NCBI GenBank assembly: GCA_965223295.1
Contig: CBDCWC010000003.1
Coordinates: 256,001-320,000, forward strand
From: Nitrospirales bacterium
GTDB lineage: Bacteria; Nitrospirota; Nitrospiria; Nitrospirales; UBA8639
Length of the DNA stretch: 64,000 bases
Reading direction: 5' to 3'
In this document: positions 1 through 64,000 of the stretch, piece after piece
Position numbering within the stretch: position 1 is the first letter of the stretch
How the letters are laid out: every line of letters starts with the position of its first letter
Notes under the pieces: model-generated
What the model saw: only the letters and a program-made list of their open reading frames with translations
Told to the model about the DNA's origin: nothing
The model's database searches: none
Position numbers and translations under genes: made by a program

Positions 1-966
1 TGGGATGGATCTAATGCACCACATTCTCTGAATGAAACTGCCAGCAGTCGGCGGACCACCAAAATTCTCAATCATGCACGGTCAGACTCTATAACATTTA
101 TCGACCTTGAACGCACCAATTCAGATGGATATTCGGCCCGTCGGCAAGTAGTATATGTCGTCCCAAGCCTTTGGTTCATTCTTGACAATGTTTCCGGTAA
201 TACAGGAAGTCGAACAGTTTGGAATACAGCTAGCAACATCCATCTGATTGAAAATAGAGGCTCGGGTGCCGTGAAATCATACACCCTTCACTCAAGGAAA
301 ACTGATGCAAATCTAGAAACGTTTTTTTGGGGATCAGCAGGGAGTAAAATTACTACTGTTCAAGGGGGCATGGAACCCTTTGCTGGGTGGGAAGTTCTTG
401 CATTCAGACCAACACCTACTTCTGCCGTTGTTGTCGAGCAACCGCCCAAAGAGGCATGGTCAGCTGCGGCCTGGGCTTGGCATAGCAATGAAACCGAGGG
501 TTCTATCCAATTTCACACCGCCCCTTCGATGAAGGATTGGAATGGTGCTGAAAAATGGGAAGTCGACCTCCCAATTAAATCTGGAGGGATGACTATCGCA
601 CGAAAGGGCAAGCAAATAGTTCTTCAAGATTTTCATGACAAAACCAAGATTCACACCTTAAAGCTCAGCCCACCGCCAAACATTCGTGAAAACGTCGCCA
701 ACATACACAGAAGCTTTTCAAAAACCGCAAGCAAGCACCAAAAATTCAAGGATTTTTATGGCTATCGGCTAAGATTTTCTTGGATATTATGCGCTCTTTT
801 GATACTACAAGAAGTATTGTTTTTCGCCGTTAAAAAATCCCAAAAGACACAGCGCGCTAACATCCTAGCCCTCATAGCTCTAACTTGGACGGTTACTGTT
901 GCACTAACCACATTCTTTAATCAGATTTTAGAATTCTCCAAAAATGTAGCTGAAGGGCTAAACTAG
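1..966 (+). CDS. 5'-truncated protein with C-terminal membrane anchor; possibly the C-terminal part of a heparinase II/III-family protein
   Basis: Frame 1 is open from base 1 (WDGSNAPHS...YSARRQVVYVVPSLWFILDNVSG...) into the 271..966 ORF. The RRQVVYV..WFILD segment resembles the heparinase II/III C-terminal beta-sandwich. Two hydrophobic helices at the C-terminus. Family call tentative. Confidence 0.45.
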   Translation, partial: WDGSNAPHSLNETASSRRTTKILNHARSDSITFIDLERTNSDGYSARRQVVYVVPSLWFILDNVSGNTGSRTVWNTASNIHLIENRGSGAVKSYTLHSRKTDANLETFFWGSAGSKITTVQGGMEPFAGWEVLAFRPTPTSAVVVEQPPKEAWSAAAWAWHSNETEGSIQFHTAPSMKDWNGAEKWEVDLPIKSGGMTIARKGKQIVLQDFHDKTKIHTLKLSPPPNIRENVANIHRSFSKTASKHQKFKDFYGYRLRFSWILCALLILQEVLFFAVKKSQKTQRANILALIALTWTVTVALTTFFNQILEFSKNVAEGLN

Positions 967-1179
967 CAATTCTCCTACTATTCATATGGGCCATATTAGG
1001 CATTCAGGCGGTATACCTGCTTATATCTTTCAAGAGATTGCCCTTGTTCTTTGTTGGTTTTATATGAGTATACTAAAGACTATATTTCTCGAAAATCATG
1101 GCGAGTCCAATCACATTCTTGACAATCATGTAGCACGAATTCCTTCAGTCATTCACACTATTGGCCTCATAATCTGAAA

Positions 1180-1195
1180 TGGTAACACGCTTGCA
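1180..1195 (+). promoter_or_regulatory. Putative sigma-54 (-24/-12) promoter upstream of the GT2 gene
   Basis: TGGTAACACGCTTGCA has GG-N10-GC spacing and a TTGCA -12 box, in an intergenic region ~215 bp before the ATG at 1409. Confidence 0.35.
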
Positions 1196-1408
1196 AAATT
1201 GACAACATACTCATCTATTTAAACTTCGTATCTGGTGGAAAATTCCTGCATATGTCCTTTTCAAATATGATTCGACACACGGAAAGGTTAAGCCTTCTTC
1301 AACTTACCCATTTGTCAACGCTAATAAAAGTAAAAGCACTCGTAAACTTATAGATATGGCCACCTCTCCAAATGATTAAAACAATTCATATACTAAAGAT
1401 TTAGCACC

Positions 1409-2317
1409 ATGCCCAAAAATTCATGTGTCTCTATAGGCATTCCCGTATACAATGGAGAGAGATTTCTTAAAGAAACATTAGACTCTCTTCTCGCCCAAAC
1501 ATTTGAGGATTTGGAAATCATTATTTCAGACAATGCATCTACCGACCAAACAGAATCTATTTGCCGTTTCTATACAGAAAAGGATTCCAGAATTCGATAT
1601 GTGAAAAATCAGAGAAATATGGGGGCAGCATACAACTACAACCATACATTCGAACTCTCTTCTGGAAAATATTTTAAGTGGGCAGCAGCCGATGACCTCT
1701 GTGCTCCGAACTATATAGAGAAATGCGTCGCCTCACTCGAGAGACGCTCAGAAGTTGTTCTGTGTTATTCGAGAGCCACGCTGATCGATGAATACGGACA
1801 ATGCATTCGACAAGCCAATATCGATCCTAATCTCGACTTACCATCAGTGACATCTCGTTTTCATCGCGGAGTATGCAATATTAGCCATTGCAATGCCGTA
1901 CTAGGAGTCATTCGCACAGATATTCTAAAGAAGACGCGATTAATTCAAAATTTTACTCCTTCTGATAAAGTACTACTGCTCGAGCTTCTCCTCTATGGGC
2001 CTTTCATTGAACTCTCTGAATATCTCTTCTTTCGAAGACTACATCCAGCAGCTTCTGGTCATATTAAAACAATCGAAGCTCAGCAGGAATTCTATGACCC
2101 TGAAACCAAAGGCAAAATATTTTTATTTGCTTGGAACTTTCTTTTTCAAAAACTCATGATTGTGAAGGATGCTCCCTTCGGTCCAAGCCAAAAAATGCGA
2201 ATGTTTTTAAGTATCGCAAGAAGAATGCTAACGGATCGAAAACGATTACTGACAGAACCTCTAATTGGGTTGATGCTGCTTTTCGGCATGAAAGCTACAT
2301 CAAAAACAGAGATCTGA
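1409..2317 (+). CDS. Glycosyltransferase family 2
   Basis: VSIGIPVYNGERFL, IISDNASTD, YFKWAAADD motifs. Confidence 0.93.
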   Translation: MPKNSCVSIGIPVYNGERFLKETLDSLLAQTFEDLEIIISDNASTDQTESICRFYTEKDSRIRYVKNQRNMGAAYNYNHTFELSSGKYFKWAAADDLCAPNYIEKCVASLERRSEVVLCYSRATLIDEYGQCIRQANIDPNLDLPSVTSRFHRGVCNISHCNAVLGVIRTDILKKTRLIQNFTPSDKVLLLELLLYGPFIELSEYLFFRRLHPAASGHIKTIEAQQEFYDPETKGKIFLFAWNFLFQKLMIVKDAPFGPSQKMRMFLSIARRMLTDRKRLLTEPLIGLMLLFGMKATSKTEI

Positions 2318-2368
2318 AAACTCTGAAACTGAGTGAGCTTCAATTTTCTTAGATGATCTCATAGTCTT

Positions 2369-3397
2369 ATGCGAGTTCTTGCCGTTACAAATATGTACCC
2401 CACGCCCGAAAATCCGACATTAGGAACGTTTGTGCAACAACAGCTTCAAGGGCTTGAAGCCTTTGGACTTGAGGTGGATGTGCTATGCGTGAAACGCGTC
2501 GAGCAAGGGAGAAAAACCTATCGAGAGCTTGGGAAAGCTCTTTCTACAAAAATAGCAGAATTCAACCCTGATATCGTACATGCATTATATGGAGGACTCC
2601 TCGCAGAAACTGTAACGAGAATCGTCAAAGATCGTCCAGTACTTGTTTCATTCTGTGGAACAGATCTCCTTGGAGGTTCGTTTTTTAACTTTTTTAAACG
2701 AATCACTGTCCGCCTAGGAGTATTTGCATCCTATTTAGCTGCCAAAAGAGCAGATGGCATCATAGTAAAGTCCCAAAACCTGAGAGCGGCTCTCCCTAAA
2801 AACATTGACGGACAAAAGGTGTGGATCATCCCCAATGGTGTGGATTTAGATCGTTTTCAACCACAGGATCGCGTAACAGCTTGCTCTCAGCTAGGTTGGG
2901 ACGCTAGTCGCTTCAACGTTTTGTTTGCAGATAAAGCCCACCGTCCACACAAAAGATTTGGACTCGCTAAACTAGCTGGAGAAAAATTAATCGCCAATGG
3001 AGTCCCTTTAAAACTAAAAATTCTTACAGGGGTCCCACATCACGAAGTTTCTACTTGGTTAAATGCAAGCAATGTGCTCTTACTAACTTCTTATCAAGAG
3101 GGGTCGCCAAATATCGTAAAAGAGGCCCTTGCCTGTAACCGTCCTGTCGTCTCTCTTGATGTTGGAGATGTCAAGGAGCGCATTCACGATCTCGAGGGGT
3201 GTTATATCGCTGAACCAACTCCTTCTGATTTAGCTGAAAAACTGATGCATGTATATAATGGGCCCGGCGTTACACCAGGACGTTCAAAGATGATGAACTT
3301 ATCCTTAGATCGAGTTGCGCAACAACTGCTTGACATTTACCAAACCATCCGCGAGGGGAAAGATACATCCGGGTGCACACGACAGGCTACACGTTGA
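2369..3397 (+). CDS. Glycosyltransferase family 4 (TuaC-like)
   Basis: VTNMYP..GTFV N-terminus, IPNGVD, EGSPNIVKEALACNRPVV (EX7E) motif. Confidence 0.92.
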   Translation: MRVLAVTNMYPTPENPTLGTFVQQQLQGLEAFGLEVDVLCVKRVEQGRKTYRELGKALSTKIAEFNPDIVHALYGGLLAETVTRIVKDRPVLVSFCGTDLLGGSFFNFFKRITVRLGVFASYLAAKRADGIIVKSQNLRAALPKNIDGQKVWIIPNGVDLDRFQPQDRVTACSQLGWDASRFNVLFADKAHRPHKRFGLAKLAGEKLIANGVPLKLKILTGVPHHEVSTWLNASNVLLLTSYQEGSPNIVKEALACNRPVVSLDVGDVKERIHDLEGCYIAEPTPSDLAEKLMHVYNGPGVTPGRSKMMNLSLDRVAQQLLDIYQTIREGKDTSGCTRQATR

Positions 3398-3464
3398 CCT
3401 TCTAGTTTGTTAGCTGTCAGAGATCGTATACATCGGATGACTCATTAGTTTCTCAGGACTGTAT

Positions 3465-4361
3465 ATGTTACCCACTTTTATTGGAATTGGCCCAGGCCGC
3501 ACGGGAACGTCCATGCTCTATGAGCTTTTACTTGAGCATCCTGAAGTATCACTAGCTAATGGAACAAAAGAAACTAGTTTTTTTACTTTCGAGTATCATA
3601 AAGGAATTAATTGGTACCAAAATTTTTTCAGATCTTCGACAAACGCAAAAGCTATTGGTGAAATCTCCACCTCATACTTCTATGATGAAAGAGCTCCTGA
3701 GCGAATTTGTGAAATTCTGCCAAAAGCACGATTATTCACCTGTCTTCGAGATCCTTATGAGAGACTACATTCCGTATATATCTATAGAAAACGATCCAAG
3801 CAAATTCCTCATGACATGCCTTTAGAGAAAGCTCTGTCTATTTACCCAGATCTCATATACGACAATTGTTATTACACTCATTTAAACCGATATTTCTCAC
3901 TCTTCCCAAAAGAGCAAATCTGTGTTTTGCTATATGATGATTTGGTAGCTACACCACAACACTTTGTTCAAAAACTCCTGTCGTTCATTGGTGCCAATCC
4001 AGACTTCACGTCCACTGTCATCAACCAACGAATTAATGCTAGCTCAGTGCCACGATCACAGTTAATAGGCTACCTCGCTGCATTTACAGCAAACTCCTTG
4101 CGGAAAACCGGTTTCTTGAGAGTTTTAGACATCTTAAAGCGATCAAGCTATGTCAGGAAAACTGTCCTAAAACCAACCGACGAAGTCACCCGTGATCCAT
4201 CAGTATGCTTACAATATAGTACCCTGCAAAAACTGAGGGAAGTATGGGAGCCACAGATAAGGGCGATTGAACAGGTGGTTGGTCGTTCACTTCAACACTG
4301 GCTCAATAAGCCGTACGAAAACATTTTAGCTAGCAAGAAATCTACAGCAGATTCTTGTTGA
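3465..4361 (+). CDS. PAPS-dependent sulfotransferase
   Basis: 5'-PSB loop LPTFIGIGPGRTGTS, KETSFF, GEISTSY and 3'-PB motif LRDPYERLHS. Confidence 0.92.
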   Translation: MLPTFIGIGPGRTGTSMLYELLLEHPEVSLANGTKETSFFTFEYHKGINWYQNFFRSSTNAKAIGEISTSYFYDERAPERICEILPKARLFTCLRDPYERLHSVYIYRKRSKQIPHDMPLEKALSIYPDLIYDNCYYTHLNRYFSLFPKEQICVLLYDDLVATPQHFVQKLLSFIGANPDFTSTVINQRINASSVPRSQLIGYLAAFTANSLRKTGFLRVLDILKRSSYVRKTVLKPTDEVTRDPSVCLQYSTLQKLREVWEPQIRAIEQVVGRSLQHWLNKPYENILASKKSTADSC

Positions 4362-4662
4362 TGACGTGAGGGCACGTGAGGCAACCAAATAATGCGAAAA
4401 ATGGCACACCTGCTTTTTTGTATTTCACCAACAAATACCCACACCCACGACAATCCCTTTACTTCGAAGACGTGCAACATATTAACTAAAAACGACCTTG
4501 TCAGGGTCATTGAGATAACACGTTCCACGACAGCAAAGAGAAATCATGAAAGACGATGACCACAAACATCAAACACACTTTCGTATTGCATGATCTCCGA
4601 CTCTAAGCATCACCTTTGACAAACCATCGATTGCATTCACCAACAAAATATGGGTCAAGCAA

Positions 4663-5937
4663 GTGCACAACGAATGTCATACAATAAGGCCTCAGAAGCT
4701 AACGCAACATCGAACGACAAGATTTGAACAGTTTCTACTAATCGTTACCGTCTCGATACTACCGTTACAGGCACATCTTCCTACAATTGGAGGAGCAAGC
4801 ATATTATTTATCCTCTTTGGTATTTTAGGGGTCTTTCTTTTATTGCTTAGACAACAATTTCTGTTTCGAACACTAATTCACCCTGTATTTTTGAGCACAT
4901 ATGCACTGGTAGGCATTGGCTTCTTCATGGAGCTTGTTAATAATAGCACTGGCTTTTTTGAATTGGTACGCATTGGCTTCATGATCATCGGAGGCATTGT
5001 CATCGCATCATTTTGTAGAGACGGGAAAGCCCTACTGTATGGAATGTATGGTTTCCTCATTGCCAGCATTTGGCTATCAATCCTACTTTTCATGTCAACC
5101 TATGGTTCACTAAGTTCTGCAAAAGTAGAAAACTTTGAGGAAGCATCTAAGCTTCGCTCTCGTGTCTTTGCCGAAAGCCCGATTTACCAGAGTCCCAACA
5201 CAATGGCAGCCTTCACTGCCCAGGGTTCAGTGGTCGCTCTTGCCCTAGCGCTTACAGCAAGAGGGTATTACCGCCGATATGTGTTTCTGGGCACAACTAT
5301 TTTTTGTTCCATCGCCACTTTGTTACCAATGTCCAGAGGTGGCGTAGGAATCCTTCTCATCTCGTGTGCTGCTATTCTACACACCTATGGATTTAGGCAC
5401 TTAAGAGTGCTGTTAACTATTGTGGTCTTGGCCATCGGGATGCTGCTCTGGGTACCGGACGTCATATATAAACGCATGACGTTCTCGATGGATAACCCGC
5501 GTGGCGAAAAAGTTGAAGGACGATCTCGCGTATATTCCGCAGCCATTGACCATTTGCCGGAATATCTATTGACTGGTGTGGGAATAAGTAATTTTTATGG
5601 AAAATGGGGTAAACAGAGCGGCTTCGCTAACAGCCGGGGCATGGTTGCAGGAAGTCACAATTGCTTTACGCAGGTGACTCTCTACTGGGGACTCCCGGGA
5701 CTTTTAGGATTACTAACCATCATGTGGCAAGCGTACACTTGCGTGCCAAAAACCAATAAAAGCGATCCCTTAGTCTTGTGTTTGATTGGGATTTCCGTAT
5801 CCGTATTGGTTCTCTCACTCGTGATGCACCACCTCTTTGCAAAAGAATTTTCACTAGTACTAGGGATGTTAGTCGGAACAAATCTTTGGATCTCACGCCG
5901 TCGGACCAACAATCCCCAACTAGACAAAGTTTCGTAG
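4663..5937 (+). CDS. O-antigen ligase / Wzy polymerase-family membrane protein
   Basis: About 10-12 TM helices, SRGG motif, periplasmic R..Y...LLTGVG..SHN motif. Start codon uncertain. Confidence 0.85.
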   Translation: MHNECHTIRPQKLTQHRTTRFEQFLLIVTVSILPLQAHLPTIGGASILFILFGILGVFLLLLRQQFLFRTLIHPVFLSTYALVGIGFFMELVNNSTGFFELVRIGFMIIGGIVIASFCRDGKALLYGMYGFLIASIWLSILLFMSTYGSLSSAKVENFEEASKLRSRVFAESPIYQSPNTMAAFTAQGSVVALALALTARGYYRRYVFLGTTIFCSIATLLPMSRGGVGILLISCAAILHTYGFRHLRVLLTIVVLAIGMLLWVPDVIYKRMTFSMDNPRGEKVEGRSRVYSAAIDHLPEYLLTGVGISNFYGKWGKQSGFANSRGMVAGSHNCFTQVTLYWGLPGLLGLLTIMWQAYTCVPKTNKSDPLVLCLIGISVSVLVLSLVMHHLFAKEFSLVLGMLVGTNLWISRRRTNNPQLDKVS

Positions 5938-6078
5938 AATAATCAGCTACAATTTACAGGCCTTTATCATAGTTCAATAGATCTGTTCTCAGTAAGGAAT
6001 GGAGATTCTCAAACATTACTTACCTACACACTTGAGGACTCTTTTACAAGTTCCTTTGTTCTTCATGAAAAAAACAAT

Positions 6079-7170
6079 ATGAAATGCTGTCTACTCTACC
6101 TTATTGGTCAACTGCGTCCAGGAGGACAAGAGCAACAACTCTGTCATTTGTTACATGCATTAGATCGTAAGCGTTATAGACCAGTTGTCGCTGTTTGGAA
6201 CTATTCCGAACACGATATCAATCTGGCAAAAATTCGCTCACTCGATGTTCCCGTATATCCCCTCTCAAGCTCACCATCGCCCACCACGAAGTTTTTGCAA
6301 TTTCGCAAGCTTGTGAAAAAATTGCAACCAGAAGTTGTGCATTCTTATAGCTTTTGGACAAATAGTATTGCGTATATGGGAGCAAAAGGGTTAAGAGCTC
6401 TTTCCATAGGTTCCGTGCGAAGTGACTTAGTTCGACTAAAAAAGAAAACCGGTCCTTTGATAGGACACTTGAACGCACGCTGGCCAAGACAGCAAATCTA
6501 CAATAGTTTTTCCGCTGCGCGGACTGCTTCATCTATAAACAGTTTCTTTGTTCCACGTTGTATATATGTCGTTCCGAATGGCCTTGATCTTGACCATTAT
6601 CAACCGACTCCTATTCAAGACACTCCGCAAGGCGTAGCGCTTGGAGTCGGCTCACTGATTTCAGTGAAGCGATGGGACCGGTTACTCAAAGCCACCTTCG
6701 AGTTAAAACGAAAAGGGCATAACTGCTTTGTACAGATAGCTGGAGATGGTCCATTGCGCCAATCCTTAGATCAGGAAGCTCACAATCTTGATCTTGATGG
6801 TAATATCGAATTTCTTGGACATCGAGATGACATTCCTGGATTACTTGCTAGCTCCTTATTCCTTGTTCACACTTCTGACGTCGAGGGTCGCTCGAATGTG
6901 GTTATGGAAGCCATGGCATGCGGGCGGGCCGTTATTGCCACCGATTCCGGAGATATCTCTAAAATGATCGAAGACGGGAAGACCGGATACATTGTCCAAC
7001 GTCAGGACGATGAAGCATTGGTCAAGTGCATGGAAGAGCTTTTTTACAATAGGAATCTATGCCGTATCATGGGTGAAGCTGGACGCGCTAAAGCTGAGAA
7101 AGAGTTTCCGTTGAGTCGCCTTGCACAAGAAACACTAAAAGCGTATAGATCCGCAGGTTGGAAGAATTGA
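6079..7170 (+). CDS. Glycosyltransferase family 4
   Basis: GGQEQQL, VPNGLD, EGRSNVVMEAMACGRAV motifs. Confidence 0.92.
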   Translation: MKCCLLYLIGQLRPGGQEQQLCHLLHALDRKRYRPVVAVWNYSEHDINLAKIRSLDVPVYPLSSSPSPTTKFLQFRKLVKKLQPEVVHSYSFWTNSIAYMGAKGLRALSIGSVRSDLVRLKKKTGPLIGHLNARWPRQQIYNSFSAARTASSINSFFVPRCIYVVPNGLDLDHYQPTPIQDTPQGVALGVGSLISVKRWDRLLKATFELKRKGHNCFVQIAGDGPLRQSLDQEAHNLDLDGNIEFLGHRDDIPGLLASSLFLVHTSDVEGRSNVVMEAMACGRAVIATDSGDISKMIEDGKTGYIVQRQDDEALVKCMEELFYNRNLCRIMGEAGRAKAEKEFPLSRLAQETLKAYRSAGWKN

Positions 7171-7171
7171 T

Positions 7172-9091
7172 ATGTGTGGAATTGCTGGGTGGTTAGGAGT
7201 CCTACCCAATAGTGACAACATAGGACAACGGCTGGCTACTGCGCTAAAACATCGAGGACCAGATTTATTTGGTGTACGTTCTTGGGCTGAGGCCACGCTT
7301 GTTCATACTCGTCTAAGTATCATTGATCTTTCTCCATCTGGGTCTCAACCAATGTCTGACAAGACTCACACTGTCTGGACTGTTTTTAACGGCGAAATCT
7401 ATAACCATCGCCAATTACGAACAGAGTTAGAAAATCAAGGACACAGTTTTCGAGGCCATTCTGACACGGAAATTCTGCCATATCTATACAAAACTGAGGG
7501 ACAAAGCTTCCTTTCCAAATTACGTGGTATGTTTGCTTTCGCAATCTTCGACACTCGAACGAACACCCTTCTATTAGCCCGGGACCGATTTGGGATTAAA
7601 CCTCTTTTTTATTCTCTGGGGAAGAACTACCTTGCGTTTGGAAGTGAAATCAATGCACTGGCTGAAATCCCCGACATTGACTTCCAGATCAATCGCCAAT
7701 CACTCTATGATCTCGCAGGCCTTTCCTTTATTCCCGCCCCAGAAACAGTTTACACCAACATACAAGCGCTTCAGCCTGGTGAACTTATTGTCGCTCAGTT
7801 TGTAAACAATAGTATTGAATGGAAACGGTTCGTATTTCATCGTTGGTCCATGCAACTAGATTATAGCCTGACTCTTGACAAAGCCATCGACATTACTGAG
7901 TCCCTTCTCTCGACTGGTGTCCAACGCCAACTAGAAAGTGATGTTCCTCTTGGCACTCTCCTCAGCGGTGGAATTGATTCTTCTTTAATCAGCGTAGAAG
8001 CTCAAGCCATGACGAATAGTCCGTTACGCACCTTTAATGCACGTTTTTCAGAAGAAACATATGACGAAACATGGGCTGCGGTAGCAGTGGCTAATCACGT
8101 AGGAAGCAATCATCACACATTGCACTTGGATCACTTTACTGGAACCTGGGAAGAAATTACGAACCTCCTTTTGCATGCCGGCCAGCCCTTTGCTGACACT
8201 TCGATTTTTGGGGTACATAAGATATGTCGTGCTATGCGTGAATATGTGACAGTCGCCTTATCGGGAGACGGTGGCGATGAAGGATTTGGAGGATACAATC
8301 TTTACTGGCGACTTGCTCAACTCGTTCACCTGCAAAAAATACCTGCACAGTTTTGGAAGATTGTTACCGCTCTCATACCTCAAACTGAGTTTTGTGGCAT
8401 TAAGCCTGAAGCATATACTCGTCGGCTTCAATCACTCATTAGACCTGACAATACCACTACCGTTCAAAGTTTGTTTTCTTGGATGTCAGAGGACAATCTT
8501 AAGCATCTTTGCTGGGATCAAGATTACCTCCCCATTCGAAGATTCTTTGAGCCACAATGGATCAATGACACTGAGGGAAGTCATTCTCGCCTTGAACGTT
8601 TATCTGGGCACCTGACTGAAATTAACACGCGACTTATCCTCGCCAACGACTTTCTTTTCAAGGTGGACACGGCAAGTATGAAAGAAAGCCTGGAAATCCG
8701 TGTCCCAATGCTAGACGAAGACCTATTCACTTTTGGGCTTTCTCTTCCTCACAAACTCAAGGTAGAAGGCAAAACCTGCAAACGCGTCCTACGAGGTCTT
8801 GCTCAACAGAAACTACCCCCTGCCGTCGCTAATAAAGCCAAACGCGGCTTTGCTGTTCCAGTGGATAAGTGGGTTAACGAAAATTTTAAAAGTTTCCTGA
8901 GCGATACCCTGTTAAATTCGTCCTCTAGGTTATCGACATATTATCGCCCCGAAATCTACCAACCAATCGTTAGAGCCTTCTGCAAAGGAGAATCGTATAA
9001 AGGTCTATCAAGAAAATCTCTATACCGTTGGGTCATACTCTTTTTATCGGTTCACCTAGTAGCCAGTAAACGCCCACCTACTATGAGTTAA
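7172..9091 (+). CDS. asnB: Asparagine synthase (glutamine-hydrolysing)-family amidotransferase, polysaccharide-locus type
   Basis: MCGIAG N-terminal nucleophile, HRGPD, RLSIID, FNGEIYN, LLSGGIDSS, LSGDGGDEGFGGY. Confidence 0.95.
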   Translation: MCGIAGWLGVLPNSDNIGQRLATALKHRGPDLFGVRSWAEATLVHTRLSIIDLSPSGSQPMSDKTHTVWTVFNGEIYNHRQLRTELENQGHSFRGHSDTEILPYLYKTEGQSFLSKLRGMFAFAIFDTRTNTLLLARDRFGIKPLFYSLGKNYLAFGSEINALAEIPDIDFQINRQSLYDLAGLSFIPAPETVYTNIQALQPGELIVAQFVNNSIEWKRFVFHRWSMQLDYSLTLDKAIDITESLLSTGVQRQLESDVPLGTLLSGGIDSSLISVEAQAMTNSPLRTFNARFSEETYDETWAAVAVANHVGSNHHTLHLDHFTGTWEEITNLLLHAGQPFADTSIFGVHKICRAMREYVTVALSGDGGDEGFGGYNLYWRLAQLVHLQKIPAQFWKIVTALIPQTEFCGIKPEAYTRRLQSLIRPDNTTTVQSLFSWMSEDNLKHLCWDQDYLPIRRFFEPQWINDTEGSHSRLERLSGHLTEINTRLILANDFLFKVDTASMKESLEIRVPMLDEDLFTFGLSLPHKLKVEGKTCKRVLRGLAQQKLPPAVANKAKRGFAVPVDKWVNENFKSFLSDTLLNSSSRLSTYYRPEIYQPIVRAFCKGESYKGLSRKSLYRWVILFLSVHLVASKRPPTMS

Positions 9092-9092
9092 G

Positions 9093-9143
9093 AGAAGTGG
9101 TCCCCGATTTTTGGACAGCCGGATAAGTGAAGATTCTACCTGC
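9093..9143. mobile_element. Orphan IS3-like terminal remnant
   Basis: AGAAGTGGTCCCCGATTTTTGGACAG resembles IS3-family termini and the MITE end at 10375 (AGTGG.CCCC.......GAC). No partner end or ORF found. Confidence 0.45.
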
Positions 9144-9171
9144 CGACGTTGCCCCCGTTTTGAGACAGATC

Positions 9172-10040
9172 TTAACCAGAATAGATGGTGACTTCAGCTG
9201 CCTGGCTCTCCTGACGTTGGTTCAAAAACTCATTCGGTGTCAGATGCCCGAGTGAGCTATGGGGACGGTGTTGATTATAGTCCAGCCGCCAGACTTCAAT
9301 GATCGCTCGCGCGTCATCGAGTGACCGGAACTGGTGGACGTTGAGACACTCGTCTCGCAATCGCCCGTTAAACGATTCAATGAAGGCGTTTTCGACTGGT
9401 TTGCCGGGGCGAATGAAGTCGAGCTGAACCCCTTGCCGATACGCCCACTCTTCCAACGCTCGCGATTGGAATTCGGTGCCATGATCTACCGTGATGAACG
9501 CGGTCGAGCACTAGCGCCGACGACTCGATCAAGCGCCTGCCCAACGCTCTCGCCTGACATTCGAAAACCCGCCTCAAGTACGGGTGCGTGCCGACTCCAG
9601 TTGTCGACGACCGTGAGCATCCGAAATGGGCGGCCATCGCCCAGCGTATCATGCACAAAATCCATACTCCAGCGCTCATTCGGTTGTACCGGAGTGGGTG
9701 CCGGCCCGCGGTGCAACGCCATGTGTTTGCGTCGGCGGACCCGCATCCGAAGTTGTAACCCTTCCAGACGATAGAGGCGCCGCACGCGCTTCCGATTCAC
9801 GACCCACCCTTCCCGCCGCAAGAGGACCCAAATCCGCAGGTACCCAAACCGTGGACGGGCATGTGCGAGATCACGAATACGGAGACGTAAGGCGGATTGG
9901 TCTTTCGCCTGGCTTCGTCGATACCAGGCCGATCGAGTAAGCTGCGCTAAGCGACAGGCCCGCACACCACTCACCGAGAATGTCTGCTGAAACCACTGGG
10001 CCAATTCTCGGCGGCGGGCGGGCCTCAGGCTTTTTTTCGT
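9172..10040 (-). pseudogene. IS3 transposase OrfB (DDE integrase core) with internal frameshift near 9495
   Basis: WSMDFVHD in one frame; ITVDHGTEF...[18 protein letters not shown] in another. One missing base at CGT TC ATC ACG splits the ORF. Confidence 0.85.
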
Positions 10041-10291
10041 AAGGCCTCCGACAGCATATGTTTATCCAATGAGAGATCGGCCACCAAGCGCTTCAATCGC
10101 GTGTTTTCTTCCTCCAACTGCCGCAACCGGCGGAGTTCCGTCACTCCGAGATGCGCATACTTCTTTTTCCAGGCATACAATGTGGCCTCACTGACGCCCA
10201 GTTGGCGACAGACGTCGCCTACAGGTGTGCCCCCTTCGCTTTGCCGAAGGGCATAGATGACTTGCTCCTCCGAGAATTTGGACCGCTTCAT
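10025..10291 (-). CDS. IS3 transposase OrfA (HTH)
   Basis: MKRSKFSEEQVIYAL...LSEALRKKA; ends at an A7G slippery run (CGA AAA AAA GCC TGA). Confidence 0.9.
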   Translation of the reverse strand: MKRSKFSEEQVIYALRQSEGGTPVGDVCRQLGVSEATLYAWKKKYAHLGVTELRRLRQLEEENTRLKRLVADLSLDKHMLSEALRKKA

Positions 10292-10374
10292 GGCCCCCCT
10301 CCTTTCCGTTCGGACTGCCGAAACGGCCATCGTACTCCAGTTTTAAGCTGTCGTCGATTTTGGGGGAGAGGTCA

Positions 10375-10474
10375 ATAGTGGACCCCATTGTCAAGACCAT
10401 ATAATACGTAAAAACCATGAATAAAAGCTTACTTATTTTGCAACATCTGTAGTCTTGACAATGGGGTCCACTAT
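10375..10474. mobile_element. 100-bp MITE-like element with perfect 23-bp terminal inverted repeats
   Basis: ATAGTGGACCCCATTGTCAAGAC (10375-10397) and its exact reverse complement GTCTTGACAATGGGGTCCACTAT (10452-10474) around an AT-rich core. Confidence 0.8.
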
Positions 10475-10475
10475 A

Positions 10476-10730
10476 GCAGACATTCTTCTAGTCCCCATAC
10501 GAACATTCATTCCAGACGCTGTTCCTTCAAAGTTATACGAGGCAATGGCAAGCGGAAGACCAATTGTATTAATTGCGACTGGTGAACCTGCAGAAATAGT
10601 CCAAAATCATCAAGCAGGAATCGTCGTAGAGTCCGGAGACGAGGAAGGATTTATCGAGGCGCTGAAAACACTGCATGCTAAACCTGAGCTTCGTCGGATC
10701 TTCTGCTCCTTTCATCGAGAGGCAATATAG
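10476..10730 (+). pseudogene. C-terminal fragment of a GT4 (WbuB-like) glycosyltransferase
   Basis: AVPSKLYEAMASGRPIVL closely parallels AVPSKLYEAMACGRPVIL of 20140..21351. The N-terminal part is missing; the fragment begins at the MITE end. Confidence 0.85.
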
Positions 10731-10913
10731 CGCAGAAGAGTTCACTTACCGATGATTAGGGTCCATTACTCCATTAGGTCTTCAAGACCAATATGGTTCC
10801 GATAAATGTTGTCACAAAGGACCTTACGCACAATAAATTGAAAAGTGAGAGTGTTCCTATCCACGTAATCTGAAGATGCAAAGGGAACCCCGATCCTTCA
10901 AAATCCTTCAACA

Positions 10914-12047
10914 ATGATTCTGAGAACGATGGCTTGGCAAAAACAGTTAACATTTTGGAGTTGTTTAGTTTTGATTGGACTAACCATACCCCTCATTCTT
11001 TTTGAGTTTTTACTGCGTGTGCTACCGGTCTGCGACGCTACACACAGGTTGCCTGTTAATGAAGGAAATCCTATTTTACGCTTTGAACCTAACAGACAAC
11101 TAGTTTGGTCAAAAGGATGGAATTTCTCCATAGTGAATGAATTAAGAACCAATAACTTCGGTTTTCTGAGCCAGATTGACTACGATAAAGATGCCACGAC
11201 TCCCTTACTTGCCATAGTAGGTGATAGCTATGTAGAAGCTGTTATGGTGCCTTTTAAGGAGACGGCAGCGGGAAGATTAGCAGATCAATTAGGCGATCAG
11301 GCTCGGGCTTATTCTTTTGGTGTATCCGGTGCTCCGTTGAGCCAGTATCTTGCCTATTCTGAGTTTGTGAGAAACACATTCCAGCCTGCAGCCATGATAA
11401 TAGTAATTGTAGGGAATGATTTTGATGAAAGCTTGAAGAAATATAAGTCTAAGCCTGGATACCACTATTTTTTCGAAAACAGCAATGGAGAGCTAAGGCT
11501 AGAAAGGATGGATTATTCTCCTCCTTTCTGGAAAAGATTTTTCAGGGAATCTACACTATTTAGGTATTTAGCAATTAATCTTGGATTACAAGCTCGTTTA
11601 CAGCGCTTTAACACTCTCCTCTCACCCAAAGAGGAGTATGTACAATTTGTTGGCAATACTTCTTCCAGTTCAAGTCCAACTCGCATTGCGGACTCAAAAC
11701 TCGCAATTCACGCTTTTCTAAATATGCTGCCTGCTACATCTGGGCTTAGTCCGAACCAAATCGTTTTTGTTATCGACGGAAGACGTCCTCACCTTTATGA
11801 GGATAGCCACCTAAAGCTTACTGAAAGCAGTTATTTTTCTGTTATGCGTCGTTATTTCATCGAAAATGCGACTGCGATCGGTTATGAGACTATTGATATG
11901 GAACCGATTTTTCGAGATCATTACAAGCAGCATGGTAGGCGGTTTGAGTACCCAGACGATGGACATTGGAACTCATTAGGGCATGCCTTGTGCTTTGAAG
12001 CTATTACCGATTCCAGAGTATTTATTAGATTCACAAATACTATGTAA
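10914..12047 (+). CDS. Membrane-anchored SGNH-family protein (putative polysaccharide O-acetyltransferase/esterase)
   Basis: N-terminal TM helix, block I IVGDSYVE, GVSG, GNDF and DGHWNSLGH (DxxH). Confidence 0.8.
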   Translation: MILRTMAWQKQLTFWSCLVLIGLTIPLILFEFLLRVLPVCDATHRLPVNEGNPILRFEPNRQLVWSKGWNFSIVNELRTNNFGFLSQIDYDKDATTPLLAIVGDSYVEAVMVPFKETAAGRLADQLGDQARAYSFGVSGAPLSQYLAYSEFVRNTFQPAAMIIVIVGNDFDESLKKYKSKPGYHYFFENSNGELRLERMDYSPPFWKRFFRESTLFRYLAINLGLQARLQRFNTLLSPKEEYVQFVGNTSSSSSPTRIADSKLAIHAFLNMLPATSGLSPNQIVFVIDGRRPHLYEDSHLKLTESSYFSVMRRYFIENATAIGYETIDMEPIFRDHYKQHGRRFEYPDDGHWNSLGHALCFEAITDSRVFIRFTNTM

Positions 12048-12087
12048 GCTTCCCGTAATCTTGGACTTCCCTCGTTTCTGTGGACAC

Positions 12088-12678
12088 TCAACCTAGTTGT
12101 GCCCGCTGCTGCTCATACGCTATTGGGCTGATATTTCCGAGGTGTTGATGGCTTCTTGCTCGATTATAAAACACCTCAATATAATCGAATAGTTCAGCTC
12201 TCGCAGCTTCACGAGTTTTGAAGATGTGCCGGCGTATTTTCTCCTTCTTGAGACTGCTGAAGCAGGACTCGACTGCCGCGTTATCATAACAGTTGCCTCG
12301 GCGACTCATGCTCGGGAGCAGGCCATGTGTTTGACAGAACCGAGTCCATTCATCGCTACTGTATTGCGACCCCTGATCCGAGTGAATTATGACATCATGC
12401 CTGGGCTTGCGTCGCCAAATAGCCATCAGTAAGGCGTCCAACACAATCTCCTTGGCCAAGGTGGGCTTCATCGACCAGCCGATGATTCGTCGGGAGTAAA
12501 GATCCATCACCACGGCCAAGTAGAGCCACCCCTCATACGTCCGAATATACGTGATGTCGGTCACCCAAGCATGATCCGGCCGGTCTTTCGAAAACTGTCG
12601 CTACAAACGATTCGGTGCTGCCATTGCCGGCTTGTTGTAGCGCACGCCTGGCTTTTTATATCCACGCTGGGCGCGTAT
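12088..12678 (-). pseudogene. Outer IS3 OrfB C-terminal fragment (integrase core)
   Basis: WVTDITY...HSDQGSQY...CYDNAAVES; in-frame TAG at 12601-12603. Confidence 0.88.
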
Positions 12679-12717
12679 TGACGTGCCCCCAGTGATTGTT
12701 CCAGTGTGCATGCAGCT

Positions 12718-13560
12718 TTAAGCGCATTTTGGAATTAATGCCTCAGGGGTTGGTGGTTTGTATCCTAAAGCGCTATGGGGACGCACCTGCTTATAGTGTT
12801 GCCGCCACCATTCGATGAGCACTTGCGCTTCCCGGAGCGTATAGAAGATTTCCCCGTTCAAGAGCTCATCCCGCAGTTTGCCATTCAAACTCTCATTATA
12901 GCCATTCTCCCAGGGGCTGCCTGGTTCGATAAACAAGGTGCCGACCCCTAGCTGGGCGAGCCATTGTCGAACAGCCTTCGCGGTAAATTCTGGGCCGTTA
13001 TCCGAACGAATATATCCCGGACAACCGTGCTGCAGAAACAGCTCAGCCAGCCGATGTAGCACATCATCGGCTCGAAGATGCCGAGCGACCTCAATAGCCA
13101 AACATTCTCGGGTATATTCATCGACAATGGTCAGCAAGCGTACCGGGCGACCATCATGGGTCCGCGTGGCCACAAAATCGTAGGCCCAGACATGATTTGG
13201 ATGTTGAGGCTGGAGCCGCACACAGGAGTCCTTGTTGATCCAGAGTCGCCCCCGTTTGGGTTGCTTCTTCGGCACTTTTAAGCCTTCCCGCCGCCAAATC
13301 CGTTCCACGCGTTTATGATTCACGTGCCAGCCCTCGACTCGAACCAACGCGGTGATGCGTCGGTAGCCATAGCGCCCATACTTTCGAGCCAGCCGCACAA
13401 TCGTTTTAGTTAACGCTTCTTCGTCCCCTCGGACCTGAGCCTGATACCGCTGTGTCGATCGAGGTTGCCCCAGCACCTGGCACGTCCGCCGTTCCGCCAC
13501 CCTCAGTCGTTGCCCAATGGTGTGAACGGCTCGGCGGCGTCGGGTGGGGCTTAGAAGTTT
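12718..13560 (-). CDS. IS3 transposase OrfB (probably expressed by -1 frameshift)
   Basis: [38 protein letters not shown]; frame open up to the GGGAAAC site. Confidence 0.9.
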
Positions 13561-13829
13561 CCCTCAGCTGCTTCCTTCAGAATCAATTTATCCAGGGTGA
13601 GATCTGCCACGGCTCGCTTCAAGCGGGCATTCTCGCGCTCCAAGTCTTTGAGTCGTTTCGCCTGATCAAGTTTCAGTCCACCATATTCCTGCCGCCACCG
13701 ATAGTAGGTGGGATCGGTGATATTCCACTTCCGACAAATGTCTTTGACGGTCTGCCCTTGCCCCAACAGGACCTCCGCTTCCCGCAGTTTGTGAATGATT
13801 TGTTCAACCGAGTACTTCACACGTGCCAT
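13551..13829 (-). CDS. IS3 transposase OrfA
   Basis: [19 protein letters not shown]...EAAEGNF; RBS GGAGG; G GGA AAC slippery heptamer at the end. Confidence 0.9.
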
Positions 13830-14194
13830 GATACCCTCCTTTTTTATATGCCCTAGCCTGTAACATAGGCCTCGGAGCCGTTTAAAGGGGGCACGCCAGT
13901 ATCTTGTGACGCTGCATGATCTTGGCAATCCGGTTCTTGCCCACGCACTCACCCACCTCGCGTAGATCGCAAAGAATGCGGGGGGACCCATACGTGCGGC
14001 CACTCGCTTCATACGACTCCCGAATGAGTCCCAGCAAACGATCATCGTCTTGAGACCGTTGTGAGGGAGGGCGCTCCAACCATGCATCATAGCCACTGCG
14101 CGAGACCCCAAATAGGCGACACATCGGCTGGATCGCGTACCGGTTGTGATGTTGCAAGATGAACGCGTACCTCACGCCGGGTTTTTCGCGAAGT

Positions 14195-15520
14195 GGGCCT
14201 GTAAGATTAAGTGTGTAACTGGTTATCATAACGGATTTTTCAGAAGGAGAACATGATGACCAAGCCAAACACAAAAACCGATGCGTTATTGGATGACTTA
14301 TTAAAAGACTGTGAGTCGCCCGAAGATATTCTGGGGGAACATGGCCTTTTGAAGGATTTAACCAAACGGCTCGTGGAACGGGCGTTGACAGCTGAATTGA
14401 CGAATCATCTGGGCTATCCCCCTTATGCCCGAGGCCTTTCTCAGGGTGGGAACACTCGGAATGGGACGAGCTCGAAAATCATTCAAACGGACCAAGGGCC
14501 GGTCGAACTGGCCGTCCCCCGAGATCGTGCGGGCACGTTTGAACCCACGGTTGTCCCAAAACGGCAACGGCGCTTGGAGGGGTTTGACGACAAAGTGCTG
14601 GCCCTCTATGCCCATGGGTTGACCACGCGGGAAATTCAAAGTCATCTGGAAGACTTGTATGGAACTGAAGTCTCGCCCACACTGATTTCGACGATCGCCG
14701 ATGCCGTCTTAGAAGATGTGCGGCTCTGGCAGAGTCGGCCTTTGGAGATGGTGTATCCCATCCTGTATTTCGATTGCCTATTTGTGAAATCGCGGCATGA
14801 GGGGGCCGTCAAAACCAAAGCCGTGTATGTCGCCCTCGGCGTGACACTCACGGGAGAGAAGGAACTGCTCGGGCTCTGGGTCAGTGAAACCGAAGGAGCC
14901 AAGTTTTGGTTAGCGGTGTTCACGGAATTGCAACAGCGAGGCGTACAGGATTGCTTTGTCGCTTGTGTCGATGGGCTGATCGGGTTACCCGAAGCCTTAG
15001 AAACCATCTTTCCCCAGACACAGGTGCAACTCTGCATTGTCCATAAAGTGCGCCACGCTTTACGGTACGTGGTCTGGAAAGAACGTCGCCCTGTTGCCCG
15101 CGATTTACGAGCGATCTATGGAGCGCCCACTCTTTCAGAAGCCGAAGACGCCTTGGAGAACTTTGCTCAACTGTGGGATCAAAAATATCCCACCATTAGT
15201 GCCAGTTGGCGACGAGACTGGAAGCGACTGACGGTGTTCTTCGACTATCCGTCCGAGATTCGGAAAGTGATCTATACCACGAACGCGATTGAATCGCTCA
15301 ATTATTCATTGCGGAAGGTGCTAAAAAAAACGGGGGGCGTTTCCGACGGATGAAGCCATTCTCAAAGTCCTCTATCTCGGAATGCAGCGGATTGCCAAAA
15401 AATGGACCGTACCCATTCCCGAGTGGAAACGCGCCCTCAATCAATTTGCCATGATTGTTGGAGACCGCGTGCCCATAATTGATTAACCACGATCAGTTAC
15501 ACAGATAACTTGACAGGCCC
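14195..15520 (+). mobile_element. Nested IS256-family element (1326 bp)
   Basis: IRs GGGCCTGTAAGATTAAGTGTGTAACTG / CAGTTACACAGATAACTTGACAGGCCC; 8-bp target duplication CGCGAAGT (14187-14194 and 15521-15528). Confidence 0.95.
14253..15486 (+). pseudogene. IS256 transposase with +1 frameshift in an A8 run near 15323-15330
   Basis: PRDRAGTFEP, YPILYFD, QLCIVH, IYTTNAIESLN. Removing one A restores RGAFPTDEAILKVLYL...VPIID* ending at 15486. Confidence 0.88.
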
Positions 15521-15528
15521 CGCGAAGT

Positions 15529-15789
15529 ACGCGGCTGCTTTTTTAGGATGTCTCGCTCGTCCTGGGCCCGGCGAAGTTCAGCCTTCAGCGTCAGATTCTC
15601 GCGTCGAACTTCTTTGAGCTCTGCCTCATAGCGATCCGTGGCGTTGGGGCTATACACCTTGACCCACTTGTATAGGCTTTGCACTGAAATCCCTAATCGC
15701 TTGGCGACATCGCCAACGGTGTAGCCGCGTTCGATGACTTGCTTCACCGCCTCTTCTTTGAACTCATCGGCAAATCGACTCTTGCTCAT
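15529..15789 (-). pseudogene. Outer IS3 OrfA, cut at its 3' end by IS256
   Basis: MSKSRFADEFKEEAVKQV...ERDILKK HTH protein. Confidence 0.85.
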
Positions 15790-15992
15790 CCCCTGCCCTC
15801 CCATGCTTTATTGTTAAGTATAAGAGTGTCTACCGATTCGAAGGAAGTCCAATTGAGCAATACAACATCATTAAATCGTTTCATTTAATGTGCAAAAACT
15901 GTATGCCTCAGCCTTCACATACGACTGTCTAGAACTGGAGTATTTTGCTCTAAAAACTAGTAATTATTTGAATTCTCTATAATTTCTATTTT

Positions 15993-16009
15993 ACGGCGTA
16001 GAATTTGCA
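15993..16009 (+). promoter_or_regulatory. Putative sigma-54 promoter upstream of the lyase gene
   Basis: ACGGCGTAGAATTTGCA has GG-N10-GC spacing and TTGCA, with an AT-rich upstream region, ~210 bp before ATG 16217. Confidence 0.3.
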
Positions 16010-16216
16010 AGATGAACAAGCGATTTAACTCAAAACCAAAAGGCCGCGTTTAATTTGAGCTTTTGAAACAAGTACAAAATATAAGTACCCTATAGAAGTG
16101 TAACAAGAGAGATATTATGAAAACTGAGAGCCTTCAGAGTTCTTCATTAAACTTTTAATCAATTTTTCCGACAAGCCTCCATCAGACGATATAAAACATT
16201 TCCTACAATTGGAATT

Positions 16217-17650
16217 ATGGATACACAAACATTTTTCAGGAGGTTTTTGATGCCCTACGCTTTTAGCTCACTTTTAGCAATATTGTTTTTGACTTCAATT
16301 GTGTCATATGCGAATGCTCAAACACTTGCATTTCCTGGCGCTGAAGGATTTGGCCGATTTGCGAAGGGAGGTCGTGGAGGGAGGGTTATCGAGGTAACCA
16401 ATTGGAATAATTCCGGAGCCGGCAGCTTGCGTGCTGCCCTTGAGGCATCTGGACCGCGTACGATCGTGTTTCGGGTAGGTGGAACTATCAATCTCTCTGA
16501 CAGAATCACGATTGTTAACCCATTCGTCACGATCGCTGGTCAAACTGCTCCCGGTGGGGGAATTCAGTTGAAAGGAGGCGGACTTAGAGTAAGAACAAAC
16601 GACGTAATTATTCGCCACATTCGAGTTCGCCCTGGCCCAACAGCGCCAAACCCTGAATCACATAATGCCCTTAACATAGTAAGCTCGGCAAGCCATGACG
16701 TGATCATAGACCATGTCTCAATGAGTTGGGCTACAGATCAGGTGAATGGCGTGGGTGGGTTAGGAGGGCCGTCGAATGTCTCAATCCAATGGAGTTTCAT
16801 TACAGAATCGCTAAACTGTGCAAACCCTCCGCATCCGGATGGCTGCCACGGCAAAGGTTCCTTGATCGGAGGTAGCGGGGACAACCTGTCTTTCCATCAC
16901 AATCTTCTTGCACATCATCCTGATCGGAACCCTTTGGTTACAACTGGAGACATTGATTTCGTCAATAATGTTGTATATTACAATAGCCTAAATGGCACTA
17001 CGTTGTGGCCAGTGGATTCGGTTATAAGAGCCAACCTTTTGCATAATAAGTATATACTCGCCTCAAATCCCATAAAGCCTGACAAGGCACCTGTAAGGCT
17101 TATAGGTGGTGCAACTTTTAACTCAGGGTCAGGTATTTATCTTAAAGGGAACATTCATACGAATGTTCGGCCAGATAACTCAGGTCCCGAAGATAACGTT
17201 ATTAGACGTTCTTCTGGGCCTCCAGATTTCCCAGTGGTTACATCCAGATATACCCATCCTCAAGTAACGACCACGAACGCGTTCCAAGCGGAAATCGATG
17301 TTTTGGCCCAAGCGGGTGCCACCCTTCCAGTTCGAGATTCTGTTGATACACGTATCGTTAATGAAGTTAAGAACAAAACAGGAAAAATCATAAATGACCC
17401 TTCCCAGGTAGGTGGTTATCCAACCTTAGCGTCTGGGTCTCCTCCCACCGATAGTGACCATGATGGAATGCCAAATAGTTGGGAAGTCGCTCAGGGCTTC
17501 AATCCCAACAATGCCTCCGATGGCCCACAAGATGCGGATGGAGATGGCTACACAAATCTAGAAGAGTTTCTCAACAACACTTCTTCAGGCTCTGGAGATA
17601 ATAGTGCACCCAATGCACCGACGAATCTCAGAACAATAACTCAGAATTGA
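16217..17650 (+). CDS. Secreted pectate-lyase-like (PL1-type beta-helix) protein
   Basis: Signal peptide; AFPGAEGFG..GGRGG, TIAGQTAPG, IIDHVSMSW, HHNL...RNP; C-terminal DSDHDGMP / DADGDGYTNLEE Ca-binding-like motifs. Confidence 0.9.
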   Translation: MDTQTFFRRFLMPYAFSSLLAILFLTSIVSYANAQTLAFPGAEGFGRFAKGGRGGRVIEVTNWNNSGAGSLRAALEASGPRTIVFRVGGTINLSDRITIVNPFVTIAGQTAPGGGIQLKGGGLRVRTNDVIIRHIRVRPGPTAPNPESHNALNIVSSASHDVIIDHVSMSWATDQVNGVGGLGGPSNVSIQWSFITESLNCANPPHPDGCHGKGSLIGGSGDNLSFHHNLLAHHPDRNPLVTTGDIDFVNNVVYYNSLNGTTLWPVDSVIRANLLHNKYILASNPIKPDKAPVRLIGGATFNSGSGIYLKGNIHTNVRPDNSGPEDNVIRRSSGPPDFPVVTSRYTHPQVTTTNAFQAEIDVLAQAGATLPVRDSVDTRIVNEVKNKTGKIINDPSQVGGYPTLASGSPPTDSDHDGMPNSWEVAQGFNPNNASDGPQDADGDGYTNLEEFLNNTSSGSGDNSAPNAPTNLRTITQN

Positions 17651-17693
17651 GAATTGCACAACCATACGGCTCATCTCATAACAGGCAAAAACA

Positions 17694-18695
17694 TTAGAAA
17701 TTATATGGTGAGAAAGCTTTATCGCAAGTTTTCTTGATCTGTATGAATACAGTCTCTGGAGGATTTCTAACTTTTTGAATCCCTTTACATACACAGGCCC
17801 GAGCAAAACAAAAGGATGAGTTTTTTTGTCGCTCGAATTGCTTTCGAATCACCTGGAATTGTGCTGAGTAGTGGGGAAACGTTTTTTCGAGTGCAGCAAG
17901 TTGGGTAATATGAACAGAATGATAGTAAGGACTAGCAATGGAACCAGAAAGGTCGTAACACGACCAATACCCAGCATTGTACTTAGGCAAATATTTGACA
18001 AGAGTGCCTAAGGTAACATCCAAAACTTTTGTATCATCAGGTCCCTCAGCGAGAATTAACCAGTCATATAACCCATATAGAGCACTTATCCAGCCATTAA
18101 GCACACTATTGGGTACATGTCGTGGGTATTCCTCGAGTATCAATCCCTCGGTAACAGCCCTGCAAGTGCCTCCTTCCTGTAGTGATTGAAGCATAAATTG
18201 GACGCCACGACGAGCTGCTTCTTTATATGCAGTATCCAATGTTTCCACGAATGCCCGCACAAGGACCGAGATAGCCTGTCCCTGTGCCAATGCAGAGTAC
18301 GGAACCGTATACACTGGTTTCTGCATGGACAACAGCTTCCATGCACCTTGGGGTTCTTGAGATGCAACAAACCAACGAGCAAGTTGTAAAAATTTTTCTC
18401 TATGTTTTTCTTCATTTTTCGAACTTTGCAACCAACAACTCCAATGACCAAGAGCTTTTTGTGCTAGAAGAATTGGGTGGTGGAACGGCTTCCCATTTGG
18501 CTCTTGAACAAGGGGAAGACCTTGATGATCAACAGTCCCATTCCACTCTGCCTTTGACGAATAGTCTCGATAATAGTCCTGCAACTCTCCAGGTTTAAAC
18601 AGAGGAGATAGGCCGTAGGCAGCATGCCAGTAACTGCGCCCGCCAAACATCCGAAACCAATGCCCAAATAAAGCTTTATAGTAAAGAAATCGCAC
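17694..18695 (-). CDS. D-glucuronyl C5-epimerase family protein
   Basis: YSALAQGQAISVLVRA, LEEYP, VLNGWISALYGLYD, YDL...YHSVHITQL match the C5-epimerase C-terminal domain motifs. Confidence 0.88.
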   Translation of the reverse strand: MRFLYYKALFGHWFRMFGGRSYWHAAYGLSPLFKPGELQDYYRDYSSKAEWNGTVDHQGLPLVQEPNGKPFHHPILLAQKALGHWSCWLQSSKNEEKHREKFLQLARWFVASQEPQGAWKLLSMQKPVYTVPYSALAQGQAISVLVRAFVETLDTAYKEAARRGVQFMLQSLQEGGTCRAVTEGLILEEYPRHVPNSVLNGWISALYGLYDWLILAEGPDDTKVLDVTLGTLVKYLPKYNAGYWSCYDLSGSIASPYYHSVHITQLAALEKTFPHYSAQFQVIRKQFERQKNSSFCFARACVCKGIQKVRNPPETVFIQIKKTCDKAFSPYNF

Positions 18696-18844
18696 TAAAT
18701 TGCTCTTGTTCGTTGTTAAAACATTTTTTCCTGTTACGAATTCCTACAATGAGGTTTTTCACGTCATGTCACTTGCTACCTCAAGAATGGCCACGTAGGC
18801 TTATACCTCGTATTAGGTTCAACATTGTTATTGACTTAACATGC

Positions 18845-20113
18845 TTACAACACTCCTTGTAAAATAGCATTCAGTTGTTTTGATATCTGGGGCCATTGGT
18901 ACAGTTCAGTCTCTTGAGGGCGGTCAAATACCCGCACCATAGCTTCTCGAATAAAGGATGTAATGCCACAAATATCATCCCCCGTAAAACTTTGACCCAT
19001 TTCATCGTTCTTAAGAATTACTTCGATATCACTTCCTGAAGGTGCGATCGACAGAATTCGTGTTCCCAAGCCCAGTGCTTCAAAAACCTTGCTCGTCACA
19101 ATGCCTTTGTCTTCCATAGTGGCATTTTCCGCGACTGACGTCACAACAACAGCAAGATTTGCGCCGCAGATGGCAGAAAGAGCATCGACTCTGGGGACAT
19201 TTCCGTGAAATACCACACGATCTAGTATTCCAAAACGTTGAGCTTCTGTCCGGACATGGTCTACCGATGGACCAAAGTAATGAAAAGCCCAAGGATGTGC
19301 TGTTTCATCATAAGCATCCTTCAGTCGACTAAGCGCAGCCATCACAGGTGAAATCAAACGCTTCGTTCGATAAAAAACTCCGGTATAAACAATGGAAAAG
19401 TGTTTAAACCTATATGGTTCTATCGTTTCTAATTCTTCAGGATCGTAGCCATTTGTGATGACATGTAGCTTCGGCCCAACACCGAAACGTTTTTCGAGAA
19501 TAGCCCTCCAAGATGGAGACACGATGGTTGCCGCAGAACACCCCTTAAGCAACCGCGCCTCTTCCCGAAAGGTAGCTGCACGAGCCGGGTAGGCGGCATG
19601 AGGGTTACTAGTCCAAGGATCTCGATAATCCAAAACAAAAGGCCGGTTAAGCCTGCTTGCTAAACGCTCAGCAAGCCTAAAAGCTGTAAAGGGTTTTCCT
19701 GTTGCGAGAATCACATCCACGTCTTTTGCGGTCAACGAAGAACACGATTTTTCCGCTGCTTTGTTCCAACCTATAGCGGGATCTATGGCAAATCGGCGCG
19801 CAACCTTTCTGAAGATTCCGCCGATCAGCCAGCCAAGCTTTTGGTTACGGCACTTCAAATCATTCGTCGCTAGATAACGAAATTGATGCCCCGTATCTAT
19901 ACGTTGGATATTTTCTTGCTTCAACTTGTCATCAATCGTGTCGAGAATATCAACGCGCTTCCAAATAGAGGCATGGGGAGTCACGACTGTAACATTCCAC
20001 CCATGTCGAGAAAGATACTTGGCAAAAGCCCAGGTACGAATACATCCTGGGGCATTCAATGGTGGGAATGGCCAAGCCAGGAATAGTAATTTAGGGCCTC
20101 GGGATAAACTCAT
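18845..20113 (-). CDS. Glycosyltransferase family 4-like
   Basis: AWPFPPLN..G..R, DYRDPW, ITNGYD, SKVFEAL. Confidence 0.88.
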   Translation of the reverse strand: MSLSRGPKLLFLAWPFPPLNAPGCIRTWAFAKYLSRHGWNVTVVTPHASIWKRVDILDTIDDKLKQENIQRIDTGHQFRYLATNDLKCRNQKLGWLIGGIFRKVARRFAIDPAIGWNKAAEKSCSSLTAKDVDVILATGKPFTAFRLAERLASRLNRPFVLDYRDPWTSNPHAAYPARAATFREEARLLKGCSAATIVSPSWRAILEKRFGVGPKLHVITNGYDPEELETIEPYRFKHFSIVYTGVFYRTKRLISPVMAALSRLKDAYDETAHPWAFHYFGPSVDHVRTEAQRFGILDRVVFHGNVPRVDALSAICGANLAVVVTSVAENATMEDKGIVTSKVFEALGLGTRILSIAPSGSDIEVILKNDEMGQSFTGDDICGITSFIREAMVRVFDRPQETELYQWPQISKQLNAILQGVL

Positions 20114-20139
20114 TATTTTCTAGATATAGCTTAAGAGAC

Positions 20140-21351
20140 TCATTTCTGAGCAGTTAAATATTCTATGAATCGATTAGCAATTGTCGAGCGATCAAAATGT
20201 TGCACCGCAGCTTGACGCCCCTTCTCTCCAAGTTTTTCACGAAGATCTTTATTTGCGTATAATGTTAGAATTGCTTTGACTAATCCATCTGTATCTCCCG
20301 GAGGCACTACAATTCCAACTTGATGCTCTCGCACGATATCCGCAGCTTCCCCCTTTGCGACTAAGATCACGGGCCGTCCACATGCCATAGCCTCATACAA
20401 TTTTGAAGGAACTGCCCCAGAAATGTCTTTTTTCAAGGGAACGATTATCACAGCACTAGAAGAAAGCGCCCGGGGGATTTGATCAGATGATAGAGCAGCA
20501 AAGAAACGGACATTCGCAAGATTTTGCTGCCTAGCCAGAGCCACAAGCTTTTGCTTCTCCGGGCCGTCCCCAATAAGATGAAAGACAATATTGTCATCTG
20601 GCCTCAACACATTTGCACTTTCTAAGATCTGCTCTAAGCCCTGAGCCAGGCCATGAAGACCAGCATAGGTGACGAGAAACTTTTCTTGTTGATTTGCAGC
20701 ATTTGATACATCCTGATTACTCAACGCTTGAGGAAATCGTTGAGTATCTACACCATTGGAAAGATGGTACACTCGTCGATCTGGAAAGCGGCGCTTTATC
20801 GAATCAATGATACCTTTGGATTGGCCTGTAATAAGCCAGGCATTCCGATAGCACAATGACTCGAGCCAGACACTGACTCTATAAGCCATCCCGCTATTCC
20901 GTAGGACTCCCAGCTGTACAGCACTTTCCGGCCACAAATCAGAAACATTAAAAATCATTTTTGCCCGCTTTATTCGGCTTAACCAAATTCCGGTGAGACC
21001 CAAGAAAAGTGGTGGGCTCTCAACAAGCAAATAGTCGGTGCAACGAAGCTTGAAACTACCTAACACTGCTGATGAAAGTGCAAACGAAAAGTAATTTGTC
21101 AGTCTTGGTAGGAAAGCAGCTTTCTGTGTAGGATAAATGAACGTACGAAAAACATCCGCTCCTTCAAGAAGTTCTCGGCGAAATATACCCCCATATCCAG
21201 GGTGAATTTTTCCGGTTGGGTAGTTAGGCATTGCCGTAATAACGGCTACCGAGTGCCCGCTACGAATAATATGCGCAACAATTTCAGAAAGTCTCTTTTG
21301 AGGAGCACCTATTTCAGGAGGGTAATACTGTGTTAAGACGGTAATGTGCAC
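20140..21351 (-). CDS. Glycosyltransferase family 4 (WbuB-like)
   Basis: TQYYPPEIGA, MPNYP, VSDLWPES, VPSKLYEAMACG. Confidence 0.92.
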   Translation of the reverse strand: MHITVLTQYYPPEIGAPQKRLSEIVAHIIRSGHSVAVITAMPNYPTGKIHPGYGGIFRRELLEGADVFRTFIYPTQKAAFLPRLTNYFSFALSSAVLGSFKLRCTDYLLVESPPLFLGLTGIWLSRIKRAKMIFNVSDLWPESAVQLGVLRNSGMAYRVSVWLESLCYRNAWLITGQSKGIIDSIKRRFPDRRVYHLSNGVDTQRFPQALSNQDVSNAANQQEKFLVTYAGLHGLAQGLEQILESANVLRPDDNIVFHLIGDGPEKQKLVALARQQNLANVRFFAALSSDQIPRALSSSAVIIVPLKKDISGAVPSKLYEAMACGRPVILVAKGEAADIVREHQVGIVVPPGDTDGLVKAILTLYANKDLREKLGEKGRQAAVQHFDRSTIANRFIEYLTAQK

Positions 21352-21472
21352 GCCGAACTAAACTTGCCTATAGTCTTGGCCCATTGTCCAAACATCAAAA
21401 CCGGCAGGAGATCTTGGGGGCTAATAATGTTCTCTAACTGTGCTCAGCATATTCTCCAAATTGGCGTTGAAA

Positions 21473-22144
21473 TTATTCCGAACCCTGTCTTGAAGAGTCT
21501 TCTGTCGCCCCCTCACCGATCAAACACCAAACAAGGAATTTATTTTCCTCACTTATGATGCTTCCATTGATACCAACGTTTTGGAATACGTCCCAGGCAC
21601 CGTCGGGTCCATCGGCATTTGCTTTTGCCAACCAATAGAAGGCCAATTCAACATTTCTGGACGAGCGATAGGACTTAACATTCTTAAACGGAGAACCAAC
21701 TGTAAAAGGGGCCTGACCTCCTTGGTTGCTCGGTTCCAAGATACTGGATAACTCAGCAAATACTGGTATCCGCCAACCTTTCCTTCCACCAACAACTTTT
21801 GAGGCACAGTACGACATTGCCGAAGACCAATCTCTCCTCTCACCATCAGGAGAACGTTCCCACACAAGACCAGTTTTCTTGTCTAACACGGCTTTTCCAC
21901 CAAGTACGACAGTGAAGCGGCTCCTATGTCTTCGTGCTTGAGAAAAAGAATTTCTGAACGATCTTAGCTCAAAACCGTCGACTTGCGGCCCTAACGGATA
22001 CCTATCAGTGTTGACAATAGGCACCAGCTCTTGAACCGTATTCTGGGCCAATGCATCCACGGACAACATGACTCCCAACACCAATGCAGTGATCGTCCAT
22101 AGATACCGCCGCTCCGTCATTTGCTGGACTACCATGTGAAACAT
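21473..22144 (-). CDS. Secreted DUF1566 (Lcl C-terminal) domain protein
   Basis: Signal peptide; VLDKKTGLVWE, W..A..YC, GWRIP...EL, YW, VWC. Confidence 0.82.
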   Translation of the reverse strand: MFHMVVQQMTERRYLWTITALVLGVMLSVDALAQNTVQELVPIVNTDRYPLGPQVDGFELRSFRNSFSQARRHRSRFTVVLGGKAVLDKKTGLVWERSPDGERRDWSSAMSYCASKVVGGRKGWRIPVFAELSSILEPSNQGGQAPFTVGSPFKNVKSYRSSRNVELAFYWLAKANADGPDGAWDVFQNVGINGSIISEENKFLVWCLIGEGATEDSSRQGSE

Positions 22145-22233
22145 CGCTACACGCGTCCCTTATATTTTTAATTTGTATTGTAACAATTTTCTTCTTGTAT
22201 ATTCGAAGAATATTTAGAATTTTACCTTATTCT

Positions 22234-25200
22234 TCAAGGCACAGGATTATTCCTAAAGTAATCAACAGAAGCCGTAAAAGCTGGGGACTGAGTTGGATGG
22301 TTCCCCACATGTAGTCCTACTTCCGTTACAGCTAAATTATATATAAAGGAAGTTGCGGCAACCCAACTTTGCCCGTCGTCTGAATAGTCTAACGTCCACA
22401 GATCACCATTTCGATTCACCCTCAAGTAAAGTGGTGCGGTCAATGCCACGGACGTACTAGTTTTTACTGAAGCACTACTTCCACTCGCAATCGTAGCGGC
22501 AAAAATCTTCACATTCGTTCCATCATGATGAACCTCATATCGAAGCAACCTTTCATCAGTCTCTTGCACCACCAGCCCTTGAATTTCATAGCGAGTTGTC
22601 ACAGGCGAGTCAAACTTCGCCTCGATTTCAAAATCCGTGTTGCTGGCCCCTTGCAGAAGCCGGGGAGCATACATTTGTCCGGGCCAGAGATTGTGGGAAC
22701 TTCCTCCAGGAACTGCGACTTCCAGATGGGTACCTGTGAGCGCAAACGATGAATCATCAGACAATGGAGCACCTTCTAAGGGGTCAAAAAACCGCCAAAA
22801 GGAATTCAATGTCGTCGACGTAAACTCGTCCGAAAGAATAGTTGGTGTGTCCACAGCAATCATCACTTCATCAAAGGTACTTAACGCCGTATCGTCGGCT
22901 GTTAACCGCAGCACATACACCCCTGCCTGCGTAAAGCTCGCCGTCGTATCCACGGCCGTCGCATCCCCAAACGTCACCACGCCCGGCCCGCTCGTCATAC
23001 TCCACACCGTGGTCAAGGTCGGAGGCGTCGGGAGCCCATCATCTGCCACCGTCCCATCCAACGTCGCCACGTTCGGCAACGTCACCGCCTGGTCCGCCCC
23101 CGCAGCCACCGTCGGCGCTTGGTTCGTCGCGGCCACCGTCACTGTCAGCTCATCAAAGGTACTTAACGCCGTATCGTCGGCTGTTAACCGCAGCACATAC
23201 ACCCCTGCCTGCGTAAAGCTCGCCGTCGTATCCACGGCCGTCGCATCCCCAAACGTCACCACGCCCGGCCCGCTCGTCATACTCCACACCGTGGTCAAGG
23301 TCGGAGGCGTCGGGAGCCCATCATCTGCCACCGTCCCATCCAACGTCGCCACGTTCGGCAACGTCACCGCCTGGTCCGCCCCCGCAGCCACCGTCGGCGC
23401 TTGGTTCGTCGCGGCCACCGTCACTGTCAGCTCATCAAAGGTACTTAACGCCGTATCGTCGGCTGTTAACCGCAGCACATACACCCCTGCCTGCGTAAAG
23501 CTCGCCGTCGTATCCACGGCCGTCGCATCCCCAAACGTCACCACGCCCGGCCCGCTCGTCATACTCCACACCGTGGTCAAGGTCGGAGGCGTCGGGAGCC
23601 CATCATCTGCCACCGTCCCATCCAACGTCGCCACGTTCGGCAACGTCACCGCCTGGTCCGCCCCCGCAGCCACCGTCGGCGCTTGGTTCGTCGCGGCCAC
23701 CGTCACTGTCAGCTCATCAAAGGTACTTAACGCCGTATCGTCGGCTGTTAACCGCAGCACATACACCCCTGCCTGCGTAAAGCTCGCCGTCGTATCCACG
23801 GCCGTCGCATCCCCAAACGTCACCACGCCCGGCCCGCTCGTCATACTCCACACCGTGGTCAAGGTCGGAGGCGTCGGGAGCCCATCATCTGCCACCGTCC
23901 CATCCAACGTCGCCACGTTCGGCAACGTCACCGCCTGGTCCGCCCCCGCAGCCACCGTCGGCGCTTGGTTCGTGCTAGAGGCAGTATTTCTGAAATAATC
24001 GACCGAAGCCGTAAAAGCTGGGGACTGCGAAGGGTCAGCATGATGGTTCCCAGAAAAAATACCTACTCGGTTCACAACCATTGTGTGACTAAAGGAAGTG
24101 GCTGTTGTCCAACTCTGCCCATCATCTGAATAGTCGAGCGTCCACAGATCTCCAGACCGATTTACCCGTAGATAGTACGGTGCAGTCAACGCCACAGAAG
24201 CATTAGTTTTAATAGATGCATTCCCTCCATTGGTGATCGTAGTGGCAAAAATTCGGGCAGTTGATCCATTATGGTAGACATCGTAACGAATAAGCGTCTG
24301 ATTGGTTTCTTGTACCACTAACCCTTGAATTTGAAACCGTTCATTTACACTTGAGTCAAATTTTGCTTCGATTTCAAAATTCATATTGCTGGCATTTTGC
24401 AAAAGCCGAGGAGCAAAAAGATTAGGCGGGTATAGATCATGCGAAGATCCTCCCGGAACTGCAATCTCTAAGTGATCGCCTGTGAGGTTGAACGACGAAT
24501 CATCTGCAGACGACCCTCCAGCCAAGGGATCATAGAAACTCCAAAACGAATTCAGCGTAGGAGATGAGAATTCATCAGATTGAATTGCCGAACCGACGAT
24601 GATGTTCATTGTTGCTTCGTTAGACGTATCACCCTCCGTGTCAGCTATCGTATACGTAAAACTGTCAGATCCGATAAATCCAGTATTCGGGGTATAAGTA
24701 ATTTCTCCAGTTGTTGGATTTATGATCGTCGCCCCATTCTTTGTTCCACGAATCACTGTCACGGTAGCAGGATCTAAAGTCTGTCCATTAGCATCATCAT
24801 TGCTTAATACGTTCAACACTACTGGAGTATCACTGACTGTGGCGCCTGAATCATCGAAGGCTGCAGGAGTATCCCCGATAGCAATGAAATTTGTGGCTCC
24901 AAAGGTTACATTAGCCCTATAGGCAACGAAAAGAAGAGAGCCTATAGGTTGAGGAGGGTTATTCAATGCCTGAATAAGAGAACCAGAACTTTCTGGTTGC
25001 CCATCTTCCCACACTTTTAATGTATACAACACTCCCCCTGTGACAGCCTGTGTACGTGATCGGAAGTTATAGGTTACACCTGGAACTAAGGTGAACCCGC
25101 TATCATCGACCGCTAGACGAATCTCGCTAGTTCCTATCCAATTCGAAATTTCAAGCCGCTCTGGGCCGACGGCAGGACGCACACGATACCATGCCAACGC

Positions 25201-27432
25201 TCCCATCGGAGCACCAGTAAGTGGTTGGTTTGTAACTGAAGATTCGGTGGAGTGCCCTCTCCATCCATGCGCTAACCCAACCGCCGCGCTATTGGTGTGG
25301 GTAAAGTTTGTGATCGTGATCTGTGTCTCAACTTCATAGTTTTCCCAACTCGACATATCACCAATAGCAAGAAGACGATCGTAGCCAGGTTCGATAATGC
25401 GCACCGAATCTGCCTGGGCTGAATCTATACGCCATTTTCCATCCACGACTTGTGCTAAATTGAGTATCTCACTCGTGGTCGTTGCCTGTGTCCAATCGAT
25501 TGAATAGGGTAATGGCCACGTCACTCCAGGACTATAATTGACAGAAACATTCTTGGTGGTCACTTCCGAGTCCTGATCTATAGCCGTAAGTTTTACTGTG
25601 TTGTTACCCACTACAAAATCATCGGCATCAATGTCCGCGTTAAAATCCCCAGTTTCTTGAAGTCGAAAACCATCACTCCCAATAGAAAGGGGAACGGAGG
25701 GTCCACCATTTAGAGAATAGGTTAGTGCCAGCGAGGAGGTGGGACCATTTGGATCCGAAACATTACCCACAATATTTATCCATTCCTGAGCCCGTCCAAC
25801 GTGACCAAAATTCTGATTCGTAGAATGCCAAACATCTATAATAGGAGCTGTGCTACTCGTTGCTGTGACCATAACCGTCACAGTGGCCACATTTGACGTA
25901 TCTCCGTCTGTATCATCCACCGTATACGTAAAAACATCCATCCCGACAAAGCCCAGGTTAGGTGTATAAGAAACGGCTCCAGTCGTTTGATTAACAACTG
26001 TCGATCCATTCGGCGGATCACTTGCCACTACTGTGGTTACATCAATCGTCTGACCGTTAGCTTGATCATTAGCGAGCACCACAAAATTTCCCACTGGCGT
26101 GTCTTGTGAAGTACTTATTCCATCATCGACCGCAATAGGAGCCGCCATATTACTTGAAACCGTTGCAGTCACTGTCGCCGCATTCGAAGTATCCCCGTCG
26201 GTATCGTCCACCGTATATGTAAAGACATCTGTTCCAACAAAGCCTACATCAGGAGTATAGGTTATGGTGCCCGTAGAGACATTCACGACTGCCGTACCAT
26301 TGACTGGATCGCTTGCCGCCACCGTCGTCACATTAATGGTCTGCCCATTAAGTTGATCATTATTTAACACCGCCACCTCAACCCCTAGTGTGTCTTGCTG
26401 GGTGTTGACCGTATCATCTACGGCGATGGGAGCGGCCGAACTATTAGTTACTGTGACCGTAACCGTTGCAGCATTCGATGTGTCTCCCTCAGTATCATCT
26501 ACAATGTAAGTAAAAGAATCGACTCCTACAAAACCCACATCAGGGGTGTAAGTAAGATTTCCCGTAGTGGCATTTACGTCAACCGTTCCATTAGGCGGAT
26601 CATTTGCCACCACGGTCGTCACATCAATGGTCTGCCCATTAGCATTATCATTAGCTAGAACATCTATCTCCTCCGGAGTATCCTGTTGAGTAGCGACCGA
26701 GTCATCAACGGCAATGGGAGAGACCAAGCCCGTATTCCGAAAATAATCGACTGAAGCCGTGAAGGCTGGGGATTGCGTGGGATGATTGCCTGTATGTATC
26801 CCAACCTCAGTAACGATAAGATTATGTGTGAAGGAAGTTGCCGTCACCCAGCTTTGCCCATCGCCTGAGTAATCAAGAGTCCAGACACTGCCACTTCGAT
26901 TTACCCGAAGATAGTACGGCGCAGGCAAGGATATGGGAGCGTTGGTTTTTATAGAGGCACTGCTGCCATTTGTGATCGTCGCGGCAAAGATTTTGACGTT
27001 TGCCCCATCGTGGTGAATCTCATACCGAAGCAAGGTTTCATCGGTTTCTTGTACGACCACTCCCTGAATTTCGTATCTGGTTGTCACTGGAGAATCAAAT
27101 TTGGCTTCGATCTCTAAATCAGTATCACTCGCCGCTTGGAGGACCCGTGGAGCCCACATCTGCCCGGGCCAGAGATTATGCGAACTTCCCCCTGGCACCG
27201 CGATTTCCAGATGAGTACCTGAGAGTGCAAACGACGAATCATCAGACGACGGAGCATTAGCTAGAGGATCGTAAAACCGCCAAAAGGAGTTTAGCGTTGG
27301 CGATGTAAATTCATCGGAGAGTATAATATTGCCAGCTGCTCCGCTGAATGACAGCTGTACAATAATAGAAACGAAACAAAGTAACAGCAGACCTGACCAT
27401 AAGAAAAAACTGTGTCCTGCATGTTTAGACAT
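22234..27432 (-). CDS. Giant secreted multidomain protein: 3 ConA/DUF1349-like lectin domains, 4 Ig-like (Big_9-type) repeats, 4 identical PKD-like repeats
   Basis: Signal-like N-terminus; three SDEF...FTASVDYFRN domains; AVDD...FTY.VDD..GDTSN repeats; NQAPTVAAGADQ...LRLTADD repeats. Confidence 0.88.
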   Translation of the reverse strand: MSKHAGHSFFLWSGLLLLCFVSIIVQLSFSGAAGNIILSDEFTSPTLNSFWRFYDPLANAPSSDDSSFALSGTHLEIAVPGGSSHNLWPGQMWAPRVLQAASDTDLEIEAKFDSPVTTRYEIQGVVVQETDETLLRYEIHHDGANVKIFAATITNGSSASIKTNAPISLPAPYYLRVNRSGSVWTLDYSGDGQSWVTATSFTHNLIVTEVGIHTGNHPTQSPAFTASVDYFRNTGLVSPIAVDDSVATQQDTPEEIDVLANDNANGQTIDVTTVVANDPPNGTVDVNATTGNLTYTPDVGFVGVDSFTYIVDDTEGDTSNAATVTVTVTNSSAAPIAVDDTVNTQQDTLGVEVAVLNNDQLNGQTINVTTVAASDPVNGTAVVNVSTGTITYTPDVGFVGTDVFTYTVDDTDGDTSNAATVTATVSSNMAAPIAVDDGISTSQDTPVGNFVVLANDQANGQTIDVTTVVASDPPNGSTVVNQTTGAVSYTPNLGFVGMDVFTYTVDDTDGDTSNVATVTVMVTATSSTAPIIDVWHSTNQNFGHVGRAQEWINIVGNVSDPNGPTSSLALTYSLNGGPSVPLSIGSDGFRLQETGDFNADIDADDFVVGNNTVKLTAIDQDSEVTTKNVSVNYSPGVTWPLPYSIDWTQATTTSEILNLAQVVDGKWRIDSAQADSVRIIEPGYDRLLAIGDMSSWENYEVETQITITNFTHTNSAAVGLAHGWRGHSTESSVTNQPLTGAPMGALAWYRVRPAVGPERLEISNWIGTSEIRLAVDDSGFTLVPGVTYNFRSRTQAVTGGVLYTLKVWEDGQPESSGSLIQALNNPPQPIGSLLFVAYRANVTFGATNFIAIGDTPAAFDDSGATVSDTPVVLNVLSNDDANGQTLDPATVTVIRGTKNGATIINPTTGEITYTPNTGFIGSDSFTYTIADTEGDTSNEATMNIIVGSAIQSDEFSSPTLNSFWSFYDPLAGGSSADDSSFNLTGDHLEIAVPGGSSHDLYPPNLFAPRLLQNASNMNFEIEAKFDSSVNERFQIQGLVVQETNQTLIRYDVYHNGSTARIFATTITNGGNASIKTNASVALTAPYYLRVNRSGDLWTLDYSDDGQSWTTATSFSHTMVVNRVGIFSGNHHADPSQSPAFTASVDYFRNTASSTNQAPTVAAGADQAVTLPNVATLDGTVADDGLPTPPTLTTVWSMTSGPGVVTFGDATAVDTTASFTQAGVYVLRLTADDTALSTFDELTVTVAATNQAPTVAAGADQAVTLPNVATLDGTVADDGLPTPPTLTTVWSMTSGPGVVTFGDATAVDTTASFTQAGVYVLRLTADDTALSTFDELTVTVAATNQAPTVAAGADQAVTLPNVATLDGTVADDGLPTPPTLTTVWSMTSGPGVVTFGDATAVDTTASFTQAGVYVLRLTADDTALSTFDELTVTVAATNQAPTVAAGADQAVTLPNVATLDGTVADDGLPTPPTLTTVWSMTSGPGVVTFGDATAVDTTASFTQAGVYVLRLTADDTALSTFDEVMIAVDTPTILSDEFTSTTLNSFWRFFDPLEGAPLSDDSSFALTGTHLEVAVPGGSSHNLWPGQMYAPRLLQGASNTDFEIEAKFDSPVTTRYEIQGLVVQETDERLLRYEVHHDGTNVKIFAATIASGSSASVKTSTSVALTAPLYLRVNRNGDLWTLDYSDDGQSWVAATSFIYNLAVTEVGLHVGNHPTQSPAFTASVDYFRNNPVP
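22868..23973. repeat. Tandem repeat, 282-bp unit x ~3.9, apparently identical copies
   Basis: TCATCAAAGGTACTTAACGCC recurs at 22868, 23150, 23432 and 23714 (period 282 bp = 94 aa). Confidence 0.97.
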
Positions 27433-27753
27433 CAGACAGCTGCTCCTACTCTGGAAAAAGCTATCTCATTTAAGAGATAAACTGTATCACCTGACACACT
27501 ATATACAACAAAATTGCTAAAAAACAACGTTCCGAAAAACCGCAAAAAAGAGTTCACTGTTGTTTGTCTTATTGATTCTCTGACTTTTCTGCACTTATCC
27601 ATAGATGCTCTTACATAATCTTACATAAATGGTCTTTCTATAGAACTAAATCACCATGATAATGCTCATTCAGATACCAGCAAAATACGCGCCATATTCC
27701 CATTCTTCATTATATGAAGGGAACAACAAGAATAGAGCTTTTAATTTCAGCAC

Positions 27754-27838
27754 ACTTCACACCTGCCACGATGCCCTCCTTGAAAATATGCCCCAGCCTG
27801 TAACATAGGTGTCGGAGCGGTTTAAAGGGGGCAGGTCA
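27754..27838 (-). mobile_element. Degenerate left-end remnant of the IS3 family seen at 12679..13898
   Basis: ACTTCACACCTGCCACGATGCCCTCCT...AGCCTGTAACATAGG..TCGGAGC.GTTTAAAGGGGGCAGGTCA aligns with 13814-13898; orfA start decayed ATG>GTG. Confidence 0.85.
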
Positions 27839-28300
27839 GAACTTCAAATAATCTATTCAAAATATTGTCATTTTTTTTTACACCTTCTCACACTCTCACA
27901 CATTCATTTTTTCTGGTTTTTTTATATATTTAATGTTTCGTTACCCCCTATGAACCGTAGGTATACTTTACAATTCGATGAATGTTTTAATAATTTTATG
28001 TTCTTCGAAATCAGAAGACCAGAAGACGAAACGCAGCACACCCATAAAATATGAAACTTGTTCTACATTTAGATACAACTTATATCCTTTTAGATACATT
28101 TTTAGTTGTTCTAATGTGCATATCTCACGACTGTTAATAATCTTTTTTGAAACGATGACGAAAATTGTTGATATGAGTCATTCTTTGATACCCTTGACAG
28201 TCATGGTCTTAAAATTGCTTACTCAAACTCAAAGATAACAGATTCTATAGATCCCAGCGGGTTGCTTTCGTAATTTCTAGGTTAGGTGCGAACTTTGAAT

Positions 28301-29452
28301 ATGTTTTTGCCATTTCACGTCCCTGATATTGGGGACGAAGAAATCTGTTCGGTTGTTGAAACCCTCCGTTCTGGTTGGTTAACCACAGGATCAAAGGTCA
28401 AGCAGTTTGAGAGAGAATTTGCTGAACAGCTAGGAGTGAGCAATGCCGTGGCAGTCAATTCTTGCACAGCTGCTTTACATCTTGCCTTAGAAGCTATAGG
28501 CCTCAGCGAAGGAGACGAAGTCATCATTCCAACAATGACGTTCGCTGCAACGGCAGAGGTCGTACACTATTTTAAAGCCAAACCCGTGTTGGTGGATTGT
28601 CGAAAAGACACGCTTAATCTGAATGTTGAGCTAATTGAACGCGCAATAACCCCTAAGACCAAAGCGATTATCCCAGTTCATTTTGCTGGGCAACCCTGTG
28701 CCATGGATCAAATCCTGGCCATAGCTCATTCTCACCACCTTAAAGTCATTGAAGATGCTGCCCATGCCCTTCCCGCCAGGTATCAAGGAAAAAGGGTTGG
28801 AACCTTAGGAGATATCACCTGCTTTTCTTTTTATGCCACAAAAACGATGACCACAGGAGAAGGTGGCATGGCTACCACTGAGAATCCGGAATGGGCTCAA
28901 CGGATGCGCATGTTGAGTCTTCACGGCATTTCACAGGATGCATGGAAACGCTACACCCCAGGAGGTTCTTGGTATTACGAAATCCGCCACCCTGGGTACA
29001 AATATAATCTAACCGATATTGCCGCAGCCTTGGGTATTCCACAACTCCGGAAATGCAACGAATTTAAGAGCACTCGGCAGCATATCGCCTCCCTCTACAA
29101 TGAGGGATTCAGTCGGGTACCTGAAATCACAACGCCGCATGTGGACAAAAACATCGACCATGCCTGGCACCTGTATGTCATTCAGTTGAATCTCGAACAA
29201 TTGAGAATCGGGCGAAATGAATTTATGGATCAATTAAAGAAACATGGAATAGGGACCAGCGTTCACTTCATTCCCTTACATCTTCATCCTTATTATCGAG
29301 ATACCTTTGGCTATTTGCCAGAAAACTTTCCCGAAGCCAGCGCAGTGTTCGAACGTATTCTTTCTCTCCCGATCTACCCTAAAATGAGTGACGAAGATGT
29401 TCGCCATGTCATTCAAACAGTTTCTACCCTCATTAAAGAGTATCGCCGATGA
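28301..29452 (+). CDS. DegT/DnrJ/EryC1/StrS sugar aminotransferase
   Basis: SGWLTTG, NSCTAALHLAL, IEDAAHA, FSFYATKTMTTGEGGM (PLP lysine). Alternative GTG start at 28286. Confidence 0.95.
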   Translation: MFLPFHVPDIGDEEICSVVETLRSGWLTTGSKVKQFEREFAEQLGVSNAVAVNSCTAALHLALEAIGLSEGDEVIIPTMTFAATAEVVHYFKAKPVLVDCRKDTLNLNVELIERAITPKTKAIIPVHFAGQPCAMDQILAIAHSHHLKVIEDAAHALPARYQGKRVGTLGDITCFSFYATKTMTTGEGGMATTENPEWAQRMRMLSLHGISQDAWKRYTPGGSWYYEIRHPGYKYNLTDIAAALGIPQLRKCNEFKSTRQHIASLYNEGFSRVPEITTPHVDKNIDHAWHLYVIQLNLEQLRIGRNEFMDQLKKHGIGTSVHFIPLHLHPYYRDTFGYLPENFPEASAVFERILSLPIYPKMSDEDVRHVIQTVSTLIKEYRR

Positions 29453-32400
29453 TGAAACGTGCTTTTGATATACTTGCAGCAGGTTTAGGACTTATCCTAG
29501 GTGCACCTATATTTCTTCTCCTCGCTTTCCTCGTCAAAATTGATTCACCGGGGCCTGTGTTCTTCAAACAAATTCGGGTTGGACAAGGTTTTCGGCATTT
29601 TTCTATTTTAAAATTTCGCACCATGCACGCGAATGTCTCAAAGGAAGGTGGAGAACTCACAATCGGACAAGATCCACGGATCACAGGGCTCGGAAAAGTC
29701 TTACGTCAGCTTAAGCTTGACGAACTTCCACAACTTTTGAATGTCATAAGGGGCGAGATGAGTCTCGTGGGGCCGAGACCCGAAGTTCCCCAATACGTTG
29801 ACCAGTTTCGTGAAGACTATGCGGAAATTTTAGAGGTTCGCCCAGGCTTAGTGGACCTTGCTTCCCTTAAGTATATTGATGAACAGATGATACTCGGAAA
29901 TGCCATAAATCCTGAAGAGGAATATCTCAAGACGATTCTCCCGGACAAAATCCGATTGGCTAAGTTATACGTTGCGCATTCCTCCTTTCTCATCGACGTA
30001 ACAATTATTCTGCAGACCTTACTTAAAATCGTTGGGATTCAAACCAACCTCTTAGTTGACAGTACGCAAAAAGACCGGGAAGAAATCTTCGTTCTACCGA
30101 ACTCTTCCATTCGTACTCATATTTTAAAGCATCGACATAAACTTGTCGTGACATTGGATTTAGGGCTTATCATATTAGCTAACTATATGGCTTTCTGGTT
30201 GAGATTTGATGGGCATATTCCATCAGAGATAAGCCACATGTTTTTCCAACTCTTCCCTATTCTCCTTCTGGTTAGAGGAGTTTCTTTTTCCTTATTTCGA
30301 TTGAACGAAGGACTTTGGCGGTATATCGGACTTTGGGATGTCAAAAACATCATTTGGGGAGTCCTTTCCGGAACCATTGTATATTTTCTTATTGTTCATT
30401 TCGGACTCGGATTTACTGAGTACCCTCGATCAGTGTTTGTCATTGACAGTATGTTATTGATCAGCCTTCTTGTTGGCATTCGACTCGTGGTCCGTCTATT
30501 TCGGATAGACAGAACCTCTAAACGCTCAAAACGTGTCTTGATTATCGGAGCAGGAAATACCGGAGAAAAAATTGTTCGAGAAATGCAAGAACATCCATCA
30601 TGTGCCTATTCACCAATTGGATTTCTTGACGATGATCCGTTGAAATTAGGACAGAGAATTCATGGAGTGAAAGTCCTTAGCACGTTAAAAGACCTTCCCA
30701 GAATTCTGGAGCTAGAAAATCCTGCAGAAATCTTAGTAGCGTTATCCCAATCAAATACCAATACTATCCGAAGCATCGTGAGTACCTTGGAGCCTTATAA
30801 GATTCCAATCAAAACCCTGCCAAAATTAGAAGACATTCTCAATGGAAAAGTCACAATTGGCCAAATCAGAGACTTAAAAATCGAAGACTTGCTCCAACGT
30901 CCCCCCGTGGGTATTGCGCGACAGATCCTTCCCCATTTTATCAAGGGCCGGCGAATCATGGTTACTGGTGCGGGAGGCTCTATTGGTTCGGAACTGTGCC
31001 GTCAGATTGTGTCATATAGCCCCGAAGCACTCATTCTGTATGAACGACATGAGAATAGTCTCTATCAGATTGCAAGTGAGCTGACCGACAGTGGACATTC
31101 TACCATCACACATGAGGTTTTAGGCGACATCACTGATTCTCTTCATCTCAAGGAAACGATGCAGAAGCATAAACCTCATGTCGTTTTCCATGCAGCAGCA
31201 CATAAGCACGTCCCGTTAATGGAATCGAATCCCTGCGAAGCCTTTAAAAATAATATCCTTGGAACCCACCGCGTCGCAAAAGCCGCCCAACAAGCTGGAG
31301 TAGAACGATTTGTCTTGATTTCGACAGACAAGGCTGTGAATCCCACCAGCGTGATGGGAGCCACAAAGCGAGGAGCCGAATTGGTCGTGAGAAGCTTGGC
31401 TCAAACAAGCCAAACGTGCTTTTTGACTGTCCGATTTGGAAATGTACTAGGGAGCAACGGAAGCGTGGTGCCAAGATTTCAGAAACAAATTCGTGCAGGC
31501 GGACCGGTAACCGTGACACACCCCGACGTTCGTCGGTACTTCATGTCAATTCCCGAAGCCGTTGAATTGGTACTACAAACCTCAACACTCAGTGAGCAAG
31601 GAGCTCTTTACGTATTAGATATGGGTCAACAAATAAAGCTGTTAGATTTGGCACGCCACCTCATTCGTCTCTCTGGATTTCTCCCTGAAAAGGAAATTCC
31701 TATCCAGTTTGTGGGTCTTCGACAAGGAGAAAAGCTAGAAGAAGAGCTAGTAGGAACTGGCGAAAAAACAGACCGTTCCCCAATAGAGAAAATTTTCCAA
31801 ATAAAATCTGAAACTTCTCAAGACTTCACATTACTCAATCAGGTACTCGAAACCTTTAAAAATGTAAGCTTTTTGAACTCTCCATCGTTCGTGATACATC
31901 AATTGCAACAACTTGTTCCAACATTTTTACACTCTGAGAATGACAGGGTAGTTGAAAACTGGGAACCCTGCATAGAAAATGTTCACAACGATTCGAAAAC
32001 AATTCTCGTTGTCGACGATGATGAATCTGGACGAAGAGCTATACGGGCTCTCCTGGAAAATGAAGGATATACATGTCTTGAGGCAGAACACGGAGGCAAG
32101 GCATTGGATCTTCTGGGCCAGGCTCAGGTGGACCTGGTCATCACCGACAATAGAATGCCTGTCTTAACTGGATTAGACTTTCTTGAACAGCTGTCAAAAT
32201 CAGCACCCTCTAAGCTGCTTCCAGTGGTTGTTTTTAGTGGCAATTTAGGCCCACAGGATAAGGAGAGAGCGTTCAAAGCTGGTGCCTGCGCGGTTCTCGA
32301 CAAACCTCATGGTGTGGTAAAATTAGTGCCAAAGATCAATCAAATCTTTACTCAACAGAGTACAAGTAGCAGGGAAAGAGTCATGCCTCACGTCAACTAG
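29449..32400 (+). CDS. Fusion: phosphoglycosyl transferase + UDP-HexNAc 4,6-dehydratase (CapD/PglF type) + C-terminal receiver domain
   Basis: KRAFD...KFRTM...LDELPQLLNV.RGEMSLVGPRPE; 4 TMs; GAGGSIGSE, HAAAHKHVP, ISTDKAVNP, RFGNVLGS; ILVVDDD...VITDNRMP...FSG...DKP. Confidence 0.93.
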   Translation: MMKRAFDILAAGLGLILGAPIFLLLAFLVKIDSPGPVFFKQIRVGQGFRHFSILKFRTMHANVSKEGGELTIGQDPRITGLGKVLRQLKLDELPQLLNVIRGEMSLVGPRPEVPQYVDQFREDYAEILEVRPGLVDLASLKYIDEQMILGNAINPEEEYLKTILPDKIRLAKLYVAHSSFLIDVTIILQTLLKIVGIQTNLLVDSTQKDREEIFVLPNSSIRTHILKHRHKLVVTLDLGLIILANYMAFWLRFDGHIPSEISHMFFQLFPILLLVRGVSFSLFRLNEGLWRYIGLWDVKNIIWGVLSGTIVYFLIVHFGLGFTEYPRSVFVIDSMLLISLLVGIRLVVRLFRIDRTSKRSKRVLIIGAGNTGEKIVREMQEHPSCAYSPIGFLDDDPLKLGQRIHGVKVLSTLKDLPRILELENPAEILVALSQSNTNTIRSIVSTLEPYKIPIKTLPKLEDILNGKVTIGQIRDLKIEDLLQRPPVGIARQILPHFIKGRRIMVTGAGGSIGSELCRQIVSYSPEALILYERHENSLYQIASELTDSGHSTITHEVLGDITDSLHLKETMQKHKPHVVFHAAAHKHVPLMESNPCEAFKNNILGTHRVAKAAQQAGVERFVLISTDKAVNPTSVMGATKRGAELVVRSLAQTSQTCFLTVRFGNVLGSNGSVVPRFQKQIRAGGPVTVTHPDVRRYFMSIPEAVELVLQTSTLSEQGALYVLDMGQQIKLLDLARHLIRLSGFLPEKEIPIQFVGLRQGEKLEEELVGTGEKTDRSPIEKIFQIKSETSQDFTLLNQVLETFKNVSFLNSPSFVIHQLQQLVPTFLHSENDRVVENWEPCIENVHNDSKTILVVDDDESGRRAIRALLENEGYTCLEAEHGGKALDLLGQAQVDLVITDNRMPVLTGLDFLEQLSKSAPSKLLPVVVFSGNLGPQDKERAFKAGACAVLDKPHGVVKLVPKINQIFTQQSTSSRERVMPHVN

Positions 32401-32502
32401 TTCTCTACGTTCCCTTGGCCTTGCAATCTGATATCTTCGCTCTTTACTATAAGTCAGATATCTCACCACTTGTACCTTGAGGGGAAGGTTTATCAAAACA
32501 CT

Positions 32503-33159
32503 ATGAACAGAATACGTTTTTTAAATTTAGTGACGCTATGTTTTATGATGACTGCCTGCCAATCGGTCGGAAGCGGTTTAAAGACAGTTGATGTCTCTGA
32601 ATTAGATTCCAATGGCTTTCCTATCCACACGTCAAATCAAAATCCTGACAACGAGAGATATATCATCAAGCCGGGTGATCAGTTAAGCGTGAAATTCTTT
32701 TTCAACCCCGAATTAAATGAAGAAGATCTGATAGTTCGGCCTGATGGATTTATTTCGCTTCAATTGGCACATGAAATCCAGACAGCGGGTCTTACTCCAT
32801 CGGAACTGACCAAGATCTTAGCAAAAAAGTACGCTGGACAGCTCAAAAATCCTGAAATTGCGGTGATCGTCCGATCAATCAAAGAGGCCAACAAAATTTA
32901 TGTCGATGGTCAAGTTGGGGCACCGGGAGAATTTGAAATGATTGGAACCCTCACCGTGTTACAGGCCATTTCCCTCGCCAGAGGGATGACTGAAGACACC
33001 GCTGACAAGAATAACGTGGTAGTCATACGCCGTGATCAGGGCGGCAAGCCATTCGCCATAAAGGTCGATCTAAATGCAGCACTCAGTGGAAGAGATCTCA
33101 CTCAAAACATTCAGTTACTGCCTCATGACACTGTCTATGTACCAAGATCGTTTTGGTGA
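32503..33159 (+). CDS. wza: Short polysaccharide export lipoprotein (Wza/OPX)
   Basis: Lipobox MTAC; YIIKPGDQL...VRPDGFISL (Poly_export); one SLBB domain; ends LLPHDTVYVPRSFW with no C-terminal membrane helix. Confidence 0.88.
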   Translation: MNRIRFLNLVTLCFMMTACQSVGSGLKTVDVSELDSNGFPIHTSNQNPDNERYIIKPGDQLSVKFFFNPELNEEDLIVRPDGFISLQLAHEIQTAGLTPSELTKILAKKYAGQLKNPEIAVIVRSIKEANKIYVDGQVGAPGEFEMIGTLTVLQAISLARGMTEDTADKNNVVVIRRDQGGKPFAIKVDLNAALSGRDLTQNIQLLPHDTVYVPRSFW

Positions 33160-33163
33160 GGCC

Positions 33164-34357
33164 ATGATGAGAATAGGAGCTTTTCAGATGACATCGTCCC
33201 GCCCAAGACATTTCTCAATGATAGTGGGAACTTCGCACCGAACGTACCGGTGGCTCGTATTCATATCTTTTATGATTTTACCCCAGATGGACATCGCAGA
33301 ACTTCAAGCGATTGCTCAGACTTTACCTCAATCAGAAATTGAAGGCTCTTTGAGCCAGGAAAGTTTGGATGAAGCAGCGAATCAAACCTACTCCATCATG
33401 CAACAACAGCTTCAGGCGTATCAGAAACGGTTAGAAGCCTCTGAACGTCGGCTACAGGACTTCAAACAAATACATGGCATCATTTCGCTTGAAACTCAAA
33501 TCAATCTTCTTCTTCAGCAACGTAATGCGCTAGATGACTCGTTTAAAATAGAACAGAATCGCGCTCAGGGCCTTCGAGAAAAGTTGGCTTGGGTACAAGA
33601 TAGAATTAGCCAGGTGCCTAAAGAAATTCCCTTGTCGAGTGTTTTGAGCTCCGAACAAGGAATTATAGGCCAGGCCAAAAATAATTTACTTACACTTCAA
33701 CTGCAGGAACAAGAACTCCTAAATAAATATACTGAAAAAAACCCCCATGTCCAATCGCTTCGAAAAGAAATGGAATTAGTTTCTCAGTTTATCGAGGAAC
33801 AAGAGGCCAACTTGGCGGGAAGCGTGACGACAGGAAAGAACCCGTTGTATCAGGAAATGGAAATGCAGCTCTTTCATACTCAGGCTGATCTGGTTTCGGC
33901 CAAAGCTCAAAGTCAAGTCATTGCTCAACAAATTTCTGAAATTGATAAAAAACTTGAGGAGCTTCGAAGCTTAGAAGTTGAATTTGAGGAATTGAGCCGC
34001 CAGGTTAAAGCCGATGAAAGAAATTACTTGAATTATCTCACCAAAGTTGGAACGACCCCTCCGCAAGATTACCAGATTCAGGTTGGGGATCATCTTGACA
34101 TTAAATTCTTTTTCAACCCTGAACTAAATGAATCTGTTTTGGTGAGACCCGATGGCCGAATTGCCTTGCAATTAGTAGGTGAATTTCCTGTCGTTGGACA
34201 TACAGTTAAAGAATTACGAGAAATCCTGATGAAGAATTATTCAACCCAACTCAAGAACCCCGAAGTTGCGGTATTACTTCGGTCCTCGAATGTTCCAGGA
34301 GACAGTGTAGGAGCAATCGAGGCTGAACCCCGCTCAGAGAATCACAATGGACGATGA
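33164..34357 (+). CDS. Chimeric protein: Wzc/GumC-like coiled coil + C-terminal Wza Poly_export domain
   Basis: Central region parallels 34347..35831 (QLQAYQKRL/QLQSYEKKL; VTTGKNPLYQ/VTSGKNPIFQ). C-terminus parallels Wza (KFFFNPELNE...VRPDG...QLKNPE). Start uncertain. Confidence 0.85.
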   Translation: MMRIGAFQMTSSRPRHFSMIVGTSHRTYRWLVFISFMILPQMDIAELQAIAQTLPQSEIEGSLSQESLDEAANQTYSIMQQQLQAYQKRLEASERRLQDFKQIHGIISLETQINLLLQQRNALDDSFKIEQNRAQGLREKLAWVQDRISQVPKEIPLSSVLSSEQGIIGQAKNNLLTLQLQEQELLNKYTEKNPHVQSLRKEMELVSQFIEEQEANLAGSVTTGKNPLYQEMEMQLFHTQADLVSAKAQSQVIAQQISEIDKKLEELRSLEVEFEELSRQVKADERNYLNYLTKVGTTPPQDYQIQVGDHLDIKFFFNPELNESVLVRPDGRIALQLVGEFPVVGHTVKELREILMKNYSTQLKNPEVAVLLRSSNVPGDSVGAIEAEPRSENHNGR

Positions 34358-35831
34358 AACCATAATTGAAAATGCCGTGGCACCCTATCCTTTAGGAAGT
34401 TTGCGAGACATTCTCACAACCATTTTTAAGCACAGAGGTAAAATCCTCCTAGGTTTCCTTCTAGCATTCCTACCTGTCATCGGATGGGTCTTTTTATCCA
34501 CGCCCCACTTTATGGCTGATGCCAGTATCGTACTAAAATTTGGAAGAGAACATATCGTACGACCAGAAGTAGGCACTGCAAAAGAATATGTAGACTTTGA
34601 CCAAGGGGCGGCGATTCAAACAGAGCTCAATATAATTTTTAGTAGAGATCTAGCTAGAAAAATCGTACAGAGCATCGGAATTCATAACCTCTACCCTCAG
34701 TTAGCTGACTCTCCACTCGAGGAAAGTCAACTCATCGCTTCCGCTACATCCAAATTTTTAAAAAATTTGACGGCTGATTCTGTGAACTATTCTAATGTGA
34801 TTGAACTGACATTCTCACATCATGATCCACAAATAGCAGCAACAGCCCTCAACACTCTTATTGATTTGTTGAAGGGGAAACACCTTCAAGTGTTTAGTGA
34901 TCCCAAGGCCTCATTTTTAACGAATCAACTACAGAGCTATGAAAAAAAGCTCAAAGATTCAGAGGAAGGACTGCAAAATTTTAAACGCAAACACAACCTT
35001 TCTTCTCCTCTAAAGCAACATCAACAACGCCTTCTTGATCAGAGGGCAGAATTGGATACGGAATATAAAAAAATCAGGAATGAAATACAAGGCCTAAAAA
35101 GCAAAAGTATAGCACTTGAAGCACAACTGAAAACAGTTCCCCAGACTATTCCACTTACCACTACGGAAGGAGAAGGGGTTTTAAAACAAGCCCGTGAAGA
35201 TTTGTTTGAGCTCAAGCGCCAGGAACAGAGTCTGTTGGGGAAGTACACGGAAGACAGTCTTCCCATTCAAAACCTTCAAAAAGAAATTGAACTTCTAGAG
35301 ATATTTATCAGTCAACAACCCAATGACGAACGTTCAAACACCGTCACAAGTGGGAAAAACCCCATCTTTCAAAACCTGGAGATTGCAAAACTAGAAACTT
35401 CCTCTGCTCTTAAAACGAAACAGGCTAGCATGGAAGTCATTGCTGATCAAATCAAGGAGCTGGACAATAAAATTTTGAGTCTTGATCAATTAAATGAAGA
35501 ACTAACAGTGCTGGAAAGGCAAAAAACGACAGATGAACAAAATGTTCAATTGTATCTGGGAAAAGTGGAAGAAGCCAAAGTTTCAGAAGAGATGGATCGC
35601 CTCCACATGTCCAATATTAGCGTCATCCAAGCAGCAGAAGTCCCTCTACAGCCGACTGGTCGCTCAGCCACACTTAAACTGTTGCTAGGAACTCTCCTTA
35701 GCACAGTCGTCGGCTTTGGCATTGCATTCCTTTCTGAATTCTTGGGTGGCACATACACAAGGCCAGCTCAAGCCACGCAAGATTTAGGGCTTCCAGTGCT
35801 GGCTTCTTTCTATCAAAAAAGTGCGAGTTAG
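34347..35831 (+). CDS. Polysaccharide co-polymerase (Wzc/GumC-type, no kinase domain)
   Basis: SLRDILTTIFKH + TM1, long coiled coil, NISVIQAAEVPLQP + TM2, LGLPVLA tail. Confidence 0.9.
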   Translation: MDDETIIENAVAPYPLGSLRDILTTIFKHRGKILLGFLLAFLPVIGWVFLSTPHFMADASIVLKFGREHIVRPEVGTAKEYVDFDQGAAIQTELNIIFSRDLARKIVQSIGIHNLYPQLADSPLEESQLIASATSKFLKNLTADSVNYSNVIELTFSHHDPQIAATALNTLIDLLKGKHLQVFSDPKASFLTNQLQSYEKKLKDSEEGLQNFKRKHNLSSPLKQHQQRLLDQRAELDTEYKKIRNEIQGLKSKSIALEAQLKTVPQTIPLTTTEGEGVLKQAREDLFELKRQEQSLLGKYTEDSLPIQNLQKEIELLEIFISQQPNDERSNTVTSGKNPIFQNLEIAKLETSSALKTKQASMEVIADQIKELDNKILSLDQLNEELTVLERQKTTDEQNVQLYLGKVEEAKVSEEMDRLHMSNISVIQAAEVPLQPTGRSATLKLLLGTLLSTVVGFGIAFLSEFLGGTYTRPAQATQDLGLPVLASFYQKSAS

Positions 35832-35834
35832 ACA

Positions 35835-37313
35835 ATGTACCTATCTTTTTATGGGCTTCAAAAAGAACCATTTCATACCACACCCGATCCCCACTTTCTT
35901 TTTTTAAGTCCCAGCCATAAAGAAGCTCTTGGCACAATTATTTATGGTATAGAAAAAAAGAAAGGATTTGTGGCGATACTTGGGGAAGTCGGTGTCGGCA
36001 AAACAACTATTCTGCGAGCTTATCTTGAAGGTAAGCGTCAGAACAAACACAAAACGGTATATATATTCAACCCAGTACTGACGTATCAGGAACTTCTGAA
36101 GTCCATACTACGCGGGCTGGATCTAGTTCCAACTCATAGTGATCTCAGTGAAATGATCAACCAACTCCATGAAGCACTCATCATGGAATATCGCTCCAAC
36201 AGTACTGTGGTCGTCGTCATCGACGAAGCTCAAAACATCCCTATAGATACGCTGGAAAACCTTCGAATGCTCTCTAACCTTGAAACCTCAACCGATAAAC
36301 TTATTCAATTTATCTTAATTGGCCAGCCCGAACTTGAAGCACTACTCAACCAACCAAGGTTGCGTCAGCTTCAACAACGAATAGCCATTCAAGCAACAAT
36401 TACCACTCTGACGCTCAAAGAAAGTCAAGATTACATCAAACATCGCATTGCAAGAGCTTCAACTGGTGAACCACGGGTATTTTCCAAGGGGGCCATACAG
36501 CTTATTTGTAAGCATGCACAAGGAGTTCCACGACGCATTAATATGATTTGCGATAATTCACTTAGCACTGGATTTGGGTATCAGGAAAAACCTGTGACAA
36601 CTAAAGTCGTGAAAGAGATCATTGGTGATGGAAGCACACCCGGGTCCTTTCGTCCGTTTAAATGGGTAGCTGCCATCGCGGCTGGCGCCATTTTGTTCTC
36701 AGGATTTTTTATTTGGAAAAACTATCCTCTTAAGGAGAATTTTGACATCTTATCTATTTTCTCAGATAGATCATCCGCCTCAAACACTCAGGTGATGGCA
36801 CAAAAGATATCCGCAGAGACTACTGGGTCAGTCATCGAGCAGGTAAGAGATATGAACGAAAACGAAACCCTCTTAGAGGCTTCCCCACCTCAAGCTTTCA
36901 ATGATATTTCCGAAAAATCTTTATTGCAGAGTTCCTCCTTAAACAAAACGCAATCTCCAGGGAAAGAGATTCAAAAAACAATCGCTAAGGACGACAAAAA
37001 AGTTCCTGTGGCACTAGAAGAAACAGTTCCTAGTACTATCTTTCCTAAACAACAACCACCTGATAAAACTCAGACCGGACCTAACACCATGATCCTTAGC
37101 CAATCAAAGTCTTTTCCGAGGCAAGATTCGACCTCTCCTAGAGTGCGGTCAGTGAATAGCGGAGAAAGCCTCAGCCAAATCACCAAGGAAGTGTATGGCT
37201 CATTTGCTCCGGAGCATCTTTCATGGATCACACAACATAATCCAGACATAGTTGACCCAGATCTTATCCATGTTGGACAGCAATTGGTACTCCCGGATTT
37301 TTCCAAGGAGTAA
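35835..37313 (+). CDS. ExeA/GspA-type AAA ATPase with TM helix and C-terminal LysM domain
   Basis: MYLSFYGL..EPF..TPDP, GEVGVGKTT, VIDEAQN, LIGQPEL, GVPRRIN; VNSGESLSQI...NPDIVDPDLIHVGQQLVLP. Confidence 0.9.
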   Translation: MYLSFYGLQKEPFHTTPDPHFLFLSPSHKEALGTIIYGIEKKKGFVAILGEVGVGKTTILRAYLEGKRQNKHKTVYIFNPVLTYQELLKSILRGLDLVPTHSDLSEMINQLHEALIMEYRSNSTVVVVIDEAQNIPIDTLENLRMLSNLETSTDKLIQFILIGQPELEALLNQPRLRQLQQRIAIQATITTLTLKESQDYIKHRIARASTGEPRVFSKGAIQLICKHAQGVPRRINMICDNSLSTGFGYQEKPVTTKVVKEIIGDGSTPGSFRPFKWVAAIAAGAILFSGFFIWKNYPLKENFDILSIFSDRSSASNTQVMAQKISAETTGSVIEQVRDMNENETLLEASPPQAFNDISEKSLLQSSSLNKTQSPGKEIQKTIAKDDKKVPVALEETVPSTIFPKQQPPDKTQTGPNTMILSQSKSFPRQDSTSPRVRSVNSGESLSQITKEVYGSFAPEHLSWITQHNPDIVDPDLIHVGQQLVLPDFSKE

Positions 37314-37322
37314 TGTGATTCA

Positions 37323-38081
37323 ATGAGTAAAATTTACGACGCTCTGCAAATTGCATACGGCGAACGACTCATTACTGAGAACGGATCAAAGGCTGCACCA
37401 GCTGTCAGCTCGTCTGCTCTTCTAAAAATAGACAGCCCATTTTCTATTTCTCGGCAGTACAAGGAGGCAGAACTTCTAGGGCTTGCCCAACATATTGCAG
37501 CCCGACTAGGGGATCCAAAGAAAAATGTCATTCAATTCATTGGCACTCAAAAAGGGGAAGGAACTTCTACGCTGGTCCGAGAGTTCGCTATGGTTTTAGC
37601 TCAACATAGCACCAAACCAATATTGCTGGTTGAAGCTGATTTAATCCAACCTTCACAGTATCAGGCCTTTGGCATTGATCCCAAACCGCCATTAGAGAAT
37701 CTTTTTGAAGAGGGAAAAGCTCTTGAAGGAGTGGTATCTCAAATTGAGGAATCAAATCTCTATGTTGCAACTCTCTCATCGAAAGTGCAGTCCGCTCTTA
37801 CGGGACAAACCAAGAGTCATGGGAAGACAATGTGGGATAGGGTTCGGGACGAATTTGGACTAATCTTAATTGACTCGTCTCCAGCTCGTGTTACCCCAGA
37901 TAGCCTGGCACTTTGCAATACCGTCGACGGAATTGTTTTCGTGTTGCAAGCTGAAAAAACTCGCTCGACTGTTGCCAATAGTGTCAAGGAACAGATTTTT
38001 ATGCGTGGCGGGAATATATTGGGGCTCGTTCTGACCAAGCTCAAGTTTCACATCCCCGAAGGTATTTACAAGTTACTTTAG
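37323..38081 (+). CDS. CpsD/CapB-like BY-kinase homologue, probably a pseudokinase
   Basis: MSKIYDAL; Walker A GEGTST (Lys>Thr), A' LLVEAD, B ILIDSSP; no Tyr-rich tail. Confidence 0.85.
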   Translation: MSKIYDALQIAYGERLITENGSKAAPAVSSSALLKIDSPFSISRQYKEAELLGLAQHIAARLGDPKKNVIQFIGTQKGEGTSTLVREFAMVLAQHSTKPILLVEADLIQPSQYQAFGIDPKPPLENLFEEGKALEGVVSQIEESNLYVATLSSKVQSALTGQTKSHGKTMWDRVRDEFGLILIDSSPARVTPDSLALCNTVDGIVFVLQAEKTRSTVANSVKEQIFMRGGNILGLVLTKLKFHIPEGIYKLL

Positions 38082-38311
38082 TAGGTTCCGCCTGCCAAAA
38101 GCTTAAGTGGCATCCATGCCGAGACTCTCATCTTCTCATTACCAGGTCCACCTCGATTAACCATACGTAGCTACCTGTTTCTACTTTGTCTGTAGGCAAG
38201 TTCGAGACGATTCACATTTAACCAGGTAAGCTGGTTTCTGAAGAGTACTATATAGCTTTGCTCATTGAAAATGAAGCCAAAGGTAACCAATAAGCGATTG
38301 AGTTTCTCTTC

Positions 38312-39673
38312 TCAAAGCGCTCCTTGAAGAGACACCATAATAGAGTTGGCATAGAAATCAAATTGGTTAACGTTGGAAAACCGTCTCTGGAAAATGTATT
38401 CTAGCCGAAACCCTAACCATTTCACAGTTCGGTAATCCAATCCTAGTCTGCTAGTTATCTGATTATCGCGTCTATCTGACCTAAGTCCACTATTTGATTG
38501 ATCGTTAAACTTATTGTTGACAAATCTCATTCCACCTCTCAATGCAGCACGTTTTCCCATCTGTTGTGTCGCTAGAAGAGAAGCTCCGGTTTGTGTGATG
38601 ACAGAACTTGAAAACACACCAGATTGACGATTTCCCCGAAAAGCACCAAGGTTCATATTGAACCTCGAAGTAGGATTCCAATTAAGGTTTCCTTGCATAA
38701 AGAATATATCGTTCCCCTGCCCACCATCACTAAAACGCGAACCCGCTGGCTGAGTGATCGGGGCATGATCAAAATTTAGAACTTGGTACCCAGCACGAAA
38801 TTCTCCTGAAAGCCGACTGGTCGCAGCTAACCGCACGCCTGTACTGATCGTATACGAGAAGCTGTCCAACTGGTTATTTTCTTCAAAATCATTGTCATTG
38901 ATTTCGAAACTTAACAACGGAGCAATCTTTGGAGAAACAGGAACAAAAAAGGTCGCATCTGCTCCCGTTGATCGTAGATCTCGAATGGGCGCCTGGTTAT
39001 TATTTTCATAGTTCCATTTCGTGAAAAAAAACCTAAATCTAAATCCTATTTGAGATCCCAGTTTCTCCACTTGCCCAACGAAGGAATCCGTATTCCATGT
39101 CGTCAGATCTCTTTGTTGAAGGTCAAATTCAGAACCTCTCTGATCAAATCCCTCAATATGACCGCCTTTTAACTTGACTTTTAACCCGACAGGAAAATCT
39201 AAATTTAATTGACCCATAACTTCTTGGCTCAAAGCATTATTTTCTGAGAAACGTTGAAAATACTGTTGACTCGCGCGATAGTCAGCCATCAGCTGATGCC
39301 GCCCACCAAAAGGAAGAATGGCTTGAAGTCCAGGAGAAATGTTATAAATAAAATCACTACGTCTTCTTTTGTCAATTCTAAAAATATTATCTGAATAGAT
39401 TACTGCCCCACCCAAAAATGGATGCAGTATTACCGGACCTGCCCTTAAGCCCGTTCCAGGAAAATTTCTGAGAAAAGAAATCTGGTGAAATGGTGCAGCA
39501 CCTCCAGTGAATGCATATGAAGCTTGGGAAACTTGCGCCCAGCACCTTTCAGAGGGTTCTATGAAAGAAAATCCTAGATAGAGACAAAAAACATATACCC
39601 AACATCTCCTTGACCGCAGCCAGGTTGATCCACCTCTGACTAATATTTCGCTGGACTGAGATTTATGCCCCAT
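38312..39673 (-). CDS. EPS-associated outer-membrane beta-barrel protein
   Basis: Signal region; GP..LHP......YSDNIF; amphipathic Asn/Gln/Phe/Tyr-rich strands; C-terminal strand NSIMVSLQGAL. Confidence 0.8.
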   Translation of the reverse strand: MGHKSQSSEILVRGGSTWLRSRRCWVYVFCLYLGFSFIEPSERCWAQVSQASYAFTGGAAPFHQISFLRNFPGTGLRAGPVILHPFLGGAVIYSDNIFRIDKRRRSDFIYNISPGLQAILPFGGRHQLMADYRASQQYFQRFSENNALSQEVMGQLNLDFPVGLKVKLKGGHIEGFDQRGSEFDLQQRDLTTWNTDSFVGQVEKLGSQIGFRFRFFFTKWNYENNNQAPIRDLRSTGADATFFVPVSPKIAPLLSFEINDNDFEENNQLDSFSYTISTGVRLAATSRLSGEFRAGYQVLNFDHAPITQPAGSRFSDGGQGNDIFFMQGNLNWNPTSRFNMNLGAFRGNRQSGVFSSSVITQTGASLLATQQMGKRAALRGGMRFVNNKFNDQSNSGLRSDRRDNQITSRLGLDYRTVKWLGFRLEYIFQRRFSNVNQFDFYANSIMVSLQGAL

Positions 39674-39947
39674 TCATACTCACCCACGGTAATTTTTTCT
39701 TGGGATTAGAGATTTCAACATACAGATCCCACAATAAGAACCCTATTTCTCAAATGCAAACATGATTTTCCCAACTAGGGTGGGAGTTAGGAGGAAGAAT
39801 TTGACTAGAAGCTAGAAGCCTATACGGCATACTCCCAAGTAGTTACAATCACTTTTATCACGATTGCTGATTTTGTGCGACGGATGCAGGAGGATTTCTT
39901 TTTCTTACAGTGCCTCAAGGCGATCAAAAATAAACGGTTGTTCTCTA

Positions 39948-40036
39948 TGGTGCCGGAGCCCGGACTTGAACCGGGACGGGCCGTTAAGCCCGAGGGATTT
40001 TAAGTCCCTTGCGTCTGCCTATTCCGCCACTCCGGC
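39948..40036 (-). tRNA. tRNA-Leu(TAA)
   Basis: GCCGGAGTGGCGGAATAGGCAGACGCAAGGGACTTAAAATCCCT...GGTTCAAGTCCGGGCTCCGGCACCA: anticodon loop CTTAAAA, long variable arm, encoded CCA. Confidence 0.97.
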
Positions 40037-40141
40037 ATGAAGCAGGATCCCGGAGCAGACTCTACCACTCCGTGAAAACGCAGGGCAAGATTTCTCAGGC
40101 GCATCTCAGGCTTTCCATGATTACCATGGCTTTTTTCGTAG

Positions 40142-40177
40142 AAAAAAAAGGAGGATGCGAAATCTTCGCATCCTCCT
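40142..40177 (-). terminator. Rho-independent terminator after the Pal/OmpA gene
   Basis: Stem AGGAGGATGCGAA/TTCGCATCCTCCT followed by a T run on the minus strand. Confidence 0.8.
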
Positions 40178-40227
40178 CTAACAAACACATCAAATCACCC
40201 CATTCATCAAGGGGGTAAATGGTGAAT

Positions 40228-41373
40228 TTACGATTGATTCATTCGTACCACCATATGACTTCGACGATTTTCTTGAAAGCAATTCTCATTGGAATCCTGA
40301 CAGGCAGGTCGTTCTTTGCCATAGGACACGATTTTAATTCGATGTCTCTGCACGCCCAAATTCACTAAATATTCTCGGGCTGCTTCTGCTCGTTTTTTCC
40401 CAAGCACAAGATTGTAATCTTGCGTTCCTCGTTGATCACAATGACCCTCAATCGTTAAGGCTTTCGTAGGATTCGCATGCAGCCATTGGGCACCTTCCTC
40501 CAGATAGCGTGCGGCCTCATTGGAAATACTCCAACTGTCAAACCCAAAGTATATATCATGCACACGACCTCCAGATCCACTGCTAGAGTTACTGGTGCCA
40601 AAAGGTTCTATCTCTGACTCCCTCATCCGCATCGAACCGGAGTCTCTATTATCATTGGCTTGGGCAATGTTCGAATCGGGATTAACATATTCTGGCGACG
40701 GTCCGCCGTTTTCCCGCAGATAAGCTTGAGCCCACGATTCTGGATTAGATTCCATGGCAGAAGCCGAGCTATCACTAAATCCATCCACAGCGCCGTAATT
40801 GGGCCCACTTCCTGGGACTCCCGAATAATCATGCCCATAGTTTGAACGGCTTCCAATTCCACTTCCGTTGGAATCGCCGTTTGATGAGGGATCTCCATAA
40901 AACTCTTGACTGCTCTCGCCTCCTCGCAGATACGCATTCGCCCAGGCTTCGGGATCTGGATTGCTTGACGCTGCTGACCCACTTCCAAAGCCGGTGACTG
41001 GACCATGGTTAGGACCGGAACCATTCACCCCACCATATTGCTGTCCATAATCGGAGCCACTCCCTGGTTCTGATGAAGCTCCCCCATTCATATCTGAGTC
41101 CCCATCTCCACTATTTGACAAATTCGGTGACAATCCCTGACCTGTTCCAGAGTACGGACGACTGCCGTTCACTCTGCCCCCCTGCATCGTTGTGCCATCA
41201 GCGTTGCGAACCATTCTATCGGCAGTCCCATTCATTTCCTCTTCGCTAGAGATCATCTCATCGCCCTCTGAATTTGCTCCATATTCTAGGGAATGCCCAC
41301 TACACCCTGAGACCATAAAAGCCCCAAACACGATAGCAAGAAAAAGCCTATTGTTGGTTTGACTCACGCCCAT
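40228..41373 (-). CDS. Pal/OmpA-domain lipoprotein with long Gly/Ser-rich repeat linker
   Basis: Lipobox VSGC; DIYFGFDS, IEGHCDQRGTQDYNLVLGKKRA, SYGKERP, ENRR. Confidence 0.9.
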   Translation of the reverse strand: MGVSQTNNRLFLAIVFGAFMVSGCSGHSLEYGANSEGDEMISSEEEMNGTADRMVRNADGTTMQGGRVNGSRPYSGTGQGLSPNLSNSGDGDSDMNGGASSEPGSGSDYGQQYGGVNGSGPNHGPVTGFGSGSAASSNPDPEAWANAYLRGGESSQEFYGDPSSNGDSNGSGIGSRSNYGHDYSGVPGSGPNYGAVDGFSDSSASAMESNPESWAQAYLRENGGPSPEYVNPDSNIAQANDNRDSGSMRMRESEIEPFGTSNSSSGSGGRVHDIYFGFDSWSISNEAARYLEEGAQWLHANPTKALTIEGHCDQRGTQDYNLVLGKKRAEAAREYLVNLGVQRHRIKIVSYGKERPACQDSNENCFQENRRSHMVVRMNQS

Positions 41374-41760
41374 GAAATCCTCCTGGTGTAATGGTTTCTA
41401 GTTTCATTGAATTCTTGCATTTTCTACTCAATCTTCTTCGTGAACGACAGATGGAACATCTCCCTTTCATGGGGATGATGAACAAGCTGACATATTACCT
41501 TTGTCGGCATATCCAACTTGAAACTTAAGGACTCCCTATAACCGCACCAAATACCCGGGGACGTCTCTCATCTAGAGGCAACCCCCAAAGCAAGGGAGGC
41601 TGTAGGCACATCTTCAGTCAGTCTACAGTAAAGACCCACTGCCTAGGGGAAAGGGAAAGCAGGATGGCAAATCTGCCTTAAATATTGAGATAACCTATCT
41701 GGCTCAACATGAAGTTGAGGAATCAAAGCTACAGAAAAGGAGCCCGTAAGTTCTTACTGG

Positions 41761-42777
41761 CTACGAAGAGGAGAGAGACGGAAGGACCACAGTCTGGTAC
41801 CATTTCCAAAAACGGGCAACCCCCTCAGGAACAGAAGTCTGAGGATCGTACTGCAAAAGCTTTCGCGTCTTCGAAATATCTGCAAAGGTATAAGCAATAT
41901 CGGCACTCATCATGGGAGTCGAAGTTAATTTAGCATTACCTCCAGCTAACTGTTCAATGCCTTTTACAAAATCAGATAACAGGACAGGCTCTCCCCTACC
42001 TAGATTTAAGATTTCATAACCCAGAGGATGATCGACCGCTGATATAAGCCCACTGACAATGTCCTCGACATACGTCCAATCCCGATGCATATTGCCGTTG
42101 TTATAAAGAGGAACCTCGCAACCCGTAAAAATGTTATCCAACACTTTGTAGGCCATCATATCCGGACGGCCGCGCGGGCCATAGACCGTAAAAAATCGAA
42201 AGACAGTAGCATTCAGCCCATAAAGATGGTGGTACGTATAACACAACATCTCGCTGGCTCGCTTACTCGCTGCGTAAGGTGCTAACGGCAGCGCACAGGT
42301 GTCTTCGGGAACAAAGGGCACTGTTTTTGTATTTCCATAGACAGAAGAAGTCGATGCAAAAACAAATGTCGGAAAAATTTTAGAATTGGAAGACCCAATT
42401 CTTCCAACTGCCGCATCAAGTAAAGCCAGCGTTCCCATGACATTCACATCATAATATAAGCCAGGATCATCAATGGACACCCGCACACCCGCCATGGCTG
42501 CTAAGTGCACAATCGCATCAAATTCATGGTCGGAAAAAAGATCGGCAACGAGTTGCCGATCGCGAATGTCTCCCTTTAGAAACTGAAAGGTCCCAGGCCA
42601 CTTATTCTCCAGTGCCTGCTCTGTCACTTCACGAAGGTTGGATTCCTTTCGGGATGGATCATAATAATCATTCAAATTATCAAGTCCAATGACCTGATCT
42701 CCTCGTTTCACGAGTTGTTCAACCGCATGACTCCCAATGAACCCAGCTGCCCCCGTCACTAGTATTTTTTTGCTCAC
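41761..42777 (-). CDS. NAD-dependent epimerase (UDP-glucuronate 4-epimerase-like)
   Basis: GAAGFIG, DNLNDYY, HLAAMAGVR, YAASK, RFFTVYGPRGRPDM. Confidence 0.9.
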   Translation of the reverse strand: MSKKILVTGAAGFIGSHAVEQLVKRGDQVIGLDNLNDYYDPSRKESNLREVTEQALENKWPGTFQFLKGDIRDRQLVADLFSDHEFDAIVHLAAMAGVRVSIDDPGLYYDVNVMGTLALLDAAVGRIGSSNSKIFPTFVFASTSSVYGNTKTVPFVPEDTCALPLAPYAASKRASEMLCYTYHHLYGLNATVFRFFTVYGPRGRPDMMAYKVLDNIFTGCEVPLYNNGNMHRDWTYVEDIVSGLISAVDHPLGYEILNLGRGEPVLLSDFVKGIEQLAGGNAKLTSTPMMSADIAYTFADISKTRKLLQYDPQTSVPEGVARFWKWYQTVVLPSLSSS

Positions 42778-42948
42778 ATCACATCTCCCTACAAAATTTC
42801 GACAAACCTTTTGTTTTCATGAGAATTTTAACACCAAAGGCTTCATTTCGGTAACTTTCTTGAAAAGCTTAATCCTCGACAGCATGAAGACTTGCTGTCC
42901 CTCACCTATGTTGAGGGGCAATCGTTCCATTGTTACAATATCGACATC

Positions 42949-43251
42949 ATGAAAATTTCGGCCGCCAAAACCGTTGATATACCTGATACCCAAGAGACGA
43001 CGGATTTAGGAACCGGCAAGGATTTCGAAGCCGAAGTGGTCGTGTTCAACTGTGATTGTCATACCTACCAAGAAGTCATCACCTTATTTTGTCAAATTAT
43101 TCCAGGCATGACTCCCCCAAAAGCTTTTGAATTGGCATGGCAAATTGATCATCAAGGTAGTGCAATCGTCTTCCGTGGTGATATTAAGCAAGCCAATGAT
43201 ATTGGAAAGAAACTCGCAAGCGGGGGGTTACGTATTGAAGTCCGGCATTGA
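42949..43251 (+). CDS. clpS: ClpS-family adaptor protein
   Basis: VVVFNCDCHTYQEVI...AWQIDHQGSAIV...LASGGL fits the ClpS core. Confidence 0.75.
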   Translation: MKISAAKTVDIPDTQETTDLGTGKDFEAEVVVFNCDCHTYQEVITLFCQIIPGMTPPKAFELAWQIDHQGSAIVFRGDIKQANDIGKKLASGGLRIEVRH

Positions 43252-43281
43252 ATTCAAAATTTGAGATCTTGGAAACCGTAT

Positions 43282-43782
43282 TTATTTCTTTTTAGCAATG
43301 CGAGGTTTTTTAACAGCAACAATTTTTTTGGTTTGAGGTCTCGGCGAAACCGATTTTTTCTTAACTGGACTGCCTTTCTTTATTGATGCCTTTTTCGTGG
43401 AAGGCGGTTTCGTCGATTTTTGGGATACGATCGATTGGGACGTCTTCGTTTTTAACTTTAATTGTGACGACCTCTGGGCAGCAGCTTTTGGTTTTTTTGC
43501 TTTCCCTTTCGTGCCATTAGAATCCCCCAGAGGTAGCTTCCCAGCCTTTTCTTTACTCTTTGAGGCTTTAGAACCCGATTTTCCTGAACCATTAGAGGGC
43601 TTGGGATCAGGGAAGGAAGGCAGTTTTTTCTTTTTTAGAGCCTCCCCAGAAAAAACCTTCACTTGGTACAGTTCAAATAACAAATCAATAGATTTTTGAT
43701 CCCCTTTTCTTGCAAGAGTCAGAAGACGACGGCGCTGATTCATTTCCTCTTCTTCCGTATGGGAAGTTACTCGCCGTTCCAT
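43282..43782 (-). CDS. Lysine-rich basic hypothetical protein
   Basis: Short ordered N-terminus followed by a K/S/P/A-rich tail. Confidence 0.7.
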   Translation of the reverse strand: MERRVTSHTEEEEMNQRRRLLTLARKGDQKSIDLLFELYQVKVFSGEALKKKKLPSFPDPKPSNGSGKSGSKASKSKEKAGKLPLGDSNGTKGKAKKPKAAAQRSSQLKLKTKTSQSIVSQKSTKPPSTKKASIKKGSPVKKKSVSPRPQTKKIVAVKKPRIAKKK

Positions 43783-43982
43783 ATATTCAAACCCTTTCTT
43801 TGGTTAAAAGGCCACCATTGAGGCAACGAAATAGGCGGGATACTATCATACATGATTACCTTCCCTATTGGCAATATTCCCTAATGAACTTTTCTAGCAC
43901 TTCACAACTAATTAATGGTCAGAAGGAAGAGAAGGTAGGGAACCGGGAATTATGGGAGAGGTGATACGGAAAAGCGACATGC

Positions 43983-44028
43983 AAAACGTGTCAGTCCTCT
44001 TTTCGTTACTCGAAGAGGACTGGCACGT
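43983..44028 (-). terminator. Probable terminator hairpin after the TPR gene
   Basis: ACGTGTCAGTCCTCTT...AAGAGGACTGGCACGT stem with a short T run on the minus strand. Confidence 0.6.
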
Positions 44029-44071
44029 CTAGACAAGATTGACGGATGAAATTATTGGCAGCACAGTGGGC

Positions 44072-46366
44072 TCATAATGTTTCAAGCGTTGATTTCGCTT
44101 CGTCGGATCCTGGAAATTTTGGACTGAGTTGGAAGGCCGCCTCCAAGGTTTTTTTAGCTTTCTCCTGGTCTCCATTTTTAAATTGGGCCATACCTAAATG
44201 ATACTGAACGACCGGATTTTCAGGTAACTTTTCTGCAGCCTCCTGCAACAGCGAAACAGCCTTTAAATAGGCATTCTTTTTATAATAGATCCATCCCAGC
44301 GTGTCAGCAATATGTGGATTGTCGGCTTGCTGCGCTCGCGCATTTTCAGCAAACGACAAGGCTTCATCTAAATTCCCGTCATTCTCAGACATGAGCCATG
44401 CAAGATTGTTTGCCGCTGGAGAAAACTTTGGTTCAATCTCTAACGTCTTTTTATAATGGGCCTGAGCCTTCTGGACTTCATTTTGTTGTTCCGCAATCAT
44501 CCCCAAAATCATATGTGCGGAAGCGGCCTTCGGATTTTTTTCTAAAAGTCGTTCATATTCTTGGACCGCTTCATCCGTTCGATTGGTTCGCCGATAGAGC
44601 TCAGCAAGATTCATATACGAGACCTGCAGTTGATCGTTAAGTTCTAACGATTTTTTGAACGCTTCTTCAGCCTTGTCTGCTTCATTCGCCTGCATCCAAA
44701 GCCCACCCAATAAATTATATAAAAATGGATTATCTGGCGAGAATTCAAGCTGTCGCTGCACACGGTCTCGAGCTTGAGCTGCCTCTCCGCGACTCACTCG
44801 TATGCTCGCAATTTGAGCAACAGCTTGGGCAAATTTCGGATTATGCTGTAAGGCCTCTTCAAAGTGAGCGAGAGCCGCATCGTATTGTTTATCCTGTCGA
44901 GCAATTAAACCCAATTGATAATGTGATGTTGGATCTTGTGGAATTTGCCTGACAATCGCTTCGTACACCTTTTTGGCCTGTGAAATATCTTTTTTCTTGA
45001 GATAGGCTTGACCTAATAAATGAACAGCTTGCACATCTCGAGGATTGAGCCGAATCGCTATCTGCGCTTCTTCAATAGCCAGCTTATAAGAACCCTCCGC
45101 CATATGGACTAAAGCCATAGCCTTACGGATTCCCCGATCTTGCGGAGCAAGTTTGACCGCTTCATTTAACTCTTGAATTGCCTGAGAGATATTCTGTTTT
45201 GTCGCAAATGCCACCCCTAAATATTGATGAGCCATCGCCTGGTTAGGCTCTTCTTTAATGACTTTTTGAAAAATAGGAATAGCCTCATCCGTCTGCCCTC
45301 TCCCTAACAACAAGCGGGCTTGGAAGACCTGGGGTAACGAATCATTCTGATCGGTTTTTAATGCCGCCGCGATTAACGGCTCAGCATCTTCCCATTGCCG
45401 ATTATCCAAGTGAAAATTGATCACGGCATTGCGAGCCGTTTTAGATTCTGGGTTAAGCGCAACGGCTTGTTGAAAATGTTCCAGCGCTTTAGCCCCTGCT
45501 CCCATAAATGTATAAAATTCCCCCAATAAAATTTGAGGTGTTTCATAAGCAGGCTTTCGATTGGCAAATTTCTGGTACACCTCTTCAGCTTTTTTCCACT
45601 GTTGACTTGCCACATAATATTTGCCTAATTTTGTATAGTAACGATCATTGTCGGGGTCTAACTCTAAGGCTCCCTGAAATTGTGCTTCTGCCTCATCCTG
45701 TTTGCCTTGTAGGAGCAGCAAATCACCCTTGGCTAATATGAGCACCGTTGAGGTTTTATTTCGTTCGAGTCCTTGCTCCAAGCTCGCTTCAGCCTCTTCT
45801 GGTTTTTTCATCGCTAGATAGGCTCGCGCCAAATCAAGATAGATCTGTTCATTATCGGGATCCAACTCTAGCGATTTTTTCAATTCGGCTATACCGGCCT
45901 CAAATTCTTTCTCCACGATCAAACTACGACCACGAAGCAAATGTCCTTTAGGATCTTGAGGGGAAGACGCTAAAACAATATCGGCTCGCTCTTTGGCTTT
46001 TTTAGGTTTCTGGGACAGCAAATAAAACTCTCCCAATTTTAATTGGGCATCGTGAATGGTCGGATCAATCTCCACAGCCTTCGTCAGTTCTCCAAAGGCC
46101 GCCCGTAAGTCCGGCATCCCTCCGAGCTTCAAATGGATAAGGGCTAGTTGATGATAGGCATTGGCATCACTGGGATCTAATTGGATAATATTCTTAAATT
46201 CGATAAGAGCTTCTTGATACTTTTCCTCGGTAAAATAGGCCATGCCTCGCTCATAATGCTTGGCCTTCTTTTCCTCCGCAGACAATTGTGTGCAATTCCC
46301 CAAACTCACCAACAGCAATGGTAAGGCCAAGGAAAGAAACAATCCGGTCAACCGTATCCGTGGCAT
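44072..46366 (-). CDS. Large TPR-repeat exported protein (PrsT-like)
   Basis: Signal/lipoprotein-like N-terminus, many TPR repeats, C-terminal AANNLAW...DTLGWIYY...YHLGMA pattern typical of PrsT-like proteins. Confidence 0.85.
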   Translation of the reverse strand: MPRIRLTGLFLSLALPLLLVSLGNCTQLSAEEKKAKHYERGMAYFTEEKYQEALIEFKNIIQLDPSDANAYHQLALIHLKLGGMPDLRAAFGELTKAVEIDPTIHDAQLKLGEFYLLSQKPKKAKERADIVLASSPQDPKGHLLRGRSLIVEKEFEAGIAELKKSLELDPDNEQIYLDLARAYLAMKKPEEAEASLEQGLERNKTSTVLILAKGDLLLLQGKQDEAEAQFQGALELDPDNDRYYTKLGKYYVASQQWKKAEEVYQKFANRKPAYETPQILLGEFYTFMGAGAKALEHFQQAVALNPESKTARNAVINFHLDNRQWEDAEPLIAAALKTDQNDSLPQVFQARLLLGRGQTDEAIPIFQKVIKEEPNQAMAHQYLGVAFATKQNISQAIQELNEAVKLAPQDRGIRKAMALVHMAEGSYKLAIEEAQIAIRLNPRDVQAVHLLGQAYLKKKDISQAKKVYEAIVRQIPQDPTSHYQLGLIARQDKQYDAALAHFEEALQHNPKFAQAVAQIASIRVSRGEAAQARDRVQRQLEFSPDNPFLYNLLGGLWMQANEADKAEEAFKKSLELNDQLQVSYMNLAELYRRTNRTDEAVQEYERLLEKNPKAASAHMILGMIAEQQNEVQKAQAHYKKTLEIEPKFSPAANNLAWLMSENDGNLDEALSFAENARAQQADNPHIADTLGWIYYKKNAYLKAVSLLQEAAEKLPENPVVQYHLGMAQFKNGDQEKAKKTLEAAFQLSPKFPGSDEAKSTLETL

Positions 46367-46682
46367 ATATCTACTCCCTTCCCTGAATAAAACATTTTTC
46401 ACGACATGAAAAATCTGACTTCGGAAAATCCCACAAGTTTCCTTAGGTATTTTTTTATTTTGACAGACTCGTTCTCTTAAGACCAGAGTTCTTCTCTTCA
46501 TCAAGAGTGGAATTTTTCAGAAAGGCCCTCAATCGACCCTAGATATCAATAATTCTTGAAGTGGTCAATTGACAGCTCGAAGAATCCATCATTATAGTCT
46601 TTTGACATTTTTCTTGCATACCATTCAAAGCTTTGACCCTACTTCGTTTAATCGTTTAACGGCTCACCAAAAGGTACTCCTC

Positions 46683-47504
46683 ATGACACAAGACACGACC
46701 CCCTATTCACTTGATCAGATCGGCTATACACTCGTCAGATTCAATAGCACAGGAATCTTTGAAACTCACAAAGATCATATGGTCGATCCCTACGCCGCCA
46801 CGCGAATGCCAAAAGGTCCTCAGGTAGAAGGCATTCAATATGCTCCACAAGGCACCACCACACTCCTCCCAGTCTTGGTGGTCCTGCATGATCAATGGGG
46901 CTCAACCTCAACCATTCACGAATTAGCCAAAGGCTTGTCATGCCATGGATATGTGGTCATGATTCCTAACCTTTATGGACGCCAGGGTGGAATGGTCACA
47001 GCGAATACAGAGGTAGCTGAAGCTTTGATGGAACGCCTCAATGAGGAACATGCACTCCAGGACATCCATGCTTGTTTTGAATATCTCAATTCCAATTTGG
47101 CTGAAGACACGTCGCTGGACCGAACAGTACCTAATGCTCATGCGGTCATAGGATTTGGTATGGGTGGGACCTTGGCGATTCAAACAGCAACTCACCGACG
47201 CCGGCTCCAAGCCGCGGTGGCAATTGGAGGTTCACTTCCCGGCGATCCGGAAAAAGTGGCACAGGGTCTATACTGTCCCTTGATGATGCACCAACCTGGA
47301 CAAGATTCACAAGCATCTTCTGATGAACTTGATCAATTTTGTCAATGGGCCAAAAACGCCGAAAAAACCGTTGAAGTTCAGACGTACAATGAAGCCTCTC
47401 CTGGGTTCTGGTATCCAAACTCACCAAATTACCGGGCTTCTGATCTAGAAAATGCCTTACAGAAGTCAGTGGATTTTATCAGCCGTTTTCTCAAAAAATC
47501 CTGA
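46683..47504 (+). CDS. Dienelactone hydrolase-family protein with degenerate active site
   Basis: VVLHDQWG, GYVVMIPNLY; GFGMGG in place of GFCxGG; PGF in place of HGF. Confidence 0.8.
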   Translation: MTQDTTPYSLDQIGYTLVRFNSTGIFETHKDHMVDPYAATRMPKGPQVEGIQYAPQGTTTLLPVLVVLHDQWGSTSTIHELAKGLSCHGYVVMIPNLYGRQGGMVTANTEVAEALMERLNEEHALQDIHACFEYLNSNLAEDTSLDRTVPNAHAVIGFGMGGTLAIQTATHRRRLQAAVAIGGSLPGDPEKVAQGLYCPLMMHQPGQDSQASSDELDQFCQWAKNAEKTVEVQTYNEASPGFWYPNSPNYRASDLENALQKSVDFISRFLKKS

Positions 47505-48738
47505 ACCACGTTTTTGGATAAGACCACCACCAATCATCACGCATAGGCTTTCCCCATTGAAAAAACTTCATACGGAAAGTGGCATTTCCCTTAACAAACT
47601 CTGGAAGTGGTCAGCTGTCATATTTTTGCTCCTCAGCCTTTTCAATTTATGGCCAGTCGCAATAGTCGAAGCCCATAACAACAGCTTTGAACACCCAAGA
47701 CAGCTTCTTCAGGTACACCGGCAGAACATTCTGCATCTATCTTCTGATGAGGAAGCCTTGAAATTCCATAAACAATTCATGCCCCCTCAACTAAAACTTC
47801 AGCAATCTGTTCCTACGCACCAATCATCCAGAGACAAGCTACTTCCACATCATATCCCACAAGGCATTCAAACAGCTATCACAACATTTTGGGCCGCACT
47901 TGCCGGGATAGGTTATACCCAGGAATTTCGGACAACACTACTATCTTTTTCATACACAGAACTTCCTGTCATGCCAGATGAATCCCAACTGCAGTGGTTC
48001 ATTTCAAAGCCTGGACTAGAAAAATTTCAAGATCTGATGAATTTTCAAAAGACCTTGTCGAGTTGGGCTAACCGAAAGCCATTAACTATTCCTCTAGGAG
48101 ACAATAATTTTTTAAAATTTTCTAGCTTCCTTGATCGAGCTACTTCAACTGATCATAACCAAACTTGGATAACCCTCTTCAAGAACGAAGGGTTCAAAGG
48201 GATTCAAAATCGACTACAAGAATATTGGAAAGACATTGATCCTCAATCTGAGCCACAGCTTGTTTCGGAGGCTTTTCAAGAATCCTATTTTCAGCATTAT
48301 ATAGAAACCAGGTTGCTTGCCATGTTTCACGCACACGTTCTGGCTCAGACAATAGCAGTCGAAACTCATACCTACGACGTCGCCTGGAAATCATGGGAGC
48401 ACATCCAACAATGGCAGCAACAAGAACAGTCTAAGCAAACTCTAGGGCGATTGTGCGGCACATGGAAATGGATTATTCACAATCATCAAAACCATGGGGA
48501 CTATAAGACTACCATGACATTCACTTCACCAGAGGAATCTTCTCCGCCACAGGTTCAACCTTCCGTTGTTCACATTCATGGAGATACGGTCTACCTCAAA
48601 TGGACCTTTCCACAAGGCTTTCAAGAGGATAGTCTACTATTCAGCAACCGAGACGCACGACTAGAAGGAACATTTACCAGTTCCCAAGGACCGTACGGTA
48701 GCATCTCTGCTCAACGACTTTCGTCTTGTAATCAATAA
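47452..48738 (+). CDS. Hypothetical exported protein (true start probably later)
   Basis: Long ORF with a hydrophobic signal-like segment; no recognised domain. Confidence 0.65.
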   Translation: MPYRSQWILSAVFSKNPEPRFWIRPPPIITHRLSPLKKLHTESGISLNKLWKWSAVIFLLLSLFNLWPVAIVEAHNNSFEHPRQLLQVHRQNILHLSSDEEALKFHKQFMPPQLKLQQSVPTHQSSRDKLLPHHIPQGIQTAITTFWAALAGIGYTQEFRTTLLSFSYTELPVMPDESQLQWFISKPGLEKFQDLMNFQKTLSSWANRKPLTIPLGDNNFLKFSSFLDRATSTDHNQTWITLFKNEGFKGIQNRLQEYWKDIDPQSEPQLVSEAFQESYFQHYIETRLLAMFHAHVLAQTIAVETHTYDVAWKSWEHIQQWQQQEQSKQTLGRLCGTWKWIIHNHQNHGDYKTTMTFTSPEESSPPQVQPSVVHIHGDTVYLKWTFPQGFQEDSLLFSNRDARLEGTFTSSQGPYGSISAQRLSSCNQ

Positions 48739-48805
48739 CTCCAAGGAAGAACCCTGAGAGAGGCCACCAGGAATGAAAAGAGTTCTGGCGAAAGGATCAG
48801 GAGGG

Positions 48806-48984
48806 GAGTGTTGAATCATGAAGATAGCAAAGGCCATGTTTCGCCAGGAAGCCCTTGGCGATCAACATGTTCAAAAAAGTCCGTCCACCAAGGCACAGCC
48901 CTTTTTTACGCGCGGAGCGTCCTGGCACTACGTGAGCATGGGAAAATGGCGAGAACGCCGCTGGAGGCTTTTTCCAACAGACCC
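48806..48984. repeat. Palindromic ~120-bp repeat, copy A (core 48868-48984) with shared ~55-bp 5' extension
   Basis: TGTTCAAAAAAGTCCGTCC...GGAGCGTCCTGGCACTACGTGAGCA...ATGGCGAGAACGCCGCTGG...CAACAGACCC, homologous to the 51764 and 57969 copies. Confidence 0.9.
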
Positions 48985-49035
48985 AGGAGAGAAATTCTGA
49001 AGAAAGGATGAATCAATAGAGAAAAGAGTAAATAA

Positions 49036-49219
49036 AGGGCACCCCTAAAAACCAGGATTTTTGTGTGAGGGCAAGGAAGTCACGCCCGGAAAACCGCAGT
49101 GTATGGGCAAATACATGAAGGCGCACGGTGCGAAGAGTACCACGTTTGTGCGCGCCGAAGGCTGTGAGCACGTGGCTGACGCCGCTATCGGGAAAAAGGA
49201 CGGTTTTTAGAGGTGTCCT
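49036..49219. repeat. Second palindromic/MITE-like element (184 bp)
   Basis: IRs AGGGCACCCCTAAAAACC / GGTTTTTAGAGGTGTCCT (16/18 match); internal CAAGG...CCGCAGTGTA...TACATGA...GACGCCGCT. Confidence 0.75.
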
Positions 49220-49227
49220 AGAAGGAT

Positions 49228-50070
49228 TCAAGGAAAATCATGATCTGACGATAACACCACATCGCTAGACACTGTTACTTTCTCTAATTCTTCTGTGACT
49301 TCAATCATCCGTTCATCTTGGCTATTCAAAGAAGGAATAGTCTGACGTTCAATATACTTGATAAGACCGACGCCACGTGCAAACCAGACGGTCATCGTAT
49401 CGCTTCCCTGAATCGTTTTTCCACTTTCGGATAAATGCACCTGCATGGTCATTTTGGCTTCTAAACGAAGCGCCTCTGGGTATGTTTCAACAGGAACGCG
49501 TAAGGTCTCCTGTCCTAGCACAGAAGAAACCGCCACGATATCCACTGTTTCAGATTCACCGTCTCGATCAATATCCATACCAAGTTCTAGCCCCCGACGG
49601 TTAAACTGTTCAAACGAACTAGGAACTTCCAAGGGAAATCTGACGATTTGATAAGGGACCAACTGTCGCTCTAAAGTTGTGCCAGGCTTAGATCCATAAT
49701 AGCGGATACCCGCCGCATCACGACGATAGTAACTATCTGATGGTCCTTGATTGCCAGGATTCGTATCATTGAAGACGGTGACTTTAAGACCATCAATGGT
49801 CTTTTCCCCAATCACTTTTGAGACATTCGTAAACTGCGTATTTTTCTCGGCAATCTGGACCATACCACCCTCAATTATGGTGCCACGATACACCCATTCA
49901 TTTCCCACTTGATCAGGAAAATATTCGTGAACGTCGTCAACCTGAAAAGGAGATGAACCAGCAGCATGCGCCTGAACAGACAAGGTCAAGCACAAGAATC
50001 CCAGAAGATACATTCGATACATATGTTGTTGAAAACGCAGAGATAGGAAGGAACACATCATAAGCAACAA
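49228..50070 (-). CDS. Hypothetical secreted protein
   Basis: Signal peptide (AHA), YFP...GNEWVY, VPVETY, WFARGVGLIK. Start probably at a later Met. Confidence 0.75.
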   Translation of the reverse strand: MLLMMCSFLSLRFQQHMYRMYLLGFLCLTLSVQAHAAGSSPFQVDDVHEYFPDQVGNEWVYRGTIIEGGMVQIAEKNTQFTNVSKVIGEKTIDGLKVTVFNDTNPGNQGPSDSYYRRDAAGIRYYGSKPGTTLERQLVPYQIVRFPLEVPSSFEQFNRRGLELGMDIDRDGESETVDIVAVSSVLGQETLRVPVETYPEALRLEAKMTMQVHLSESGKTIQGSDTMTVWFARGVGLIKYIERQTIPSLNSQDERMIEVTEELEKVTVSSDVVLSSDHDFP

Positions 50071-50179
50071 TGTATTATAAACTTATCACAGCATATTCAT
50101 TTCCAGCAAGAAAATATATGACCGAAAACTTACCTTAAGCCTTGTTGCAACAATTCACCATGACAGAAAATCGTCAACG

Positions 50180-50935
50180 ATGAACAACTTATCTGAGGCG
50201 AAGACCAAAAGCTCTGTACCCTTATCAATAACCGTGTTTGGAGGGTCTGGAGTTATCGGTCGTGCAATTGCAACAGAATTTGGACGACGGAACTGGTCGG
50301 TAGGAGTGCACTATCATTACAACCAGGCCACGGCATGGAAAACGGCTGTTGACATTCAAAATTCTAAAGGACATGCCCGTCTTTACCAAGCTGATGTGAA
50401 TGATCCACTGCAAATCCGAACATTCTTTCAATCCTTTTTACATGATTGTGGGGGGCTCAAAATTCTAGTATGGGCTGTTGGAGTTGCACCCTCAAAACTC
50501 CTTCTCAAAACTAGTCCTGAAGATTGGGCGCTATGTCTACACACCAATCTTACTGGAGCCTTTCATGTCCTAAGAGAGGCGGGGCCGATTTTTAAACAAC
50601 AACAAGAAGGTGCAGTGATTTTAGTCGGATCTCTTTCCGGAGAACAAGGCATGGCAGGGCAGGCTGCCTACGCCGCATCAAAAGCCGGATTAATCGGATT
50701 AATGCGTACAACTGCAAAAGAATGGGCTCCCTGGAATATTCGGGTAAATGCCATTTTCCCAGGTTGGCATTCATCACGCTTATCAGCATCAGGAAAAGAC
50801 GTATCCTTTACCCAGCAGACGCATATTCTTCAACGAAGATCTTCACTGAATTCCGTCGCAGAAAGTGTTTATCATTTAGCATTGGCCCAAGGCGTTTCTG
50901 GCCAGATATGGAATCTCGATAGTCGCATCTGGTAG
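50180..50935 (+). CDS. Short-chain dehydrogenase/reductase (FabG-like)
   Basis: GGSGVIG, NLTG, YAASK, VNAIFPG. Confidence 0.88.
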   Translation: MNNLSEAKTKSSVPLSITVFGGSGVIGRAIATEFGRRNWSVGVHYHYNQATAWKTAVDIQNSKGHARLYQADVNDPLQIRTFFQSFLHDCGGLKILVWAVGVAPSKLLLKTSPEDWALCLHTNLTGAFHVLREAGPIFKQQQEGAVILVGSLSGEQGMAGQAAYAASKAGLIGLMRTTAKEWAPWNIRVNAIFPGWHSSRLSASGKDVSFTQQTHILQRRSSLNSVAESVYHLALAQGVSGQIWNLDSRIW

Positions 50936-50978
50936 TTCTTTATATTCGGTGTACATTGCCAGATTGTACCTTCTGAAA

Positions 50979-51734
50979 ATGATTCATCAATCAATATTTA
51001 TCACTGGAACCGATACCCATGTCGGCAAAACAACGATTACGGCCGCATTGCTACTCACAATGCAACGACGAAACCAATCAGTGGGTATACTCAAACCTTT
51101 TGAGACTGGTGTTGATATTGATGAATGCCAACATTCCGACACAGAACGTTTGCGGCGCCTGGTTGACCCAATTCCTTCTTTCGAATCAGTTTGTTTGTAC
51201 CCTTTTCCTCAACCACTGGCTCCGCTATCCGCTGCATATGAAACAGGAACAACCATCGATTTCTCGCGGATTCATTTGCATATTCAAGAACTGGCCACAC
51301 GGCATTCTTTTCTGCTGATAGAAGGTGCAGGAGGCATCTTCACACCTATTACACCCAAACAAACGATACGAGACTTGATCACATTCCTGAATGTTTCTTG
51401 TTTGATTGTAGGACGAACGGACCTTGGTGGGTTCAATCACTGCCGCCTCACGGTGGAAGCTCTGCAACAAGCCAATATTCCTCTGTGCGGCATTGCGCTG
51501 AATACGACCAATTCCTCAAACACGGCGATAACGATTCGCCAGCAACAGTCCACAATCGAGTTGATAAAAGAATGGGCCCCTGTCCCGGTATTTGGGCCAA
51601 TAGACTTTGTTCAGAAGGTTCACACTCACTGGAAGGAAGGCGTCAATCAGTTGGCCGAACACACAGAAATTCAACGGCTAGCCATACACCTTAAGAGACT
51701 GTTGAACAATGATGATATCAACAGCCACATCTAG
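50979..51734 (+). CDS. bioD: Dethiobiotin synthase
   Basis: FITGTDTHVGKT, KPFETG, IEGAGG, LGGFNH. Confidence 0.93.
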   Translation: MIHQSIFITGTDTHVGKTTITAALLLTMQRRNQSVGILKPFETGVDIDECQHSDTERLRRLVDPIPSFESVCLYPFPQPLAPLSAAYETGTTIDFSRIHLHIQELATRHSFLLIEGAGGIFTPITPKQTIRDLITFLNVSCLIVGRTDLGGFNHCRLTVEALQQANIPLCGIALNTTNSSNTAITIRQQQSTIELIKEWAPVPVFGPIDFVQKVHTHWKEGVNQLAEHTEIQRLAIHLKRLLNNDDINSHI

Positions 51735-51763
51735 TCTTTGAGACTGAACATGTCAGAGGCCTC

Positions 51764-51886
51764 GGGTCTGTTCAAAAAAGTCCGTTCAGCAAGACCACAG
51801 CCATTTTTGCGCGCGGAGCGTACTGGTACTACGTGAGCACGGGAAAATGGCGAGAACGCCGCTGACGGCTTTTTTCAACAGATCCC
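51764..51886. repeat. Palindromic ~120-bp repeat, copy B
   Basis: GGGTCTGTTCAAAAAAGTCCGTTCAGC ... GCTGACGGCTTTTTTCAACAGATCCC terminal IRs. Confidence 0.92.
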
Positions 51887-52540
51887 TTAATGAAAAGGAG
51901 CCATGAATTGAGCAAACGCGGTTCGACGATCCTTGGCATCTAAAATGCCGGAAGCCACGGCAATCCCATTTGCTCCAGCCTGACACAATTCCGGAACAGA
52001 GTCCGTCGTAATGCCACCAATAGCAAAAACTGGAAGCGGCGTGAGTCGACGGATATATTGCATTCCCTCAATTCCCACGACCGGATCATGATTCGCTTTC
52101 GTCCCAGTAGAAAAAATAGGACCGAAACCCAAATAATCAGCCCCATCCTGAGTAGCCTGTTGCACCTGCTGCGAATCATGGGTGGAGACTCCAATAAACG
52201 TCTCTTTCCTCAGCAAATTTCTTGCTAGACCAATAGGCAGGTCAGTTTGGCCAAGATGCACACCATCTGCTTGCACCGCCATAGCCAAATCGCATCGGTC
52301 ATTCACCACAAAGGCCATGTTCCATTCTTTCGCCATGAGGCGAAGAGTCTTTGCTTGATCATATGCATGCTTCATAGACGTTGTTTTATTCCGATATTGC
52401 ACGATTCGCACACCTGCCCGACCAGCTTCCTGCAACACTTCTGGCAGCGAACAGCGGGGGGACCACTGCTCGTCCAGAATAAGATAAAGGCCATTAAGGT
52501 GGGAGAGAAGATTGTTGCCGGATGTGCCATGGGACGTCAT
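51887..52540 (-). CDS. thiE: Thiamine-phosphate synthase
   Basis: VQYRNK, VNDR.D, GVHLGQTD, GVSTH, GPIF.T.TK, AIGGI. Confidence 0.95.
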   Translation of the reverse strand: MTSHGTSGNNLLSHLNGLYLILDEQWSPRCSLPEVLQEAGRAGVRIVQYRNKTTSMKHAYDQAKTLRLMAKEWNMAFVVNDRCDLAMAVQADGVHLGQTDLPIGLARNLLRKETFIGVSTHDSQQVQQATQDGADYLGFGPIFSTGTKANHDPVVGIEGMQYIRRLTPLPVFAIGGITTDSVPELCQAGANGIAVASGILDAKDRRTAFAQFMAPFH

Positions 52541-53886
52541 ACAGACTGTAGCGTTAAGAACCGGTCGAGAAAGCGAGTGGAGACAGGTCCCTTTTGAAAG
52601 TCCGGATGCTCAAGAATTTTTTGGTGAAGCGCAATATTACTCTGTATCCCTTCAATCACAAACTCATCGAGCGCTCGCCCCATTCTAGCCAACGCCTCAG
52701 CCCGATCCCGGCCATATCCAATCAGCTTCGCAATCATCGAATCATAAAAAGGGGACACGACACCTGTGGTATCCATGGCCGTATCCACGCGAATCCCCGG
52801 CCCTCCTGGCACACAAAACTTTTTCACGACTCCCGGACATGGCGTTAAATGAACAGGATCTTCAGCATTAATACGACATTCAATGGCGTGCCCATGTAAC
52901 TGAATATCTTTTTGTCGATACGACAATGCCTCCCCGGCAGCAACACGAATCTGCTCTTTGATCAGATCCACTCCGGTTACCATCTCCGTCACGCCATGTT
53001 CAACCTGAATACGCGTATTCACTTCCATGAAATAAAATTTACCGGCGGCATCCATGAGGAACTCAACGGTTCCCGCATTACGATATTTGACAGACTTCAT
53101 AACTGTGACCGCCACCTGACCCATTTTTTTTCTCGTCGTCTCATCTAAGGCAGGAGACGGTGATTCTTCTATCACCTTTTGATATCGCCGCTGCACCGAA
53201 CAGTCACGCTCATGAAAATGCACGACTTGACCTTGGTGGTCTGCCATCACCTGCAGTTCAATATGCCGGGGTTCCTCAAAAAATTTCTCGAGGTAGACCC
53301 CTCCATAGCCAAAGGCCGTATGAGCTTCCAATTGTGCCGATTCAACCGCCTGGATTAAGTCCTTTTCATGCCATACCACCCGCATACCACGGCCGCCACC
53401 GCCAGCAGAGGCTTTAACAATAACGGGAAAGCCAAGCTTCTTGGCCACAGACAAACAGACTTTCGGATCTTCAATTTCTCCCTCACTTCCCGGCAAAACA
53501 GGAATCCCATGCTTTTTCATGTGTGCCCGCGCTTGTGATTTATCACTTAACAAGGCTATATGTTCGGACGATGGGCCAATAAATGTCACCCCGATCGATT
53601 CGCAAACTTCAGCAAAATGAGCATTTTCTGCCAAAAACCCATAGCCTGGATGAATAGCATCGACGCCTGCTATTTCTGCTGCGCTCAAGACATTGGGAAT
53701 ATTTCGATAACTGAGACCACCCTCCGCTGGCCCGACACAAACATGCTCATCGGCATGCCGCACATGCAGGGACTGCCCATCGACTTCAGAATGAATGGCG
53801 ACTGTGCGGATTCCTAACTCTCGACAGGCACGAATGATTCGTAGAGCAATCTCTCCTCGATTCGCAATCAGAATTTTCTTAAACAC
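52537..53886 (-). CDS. accC: Acetyl-CoA carboxylase biotin carboxylase subunit
   Basis: KILIANRGEIA, HPGYGFLAEN, GGGGRGM, ERDCSVQRR, EVNTRIQVEH. Confidence 0.96.
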   Translation of the reverse strand: MFKKILIANRGEIALRIIRACRELGIRTVAIHSEVDGQSLHVRHADEHVCVGPAEGGLSYRNIPNVLSAAEIAGVDAIHPGYGFLAENAHFAEVCESIGVTFIGPSSEHIALLSDKSQARAHMKKHGIPVLPGSEGEIEDPKVCLSVAKKLGFPVIVKASAGGGGRGMRVVWHEKDLIQAVESAQLEAHTAFGYGGVYLEKFFEEPRHIELQVMADHQGQVVHFHERDCSVQRRYQKVIEESPSPALDETTRKKMGQVAVTVMKSVKYRNAGTVEFLMDAAGKFYFMEVNTRIQVEHGVTEMVTGVDLIKEQIRVAAGEALSYRQKDIQLHGHAIECRINAEDPVHLTPCPGVVKKFCVPGGPGIRVDTAMDTTGVVSPFYDSMIAKLIGYGRDRAEALARMGRALDEFVIEGIQSNIALHQKILEHPDFQKGPVSTRFLDRFLTLQSV

Positions 53887-53995
53887 GGATCACCCTAAGC
53901 CTTATCCCTCTTGAAAAACATTTTGAACGACATCCTGAATTGAGGAAACCTCACTCCCGCATTCATTCCTGGGAGCATGGTCTTTCTTCTCACTA

Positions 53996-54454
53996 TTACT
54001 GTGGATCAATAAGGAAGAGAGGTTGGCCGAATTCAACAGGTGTTGTGCTTTCGACTAACACTTTCACAACCTTCCCATCAACTTCTGCCTCAATCTCATT
54101 CATGAGCTTCATGGCTTCAACAATACAAAGCACCTGTCCTTTTCGAACCAGTGCTCCTTCCTCAACATACGGATCGGCTTCTGGCGAAGGGGCACGATAA
54201 AAGGTCCCGACAATGGGAGAGGTCACCGTGAAAAATTCCGATGATTCAGCGGGTTGTGAGAGAGCAGGGATAATCGATGGAACCGAGGCCTCTTGAGCCT
54301 GAGGCGCTTCCACTGGGAGACCAGACACGACAGGGGCCGCATCTCTCCGCACACGGATTCGCACACCTTTCTTTTCCAATTCTAACTCGGTGAGATGATA
54401 CCGATTGAGCAACTCAACCAGATCTTCAATTTCTCGTCTCGATGAATCAGGCAT
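53996..54454 (-). CDS. accB: Biotin carboxyl carrier protein
   Basis: SPIVGTFYRAP, EAMKLMNEI. Confidence 0.96.
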   Translation of the reverse strand: MPDSSRREIEDLVELLNRYHLTELELEKKGVRIRVRRDAAPVVSGLPVEAPQAQEASVPSIIPALSQPAESSEFFTVTSPIVGTFYRAPSPEADPYVEEGALVRKGQVLCIVEAMKLMNEIEAEVDGKVVKVLVESTTPVEFGQPLFLIDPQ

Positions 54455-54498
54455 AGCTTTTCAATTCGTTTATGAATGAAACACTCGATTAAGAGAAC

Positions 54499-55059
54499 TT
54501 AGCGAACCCGTTCGACATAGGCACGGGTCCGAGTATCAATTTTGATTATTTCTCCAGATTCAAGATAGAGAGGAACTTTGACGACGGCACCCGTTTCAAG
54601 CGTAGCCGGTTTCGTTCCTCCAGAGGCGGTATCCCCTCGAACACCCGGATCAGTTTCAACAACTTTGAGTTCCATAAAAATTGGCAATTCCACGGAAATC
54701 GGCTCCCCCTGATACAGCAGGACTTGTACCACGGTATTTTCTTTCAACAGATCAACATTGTCACCCAACTGATCTTTGGAGTACGTCACCTGCTCATAGC
54801 TTGTGGTATCCATAAACGAATACTCATCCCCTCCACTATATAGAAATTGCATTTCGCATTCGTCTAAGTTGGGTTCTTCAAATTTCTCTCCTGATCGAAA
54901 CGTACGATCAATGACGCTACCGGTCTTATATCCCTTGAGTTTGGTCCGGACGAAAGCCGGACCTTTTCCCGGTTTGACATGCTGGAATTCCACAATATAA
55001 AAGGGCTGCCCCTCTAGCTCAAGCCGGGCCCCGTTACGAAAGTCTGCAGTTGAAATCAC
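54499..55059 (-). CDS. efp: Elongation factor P
   Basis: HVKPGKGPAFVR, PGVRGDTA, KPATLETG. Confidence 0.97.
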   Translation of the reverse strand: MISTADFRNGARLELEGQPFYIVEFQHVKPGKGPAFVRTKLKGYKTGSVIDRTFRSGEKFEEPNLDECEMQFLYSGGDEYSFMDTTSYEQVTYSKDQLGDNVDLLKENTVVQVLLYQGEPISVELPIFMELKVVETDPGVRGDTASGGTKPATLETGAVVKVPLYLESGEIIKIDTRTRAYVERVR

Positions 55060-55097
55060 ACCAAATACTCCTTACATAAAATGAATGAAGATCAGGC

Positions 55098-55541
55098 TTA
55101 AGCTTTTTCCTGAAGCGTTTGAACCAATGCCCTAAGGCCTAACGAATAACTCAGCGGCCCAAAACCTGAAATTTGCCCCAGCGAGACAGAGGCAAGATAT
55201 GACCGTCGCCGGAAAGATTCACGCTGATGAATATTAGACAAATGGACTTCCACCATCGGGAGCCCAACTCCAAGTACCGCATCCCGAAGCGCAATACTCG
55301 TATGGGTATAGGCCGCCGGATTAAACAATAACCCTTGAAATCTCGCGGCCGCCTCTTGAATCCAAGTCACCAATTCTCCTTCGATATTGGATTGTCGTGC
55401 TTCGACCACAGCACCCAATTCTTGCCCTAATGTTATCAACATGGCATCGATTTCCTCTAAAGTCGTGCTCCCGTACAACTTAGGCTCTCGAAGTCCCAAC
55501 AAATTCAAATTCGGTCCATGTAACACGAGAATACGAAGCAT
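55098..55541 (-). CDS. aroQ: Type II 3-dehydroquinate dehydratase
   Basis: [29 protein letters not shown]. Confidence 0.96.
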
Positions 55542-55692
55542 ACCCAAACCAATCCCAGCGAATCAGAGAAACAAGAAAGAGAAAATTTGTTACATCAACC
55601 TAGGGATTCTATGGAGGTCACGACACGAAAGGATGTAAGGGATTCTACCAGTGCTGTACAAATGGGTCAACGCAATTTCACGTCCGACTCTA

Positions 55693-57228
55693 TTACAAGA
55701 GTGGCTCCATCACACGTTTCATGAGAATACGACGGAGTTCGACCATAGCCCAGGTATCCCGGCGACAATATTCTTCCAAATCCTGGGCAATAGTTGCACG
55801 TTCAATCAGATCCGTTTCTGCAAAGACCATCTTTTGATACATCACCGCAGCAACGGCACCGTTTTGAATTCCAAGATCATCATAGGCCAAATGTGGGACT
55901 AAGGCCGGCAAGACATTTTTGATCGAAAACGATCCTTCGAATGCGGGATGATAGTAATGTTGTTGAATGACAGAAAGCAGATCCCACAAACGCCGCACAG
56001 CTTTTGAAAAGGCTGACTTCAAAGGAGGCAAAAAGTCTCCGAGCCCGAATAGTAAGAATCGCTCGTATTCCGAATAGACACAAATACTCCCAGCTTCTCC
56101 CAGACTCTCTAACAACTTGTAGGCCAATTCCTCTCTTGGGTCCCGCCCATCTACGCACAAATAGTGTTGATGAACGACCGTCCCATCTTCATATTCAATA
56201 TGATTCGACCATTGAAAAGGAATGGGACGATAGGGCCGCGTATGAGGAAACTTGGGGATCGCAGGCATAAACGTCTCAAAGTCTAAGTGATGCACCGGAT
56301 ACCGTACTGACTGCAATCGCGCACGCAAAAGAGGCGAGATCCACTCGACATTGGCTTTCACACGACGTTGAATATCAGACAAGGGAATATGATCAGGAAT
56401 ATCATCGATCGTTTCCACCCCTTCCTGTTTCAACCCTTTTTGCAGCTTCGAGCTGCCTGGTAAATAGAACACCCAGCGCGGGGACTTCTCTTTCGTACAA
56501 TAATCCCAAAAGGGACATTCATAGGGCTGATAACAATGCGCATCAGGGTCAATCATCGGGGGAGCGGGCTTTTCTAAGACCGCCCGCATTTCATCCAACT
56601 GCGGTTGTACAAGAAGTCGGCGAGCCAGAACTTCTTCCGTCATATTATCTAAGGTAAACATCTCGCTCAGATTTAACTCTCCACCTAAAAATACATATTG
56701 TGTATTGAGATGCATCAAGTAGCAGCCATCGATGAGAAGACCGGCGCCTTCCAATACCGCTAACTGAATGGTCAAGTCATCCAAGTGCGTGGCTTTGACT
56801 TTTGAGGTCGCCTTGACTTCAATTAACCGCCACCGTGTGTCATCCAGCCGTTCAAGAACATCAACGCGTACGAGAATGCCCTGCCACACGAACGCTCCTT
56901 CGAAAATGGCCATCACCGAAGGATCGGCGACTAACTCAGCCGTTCGAGCCAGAGCCGCAGGAATTTGACGATGCGTTTCGGCCACTAACACCCCACCAGA
57001 AAAAAAGTCTCTGGCCAAGACACCCACATCCGTTCCCATATCCATAATGGCCCGGCGATCCGGCGTTGGCGGAGTCGCGAGTTCGGGGGAATGAATTTCC
57101 AGATATAACCGTTTATGGCATTGGAGGCCTGACAAAAACCGACTTTTGGAAAGGCGGTGCGTCGAAGTCATCGACTCAGGTGAGACCTGAGTGGAAGAAA
57201 GGTCGGTGGTAGGAATAAGAGAATCCAC
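55693..57228 (-). CDS. DUF2779-type protein: Cas4-like PD-(D/E)xK nuclease + RNase H-like domain
   Basis: LSKS....LQC, VRVDVL...LIEVKAT, HC....ECPFWDYC, HLDFET, FQWS.H, SIKNVLP, YCRRDT. Start uncertain. Confidence 0.8.
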   Translation of the reverse strand: MDSLIPTTDLSSTQVSPESMTSTHRLSKSRFLSGLQCHKRLYLEIHSPELATPPTPDRRAIMDMGTDVGVLARDFFSGGVLVAETHRQIPAALARTAELVADPSVMAIFEGAFVWQGILVRVDVLERLDDTRWRLIEVKATSKVKATHLDDLTIQLAVLEGAGLLIDGCYLMHLNTQYVFLGGELNLSEMFTLDNMTEEVLARRLLVQPQLDEMRAVLEKPAPPMIDPDAHCYQPYECPFWDYCTKEKSPRWVFYLPGSSKLQKGLKQEGVETIDDIPDHIPLSDIQRRVKANVEWISPLLRARLQSVRYPVHHLDFETFMPAIPKFPHTRPYRPIPFQWSNHIEYEDGTVVHQHYLCVDGRDPREELAYKLLESLGEAGSICVYSEYERFLLFGLGDFLPPLKSAFSKAVRRLWDLLSVIQQHYYHPAFEGSFSIKNVLPALVPHLAYDDLGIQNGAVAAVMYQKMVFAETDLIERATIAQDLEEYCRRDTWAMVELRRILMKRVMEPLL

Positions 57229-57361
57229 TATACTCTTGTCGTTTGAAAAAGAAAAGAATATACAATCAACATAAAGCTGTGGCTATCGAGTTCTCTGTTT
57301 CCGAAATGAGATCAGCCAATGAGGTTACTATATGCTCGACAATACTGGTAAAATATAAATC

Positions 57362-57898
57362 ATGTCGAATGGGCTTCATTCTAAAAAGCAGGGATCGGCA
57401 AACCCATCTTCCTCGACCGGTATCAATAAGAAAAACATCAGCCAAATTGCTCAAGCATTAGGCCAATTGCTTGATTCTTCGCTGACTATTCCCGGAACCA
57501 AAATCAAAGTGGGCCTGGATCCGCTTATTGGGCTTATTCCAGGCATAGGTGACCTTATCAGTAATGGCATCGGATCGTCTCTGCTTTTTTTAGCGACAAA
57601 AGCCGGAGTGCCTCGTATTGTCATCTTACGTATGTCAATGAATATTGTGATTAATATGGTTGTCGGAGCGATCCCTATCGTGGGAGATCTCTTTTCTATA
57701 TGGTTTAAAAGTAACCTCCAAAATGCCCAAATCCTGCATAAACATTCCCAAACAACCGCCCCTGTGACCACCGTGATTGATTGGCTCTACGTCAGTGCGA
57801 TCATTCTTGTGATGATTCTCATCCTTAGTCTGGTGTTGAGCTTTATTTTCTGGTTAGGCTCATCTCTTCTCGCCATCCTCAACTCCCCAAATGCATAA
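57362..57898 (+). CDS. DUF4112 membrane protein
   Basis: LD....IPGT...GLDPLIGLIPGIGD, GAIPIVGDLF..WFKSN. Confidence 0.85.
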   Translation: MSNGLHSKKQGSANPSSSTGINKKNISQIAQALGQLLDSSLTIPGTKIKVGLDPLIGLIPGIGDLISNGIGSSLLFLATKAGVPRIVILRMSMNIVINMVVGAIPIVGDLFSIWFKSNLQNAQILHKHSQTTAPVTTVIDWLYVSAIILVMILILSLVLSFIFWLGSSLLAILNSPNA

Positions 57899-57901
57899 AG
57901 A

Positions 57902-58090
57902 GAGTGTTAAGCAATGAAGATATCAAAAACCATTTTTTGCCAGGAAGTCCTTAGCAATCGTTAAGGTTGGGTCGGTTCAAAACAGTCCGTCCAGCAAGGC
58001 CGCAGCCATTGTTGCGCGCAGAGCGTCCTGGCATGACGTGAGCACGGAACAATGGCGAGAACGCCGCTGGCGGCTTTTTTCAACAGACCC
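57902..58090. repeat. Palindromic ~120-bp repeat, copy C (core 57969-58090) with shared 5' extension
   Basis: GGGTCGGTTCAAAACAGTCCGTCCAGCAAGGCCGCAG...GCTGGCGGCTTTTTCAACAGACCC; upstream GAGTGTT..ATGAAGATA...GCCAGGAAG as in copy A. Confidence 0.9.
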
Positions 58091-58125
58091 ATAAACATTT
58101 GACAACATCGACGGGAGAATTGGCT

Positions 58126-59352
58126 TCACAGTAATTGTTGACCTACCATATCCGCAAACTGACGCCCTTTGTCCGTCAAAGCCAATCGCGAATCTATTTG
58201 AATGAGATATTCCTCATCTAACAACGATGCCAACGATGTTTTCCATGCAGAGTCGTGCTGATCTATTTCGACTGTATTGGTTGGCACACCCTCGAGCAAT
58301 CGCAAGCCAAAGACCAGACGCTCTTTTTCTTGCTGAACAATCGATAACTCCTCCCGTTCCGTAATTGGCCATTCACTGCACTCAAGCTGCCGGCAATACT
58401 GCCCAAGATCTTCCACATTTCCAAAACGACAGCCATCCAAATACGATTGTGCACTGGGACCTAACCCAATATAGTCCTGTCCTTGCCAATAACGAAGATT
58501 ATGGCAACAGGCATATCCAGGTTTCGACCAATTGGAAATTTCATAATGGTCATATCCTGCAGAAGCCAAAGCCTTGGCGGCCTGAGTCTGAAACTGTTGT
58601 TCCACTTCAGTCTCCACCAAATCTAACTCTCCCCGATGAAAGGCCGCATCAAGCCGTGTGCCTTCCTCTAGCGAAAGGGCATAGCAGGAAACATGGGAAG
58701 GTTCACATTCACATGCTTCTTGAATCGTTCGACTCCAAGATGAGAACGTTTGTCCAGGGATTCCATATATGAGATCCACATTGAAATTGGCAAAGCCGAT
58801 CTGCTTCACCAACCCCAACCCCACAAGTGCCTCTTCACAGGTACTTGAAAGACCTAGGCAACGTCGCTCCTGTTCATCAAAGGTTTGAATACCCAAGCTC
58901 AACCTGGTGACCCCTAATTGCTGAAACATATCTAGATAGTCTGTCGTCAAAGACTCTGGAGTCGTTTCCACTGTCACTTCGCAATCATCCGTCAACAAAA
59001 ATTTTGCCTTCACAGTCTTGAGCACTTCAGCGAGTTGTCGCGGCGATAGCGCAGTCGGAGTTCCACCCCCAACATAGACTGTTGAAATATGATATTCAGC
59101 TCGACCCAATTGTGCAGCGTACATCCTGATTTCTGTGTCCAGCGCCGCAAGAAATCGCTTAATACGCTTCTCTTCTTGCATCACCAAATAGAACGCACAA
59201 AAATGACACCGCTTCACACAAAAGGGAATATGAATATAGAGACCCACATCTACATGCAGAGCTCCCTTACTACCATGATGACTGAGAAGGCTTAATTCTT
59301 TGTCCATATCGACATACATGCTATCGGCGTCGTGCGATCGTTCGTAGATCAA
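58126..59352 (-). CDS. hemW: Radical SAM heme chaperone HemW-like
   Basis: YIHIPFCVKRCHFCAF (CxxxCxxC), GGGTPT, YEISNW, HNLRYW. Start uncertain. Confidence 0.9.
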   Translation of the reverse strand: MIYERSHDADSMYVDMDKELSLLSHHGSKGALHVDVGLYIHIPFCVKRCHFCAFYLVMQEEKRIKRFLAALDTEIRMYAAQLGRAEYHISTVYVGGGTPTALSPRQLAEVLKTVKAKFLLTDDCEVTVETTPESLTTDYLDMFQQLGVTRLSLGIQTFDEQERRCLGLSSTCEEALVGLGLVKQIGFANFNVDLIYGIPGQTFSSWSRTIQEACECEPSHVSCYALSLEEGTRLDAAFHRGELDLVETEVEQQFQTQAAKALASAGYDHYEISNWSKPGYACCHNLRYWQGQDYIGLGPSAQSYLDGCRFGNVEDLGQYCRQLECSEWPITEREELSIVQQEKERLVFGLRLLEGVPTNTVEIDQHDSAWKTSLASLLDEEYLIQIDSRLALTDKGRQFADMVGQQLL

Positions 59353-60066
59353 CTAGATTTCAGCATGCCTTTCACGATAAACAACACACTGTCCTTTTCT
59401 CTGCAACAATTCACTGACTTCCTTTACCATCGCGGAGTTCCCGCAGACATAGACCGAAAGACGATCAACCTCTGAAAATTCTTGAAGAACATCCGTGACC
59501 CGCCCTTTCTTCCCATACCAAGAACTATTGGGTTTCGACAATGTTACAACATACGAAAAATTTTGATGTTGCATAGCCCAGGCTTCTAACTCCTGAATGT
59601 AATATTGGTCGGCCTCGCTCCTCAGTCCCCATAGAAGTGTGATACGTTGCGAAGAGGAATCTTCTAAGAGCGTGGTTATCATCGACCACAACGGAGCCAC
59701 TCCGGTTCCGGTCCCAACAAATAGCAACTCTTTTTCTGGTTCTTGTTGGAGAACAAACGACCCGTAAGGACCCGATATTTCTACCTCAGCACCAAGAGCT
59801 TGTTCTAATAAAAAGGTAGAGCCTTTTCCTCGATCCCGACTATTGAGTAACAAGACTATATGCGTGGATAGTCGTGGTGAGGAAGCTAGAGAAAAATATC
59901 GAAGAATAGGAGAGTTAGAACTTGCATGAGGCATCGACACGGCTATGGCTTGCCCAGGCTGAAAGGACAAGAACGCTGGCTCAATCATCTCCAGCGTTAG
60001 CTCTCGAATCTCTGATGTCAAATGTCTGACGCGTTGGACTTTTGCTCGAAATGGACGAGCGATCAT
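59353..60066 (-). CDS. FAD/NAD(P)-binding oxidoreductase (FNR family)
   Basis: FQPGQ, RYFSLAS, GKGS, GPYG, GTGVAP, YVCG...MV. Confidence 0.9.
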   Translation of the reverse strand: MIARPFRAKVQRVRHLTSEIRELTLEMIEPAFLSFQPGQAIAVSMPHASSNSPILRYFSLASSPRLSTHIVLLLNSRDRGKGSTFLLEQALGAEVEISGPYGSFVLQQEPEKELLFVGTGTGVAPLWSMITTLLEDSSSQRITLLWGLRSEADQYYIQELEAWAMQHQNFSYVVTLSKPNSSWYGKKGRVTDVLQEFSEVDRLSVYVCGNSAMVKEVSELLQRKGQCVVYRERHAEI

Positions 60067-60190
60067 GACTAAGAATGTAGAGAATCTCCAGCCCTCTGGC
60101 AAGATATTTTTTTGTCCGCAGAACAAAAAACCCAATCGAATAGAGGAGAACAAGAGTGAAAGAATTACGAAGGGATCTGAGAAAATCATG

Positions 60191-60228
60191 TCCCTCTCCT
60201 TTGTAAGGAGAGGCTAGGTGAGGTAGAG
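60191..60228. repeat. REP-like palindrome
   Basis: CCTCTCCTTTGTAAGGAGAGG hairpin plus CTAGGTGAGG, of the CCTCACC...CCTCTCC-GGAGAGG REP type; single copy in the window. Confidence 0.5.
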
Positions 60229-60240
60229 ACATACGTTACG

Positions 60241-60285
60241 AAAAAACAATGGCCGGCACAGCCTCCCAGGAGGCTGTGCCGGCCA
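60241..60285 (-). terminator. Rho-independent terminator after hsp20
   Basis: 16-bp stem TGGCCGGCACAGCCTC/GAGGCTGTGCCGGCCA followed by TTGTTTTTT on the minus strand. Confidence 0.85.
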
Positions 60286-60312
60286 GACTTTAAAGAACGA
60301 ACGACTTGAACG

Positions 60313-60753
60313 TTACTTCACTTCTATTTGAATCGCTCGAGGCTTCGCCTTTTCTTGCTTTGGAATCGTGATCGTCAAGACTCCTTTATCATACGTAGCC
60401 TTTGCCTCGTCAGGATTCACCGTACTCGGCAGCGAAAAGCTTCTAGAGAAATTTCCATAATGAGCCTCTTGAAAATGATACCCATCTTTGGATTTTTTCG
60501 TTTCAACTTTGCGTTCACCACGAAGCTCTAAGGTCTGCTCTCTGACAGAAAGTTCAATGTCATTTAAGTCGATTCCTGGCAATTGCGCTTCAATTGCCAG
60601 ATGATCCTTATCTTCATACACATTCACCGGCGGCTGCCACGCCAGCGCCTCTGTATTTCGATCATCCCAAACGGGCCGCAACCCAAACGGCCGATCAAAC
60701 AGCCCATTCATTGTTCGTTCTAATTCTGTATAAGGATTCCATTTTACCAACAT
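60313..60753 (-). CDS. Small heat-shock protein Hsp20
   Basis: WQPPVNVYE, LPGI, YGNFSRSFSLP, ATYDKGVLTITIPK; RBS GGAGG. Confidence 0.95.
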   Translation of the reverse strand: MLVKWNPYTELERTMNGLFDRPFGLRPVWDDRNTEALAWQPPVNVYEDKDHLAIEAQLPGIDLNDIELSVREQTLELRGERKVETKKSKDGYHFQEAHYGNFSRSFSLPSTVNPDEAKATYDKGVLTITIPKQEKAKPRAIQIEVK

Positions 60754-61196
60754 AGTCTCTCCCCTCCTTTTTGATAATGATCATAACTACTACAATATTT
60801 TTTGTGTGACACCCAGCCGGGAAGGTAGTGTCGTTCGTCGTTGATATATAGATAAGCACAAAAACAAAAAAGTCAAGTATTTTGTATACAAAAACGACTG
60901 AAACACAGAGGAAAAGTTTAGACGACTGTCCGTGCGATTCGCTAAAGAATCGAACTATCAAATATAGCAGTAGGGCATCAATGGCTTTGTCTACTTTCGC
61001 CGAAACGAAAGTAGATCGGCTGCCAGGCCGAAACCAGACAACACCAAACAACTCACAGACTTTATCCTTAGCAAACCGAATTCGGCATGCCCGTCATGCT
61101 ACTAGATACGTACACCTCAAAAAACAGTTTACTATGAACCAAATTGGATTCCCGATAAAAAATGTCGGGCATAACGAGGTGGGGAAGTGAACACAA

Positions 61197-63278
61197 CTAG
61201 ATCTGAGACATGCCGGCAAGGTCCAGCAGAAAGGCATAAATCATCGCAGTTTCCTCATAACGCTTAAACCGCCCAGAGGCCCCACCATGCCCCGCCTCCA
61301 TGTTCGTCTTCAGAAGCAGACGGTGATTGTCCATTTTCAACGCGCGCAGCTTGGCCACCCACTTGGCAGGCTCCCAATATTGGACTTGCGAATCATGTAG
61401 ACCCGCGGTCACTAACAGATGCGGATAGGCGACAGTTTTCACATTGTCATAGGGAGAATAGGACAACATATAATCAAAATACTCGCGTTGATTCGGATCA
61501 CCCCACTCATCATATTCTCCGGTCGTGAGGGGAATACTGGAATCCAACATCGTTGTTACCACATCTACAAAAGGCACCTGCGCCACCATTCCGTGAAACA
61601 AATCTGGTCGCATATTCATCACGGCACCCATCAACAGCCCCCCGGCACTGCCGCCCATAGCATAAATTTTCTGTGAATCGGCATAGCCTTGTTGAATGAG
61701 AAACTCCGCACAGGCAATGAAATCAGTAAAGGTATTTTTCTTTTGAAGAAGCTTTCCGCCCTCATACCACTGCCGACCGAGTTCTTCCCCGCCACGAATG
61801 TGCGCCAGGGCATACACAAACCCTCGATCGAGCAAACTCAATCGTGCTGAGCTGAAGGTCGCATCCATGCTGGAACCATAGGAACCGTAGCCATACAACA
61901 GCAAGGGGTGAGATCCATTGCAGGAAAATCCCTTTCGATACACTAGCGAAATAGGAATCAGTGTCCCATCGGCTGCTGGCGCTGAAAGCCGTTCCGTTTG
62001 GTAGTGACTGATCTGAAAATCTCCAAGCACCTCCTCTTGTTTGAGAAAGACTTTCTCCCGCGTCTCCATATGATAATCATAGATTGTCATGGGCGTAGTC
62101 ATGGAGGTATACCCAAATCTTAGATAGGGCGTATCAAGTTCGTAGTTATCTCCCAATGCCGCCAGGTAGGCTGGCTCTCCAAAATCCAATTCATGTGGTT
62201 GGGCTCCAGTATGAGGAAGAATGCGTAGATGAATGAGTCCCTCTTGACGTTCTTCAACAACCAAATAGTCGCGGAACAATTCAAACCCTTCAAAAAATAT
62301 CTCGTCACGGTGAGGAATAACTTCCTGCCATTGGCGTTTCTCCGTCAGATGGTCTTGGGTCTTCATGAGTTGAAAGTTTTTGGCTTGATCATTCGTGCGA
62401 ATATAGAAATGCTTGTCAAGGTGATCGACATCATATTCGTGTCCCCGCTCTCGCGAATGAAAAACCTGAAACCTGTCTCCCGGTGTATCGGCATCCAAAT
62501 ACCAATATTCGCTGCTCACCGTTTGATGCAGCCCAATCATGAGAAACCGTTTGGACTTTGATTTCATCACATAGGCTGAAAATGTTTCATCAGATTCCTC
62601 AAATACTAATTCATCCTGAGCCGAATCGGTGCCCAAGACATGGCGGTAAATTCGGAATGACCGTAACGTTTCAGGATCTTGCCTGGCATAGAGAAGCGTA
62701 CGATTGTCATTTCCCCATTCCATATTCCCCGTGACAGCAGGAATGACATCCGGCAACATTTCTCCTGTTGAGAGATTTTTAAAACGAATAGAATAAATAC
62801 GGCGCCCTTGGGTATCGGTCGCATAGGCCAGAATATCCTGCCCGGAACTGATCATCCAATTTCCCAGAGAGAAGTACTCATGCCCTTCCGCCAATTCATT
62901 GCCATTCAGCATGATCTCTTCAGGACTTTCTTGGGAGCCTTTCTTCCGGCAATAGAGTGCATATTCTTTGCCTTCTTCATACAGGACATAATAAAGATAG
63001 TCGCCCTGCTTGAAAGGAACCGATAAATCTGTTTGCTTGATGCGTCCCTTAATTTCTTCGAACAAGGTTCTTTCCAGGTCAGCTGTATGTTGCCGCTGCA
63101 CAGCAGCATAGGTATTTTCTTGTTCCAAATACGCCACAACCTCAGGACTAGACCGATCATTGAGCCAATAATAGTCATCAACCCGGACCTGCCCATGTTG
63201 TTCTAAGCGATGCGGAACAACCTTCGCCCGAGGAGGATCAGACGGCATTGAAGCCGGACCAGACAAATCACTACTCAT
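61197..63278 (-). CDS. ptrB: Oligopeptidase B (S9A)
   Basis: DDYYWL, YGYGSYG, GGSAGG, DSQVQYWEPAKW, AGHGG; RBS AAGGAG before ATG. Confidence 0.94.
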   Translation of the reverse strand: MSSDLSGPASMPSDPPRAKVVPHRLEQHGQVRVDDYYWLNDRSSPEVVAYLEQENTYAAVQRQHTADLERTLFEEIKGRIKQTDLSVPFKQGDYLYYVLYEEGKEYALYCRKKGSQESPEEIMLNGNELAEGHEYFSLGNWMISSGQDILAYATDTQGRRIYSIRFKNLSTGEMLPDVIPAVTGNMEWGNDNRTLLYARQDPETLRSFRIYRHVLGTDSAQDELVFEESDETFSAYVMKSKSKRFLMIGLHQTVSSEYWYLDADTPGDRFQVFHSRERGHEYDVDHLDKHFYIRTNDQAKNFQLMKTQDHLTEKRQWQEVIPHRDEIFFEGFELFRDYLVVEERQEGLIHLRILPHTGAQPHELDFGEPAYLAALGDNYELDTPYLRFGYTSMTTPMTIYDYHMETREKVFLKQEEVLGDFQISHYQTERLSAPAADGTLIPISLVYRKGFSCNGSHPLLLYGYGSYGSSMDATFSSARLSLLDRGFVYALAHIRGGEELGRQWYEGGKLLQKKNTFTDFIACAEFLIQQGYADSQKIYAMGGSAGGLLMGAVMNMRPDLFHGMVAQVPFVDVVTTMLDSSIPLTTGEYDEWGDPNQREYFDYMLSYSPYDNVKTVAYPHLLVTAGLHDSQVQYWEPAKWVAKLRALKMDNHRLLLKTNMEAGHGGASGRFKRYEETAMIYAFLLDLAGMSQI

Positions 63279-63319
63279 GAAAATCTCCTTCACATCGCAC
63301 TCTCGACAAGATTTGGCAA

Positions 63320-63751
63320 TTAGGCATCATCAAAATTTCTTGGAGCTTGGCGAATACGTTTTGTTTGCGTTCGCTGTTTTTTTTGTTCTAGCCGCTTTTC
63401 CCGAACCCGAGCAGGCACCCCCGTCGGAACCCGATATTTCTTTGGCCGTAAGGCTTCCTGCAGCAATGCGATAAATCGCTCAGTAAGCTCTTCTCGATTC
63501 GCCATTTGTGATCGGTGTCGTTGAGACTGCATACGCAAGATCCCGTGCTTATTTATTCGACTACCCAAACTGGCAGCAATCCGTCGCTTCTGATACGGAG
63601 TGAACACTGACGAACCGCTGAGATCAAACTCCAAAATCACACAACTATTTACTTTATTGACATTCTGCCCACCTGGTCCCGTACTTCGAGTAGCCGAAAA
63701 TTGAATTTCCGCATCAGGAATAGCAGTGGAAGAATTGATCACGATTGGCAT
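63320..63751 (-). CDS. arfB: Alternative ribosome rescue peptidyl-tRNA hydrolase
   Basis: RSTGPGGQNVNKV (GGQ), RSQ..NR, basic C-terminal tail. Confidence 0.93.
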   Translation of the reverse strand: MPIVINSSTAIPDAEIQFSATRSTGPGGQNVNKVNSCVILEFDLSGSSVFTPYQKRRIAASLGSRINKHGILRMQSQRHRSQMANREELTERFIALLQEALRPKKYRVPTGVPARVREKRLEQKKQRTQTKRIRQAPRNFDDA

Positions 63752-64000
63752 GAGATACTTCACTTAGAAAAACACGTGTTAAGCAGAAGACTGGCATCAT
63801 TCATGATACCTACCGTCCTATTCGGCGAGAATGTTTGCGGACAGAAGGCCAAACGGAGAATTTATTTCATAACATAGTTGAACCCTCTAATACTTGAACA
63901 AAATATCAGTAAACCGCTTCCTATGGAGAGCAACTCTTGCCGAATACGTAGTAGGCCCTAAAAAAACAACAGCAGGAGCAATAGCACCCCTGCTGTTGTT

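Follow-up and report, generated by a model that had tools for sequence, protein, structure and literature searches.

Does this locus, from a Nitrospirales bacterium of the nitrite-oxidizer type, direct the synthesis of a bacterial counterpart of heparan sulfate? An earlier note on the first 21,351 positions of the window (the whole stretch of 64,000 nucleotides analyzed here) had proposed as much from a set of genes for a PAPS sulfotransferase, a D-glucuronyl C5-epimerase homologue, an AsnB amidotransferase, an SGNH protein, a PL1-like lyase, five intact glycosyltransferases (GTs) and possibly a heparinase II/III-like protein at the left edge. We find every one of these components to be present and apparently intact. 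As for the product, a sulfated hexuronate polysaccharide, possibly containing L-iduronate (L-IdoA), is a fair prediction from this gene content, whereas the heparan mimic is not supported.

Backbone, priming and export machinery

The genes belong to a ~57-kb surface-polysaccharide cluster of the Wzx/Wzy type. It runs well past positions 1-21351, an extent absent from the earlier note: ~10.6 kb leftward (sugar-nucleotide genes, Wzx) and rightward to ~46.5 kb (primer, export genes and PrsT). The Wzx gene and a PIG-L family de-N-acetylase lie upstream of the window, in the left part of the locus. Unless stated otherwise, gene calls within the window derive from Pfam and NCBIfam profile searches. 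All five GTs match both halves of the GT fold. They comprise a GT2 (1409-2317, + strand; PF00535, 110 bits), with EpsE and TuaG as its top NCBIfam matches, both far below their cut-offs, and four GT4 enzymes: GT4a (2369-3397, +; Pfam Glyco_transf_4 and Glycos_transf_1), GT4b (6079-7170, +; PF00534, 110 bits; TIGR03088, 140.8 bits, below the cut-off of 409), GT4c (18845-20113, -; Pfam/NCBIfam) and a WcaI-like GT4 (20140-21351, -; WcaI subfamily NF007640, 202.6 bits, below the cut-off of 276), the last two both encoded upstream of the epimerase gene on its strand. A Wzy_C-domain polymerase or ligase with at least nine hydrophobic segments in a hydrophobicity scan is encoded at 4663-5937 (+; PF04932, 39.2 bits; cut-off 31.7).

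The priming module consists of a DegT-type aminotransferase (28286-29452, +; PF01041, 457 bits) and a 983-aa fusion of PglC-like phosphoglycosyl transferase, PglF-like 4,6-dehydratase and receiver domains (29449-32400, +; PF02397, PF02719 and PF00072 in one frame; TIGR03025, 294.6 bits against a cut-off of 295.55). Export and chain-length genes occupy 32470-39673 (Pfam and NCBIfam) and code for Wza-like exporters, a chain-length determinant, XrtA-associated ATPase-like and tyrosine-kinase-like proteins and, on the minus strand, an EpsL-like outer-membrane barrel. An NAD-dependent sugar-nucleotide 4-epimerase or dehydratase (41761-42777, -; PF01370, 199 bits; PDB 5U4Q, 252 bits, and 6ZL6, 168 bits) is, judging by its sequence, a possible UDP-glucuronate 4-epimerase, which we take to be the enzyme of the 6ZL6 structure series. 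No UDP-glucose dehydrogenase is encoded in the locus; the genome encodes three UDP-sugar dehydrogenases. The right end is formed by a PrsT-type TPR lipoprotein (44072-46504, -; TIGR02917, 418 bits; cut-off 312), the sole XrtA/PEP-CTERM-type NCBIfam match to exceed its curated cut-off, and the only exosortase of the genome is on a different contig; we describe the locus as related to the XrtA type.

Together, Wzx, the Wzy_C protein, five GTs and the PglC/PglF/DegT primer predict a multi-sugar repeat unit. Such a glycan could instead be moved to proteins or lipids, by O-glycosylation or as an LPS O-antigen, with the Wzy_C protein serving as a ligase or oligosaccharyltransferase. The Pfam name of PF04932 is 'O-antigen ligase', large adhesin-like proteins adjoin at 21473-27432, and bacterial protein glycosylation employs priming modules of the PglC/PglF/DegT type. 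Moreover, a precedent exists in Halobacterium salinarum, whose proteins receive a lipid-linked tetrasaccharide that is sulfated and contains IdoA, according to the available portions of PMC13308652 and PMC11980604. However, the chain-length, tyrosine-kinase-like, Wza-like and PrsT genes indicate an exported high-molecular-weight polymer, which the two lyase-fold proteins of the locus also fit, and we regard transfer to proteins or lipids as decidedly improbable.

The epimerase, the sulfotransferase and their companions

The gene at 17694-18695 (-) encodes a 333-aa Glce-type hexuronyl C5-epimerase (PF06662, 114.7 bits; cut-off 23.3), which matches the zebrafish and human Glce entries of the PDB with E-values of 1.7e-16 and 5e-16; Glce entries (E 5e-11 to 2.6e-10) also account for all of the eight best PDB folds for its model (pLDDT 92.7). 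Unlike Glce, it has no beta-hairpin or beta-sandwich domain and consists of the catalytic alpha-helical domain only, with no more than residues 97-270 aligning. None of the five human Glce catalytic residues listed in the accessible part of PMC13308652 is missing: E189, Y190, N200, Y247 and Y258 align with E499, Y500, N510, Y560 and Y578, respectively. The earlier note had named a lack of catalytic residues as a ground for rejecting its proposal, and this ground does not apply. Across 37 homologues, E188, E189, N200, Y247, Y258 and H262 are invariant, while Y190 varies among the bacterial proteins. Homologues of the epimerase are frequently accompanied by GT4 genes within 1.5 kb (GT4b in 25, WcaI in 10 and GT4a in 7 of 72 GTDB loci; GT4b in 48 and WcaI in 32 of 80 metagenome loci). 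In Escherichia coli O112ab, IdoA occurs in a Wzy-type O-antigen whose cluster holds a 323-aa homologue, going by the portions available of PMC3068255 and PMC7685785.

The PAPS-type sulfotransferase (3465-4361, +; 298 aa) is intact and exceeds the cut-offs of both PF00685 (57.4 bits; cut-off 22) and PF13469 (49 bits; cut-off 27). In the PDB, it most closely matches the NDST1 sulfotransferase domain (E 6e-19), followed by the heparan sulfate (HS) 3-O-sulfotransferases (2e-16). The PAPS-binding motifs are kept (GPGRTGTS at residues 9-16, E66 and R95..S103), with K35, G65, E66, R95 and P97 being invariant across 32 homologues, although the 5'-phosphosulfate loop bears an Arg where NDST1 has a Lys. 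The genome also provides for PAPS supply by encoding a CysNC (1013.5 bits; cut-off 715). Sulfotransferases are known from a comparable setting, with two in the synechan Wzx/Wzy cluster (PMC8205485, in the part available). Next in the series of tailoring genes is an AsnB-type glutamine amidotransferase (7172-9091, +; TIGR01536, 402 bits; cut-off 267), which scores 381.6 bits against the XrtA/PEP-CTERM amidotransferase model TIGR03108, below its cut-off of 816.9, and whose N-terminus, MCGIAG, supplies the Cys2 nucleophile. A crude hydrophobicity scan, the sole basis for judging the absence of signal peptides, detected no signal peptide, hydrophobic or membrane segment in the epimerase, the sulfotransferase or AsnB; hence, all three probably act in the cytoplasm, where their substrate is most plausibly the lipid-linked repeat unit.

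Three further enzymes are predicted to reside outside the cytoplasm. The first is an SGNH-type esterase or O-acyltransferase (10914-12047, +; Lipase_GDSL, 24.9 bits; cut-off 23.6) with the blocks GDS103, GVSG (GxSG), GND and DDGH351 (DxxH) and, in the hydrophobicity scan, an N-terminal membrane anchor at residues 11-29. The second, a secreted PL1-type (pectate lyase/VexL-like) beta-helix lyase (16217-17650, +), has no Pfam lyase match, and its NCBIfam match to PelZ (176 bits) is below the cut-off of 840; it is recognized by PDB 9BUJ (E 2.1e-31) and VexL 6FI2 (E 2.1e-12), to which its DHxSxSW and HHxxRxP stretches align, and it combines a signal-peptide-like N-terminus with C-terminal TSP3 repeats. 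The third is the heparinase II/III-like protein, only the 3' end of whose gene is in the window (1-966, +). By itself this frame has no Pfam match; the full 763-aa gene, which starts at G000:C3:254675, 1,326 bases before the window's left edge, matches both Hepar_II_III_N (44.3 bits; cut-off 22) and Hepar_II_III_C (47 bits; cut-off 24). The top fold for its AlphaFold model (pLDDT 87.4) is heparinase III (4FNV, E 7.6e-20), with further matches to human DS-epimerase 1 (6HZN, 8.5e-15) and PL17/PL15 alginate lyases. N224-H225 and Y278 are family-invariant, and hydrophobic segments at residues 7-25, 699-717 and 728-746 predict membrane anchoring. With their uronate-lyase folds, the PL1-type lyase and the heparinase-like protein speak for a uronate-containing product, as do the possible UDP-glucuronate 4-epimerase and the three UDP-sugar dehydrogenases.

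These affinities are what makes a heparan or heparin mimic attractive, that is, a GlcA-hexosamine backbone epimerized and sulfated at the polymer level as in animals: the best relatives of the epimerase are HS Glce enzymes, those of the sulfotransferase among solved structures are the HS N-sulfotransferase domain and 3-O-sulfotransferases, a heparinase III-fold protein is encoded alongside, and the upstream PIG-L family de-N-acetylase would permit deacetylation followed by N-sulfation. Nevertheless, no heparosan-type synthase domain was detected in the 22 + 29 + 18 frames scanned, and Wzx, Wzy_C and the five GTs point to a multi-sugar repeat unit. Further, animal Golgi enzymes modify the finished polymer; a Wzy polymer, by contrast, is assembled beyond the cytoplasm, where an epimerase and a sulfotransferase devoid of export signals cannot reach it. 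The missing Glce domains, and a PL1 lyase better suited to a galacturonate-type than to a heparan-type linkage, also speak against this mimic, which we consider very unlikely.

Distribution, insertion sequences and strain variation

The co-occurrence of these genes in related loci, on which the earlier note had partly staked its proposal, mostly fails: the tailoring 'kit' is not conserved. Epimerase homologues were found in none of the 49 other genomes of the genus, 21 of which have sulfotransferases, and in one of the 114 genomes of the family. The latter instance (L026), the closest GTDB relative locus, retains the epimerase, Wzy (49% identical), GT4a (56%) and the lyase (50%), with no sulfotransferase within 10 kb. 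Elsewhere, a sulfotransferase is near an epimerase homologue in 3 of 73 foreign GTDB loci and in 4 of 80 metagenome loci; of the latter four, three seem to come from one organism. Given this rarity and the absence of the pairing from L026, it does not follow that the two enzymes share a target sugar, or even a target glycan. Where co-occurrence does stand is in Nitrospira sp. M1, the closest homologue genome, whose homologues are 74% and 71% identical and have protein accessions five apart, and in a related strain sampled in two metagenome runs.

Such a distribution is consistent with a mosaic in which a sulfotransferase block (heparinase-like gene to AsnB) and an epimerase block (lyase to WcaI-like GT) were independent and were joined by recombination. 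There would then be no functional kit: the epimerase would make UDP-L-IdoA and the sulfotransferase would mark some other residue or another glycoconjugate. At 43.1%, the GC content of the left block is lower than the genome mean (47.1%) and ranks at about the 1st percentile among 10-kb windows, and a UDP-GlcA to UDP-IdoA route has been proposed for the E. coli O112ab Gae in PMC7685785, the available part of which describes it as lacking experimental support. Yet in L026 the epimerase has Wzy and GT4a beside it, two genes that in the present locus are part of the sulfotransferase block, so that no clean line can be drawn between the blocks. Nitrospira sp. M1 and the related strain also carry the pair, and two other loci, L010 and L020, have sulfotransferases immediately next to the epimerase homologue, with three of them in L020. 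Accordingly, we consider a mosaic rather unlikely, though still deserving of some weight.

Four insertion-sequence (IS) elements, which the earlier note did not mention, lie within 9140-15520 and share 99.8-100% identity with other copies. The IS3-family element IS-A (9140-10374; HTH_Tnp_1 and rve fragments) has a 99.8% identical copy at C3:253411-254646; the second IS-A copy is inverted and lies directly upstream of the heparinase-like gene. An IS nest (12088-15520) comprises an IS3-type remnant interrupted by IS-B (12679-13898; 7 further genome copies) and an IS256-type element (14194-15520; 2 further copies). The SGNH gene is thus flanked by IS elements on both sides. In metagenome runs, which also cover the sulfotransferase region, the related strain lacks IS-A at the 9140-10374 site, the SGNH gene and the IS nest: in run X5, one contig from AsnB (6188-9092) joins 9092 to 16712 and continues into the epimerase gene. 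The SGNH gene came in together with the IS elements, and the presence of the sulfotransferase and the epimerase in one locus is not an accident of IS insertion. Contigs joining 12675 to 13904 in runs X1 and X4 imply that IS-B is absent in part of those data.

IS elements between genes could block transcription, and the runs listed as containing the locus include no RNA run. The near-identity of the elements to their other copies, the polymorphism of IS-B and the strain difference are compatible with recent insertions having broken the operon, such that this strain makes no tailored polymer. However, all coding frames of the locus are unbroken, the insertions lie between AsnB and the lyase gene, the latter has ~700 bases of its own upstream DNA, and the epimerase operon is on the opposite strand; hence, a locus under inactivation appears improbable.

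Proposed pathway and product

We favor, with moderate confidence, the reading that these genes are the variable, strain-specific core of an XrtA-related Wzx/Wzy exopolysaccharide locus, with epimerization and sulfation in the cytoplasm and trimming outside it. Starting from the observed gene content, intact catalytic motifs, folds, PAPS supply and absence of export signals, we infer the acceptor sugars, the stage of tailoring and the expression of the locus as follows. The PglC/PglF/DegT module would prime a repeat unit on undecaprenyl phosphate, to be extended by the GT2 and the four GT4 enzymes. At the cytoplasmic face, the Glce-type epimerase would invert the C5 of a hexuronate (GlcA to L-IdoA in the model reaction), the PAPS-dependent sulfotransferase would add sulfate to the repeat unit and the AsnB-type amidotransferase may amidate a carboxyl group of the lipid-linked unit. 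Wzx would then flip the unit, the Wzy_C protein would polymerize it and the PCP/Wza-type proteins would export the chain. Outside the cytoplasm, the membrane-anchored SGNH enzyme would acylate or de-acylate the polymer, while two enzymes of uronate-lyase fold, the secreted PL1/VexL-like lyase and the membrane-anchored heparinase III/DS-epimerase-fold protein, would trim or further modify it. The predicted product is a sulfated, acidic and uronic-acid-rich heteropolysaccharide, which may contain L-iduronate and would resemble the glycosaminoglycans in its chemistry of sulfate and uronate, but differ from them in its backbone and in the site at which it is modified.

Organization of the polysaccharide locus

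In the source genome (3.78 Mb in three contigs; completeness 100%), ORF listing combined with Pfam and NCBIfam scans recovered at this locus every gene that the earlier note had named. Pfam identifies a GT2 (1409-2317) and a GT4 glycosyltransferase (2369-3397), the sulfotransferase (3465-4361), a Wzy_C membrane protein (4663-5937) and a second GT4 enzyme (6079-7170). These are followed by an AsnB amidotransferase (7172-9091; TIGR01536, 402 bits), an SGNH protein (10914-12047) with a weak Pfam match and the GDS, GxSG, GND and DxxH blocks, a PL1-type lyase (16217-17650) recognized by its matches to PDB sequences and, on the reverse strand, a Glce-type C5-epimerase homologue (17694-18695) and two further GT4 genes (18845-21351; Pfam and NCBIfam). 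To the left lie genes for an NAD-dependent epimerase, three C-methyltransferases, a nucleotidyltransferase, a PIG-L de-N-acetylase and a Wzx flippase; to the right, those for a DegT aminotransferase, a 983-aa PglC-like/PglF-like/receiver fusion, Wza-like exporters, a chain-length determinant, an ATPase of the XrtA-associated type, a tyrosine-kinase-like protein, an EpsL-like barrel, an NAD-dependent sugar epimerase and a PrsT TPR protein. The whole locus thus extends over about 57 kb, with window positions 1-21351 as its variable middle. The GC content of the left block is 43.1%, as against 47.1% for the genome. When scored with the NCBIfam XrtA/PEP-CTERM models, PrsT alone exceeds its curated cut-off (418 bits against 312), whereas the ATPase (245.9 against 324.5), the exporter (116.6 against 180), the chain-length determinant (119.7 against 278.85) and the amidotransferase (381.6 against 816.9) fall below theirs, and the sole exosortase of the genome is on contig C2 rather than at the locus. 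Accordingly, we regard the locus as a relative of the XrtA type.

Several of the flanking genes have features of their own. The fusion protein (29449-32400, forward strand) combines a PglC-like phosphoglycosyl transferase (residues 3-195), a CoA_binding_3 domain, a PglF-like Polysacc_synt_2 dehydratase (503-786) and a receiver domain (852-963); fusion to the latter would subject priming directly to control by a phosphorelay. Upstream of Wzx are three successive genes of the sugar C-methyltransferase type, followed by the nucleotidyltransferase and the PIG-L de-N-acetylase (G000:C3:246480-251748, L001:10480-15748 in our extract of the source genome). The zinc-binding Methyltransf_13 domain is found only in the third of these methyltransferases, and this gene set suggests that the same polymer may contain a branched or methylated sugar. 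Between the tailoring and priming genes, on the reverse strand (21473-27432), are an Lcl_C-domain protein and a 1,732-aa Big_9/cadherin/PKD/DUF1349 protein, both with signal-like N-termini; the gene for the larger one has a GC content of 50.7%, as against 43-45% in its neighbors.

The sulfotransferase and the C5-epimerase

The sulfotransferase matches both PF00685 (57.4 bits, cut-off 22) and PF13469 (49 bits, cut-off 27), and its top relatives of solved structure are the sulfotransferase domain of NDST1 (E 6e-19) and then the heparan sulfate 3-O-sulfotransferases. Its loop GPGRTGTS, which we take to bind the 5'-phosphosulfate, aligns with GPQKTGTT of NDST1 with Arg in place of Lys, and members of the family have either K or R at that site. 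The stretch LRDPYERLHS aligns with LINPADRAYS of NDST1 and includes what is presumably the 3'-phosphate-binding motif (RDPYERLHS), and E66 pairs with the Glu in FEKSANYF. Across 32 homologues K35, G65, E66, R95 and P97 are invariant. PAPS is available, as the genome encodes a bifunctional CysN/CysC (C3:530830-534276; 1013.5 bits against a cut-off of 715).

Elsewhere in the genome, a second CysN-like protein (G000:C3:1018464-1020296; L004:145-1977) retains only the first half of the APS-kinase domain (profile positions 2-81 of 152) and scores below the curated cut-offs. Another sulfotransferase gene (C2:1322444) lies about 11 kb from the sole exosortase gene (C2:1310995), within C2:1310995-1323211, and two more are separated by 0.6 kb at C2:1463218-1465216. 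Sulfation capacity therefore extends beyond the tailoring locus.

The epimerase homologue is present in a single copy and matches C5-epim_C (PF06662) with 114.7 bits against a gathering cut-off of 23.3; phmmer against the PDB retrieves zebrafish Glce (E 1.7e-16) and human Glce (E 5e-16). The catalytic residues of human Glce, as given in the available text of PMC13308652, are E499, Y500, N510, Y560 and Y578, and the alignment pairs these with E189, Y190, N200, Y247 and Y258, so that all five are retained and the earlier note's reservation about lost catalytic residues does not apply. Across 37 homologues E188, E189, N200, Y247, Y258 and H262 are invariant; of the five catalytic positions, Y190 alone varies in this set, though it is Tyr in the window's protein. 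A structural model built from an alignment of 21 sequences (pLDDT 92.7) is nearly all helical, and Glce entries occupy the first eight Foldseek ranks (E 5e-11 to 2.6e-10), with 28-30% identity and an rmsd of 2.4-3.8 over 210-214 columns.

Animal Glce (PDB 4PW2, 6HZZ) and the window's protein thus have in common the catalytic alpha-helical domain, the Pfam family, the five catalytic residues and the best-matching fold. They differ in that the latter is 333 aa long, has no signal anchor and consists of the catalytic domain only: residues 97-270 align strongly with chain residues 368-557, and both alignment and model lack the N-terminal beta-hairpin (dimerization) and beta-sandwich domains. They differ also in context, as the window's gene is part of a Wzy-type repeat-unit locus, beside GT4 genes.

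Uronate-related enzymes and the probable stage of tailoring

Other products of the locus resemble enzymes of uronate polymers. The PL1-type lyase matches pectate lyase 9BUJ (E 2.1e-31) and VexL 6FI2 (E 2.1e-12), and its stretches IIDHVSMSW and HHPDRNP align with their pectate-lyase counterparts, the latter covering what we take to be the conserved catalytic Arg region; the NCBIfam PelZ model scores 176 bits, under its cut-off of 840. VexL is a pectate-lyase homologue of Vi-antigen loci that acts on their own uronic-acid polymer, and AlgL and AlgG are exported enzymes encoded in alginate loci that act on alginate itself. These systems parallel the window in encoding an exported lyase-fold enzyme inside a biosynthetic locus, but they are ABC-transporter- or synthase-dependent and make homopolymers, whereas the present locus is Wzy-dependent and has two different lyase folds.

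The second of these folds is that of the heparinase-like protein. The frame at window 1-966 has no Pfam domain match by itself, whereas the full 763-aa gene of which it is the 3' end contains both heparinase II/III domains (44.3 and 47 bits). PDB sequence searches with this protein and with the SGNH protein gave no useful match. Foldseek with a model of the heparinase-like protein (pLDDT 87.4) retrieved heparinase III 4FNV (E 7.6e-20; TM 0.60/0.69), human dermatan sulfate epimerase 1 (6HZN, 8.5e-15), an exo-heparinase and PL17/PL15 alginate lyases, a fold match of the PL12/15/17/21 type that includes both the alpha/alpha toroid and the beta-sandwich. N224-H225 and Y278 do not vary among 34 family members, and the 53-residue spacing of H225 and Y278 resembles that of H202/Y257 in heparinase II and H202/Y258 in Alg17c, a likeness drawn by spacing from residues in PDB titles. 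The gene (L080:1676-3967 in our extract) represents a membrane-anchored form of about 745 aa that constitutes a large, well-conserved family, with at least 723 members at E <= 0.001; the best 120 matches, its own entry excluded, are 39-46% identical to it across 88-99% of the length. The few homologues for which names were given come from Entotheonellia and Rokuibacteriota MAGs, and a role for this family in biosynthetic loci is seemingly undescribed in the literature searched.

The gene at 41761 resembles sugar-nucleotide 4-epimerases, and one of the matched PDB series is probably a UDP-GlcA 4-epimerase. The genome has three UDP-sugar dehydrogenases, none of them within the locus. Among other loci with distant homologues of the C5-epimerase, actinobacterial ones encode PF14099 polysaccharide lyases (L056:2597-3802, L057:6389-7726, L066:987-2282), and L050 encodes a UDP-glucose dehydrogenase; these form further links of the epimerase family to uronate polymers.

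By a crude Kyte-Doolittle scan for hydrophobicity, the epimerase, the sulfotransferase and AsnB are free of membrane and signal segments. In the same scan the lyase begins with a signal-peptide-like stretch, the SGNH protein shows a predicted anchor at its N-terminus, and the heparinase-like protein has one N-terminal and two C-terminal hydrophobic segments. Since PAPS is cytoplasmic and the Wzy polymer forms outside, we infer that epimerization, sulfation and possibly amidation act on the lipid-linked repeat unit, and that acylation and lyase-type processing would follow outside the cytoplasm. The epimerase could alternatively act on a nucleotide sugar; its substrate is probably either this or a lipid-linked oligosaccharide, and not the finished polymer. 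Tailoring at the level of the polymer, as in animals, is accordingly not what this arrangement indicates. The earlier note's description of the product as a bacterial heparan mimic likewise finds no support: no heparosan-synthase-type GlcA/GlcNAc co-polymerase domain occurs in the frames scanned within and around the locus, and the polymer machinery comprises one GT2, four GT4, Wzx and Wzy_C. We lean, with slightly more confidence than doubt, toward a sulfated, uronate-epimerized acidic heteropolysaccharide that is tailored at the repeat-unit stage.

A narrower proposal, which we regard as rather unlikely, is that glycosaminoglycan-like chemistry is organized here along a route unlike that of animals, with the Glce-type epimerase and the NDST/3-OST-like sulfotransferase working in the cytoplasm on an undecaprenyl-linked unit to yield an EPS with IdoA and sulfate. 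Under this proposal, the upstream PIG-L family de-N-acetylase (L001:15038-15748; 51.2 bits) may first free an amine for N-sulfation, although neither its presence nor the likeness to NDST1 fixes the acceptor; and the protein with the heparinase III/dermatan sulfate epimerase fold could, by analogy with AlgG, be a periplasmic polymer-level uronate C5-epimerase rather than a lyase. Were it true, it would supply a genetic source, in a nitrite-oxidizer lineage, for the 'sulfated GAG-like polymers' of nitrifying and granular biofilms.

Distribution, variation and relation to known systems

The survey of co-occurrence mostly ran counter to the expectation that these genes travel together as a conserved kit. 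Epimerase homologues are found in none of 49 other genomes of the genus, one of 114 in the family and four of 400 in the order (E <= 1e-20), while Sulfotransfer_3 genes are present, often clustered, in 21 of the 49. Searching more widely with a profile of the 21 closer epimerase sequences, we found an epimerase homologue with a sulfotransferase no more than 10 kb away at three of 73 loci in GTDB genomes (L010, L020 and L034), a count that rests on loop-bearing sulfotransferases, so that loop-less ones or those of other Pfam families could escape it; a sulfotransferase-loop pattern, for which 102 of 5,580 frames were checked with Pfam, returned the same three loci. Among 80 metagenomic loci (48 of at least 6 kb), screened with the sulfotransferase family HMM only, four are positive, and three of these look like one organism. 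The usual direct neighbors of epimerase homologues are GT4 genes. The tightest cluster seen is in a Phototrophicaceae MAG, where three sulfotransferase genes (L020:7065-10970) flank the epimerase homologue at 8973-9959. The one relative in the family, genome G252 (locus L026), shares the epimerase (57% identity), Wzy (49%), one GT4 (GT4a, 56%) and the lyase (50%), and its sole sulfotransferase of the window gene's family is on another contig. In favor of a pairing, Nitrospira sp. M1 supplies the nearest homologues of both the epimerase and the sulfotransferase, at 71% and 74% identity, and their accessions, WP_447968811 and WP_447968816, are separated by five.

The middle of the locus also bears several mobile elements, none of which interrupts a locus gene. 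IS-A (9140-10374), of the IS3 family, has an inverted, 99.8% identical copy directly upstream of the heparinase-like gene (G000:C3:253411-254646), and the two bracket a 10.5-kb block from that gene to AsnB. IS-B (12679-13898), with seven further copies, splits an older IS3 remnant, and an element of the IS256 type lies at 14194-15520. The bracketed block might be taken for a composite transposon, an option that we set aside: target-site duplications were found in no arrangement, and of the two IS-A copies a related strain carries only the upstream one, which makes the second copy a later insertion. In a public sequencing run from a different study (X5), a single contig covers 6188-9092, joins 16712 and continues into the epimerase gene; the strain behind it therefore lacks the second IS-A copy, the SGNH gene and the IS nest, and it keeps the sulfotransferase region and the epimerase. 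Gaps in the coverage by X5 and a further run, X6 (10673-12006 and 16009-16675), were counted only where a contig bridges them. In two runs near-identical to the window (X1 and X4) a contig has only four other letters where 12675 meets 13904. Part of the X1 and X4 data thus lacks the 1.2-kb IS-B, a sign of transposition that is recent or still under way. Among the public runs listed, none from RNA contained window positions 1400-9100.

The locus is a rare combination of known parts. One bacterial Glce homologue, from Bermanella marisrubri, has been characterized (Raedts 2013, as cited in the available part of PMC13308652). A 2011 catalogue of short homologues from polysaccharide loci includes the 323-aa protein ('Gae') of Escherichia coli O112ab, whose O-antigen contains L-IdoA (PMC3068255, in the text available); a UDP-IdoA route was proposed for it without experiment (PMC7685785, likewise). 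The E. coli O112ab/Shigella boydii 15 system resembles the window in having a short, cytoplasmic-type homologue within a Wzx/Wzy locus and L-IdoA in the product, but its glycan is an O-antigen, whereas the present locus is of the EPS type with PCP, Wza and PrsT export genes, and the available portions of both papers report no sulfotransferase, amidotransferase or lyase gene in the O112ab cluster, all of which the window has.

For sulfation, parallels are offered by the synechan (xss) cluster of Synechocystis PCC 6803, with sulfotransferases inside a Wzx/Wzy EPS cluster (PMC8205485), and by a putative cluster for a sulfated GAG-like polymer in Pontiella sulfatireligans F21 (PMC7356697). According to the accessible text, both, like the window, place PF00685/PF13469 sulfotransferases amid genes of the GT2/GT4, Wzx/Wzy or a similar kind, with a sulfated extracellular polysaccharide either made or detected; that same text mentions no Glce-type epimerase for either (the word 'epimerase' occurs 0 times in PMC7356697) and describes no uronate-lyase-fold proteins. 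The N-glycan of Halobacterium salinarum involves the Agl32 epimerase and two sulfotransferases (PMC13308652, PMC11980604, PMC12624080, as far as their available parts go), and resembles our proposed model in that a prokaryote here epimerizes GlcA to IdoA at C5 and adds sulfate while the glycan is short and lipid-linked, with unrelated enzymes (PMC13308652). However, by the same partial account, Agl32 is no Glce homologue, having an AGE-like fold and missing the Glce catalytic residues, and the organism is an archaeon whose glycan is destined for proteins. Within the literature searched, which did not extend to subscription journals, we found no description of a bacterial EPS locus that combines a sulfotransferase with a Glce-type epimerase, nor of such loci in Nitrospira.

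Sulfated GAG-like polymers have repeatedly been measured in granular sludge and in anammox EPS, and the available text of the reports states that their producers and pathways are unknown (PMC7356697, PMC10483923). The present locus is a concrete candidate that unites sulfation, C5-epimerization, amidation, acylation and two lyase folds, and the related strain without the IS insertions offers a natural comparison. Were its chemistry not confirmed, it would be one more variable polysaccharide locus. If confirmed, it would provide two enzymes that might serve in enzymatic synthesis of the GAG type, a Glce-type epimerase that is small and soluble and a sulfotransferase resembling NDST; it would also give a function to a large membrane-anchored heparinase-like family and open sulfated uronate EPS in Nitrospirales to genetic work for the first time.

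What the first reader, a model, noticed from the sequence alone, without database searches (positions are those of the whole stretch)
29449..32400. Initiating transferase-dehydratase fused to an intact phospho-receiver domain
Seen: one uninterrupted 983-aa ORF with PGT (~29449-30040), TM/CapD-type dehydratase (~30130-31930) and REC (~31995-32350). The REC keeps the acidic pocket (DDD), phospho-acceptor Asp (ITDNRMP), Ser and Lys-Pro. Established: these enzymes are usually separate and lack REC domains. Inference: two-component phosphorylation directly gates the first committed steps of EPS synthesis, with substrate channelling via the overlapping DegT. I do not know of a described example.
Basis: partly seen in the sequence, partly recalled or inferred. 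Interest (0 to 1): 0.85.

Follow-up and report, generated by a model that had tools for sequence, protein, structure and literature searches.

The report
Sugar-starter fusion enzyme with receiver tail
One real membrane protein of a nitrite-oxidiser relative joins the first and last enzymes that make and load the starter sugar of a slime polysaccharide to an intact phospho-receiver domain, a design already present in databases and noted in print but never studied at the bench.

Summary
ORF 29449-32400 (+) is one 983-aa frame: PglC-like small monotopic phosphoglycosyl transferase (PGT), four TM helices plus a CoA_binding_3 domain, PglF-type UDP-HexNAc 4,6-dehydratase, a roughly 18-residue disordered linker, and a receiver (REC) with all five active-site residues. 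It is not an artefact: 19 sequence clusters and 6 of 151 genomes of the order share it, and metagenome contigs span it without indels.

The novelty claim is overstated. PGT-PglF fusions are common. The REC tail marks one Nitrospirales subclade and was lost repeatedly. REC sits at the same C-terminal position on PglF proteins without a PGT, on DegT-PglF fusions, and in two other PGT-PglF-REC lineages; a PilZ domain occupies that position in one protein. Schwabe et al. 2025 showed a stand-alone receiver activating a PGT and cite a 2021 catalogue of receiver-PGT fusions. This scan found the architecture earlier on other DNA (e1-4080053).

My reading, by inference: phosphorylation by a non-adjacent kinase gates supply and loading of the priming amino sugar, probably through the TM/DUF-dehydratase module. 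No kinase, phosphorylation or activity change is shown.

The parts
28286..29452 (+). DegT/PglE-like PLP aminotransferase (388 aa); its stop overlaps the next start by ATGA
   Evidence: Pfam DegT_DnrJ_EryC1, E 6e-137. The NCBIfam best hits ArnB and PseC are below their cut-offs. The overlap is seen.
29449..32400 (+). Whole 983-aa fusion gene (PGT, TM/DUF, PglF-type dehydratase, REC)
29455..30033 (+). Small monotopic PGT domain (aa 3-195): hydrophobic N-terminal helix 4-34 with invariant P20, Asp-Glu dyad D91-E92, PRP 109-111
   Evidence: Pfam Bac_transf. Aligned to PglC 8e37 at E 9e-26, with the dyad and PRP in register. Hydropathy. Invariant columns.
30133..30513 (+). Four predicted TM helices (aa 229-355)
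   Evidence: Hydropathy. AF2 helices at 229-252, 259-282, 295-319 and 327-355.
30523..30858 (+). Cytoplasmic Rossmann-like CoA_binding_3 domain (aa ~359-470). Together with the TM bundle it is homologous to the N-terminal TMH-bundle plus DUF of large monoPGTs.
   Evidence: Pfam PF13727. PDB 3nkl, E 9e-12. The piece aa 215-475 matches profile positions 2-238 of TIGR03025 (6e-25), WcaJ (3e-23) and WbaP (3e-14).
30868..31938 (+). PglF-type NAD-dependent UDP-HexNAc 4,6-dehydratase domain (aa 474-830): TGAGGSIG 506-513, catalytic T626-D627-K628
   Evidence: PDB 5bju (C. jejuni PglF/WlaL), E 3e-80 over aa 474-830, with STDKA aligned. Pfam Polysacc_synt_2.
31939..31992 (+). Variable, probably disordered tether (aa 831-848)
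   Evidence: AF2 pLDDT below 50 at 830-847. No conserved columns there.
31993..32346 (+). Receiver domain (aa 849-966): D857/D858, phospho-acceptor D900, S930, K952
   Evidence: Pfam Response_reg, 81.5 bits. PDB receivers at E about 1e-15. (beta-alpha)5 fold in the AF2 model. Conservation.
32470..38081 (+). Downstream export/assembly genes: two Poly_export genes, a chain-length determinant, a pepcterm_ATPase-like gene and a BY-kinase-like ATPase
   Evidence: All NCBIfam XrtA-system hits here are below their cut-offs.

Best explanation
The gene encodes an inner-membrane enzyme that carries out the first and last steps of making and loading the priming sugar of an exopolysaccharide.

The PglF-type domain converts UDP-GlcNAc (or a close UDP-HexNAc) to the 4-keto-6-deoxy sugar. 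The translationally coupled DegT enzyme aminates C4. The N-terminal PglC-like domain then transfers the sugar-1-phosphate to undecaprenyl phosphate. All catalytic parts and the REC lie in the cytoplasm, because a re-entrant helix plus four TM helices gives an even topology.

The C-terminal REC is tethered by a disordered linker of about 18 residues. I infer that a kinase encoded elsewhere phosphorylates it at D900, and that this switches the enzyme on; I lean to activation, by analogy with EpsW. I infer that the switch acts on the TM-bundle/DUF plus dehydratase module to which REC is always attached, for example by promoting dimerisation. The cell would then draw on UDP-GlcNAc and the shared lipid carrier only on a signal.

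Shown here: the architecture, the conserved catalytic and phospho-acceptor residues, and the distribution. Inferred: phosphorylation, its direction of effect, the target domain and the sugar's identity.
For: Anatomy and catalytic motifs.

REC under selection: DDD, D900 and K952 are invariant across 20 proteins at 37-73% identity to the window's protein, and S930 is at least 90% conserved. All 19 of 19 Nitrospirales tails keep them.

REC always follows the PglF C-terminus whatever sits in front:
- 19 of the 120 best hits are PGT-PglF-REC.
- 5 of the 150 best representatives reach the REC: one is PGT-PglF-REC and four are PglF-REC without a PGT.
- 29 of 120 hits to an Omnitrophota PglF-REC carry PF02719 plus PF00072. 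Among them are DegT-PglF-REC (2), PGT-PglF-REC (1) and an Elusimicrobiota member; another of the 120 hits has a PilZ domain at the same position.
- One NC10 genome holds PglF-REC.

Other support:
- The TM plus CoA_binding_3 module is homologous to the TMH-bundle/DUF of large monoPGTs. In the EpsZ-EpsW model the receiver contacts that DUF.
- The genome has 4 monoPGT genes competing for the lipid carrier.
- Precedents exist for phospho-control of these steps: EpsW~P activates EpsZ (PMC12802240; abstract and discussion read), and CapAB phosphorylation up-regulates CapM and CapE (PMC6441080; abstract and section headings read).
Against: No histidine kinase lies in the window. None of the listed HATPase_c matches lies within about 50 kb of the gene in 5 REC-bearing genomes, though only about half of the rows were listed. 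The partner is therefore unknown.

The REC was lost or truncated repeatedly in close relatives, so it is dispensable for enzyme function.

The AF2 full-length model has pTM 0.47 and gives no confident domain packing.

No columns of the enzyme body co-vary convincingly with REC presence: 4 weak columns.

The position three residues before K952, aromatic in CheY (recalled), is Val here, so the output mechanism may be atypical.

The sugar's identity is uncertain. The loop that carries the diNAcBac 'GLLLP' fingerprint reads GELTIG here (against PMC10186338), and the Pfam scans of ORFs of 150 aa or more found no acetyltransferase family.
Confidence: 0.5

Rival explanations
1. The REC works like EpsW on EpsZ. 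The phosphorylated receiver docks on the PGT catalytic domain (with the DUF) and directly stimulates sugar-1-phosphate transfer. The dehydratase is a passenger.
For: The only experimentally supported case of a receiver controlling such a pathway acts on the PGT (PMC12802240). This protein holds every module of a large monoPGT: catalytic domain, TMH bundle and DUF.
Against: REC is found on PglF proteins that have no PGT domain in several lineages, and on DegT-PglF fusions. It is always placed after the dehydratase, about 650 residues from the PGT domain. Small monoPGTs are reported to be functional monomers.
Confidence: 0.25
2. The REC does not regulate catalysis. It is a phosphate sink or branch point of a two-component pathway, or a docking or localisation module that places the enzyme in the export machinery, or a phosphorylation-independent structural domain.
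For: No cognate kinase lies nearby. The REC is repeatedly lost with the enzyme retained. Outside the family its nearest relatives are receivers of hybrid histidine kinases: 18 of the 28 hits.
Against: Full conservation of the acidic pocket, D900, S930 and K952 over deep divergence argues against a pseudo-receiver. Recurrent attachment of signal domains (REC, PilZ) to the same enzyme end is more simply explained by control of that enzyme.
Confidence: 0.15
3. The fusion is an assembly or frameshift artefact that joins separate genes.
For: One relative (G142) has an in-frame TAA that splits the gene into 484 and 479 aa. G116 appears to be split as well.
Against: The same uninterrupted architecture is found in 19 clusters and in 5 other genomes, one of them with that stop. 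A 73% identical copy lies on a 4.48-Mb contig. Metagenome contigs span both junctions with no indel.
Confidence: 0.01

Closest known systems
Campylobacter pgl pathway enzymes PglC (small monoPGT), PglF (membrane UDP-GlcNAc 4,6-dehydratase) and PglE (aminotransferase)
   Same: These are the best solved relatives of the three catalytic parts: PglF 5bju at E 3e-80 with the T-D-K motif aligned, and PglC 8e37 at E 9e-26 with the DE dyad and PRP aligned. The gene set is the same: dehydratase, DegT-type aminotransferase and PGT.
   Different: Here PglC and PglF are one polypeptide with a REC tail. The diNAcBac loop fingerprint is not kept (GELTIG). No PglD-like acetyltransferase turned up in the Pfam scans of the window's ORFs of 150 aa or more, so the sugar may be a different 4-amino-4,6-dideoxy-HexNAc.
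EpsW-EpsZ of Myxococcus xanthus (Schwabe et al. 2025, PMC12802240; abstract, discussion and passages read)
   Same: A phosphorylatable receiver controls the initiating step of a Wzx/Wzy-type EPS pathway after translation. The TMH-bundle/DUF module that EpsW is modelled to contact has a homologue here.
   Different: EpsW is a separate protein fed by the Dif chemosensory kinase, and EpsZ is a large monoPGT with no dehydratase. Here the receiver is fused in cis, follows a dehydratase, and has no known kinase.
Bifunctional/fusion monoPGTs catalogued by O'Toole, Imperiali & Allen 2021 (PNAS 118:e2018289118). Not held; known here only through its citation in PMC12802240 and PMC10186338.
   Same: [quoted passage not shown]
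   Different: I could not check whether the exact PF02397+PF02719+PF00072 combination, or its Nitrospirales members, is listed there or in its supplements.
PglF-REC proteins of Omnitrophota, Elusimicrobiota and NC10 (database entries only; JGI auto-name 'FlaA1/EpsC-like NDP-sugar epimerase/CheY-like chemotaxis protein')
   Same: TM/DUF, then PglF dehydratase, then C-terminal REC in the same order and position.
   Different: Most lack the PGT domain. Their RECs are only about 25-30% identical to this one, so common origin of the REC is unresolved.
Staphylococcus aureus CapAB control of CapM and CapE (Rausch et al. 2019, PMC6441080; abstract and section headings read)
   Same: Reversible phosphorylation up-regulates both a small monoPGT and a Polysacc_synt_2-family 4,6-dehydratase at the entry of a capsule pathway.
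   Different: That case uses tyrosine phosphorylation by a BY-kinase on separate proteins, not aspartyl phosphorylation of a fused receiver.

Membership tests
Small monotopic PGT (Pfam Bac_transf, PglC-like) | Profile match over the curated cut-off | tested here: met
   PF02397, 186.5 bits against 27.
Small monotopic PGT (Pfam Bac_transf, PglC-like) | Asp-Glu catalytic dyad and PRP nucleotide-binding motif | tested here: met
   D91-E92 and P109-R110-P111 align with those of PglC 8e37. E92, P109 and P111 are invariant or nearly so.
Small monotopic PGT (Pfam Bac_transf, PglC-like) | N-terminal re-entrant membrane helix with a helix-breaking Pro | tested here: inconclusive
   A hydrophobic helix at 4-34 and an invariant P20 aligned to the Ser-Pro of PglC. 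Re-entrance itself cannot be shown here.
UDP-diNAcBac-specific PGT subgroup (Anderson et al. 2023) | GLLLP-type loop about 20 residues before the dyad (plus aromatic box and long C-terminus) | tested here: not met
   The loop reads GELTIGQD where PglC has GEL-LPDD (motif from PMC10186338). The aromatic box was not evaluated.
PglF/CapD/WbpM-type membrane 4,6-dehydratase | Polysacc_synt_2 profile, NAD-binding glycine motif and Thr-Asp-Lys catalytic motif (role of the triad recalled from the PglF literature) | tested here: met
   PF02719 at 384.8 bits. 5bju at E 3e-80, with TGAGGSIG and STDKA aligned.
PglF/CapD/WbpM-type membrane 4,6-dehydratase | N-terminal four-TM bundle plus CoA_binding_3 domain | tested here: met
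PglF/CapD/WbpM-type membrane 4,6-dehydratase | UDP-GlcNAc 4,6-dehydratase activity | not testable with these tools
   Needs an enzyme assay.
Two-component receiver domain (phosphorylatable) | Profile match, (beta-alpha)5 fold, acidic pair, phospho-acceptor Asp, Ser/Thr and Lys | tested here: met
   PF00072 at 81.5 bits against 30.2. The AF2 secondary structure at 851-977 has five alternating strands and helices. D857/D858, D900, S930 and K952 are conserved.
Two-component receiver domain (phosphorylatable) | Phosphotransfer from a cognate kinase | not testable with these tools
   No kinase in the window. One PrsK-type kinase lies elsewhere in the genome.
EpsW-EpsZ-type receiver-activated PGT | Stand-alone single-domain receiver binding a large monoPGT | tested here: not met
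   The receiver is fused in cis and the PGT is of the small type. The TMH/DUF module is homologous to that of large monoPGTs. It may work like this system but is not a member.
XrtA/PEP-CTERM EPS locus | System marker genes over NCBIfam cut-offs; exosortase and PEP-CTERM proteins | tested here: inconclusive
   In the window only the PrsT-like TPR protein is over its cut-off (418 against 312). The export, chain-length, ATPase and Tyr-kinase hits are below theirs. An exosortase and a PrsK-type kinase (348 against 300 bits) lie on another contig. A simple motif scan found no PEP-CTERM tail in the window.

The most novel reading that the evidence does not exclude
Signal-receiving modules at the C-terminus of PglF-type dehydratases form a general control layer at the first nucleotide-sugar step of surface-glycan pathways, one that has not been described experimentally. 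REC is seen here and in Omnitrophota, Elusimicrobiota and NC10, and PilZ in another lineage. The layer would work through the TMH-bundle/DUF module shared with large monoPGTs, as the cis-fused equivalent of the EpsW-EpsZ dimerisation switch. The Nitrospirales triple fusion would be a natural 'Rosetta stone' showing that dehydratase, aminotransferase, PGT and receiver act as one regulated assembly.
Probability: 0.35. Interest if true: 0.6.

Novelty: new member of a known kind. Interest (0 to 1): 0.38.

Why it matters
Und-P and UDP-GlcNAc are shared with peptidoglycan synthesis, so where and how bacteria gate entry into polysaccharide pathways is an open practical question. A receiver acting in trans on the initiating transferase was first shown in 2025. 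A protein with the receiver fused in cis to both the dehydratase and the transferase is a compact system in which phosphorylation, dehydratase activity, transferase activity and oligomeric state can each be measured in one polypeptide. The distribution found here suggests that the dehydratase/TM-DUF module, and not only the transferase, may be the controlled node. For Nitrospirales it points to signal-dependent control of biofilm matrix production. As an architecture it is not new: it is in public databases, cited in print, and this scan has met it before.

Tried and rejected
- Complex prediction, with chains aa 1-470 and aa 474-835 and REC 845-975 as partner: 'no answer' (ipSAE 0.00; controls not run). 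This is no evidence either way.
- RNA evidence: no RNA holder listed by the look-up of sequencing runs, so expression is untested.
- Enzyme-body sites that track REC presence within the 52-row clade: only 4 weak columns, driven by one large subclade. No interface signal.
- Kinase by neighbourhood: none in the window. None of the 150 listed HATPase_c rows lies near the gene in 5 genomes (163 further rows were not listed).
- A separate REC gene downstream of the REC-less fusions: in 4 of 4 loci checked (L007-L010) the next gene is a Poly_export gene.
- A word-based search with the REC tail alone found only 10 family members and 18 hybrid kinases. It missed the PglF-REC proteins, which the full HMMER scan found.
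- phmmer of the TM/DUF piece against PDB did not reach WbaP. The NCBIfam profiles did reach large monoPGTs.
- O'Toole 2021 could not be read. PMC11626204 holds no text on fusions or receivers.
- Searches for print descriptions of receiver-PGT fusions returned only the Schwabe paper, its preprint and unrelated papers. A search for Nitrospira + PEP-CTERM + response regulator returned only the 2006 PEP-CTERM paper.
- The artefact reading is rejected (see rival explanations).
Full report
**Observation.**
The window holds one uninterrupted ORF at 29449-32400 on the + strand, 983 aa. Pfam places four domains:
- Bac_transf at aa 3-195 (E 4e-55)
- CoA_binding_3 at 310-455
- Polysacc_synt_2 at 503-786 (E 3e-115)
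- Response_reg at 852-963 (81.5 bits against a cut-off of 30.2)

The upstream DegT aminotransferase gene (28286-29452) overlaps the start codon by ATGA.

**Anatomy.**
- The N-terminal domain aligns with solved PglC (8e37, E 9e-26). The Asp-Glu dyad (D91-E92) and the PRP motif are in register.
- Hydropathy and the AF2 model give one long N-terminal hydrophobic helix (4-34) and four TM helices between 229 and 355. This puts all soluble domains on the cytoplasmic side.
- Residues 474-830 match C. jejuni PglF (5bju, E 3e-80), including TGAGGSIG and the STDKA motif.
- The match runs to the natural C-terminal 'LVPTF' of PglF-type proteins. After it come about 18 non-conserved residues with pLDDT below 50, and then a (beta-alpha)5 receiver.
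- The full-length AF2 model has mean pLDDT 73.7 and pTM 0.47. Domains are credible; their packing is not.
- The TM plus CoA_binding_3 piece (aa 215-475) matches profile positions 2-238 of the large-monoPGT families TIGR03025, WcaJ and WbaP (E 6e-25 to 3e-14). The protein therefore holds all modules of a large monoPGT in permuted order, plus a dehydratase and a receiver.

**Not an artefact.**
- Among the 120 best hits in the 90%-clustered protein collection, the listed rows carry PF02397 and PF02719, and 19 also carry PF00072. All named ones are Nitrospirales. The nearest is 73% identical, 974 aa, on a 4.48-Mb contig.
- In 151 genomes of the order, six have a match running through the REC: G000, G046, G031, G088, G112 and G142. 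All six are in one family. G142 has an in-frame TAA that splits the gene.
- At least 25 further genomes have the PGT-PglF fusion without REC. Others have adjacent separate PGT and PglF genes, for example G093 and G024. 222 weaker matches were not listed.
- A 4669-nt contig of run X1 spans 29300-32500 with 7 substitutions and no gap. Two X2 contigs bridge both junctions. No indel appears in the four runs laid.

**History of the REC tail.**
- All 19 REC-bearing clusters keep DDD, the TD(N) phospho-acceptor, Ser and Lys.
- On a FastTree of 116 rows built from columns 1-830, all 19 fall in one starred clade of 52 rows together with 32 REC-less forms. At least 6 changes of state are needed. Four rows shorter than 800 aa were dropped: P0066, P0071, P0092 and P0115.
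- Three REC-less rows end in the first residues of a receiver: P0053/G110 '...ILLVNDESNVKDAVQNFLEAKG', P0049 and P0073. Truncation and loss are thus directly visible.
- One gain followed by several losses is the simplest history. The tree is unrooted, so this is an inference.
- In four REC-less loci (L007-L010) the next gene is a Poly_export gene, not a separate receiver.

**Beyond Nitrospirales.**
- A full HMMER scan of 1.84 billion representatives listed 150 best hits, and five of them reach the REC. P0136 is another PGT-PglF-REC at 39% identity. P0141, P0173, P0176 (Omnitrophota) and P0194 are PglF-REC without a PGT.
- The same list holds polytopic-PGT (Glycos_transf_4)-PglF fusions and PglF-Bac_transf fusions in reverse order.
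- With P0176 as query, 29 of 120 listed proteins carry PF02719 plus PF00072. They include an Elusimicrobiota member, two DegT-PglF-REC proteins and a third PGT-PglF-REC (P0306). One other protein, P0333, has a PilZ domain where the others have REC.
- The three PGT-PglF-REC lineages are 36-39% identical to each other overall.
- The foreign RECs are only about 25-30% identical to this one.
- An NC10 genome holds PglF-REC followed by a Wzz gene.
- The constant is thus a signal domain on the C-terminus of the TM/DUF-PglF module. What is fused in front varies.

**Context.**
- The gene sits in a large EPS locus: glycosyltransferases, a sulfotransferase, a Wzy-like polymerase, an asparagine-synthase-type amidotransferase, two Poly_export genes, a chain-length determinant, an ATPase, a BY-kinase-like gene, a beta-barrel protein and a PrsT-like TPR protein.
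- In the window only PrsT exceeds its NCBIfam cut-off.
- The genome has one exosortase and one PrsK-type kinase over cut-off on another contig, four monoPGT genes and about 64 HATPase_c matches.
- No kinase lies in the window or, among the rows listed, near the orthologues.

**Mechanism.**
*Shown:* a protein with intact catalytic motifs for the first (dehydratase) and last (PGT) steps of priming-sugar supply, coupled in translation to the aminotransferase, and an intact, conserved receiver on a flexible tether.

*Inferred:* aspartyl phosphorylation by a distant kinase switches the enzyme. I favour action through the TM/DUF-dehydratase module, for two reasons:
- REC and PilZ always follow that module, whether or not a PGT is present.
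- In the EpsZ-EpsW model the receiver contacts the homologous DUF and promotes dimerisation.

The rival reading is that the receiver acts on the PGT domain as EpsW does. It remains open, as does a non-catalytic role.

*The sugar:* it is probably a 4-amino-4,6-dideoxy-HexNAc. The diNAcBac loop fingerprint is not kept, and the Pfam scans of the window's larger ORFs found no acetyltransferase family.

**Comparison with what is known.**
- Schwabe et al. 2025 (abstract, discussion and passages read) showed that phosphorylated EpsW activates the PGT EpsZ. [quoted passage not shown]
- I could not read that survey. Its supplements may list this exact architecture.
- Rausch et al. 2019 (abstract and headings read) showed tyrosine-phosphorylation control of a PGT and a 4,6-dehydratase in S. 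aureus.
- JGI already auto-names such proteins 'NDP-sugar epimerase/CheY-like'.
- This scan reported the same triple fusion on another genome (e1-4080053) and the double fusion (e1-351953). My own calls agree with both.

**Verdict.**
This is a new member of a known, catalogued but experimentally untouched kind. Interest is moderate. Its value lies in being a compact test system, and in the hint that the dehydratase/TM-DUF module is the regulated node.

Noticed in passing
window 9486-15353: A cluster of mobile-element genes inside the EPS locus: IS3-type integrase fragments on the - strand and an IS256-family transposase at 14253-15353. Local GC is 0.50-0.53 against about 0.44 around it.
   Followed up: no
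window 22234-27432 (-): A 1732-aa secreted-looking protein with Big_9, cadherin-like, PKD and ConA-like/DUF1349 domains lies just upstream of the operon and is divergent from it. Its 3' part has GC 0.56. It has no PEP-CTERM tail.
   Followed up: partly
window 32470-34357: Two overlapping ORFs (32470-33159 and 33074-34357) each carry a Poly_export domain. The second combines a chain-length-determinant-like region with a Poly_export domain. This may be a duplicated or rearranged exporter.
   Followed up: no
window 3465-4361, 7172-9091, 17694-18695 (-): A sulfotransferase, an asparagine-synthase-type amidotransferase and a protein with a D-glucuronyl C5-epimerase C-terminal domain sit in the same locus. 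They hint at a sulfated, uronic-acid-containing polymer.
   Followed up: no
P0333 (900 aa, metagenome protein): A PglF-type dehydratase with a C-terminal PilZ domain (aa 771-868) at the place where others carry REC. This suggests c-di-GMP input on the same enzyme.
   Followed up: partly
P0304 (1186 aa), P0307 (1135 aa): DegT aminotransferase, PglF dehydratase and REC fused in one polypeptide in the Omnitrophota-related lineage.
   Followed up: partly
P0132, P0188, P0236; P0171, P0207, P0239, P0250: PglF is also fused to polytopic (Glycos_transf_4) PGTs at its N-terminus and, in reverse order, to Bac_transf at its C-terminus.
   Followed up: no
L002 (G142:C32), G116:C1:4466571-4469064, L011 (G110): Broken or decaying copies in relatives. 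G142 has an in-frame TAA giving 484- and 479-aa halves. G116 is split near residues 480-493. G110 has a receiver truncated after about 25 residues.
   Followed up: partly
L003, L004, L002, L006 (downstream of the REC-bearing orthologues): In several REC-bearing relatives the fusion gene is followed by a methyltransferase and a second small PGT gene, about 41-44% identical to the PGT domain. The window's locus has a Poly_export gene there instead.
   Followed up: no

Follow-up and report, generated by a model that had tools for sequence, protein, structure and literature searches.

The window, a 64,000-nucleotide stretch of a Nitrospirales contig, carries a hybrid gene between an OPX gene and a PCP gene (Table 1). 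The upstream OPX protein, with its likely start at the Met at 32503, matches PF02563 (68.7 bits) and SLBB_2 (50.9 bits) and scores 116.6 bits against TIGR03027, below the cut-off of 180. Among 24 sequences, its lipobox residue Cys30 is invariant and its C-terminal residues F228/W229 are conserved. The downstream PCP also remains below its family cut-off (TIGR03007, 119.7 bits; cut-off 278.85) and matches PslE in a PDB profile search (E = 4e-32). The first-pass annotation had called these neighbours Wza and Wzc; strictly speaking they are neither, one being a Class-3-like OPX lipoprotein and the other a PCP that lacks a kinase.

The beta-barrel gene on the opposite strand is a candidate for the porin with which the Class-3-like OPX works. 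With PrsT nearby and XrtA in the genome (on another contig, G000:C2:1310998-1311768; TIGR03109, 221.7 bits, cut-off 208), the surroundings are those of an XrtA/PEP-CTERM exopolysaccharide locus, the other XrtA-type matches lying below their cut-offs. The same genome holds a second OPX/PCP locus, which lacks a hybrid gene. Tandem OPX gene pairs occur in this second locus and in relatives.

Table 1 Genes and protein features around the hybrid gene, in window coordinates
Feature	Position	Strand	Basis
OPX, Class-3-like lipoprotein (Poly_export and one SLBB, no Wza_C)	32470..33159	+	Pfam
Hybrid gene (PCP arm and OPX D1)	33188..34357	+	Likeliest start; 389 aa plus stop
Probable Sec signal peptide, aa 1-43	33188..33316	+	N-terminal alignment, heuristic scan
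PCP-type helical arm, aa 57-286	33356..34045	+	BLASTP, hhalign, AF2, PslE profile match
Arm-tip motif K180-Y181-T182-E183, turn between helices 150-180 and 186-211	33725..33736	+	HMMER alignment to 9v75_A
Single Poly_export (D1/PES) domain, aa 291-366	34058..34285	+	Pfam (68.6 bits), Foldseek
Variable low-confidence C-terminal tail, aa 367-389, in place of the OPX SLBB	34286..34354	+	pLDDT below 50, dN/dS 0.34
PCP, chain-length determinant, 494 aa, no kinase domain	34347..35831	+	NCBIfam, PDB profile
XrtA/PEP-CTERM-associated ATPase, C-terminal LysM-like region	35835..37313	+	TIGR03015, 245.9 bits (below 324.5)
Separate tyrosine autokinase-like ATPase	37323..38081	+	TIGR01007, 63.8 bits, and TIGR03018, 58.5 bits (both below cut-offs)
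Outer-membrane beta-barrel	38312..39673	-	Pfam BBP2_2, 105.4 bits (cut-off 23.7)
PrsT, XrtA/PEP-CTERM TPR lipoprotein, locus-type marker	44072..46504	-	TIGR02917, 418.1 bits (above 312.2)

The longest frame covering the hybrid runs uninterrupted from 33074 to 34357 on the forward strand (427 aa). We prefer the ATG at 33188 to the start at 33164 chosen in the first-pass annotation, because an AGGAG (33175-33179) lies 8 nt upstream of it and because P0001, a 390-aa protein 96% identical to the hybrid, begins at the corresponding Met. At the other end, the hybrid stop and the PCP start overlap by 11 nt.

Composition of the hybrid protein

The middle of the hybrid resembles the coil of the downstream gene and its C-terminus the Poly_export domain of the upstream gene, as first noticed, and at the protein level both likenesses go far beyond what chance would give. 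BLASTP against the 494-aa PCP gave 88 identities in 221 residues (40%; E = 2e-41), and profile-profile comparison (hhalign) matched hybrid residues 61-290 to PCP residues 176-410 (228 columns, probability 100%, E = 9.5e-51), a homology that covers the full length of the arm without large gaps. Against the 229-aa OPX, 43 of 73 residues were identical (59%; E = 3e-24; profile-profile E = 2.2e-32). Pfam scored PF02563 at 68.6 bits (cut-off 28), with the domain falling on residues 329-401 in the numbering of the 427-aa frame. At the DNA level, 32692-32720 and 34103-34131 agree at 27 of 29 positions, exactly the match originally reported. The frame is open, and the gene is indeed intact.

The corresponding family profiles are covered only in part: TIGR03007 (XrtA chain-length determinant) at profile positions 137-377 of 498 (67.4 bits; cut-off 278.85) and TIGR03027 (XrtA export protein) at positions 1-74 of 169. 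In Pfam the hybrid gave no SLBB or SLBB_2 match at E ≤ 0.01 and none to Wza_C, and in Pfam and NCBIfam none to GNVR or the Wzz base domain (PF02706); membrane-fusion protein families were equally missing from its Pfam and NCBIfam matches. It has no kinase domain and, apart from a single N-terminal hydrophobic segment, no second transmembrane segment. Behind D1, the AF2 model holds only 23 low-confidence residues. The composition and the domain order described in the first pass are borne out by BLASTP, hhalign and Pfam alike.

Distribution, selection and origin

The hybrid is present in 31 of 63 related loci and sits between the OPX and PCP genes in 31 of 31 wherever the contig extends; the other 32 loci have none. 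Among 301 Nitrospirales genomes surveyed (E ≤ 1e-50), it was found in 36, exclusively in three genera of one family, and not in the remaining 265. Within its own genus 26 of 49 genomes gave a match (23 did not), and in a sister genus 0 of 38. Atlas matches scoring at least 0.9 came from the hybrid's own cluster only. Outside Nitrospirales, apparent full-span matches in Geobacteraceae, 'Patescibacteria' and Planctomycetota records proved to be adjoining OPX and PCP genes. A Chloroflexota-labelled locus (L049) is a 1,030-base contig that is probably mis-binned. Our literature search turned up no description of a protein combining a PCP arm with Poly_export, and a term search within the paper on OPX classes (PMC9603273) found neither 'coiled' nor 'Nitrospir' nor a relevant 'fused'.

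Purifying selection on the orthologues is strong (dN/dS 0.11-0.14 overall, 0.10 in the arm and 0.059 in D1), with values of 0.34 in the C-terminal tail and 0.57 in the N-terminal 60 residues. In the same genome pairs, the PCP has more than twice the dN of the hybrid. In Nitrospira marina, a syntenic 385-aa protein, taken as orthologous from gene order, size and name and not from sequence, was detected by proteomics with 46-58 spectral counts in six of six samples; its mean NSAF (about 0.099) was nearly equimolar with those of the OPX (0.093) and the PCP (0.065). No RNA runs holding the stretch were listed; the four public runs all belong to one study and their kind is unstated. Recurrence across loci, constraint on both modules and detection of the syntenic protein mark the hybrid as a real gene, protein expression being shown for the N. 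marina counterpart. By its sequence, it is a conserved gene of marine nitrite-oxidising Nitrospira that unites a PCP arm with an OPX docking domain.

These data bear directly on whether the gene is a functionless leftover of a duplication. Its patchy occurrence within the genus (26 of 49 genomes) and an in-frame stop in 3 of 40 matched places would suit such a remnant, but the frame is intact in 37 of the 40, dN/dS lies at 0.06-0.14, and the hybrid is better conserved across the same loci (59-70% identity to the window protein) than the OPX (54-58%) or the PCP (49-53%). This explanation runs counter to the evidence from selection and from the proteome and is hardly credible.

The 30 chimera rows formed one clade (SH-aLRT 98) within the Nitrospirales PCP group in a tree of the arm (70 rows, quick method), which shows a single arm origin. 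Neither this tree nor that of D1 (94 rows, 82 columns) placed the hybrid as sister to the adjoining genes. The originally proposed duplication and fusion fits the topology; the trees do not single out the present neighbours as donors. Starting from OPX-PCP-OPX'-PCP', loss of the segment between the end of the first PCP arm and the start of the second D1 would leave OPX-[arm-D1]-PCP. The event is old, not recent.

Predicted structure and proposed role

The AF2 monomer of the hybrid (mean pLDDT 71.5, pTM 0.42) places arm helices at residues 57-96, 101-142, 150-180, 186-211 and 219-286. Most of the arm has pLDDT values of 80-97 and D1 has 62-75, so that the placement of arm and D1 relative to each other follows solely from chain topology. 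The turn at 181-185 lies at the far end of the arm and helix 219-286 returns towards D1, which it joins through a linker of 9 residues; this puts D1 and the tip at opposite ends: in the predicted structure, D1 is at the arm base and the tip is free. The best solved relative of the arm is PslE (9v75_A, residues 220-421; PDB profile match, E = 7e-5). D1 resembles Wza D1 and WzaB (9n9a) in Foldseek (rmsd 1.1-1.4 Å over 71-82 columns; 1.1 Å over 71 columns for 9n9a), and EmrA appeared as a weak fold match to the hybrid (E = 7.9e-3).

HMMER aligned the K180-Y181-T182-E183 turn with PslE T317-Y318-T319-D320. Hybrid residues L178, K180, Y181 and E183 thereby correspond to PslE Met315, Thr317, Tyr318 and Asp320, which touch PslD D1 according to a passage of PMC13434223. 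Among 78 sequences K180 is invariant, and conservation reaches at least 90% at Y181 and E183. Two other conserved segments, IPL and GKNP, were also considered as the arm tip and rejected, since the PslE alignment assigns them to the elbow. On the D1 side, the loops read FFFNPELNE (307-315) and GQLKNPE (QLKNPE = 354-359). F309, E312 and Q354 align with D99, E102 and Y155 of E. coli Wza, which bind the Wzc arm (PMC12881504), and loop 353-359, past the D1 helix, has its counterpart in the WzaB loop with Arg106-Arg107 (PMC12819527). Judged by these alignments, both halves of the known PCP-OPX contact are retained in the hybrid.

The tip residues Y-T-E are common to the hybrid and the adjoining PCP, and GQLKNPE is common to the hybrid and the adjoining OPX and varies in the OPX of hybrid-less loci. 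Since these are paralogues, such common motifs may stem from their ancestry and not from partners that they share. Furthermore, the PslD residues that touch PslE are not conserved among OPX, as the PslD-PslE authors state in a passage of PMC13434223, so that contact mapping by homology may mislead.

The N-terminus comprises a basic n-region, a hydrophobic core and a small-x-small site, which is A-I-A in the window protein and mostly A/V/S-Y-A followed by D/E in its relatives. A home-made heuristic found a hydrophobic 12-mer in all 77 N-termini scanned and a small-x-small site beside it in 59, the site missing in 18. Ala at the putative position -1 (A81 of the N-terminal alignment) is at least 90% conserved. 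No lipobox Cys was found: the first 68 residues of the window protein are free of Cys, and its relatives have none in a lipobox context. Export, presumed from the outset, is supported by this probable signal peptide, and we infer that it would be cleaved and the protein secreted, soluble in the periplasm.

If the signal instead stayed uncleaved, the hybrid would be an inner-membrane-tethered PCP paralogue, its arm beside or within the PCP ring in a mixed oligomer and its D1 near the membrane in place of the base or the second transmembrane segment, modulating chain length or the contact with the polymerase. The short hydrophobic core and the long stretch ahead of A-I-A in the window protein would agree with an anchor, as would the 18 of 77 N-termini in which the heuristic saw no clear cleavage site, and side-by-side packing is conceivable because the arm is a full-length PCP homologue without large gaps. 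We nevertheless consider tethering unlikely, given the conserved Ala and the A/V/S-Y-A then D/E pattern of most relatives, as well as the N-terminal 60 residues that are nearly free to vary, as in signal peptides and linkers. A D1 at the inner membrane also has no known partner there, and its retained PCP-contacting loops would be left unexplained.

The first complete structures of Wzx/Wzy-type trans-envelope conduits (Wza-Wzc, PslD-PslE and the WzaB work) date from 2026. All are built with two tiers in the periplasm, and according to those structures the combined length of the tiers sets an envelope spacing of about 23 nm; in PslD-PslE, the two-tier conduit spans about 230 Å of periplasm and PslE Motif 3 reaches about 120 Å. 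We propose, at what we judge to be an even chance, that the hybrid is a third soluble ring stacked between the PCP tip and OPX D1. It would form a ring as both parents do, its D1 ring seating on the arm tips of the inner-membrane PCP as the OPX D1 ring would. The OPX, anchored in the outer membrane, would take up the hybrid's own arm tips in its D1 ring just as it would those of a PCP. The resulting three-tier conduit of PCP, hybrid, and OPX plus beta-barrel porin would extend roughly 12-15 nm beyond the two-tier machine.

With D1 predicted at the arm base, the tip free and the contact residues apparently kept, the extender idea is geometrically sensible. It also withstands those of the originally named refuting conditions that could be checked, given the orthologues, the strong purifying selection, the detected N. 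marina protein and the likely signal peptide. We infer ring formation, both contacts and the tie to a large periplasm. A large periplasmic space is described for a marine Nitrospira and for N. marina in a passage of PMC3600790 (2013); the same passage reports periplasmic enzyme particles in N. moscoviensis, outside the marine group, so that, with the gene itself patchy, a wide periplasm alone does not predict the hybrid. What the hybrid does is a matter of interpretation, since most of the Nitrospirales searched lack it and its contacts are read from sequence.

The fixed position, the overlap with the PCP gene, the low dN/dS and the near-equimolar syntenic protein of N. marina are the behaviour of a structural part. 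They also weigh against a regulatory role, in which the hybrid would use one face at a time as an assembly factor or gate: its D1 would cap the PCP tips and hold the octamer extended, or its tip would plug the OPX D1 ring until the polymer is ready, controlling the coupling of the two tiers. PCP and OPX bind each other with micromolar affinity, in an interaction regarded as dynamic (PMC12819527), and with the same contact motifs the hybrid could compete with both partners. A cap, however, needs only one module, yet both are constrained (arm 0.10, D1 0.059); the abundance in N. marina is not sub-stoichiometric; and a fixed slot between two structural genes, with translational overlap, suits a structural subunit. 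A gate therefore seems somewhat unlikely to us.

Because the hybrid combines the plug (PCP-type tip) and the socket (OPX-type D1) of the same contact, its rings could fit onto one another and not only onto the PCP and the OPX. It is quite doubtful that it acts as such a stackable spacer, with one, two or more extra tiers matching a varying periplasm width, and that D1-bearing tiers are perhaps a general Nitrospira-like adaptation to a wide periplasm. Three forms are cited for the addition of D1 tiers: the hybrid, the tandem OPX genes of the second locus, and the OPX with several D1 domains found elsewhere.

If the third-tier proposal is true, a conserved component made from half of each partner would show the machine to consist of modules and to allow lengthening. 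As a soluble protein with both faces, the hybrid would be a natural reagent for the recognition between PCP tip and OPX D1. The organisms concerned are nitrite oxidisers of the sea, and their aggregates and biofilms are important for nitrification. Should the extender idea prove wrong, the hybrid would still be a strongly constrained and uncharacterised component of an export locus that is widespread.

Comparison with known systems

With Class-3 OPX (WzaB of Myxococcus xanthus, 9n9a; PslD of Pseudomonas aeruginosa), the hybrid shares the D1 fold and the PCP-contacting loops. Unlike them, it has no SLBB after D1 and no C-terminal porin-binding aromatic pair; of the OPX means of outer-membrane attachment, it has neither the lipobox Cys of Classes 1 and 3 nor the Wza_C helix of Class 1, and its D1 is C-terminal, behind a helical arm of roughly 230 residues, whereas theirs is N-terminal. 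With long-arm PCPs (PslE, 9v75/9v6l; TIGR03007; more distantly E. coli Wzc) it has the entire arm in common, including the tip motif, but it lacks the pair of transmembrane helices that flank their periplasmic domain, the GNVR segment ahead of the second of these, the membrane-proximal base (jellyroll/Wzz) domain and any kinase, and falls below the family cut-off.

The alpha-proteobacterial ExoF-type OMA/OPX proteins carry a helical region homologous to membrane-fusion proteins, as described by Xiao, Wang and Saier 2010 (PMC2850547). They set a precedent for the hybrid in being OPX-family proteins with long periplasmic alpha-helices from another envelope-spanning component. Their helices, however, come from a membrane-fusion protein and lie inside a complete OPX, whereas the donor here is a PCP, the OPX part is only D1, and the hybrid is an extra gene beside an intact OPX and PCP. 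To the periplasmic adaptors of tripartite efflux and type I secretion, the likeness is one of functional analogy only, a helical-hairpin protein, soluble or tethered, bridging an inner-membrane component and an outer-membrane channel; the hybrid arm is PCP-derived, has no shown sequence kinship with theirs, and comes without lipoyl, beta-barrel or membrane-proximal domains.

Natural variants in the representative library include OPX that carry 2-5 Poly_export domains in tandem and fusions of a whole PCP with an OPX (P0127, P0129, P0137, P0139, P0144, P0253; P0136, P0150, P0246). Like the hybrid, they add D1 modules or join PCP and OPX covalently, but they keep the SLBB and/or transmembrane-proximal PCP parts. 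Among the 18 library proteins scanned, the form of an arm plus a single D1 was confined to the hybrid relatives P0124 and P0125.

The hybrid gene and its locus

The first-pass annotation described the product of the open frame at 33074..34357 on the plus strand as a chimera of a Wzc coil and a Wza domain. Its DNA match of 27 of 29 bases (32692-32720 versus 34103-34131) proved exact, and protein comparison recovered both resemblances: the middle of the hybrid aligns with the downstream 494-aa polysaccharide co-polymerase (PCP; 88 of 221 residues identical, E 2e-41) and its C-terminal part with the upstream 229-aa outer-membrane polysaccharide export protein (OPX; 43 of 73, E 3e-24). Profile-profile comparison of orthologue alignments paired hybrid residues 61-290 with PCP 176-410 (E 9.5e-51) and 289-376 with OPX 60-152 (E 2.2e-32). 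One Poly_export (D1) domain (68.6 bits; cut-off 28) was the only Pfam family above its cut-off, and among NCBIfam models the XrtA chain-length determinant was matched over its middle 241 of 498 positions and the XrtA export protein over its first 74 of 169. The description of the hybrid is therefore correct. The start, placed at 33164, was revised: ATG 33188 is likelier, with AGGAG at 33175-33179 and a 96%-identical relative beginning at the equivalent of 33188. Numbering from this ATG gives 389 residues, and the hybrid stop and PCP start overlap by 11 nt.

Strictly speaking, the two neighbours are neither Wza nor Wzc. The OPX is short, with Poly_export and one SLBB domain; its lipobox cysteine is invariant and its C-terminal aromatic pair conserved, a layout matching the Class-3 pattern that the available text of PMC12819527 describes for WzaB; the PCP has no kinase domain. 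Next, 3' of the PCP, come two separate ATPases, one XrtA-associated and ending in a LysM-like region, the other tyrosine-kinase-like, and beyond these two genes a beta-barrel of family BBP2_2 lies on the opposite strand. The XrtA gene is on a different contig of the same genome.

Features of the window and related loci of the same genome (C2, another contig)
Feature	Location	Strand	Description
IS256-family transposase	14253..15353	+	390.2 bits, cut-off 150
1732-aa protein	22234..27432	-	tandem-95 repeats and a region like myxosortase-dependent M36 peptidase
983-aa fusion	29449..32400	+	initiating sugar transferase, Polysacc_synt_2 dehydratase and response-regulator receiver; directly upstream of OPX
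OPX	32470..33159	+	229 aa
Hybrid	33188..34357	+	389 aa
PCP	34347..35831	+	494 aa
381-aa protein	40228..41373	-	Pal/OmpA-type peptidoglycan-binding C-terminus; adjoins beta-barrel gene
PrsT	44072..46504		XrtA-system TPR lipoprotein, exceeds curated cut-off
Tandem pair (locus L014)	G000:C2:1405669-1406544		genome's only other Poly_export genes, before a 797-aa PCP-kinase fusion
L014 ORFs	5388..5999, 6036..6800	-	one is a 254-aa OPX with non-lipobox signal, the other a 203-aa OPX with lipobox
Second XrtA-type module (L013)	G000:C2:1450000-1462000		711-aa ATPase with LysM end, kinase-like ATPase, 492-aa PCP; no OPX nearby; IS3-family transposase follows

Given the L014 pair and the window locus, each of the genome's two OPX-bearing loci codes for two secreted proteins that carry D1. 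Neighbouring OPX genes are likewise paired in many relatives and at loci L050 and L064.

Hybrid residues 1-43 probably form a Sec signal, judging from basic residues and a hydrophobic core followed by A-I-A; most relatives have A/V/S-Y-A there, then D or E. By a heuristic scan, 77/77 hybrid N-termini contain a hydrophobic 12-mer, with an adjoining small-x-small site in 59/77. Compared with a PCP, the hybrid has no base domain, no GNVR segment and no second membrane helix; compared with an OPX, it lacks the SLBB domain and the lipid anchor. We consider it rather improbable that the hybrid is a PCP paralogue tethered to the inner membrane. AlphaFold2 (78 sequences; mean pLDDT 71.5, pTM 0.42) predicted helices at 57-96, 101-142, 150-180, 186-211 and 219-286 (pLDDT mostly 80-97), then a 9-residue linker, a beta/alpha domain at 302-365 (pLDDT 62-75) and a disordered tail. 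Foldseek matched the C-terminal domain to Wza D1 and WzaB (rmsd 1.1-1.4 A over 71-82 columns), and PDB profile searches matched the arm to PslE 220-421 (E 7e-5) and the hybrid to Wza D1 (E about 1e-3).

Occurrence and origin

A search of 5.8 billion proteins gave 258 matches at E <= 1e-3 among 4720 candidates. The 120 matches listed measure 313-434 aa and all carry PF02563; those named belong to Nitrospira or Nitrospirales and bear only generic names. From 1.84 billion representatives, 5470 matched at E <= 1e-3; among the 150 listed, only the near-full-length proteins P0121, P0122, P0124 and P0125, besides fragments, matched over both parts in one stretch, the remainder being PCPs or OPXs.

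Both parts lie in a single frame in 31 of 63 loci from species-representative genomes (L022-L052); the hybrid is absent from the other 32, and in the Geobacteraceae records the PCP lies directly 3' of the OPX. Gene order is OPX-hybrid-PCP at all hybrid loci as far as contigs extend. L030 and L041 are cut at the contig start, L032 has an in-frame stop, and L049 runs off its 1,030-base contig. The arm part of the L049 fragment is 63% identical to the window's protein; its record is labelled Chloroflexota, probably a binning error rather than transfer. At E <= 1e-50, the hybrid is present in 36 of 301 Nitrospirales genomes, all of one family (26/49, 5/7 and 4/4 in three genera), and was not found in three other families (0/160, 0/21 and 0/5). 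One in-frame stop occurs in 3 of the 40 matched places in these 301 genomes. A second subfamily, 45-51% identical (L021/L052, G110, G134, G252, G254), has its own locus, also ordered OPX-hybrid-PCP, and both subfamilies occur together in some genomes, where identity of the second copy is 47-51%.

In a midpoint-rooted tree of 70 arm rows, built with quick IQ-TREE, the 30 hybrid arms group as a single clade (SH-aLRT 98) nested in a 64-row Nitrospirales PCP-arm group (support 92), with Geobacteraceae rows outside. A D1 tree (94 rows, 82 columns) places hybrid D1s with XrtA-type OPX D1s of Nitrospirales and Geobacteraceae, with weak support of 88. The hybrid therefore arose once, long ago, from a PCP and an OPX belonging to this type of locus. 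Tandem OPX-PCP duplication, and then loss of the stretch between the first PCP arm's end and the second D1, would give exactly the gene order and position seen. The duplication-then-fusion scheme of the first-pass annotation fits this arrangement, with the present neighbours as no more than candidate donors, since the fork of hybrid, adjacent-PCP and other PCP clades is without resolution in the arm tree.

Selection and expression

Identity to the window's proteins is higher for the hybrid (59-70%) than for the flanking OPX (54-58%) or PCP (49-53%). The proposed dN/dS comparison was carried out by the Nei-Gojobori method on 27 genomes possessing all three genes, leaving out L002-L012 and L021, whose contigs are already represented by L022-L052, as well as L032 and L049. 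Values for hybrid, OPX and PCP were 0.113, 0.098 and 0.138 in 17 pairs with hybrid dS 0.02-0.5, and 0.136, 0.124 and 0.154 in 32 pairs with dS 0.5-1.0, where median dN was 0.092 for the hybrid versus 0.211 for the PCP. By region (71 of 435 pairs, dS 0.02-1.0), dN/dS was 0.100 for the arm, 0.059 for D1 and 0.341 for the tail; the N-terminal 60 residues gave 0.573 (39 computable pairs).

A look for RNA runs covering this DNA found none. The available portion of the Nitrospira marina proteome (PMC8115632, supplementary file 4) includes seven consecutive genes in the order seen in the window: perosamine-synthetase-like (385 aa), EpsC-like (844 aa), SLBB protein (238 aa), 'Polysaccharide biosynthesis/export protein' (385 aa), EPS protein (492 aa), LysM protein (454 aa) and Mrp-type ATPase (258 aa). 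The window's 983-aa fusion has its counterpart in the protein given there as 844 aa. From gene order, size and name, we infer that the 385-aa export protein is orthologous to the hybrid. It was recorded with 46-58 spectral counts in 6/6 samples and a mean NSAF of about 0.099; the SLBB protein reached about 0.093 and the 492-aa protein 0.065. That the hybrid is a relic is contradicted by the data on selection and on the proteome, and we regard it as extremely improbable.

Contact faces and a possible third ring

Three 2026 papers, including PMC12881504 and PMC13434223, define the PCP-OPX contact. According to the accessible text of the first, Wza D99, E102 and Y155 of E. coli contact Wzc K332-H338 at the helical-arm end, and co-localisation is lost upon D1 deletion. 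The second, likewise in its accessible text, reports that D1 of P. aeruginosa PslD binds PslE Met315, Thr317, Tyr318 and Asp320, and that the Y318A substitution reduces both this binding and the amount of Psl produced. In HMMER alignments, PslE M315, T317, Y318 and D320 correspond to hybrid L178, K180, Y181 and E183, all within the turn that joins helix 150-180 to helix 186-211, and Wza D99, E102 and Y155 to F309, E312 and Q354, inside FFFNPELNE and GQLKNPE. Every mapped position is invariant in 78 hybrids or conserved in at least 90% of them. The Y-T-E tip is common to hybrid and adjacent PCP, and GQLKNPE to hybrid and adjacent OPX, but GQLKNPE is variable in the OPX of hybrid-less loci. Thus, the hybrid retains both the OPX-binding face of a PCP and the PCP-binding face of an OPX. 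By chain topology, one face lies at each end of a rod; the longest predicted helix in it has 68 residues (about 100 A).

On the simplest reading, to which we give an even chance, the hybrid would add a third ring, placed between those of the PCP and the OPX, and so lengthen the conduit, as the first-pass annotation had proposed. PMC13434223 gives protrusions of about 156 A for PslE, about 120 A for its Motif 3 and about 74 A for PslD in a periplasm of about 230 A; from these PslE figures and the helix lengths, the gain would be very roughly 12-15 nm. A large periplasmic space is described for marine Nitrospira in the available text of PMC3600790. Several observations count against a third ring: most of the Nitrospirales genomes searched lack the hybrid, among them roughly half of those in its own genus, the other OPX/PCP locus of the same genome is without it, and the PslD residues contacting PslE are, per the authors of PMC13434223, not conserved among OPX proteins. 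Motifs common to paralogues may reflect simple inheritance, which also weighs against the ring. A cap or gate, using one of the two faces at a time, is an unlikely though somewhat better alternative than the tethered paralogue.

The hybrid family is already in databases under generic names, none of the curated NCBIfam models covers it, and our literature search did not find the architecture described. Within the representative library, P0127, P0129, P0137, P0139, P0144 and P0253 are OPX proteins in which 2-5 tandem Poly_export domains precede SLBB, and P0136, P0150 and P0246 are putative fusions of whole PCP and OPX parts in either order (681-741 aa); both kinds are close to the hybrid. The nearest precedent, in the available text of PMC2850547, is that of alpha-proteobacterial OPX proteins with an MFP-like helical region. 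We rate the domains and the machine as known and the third component as new.
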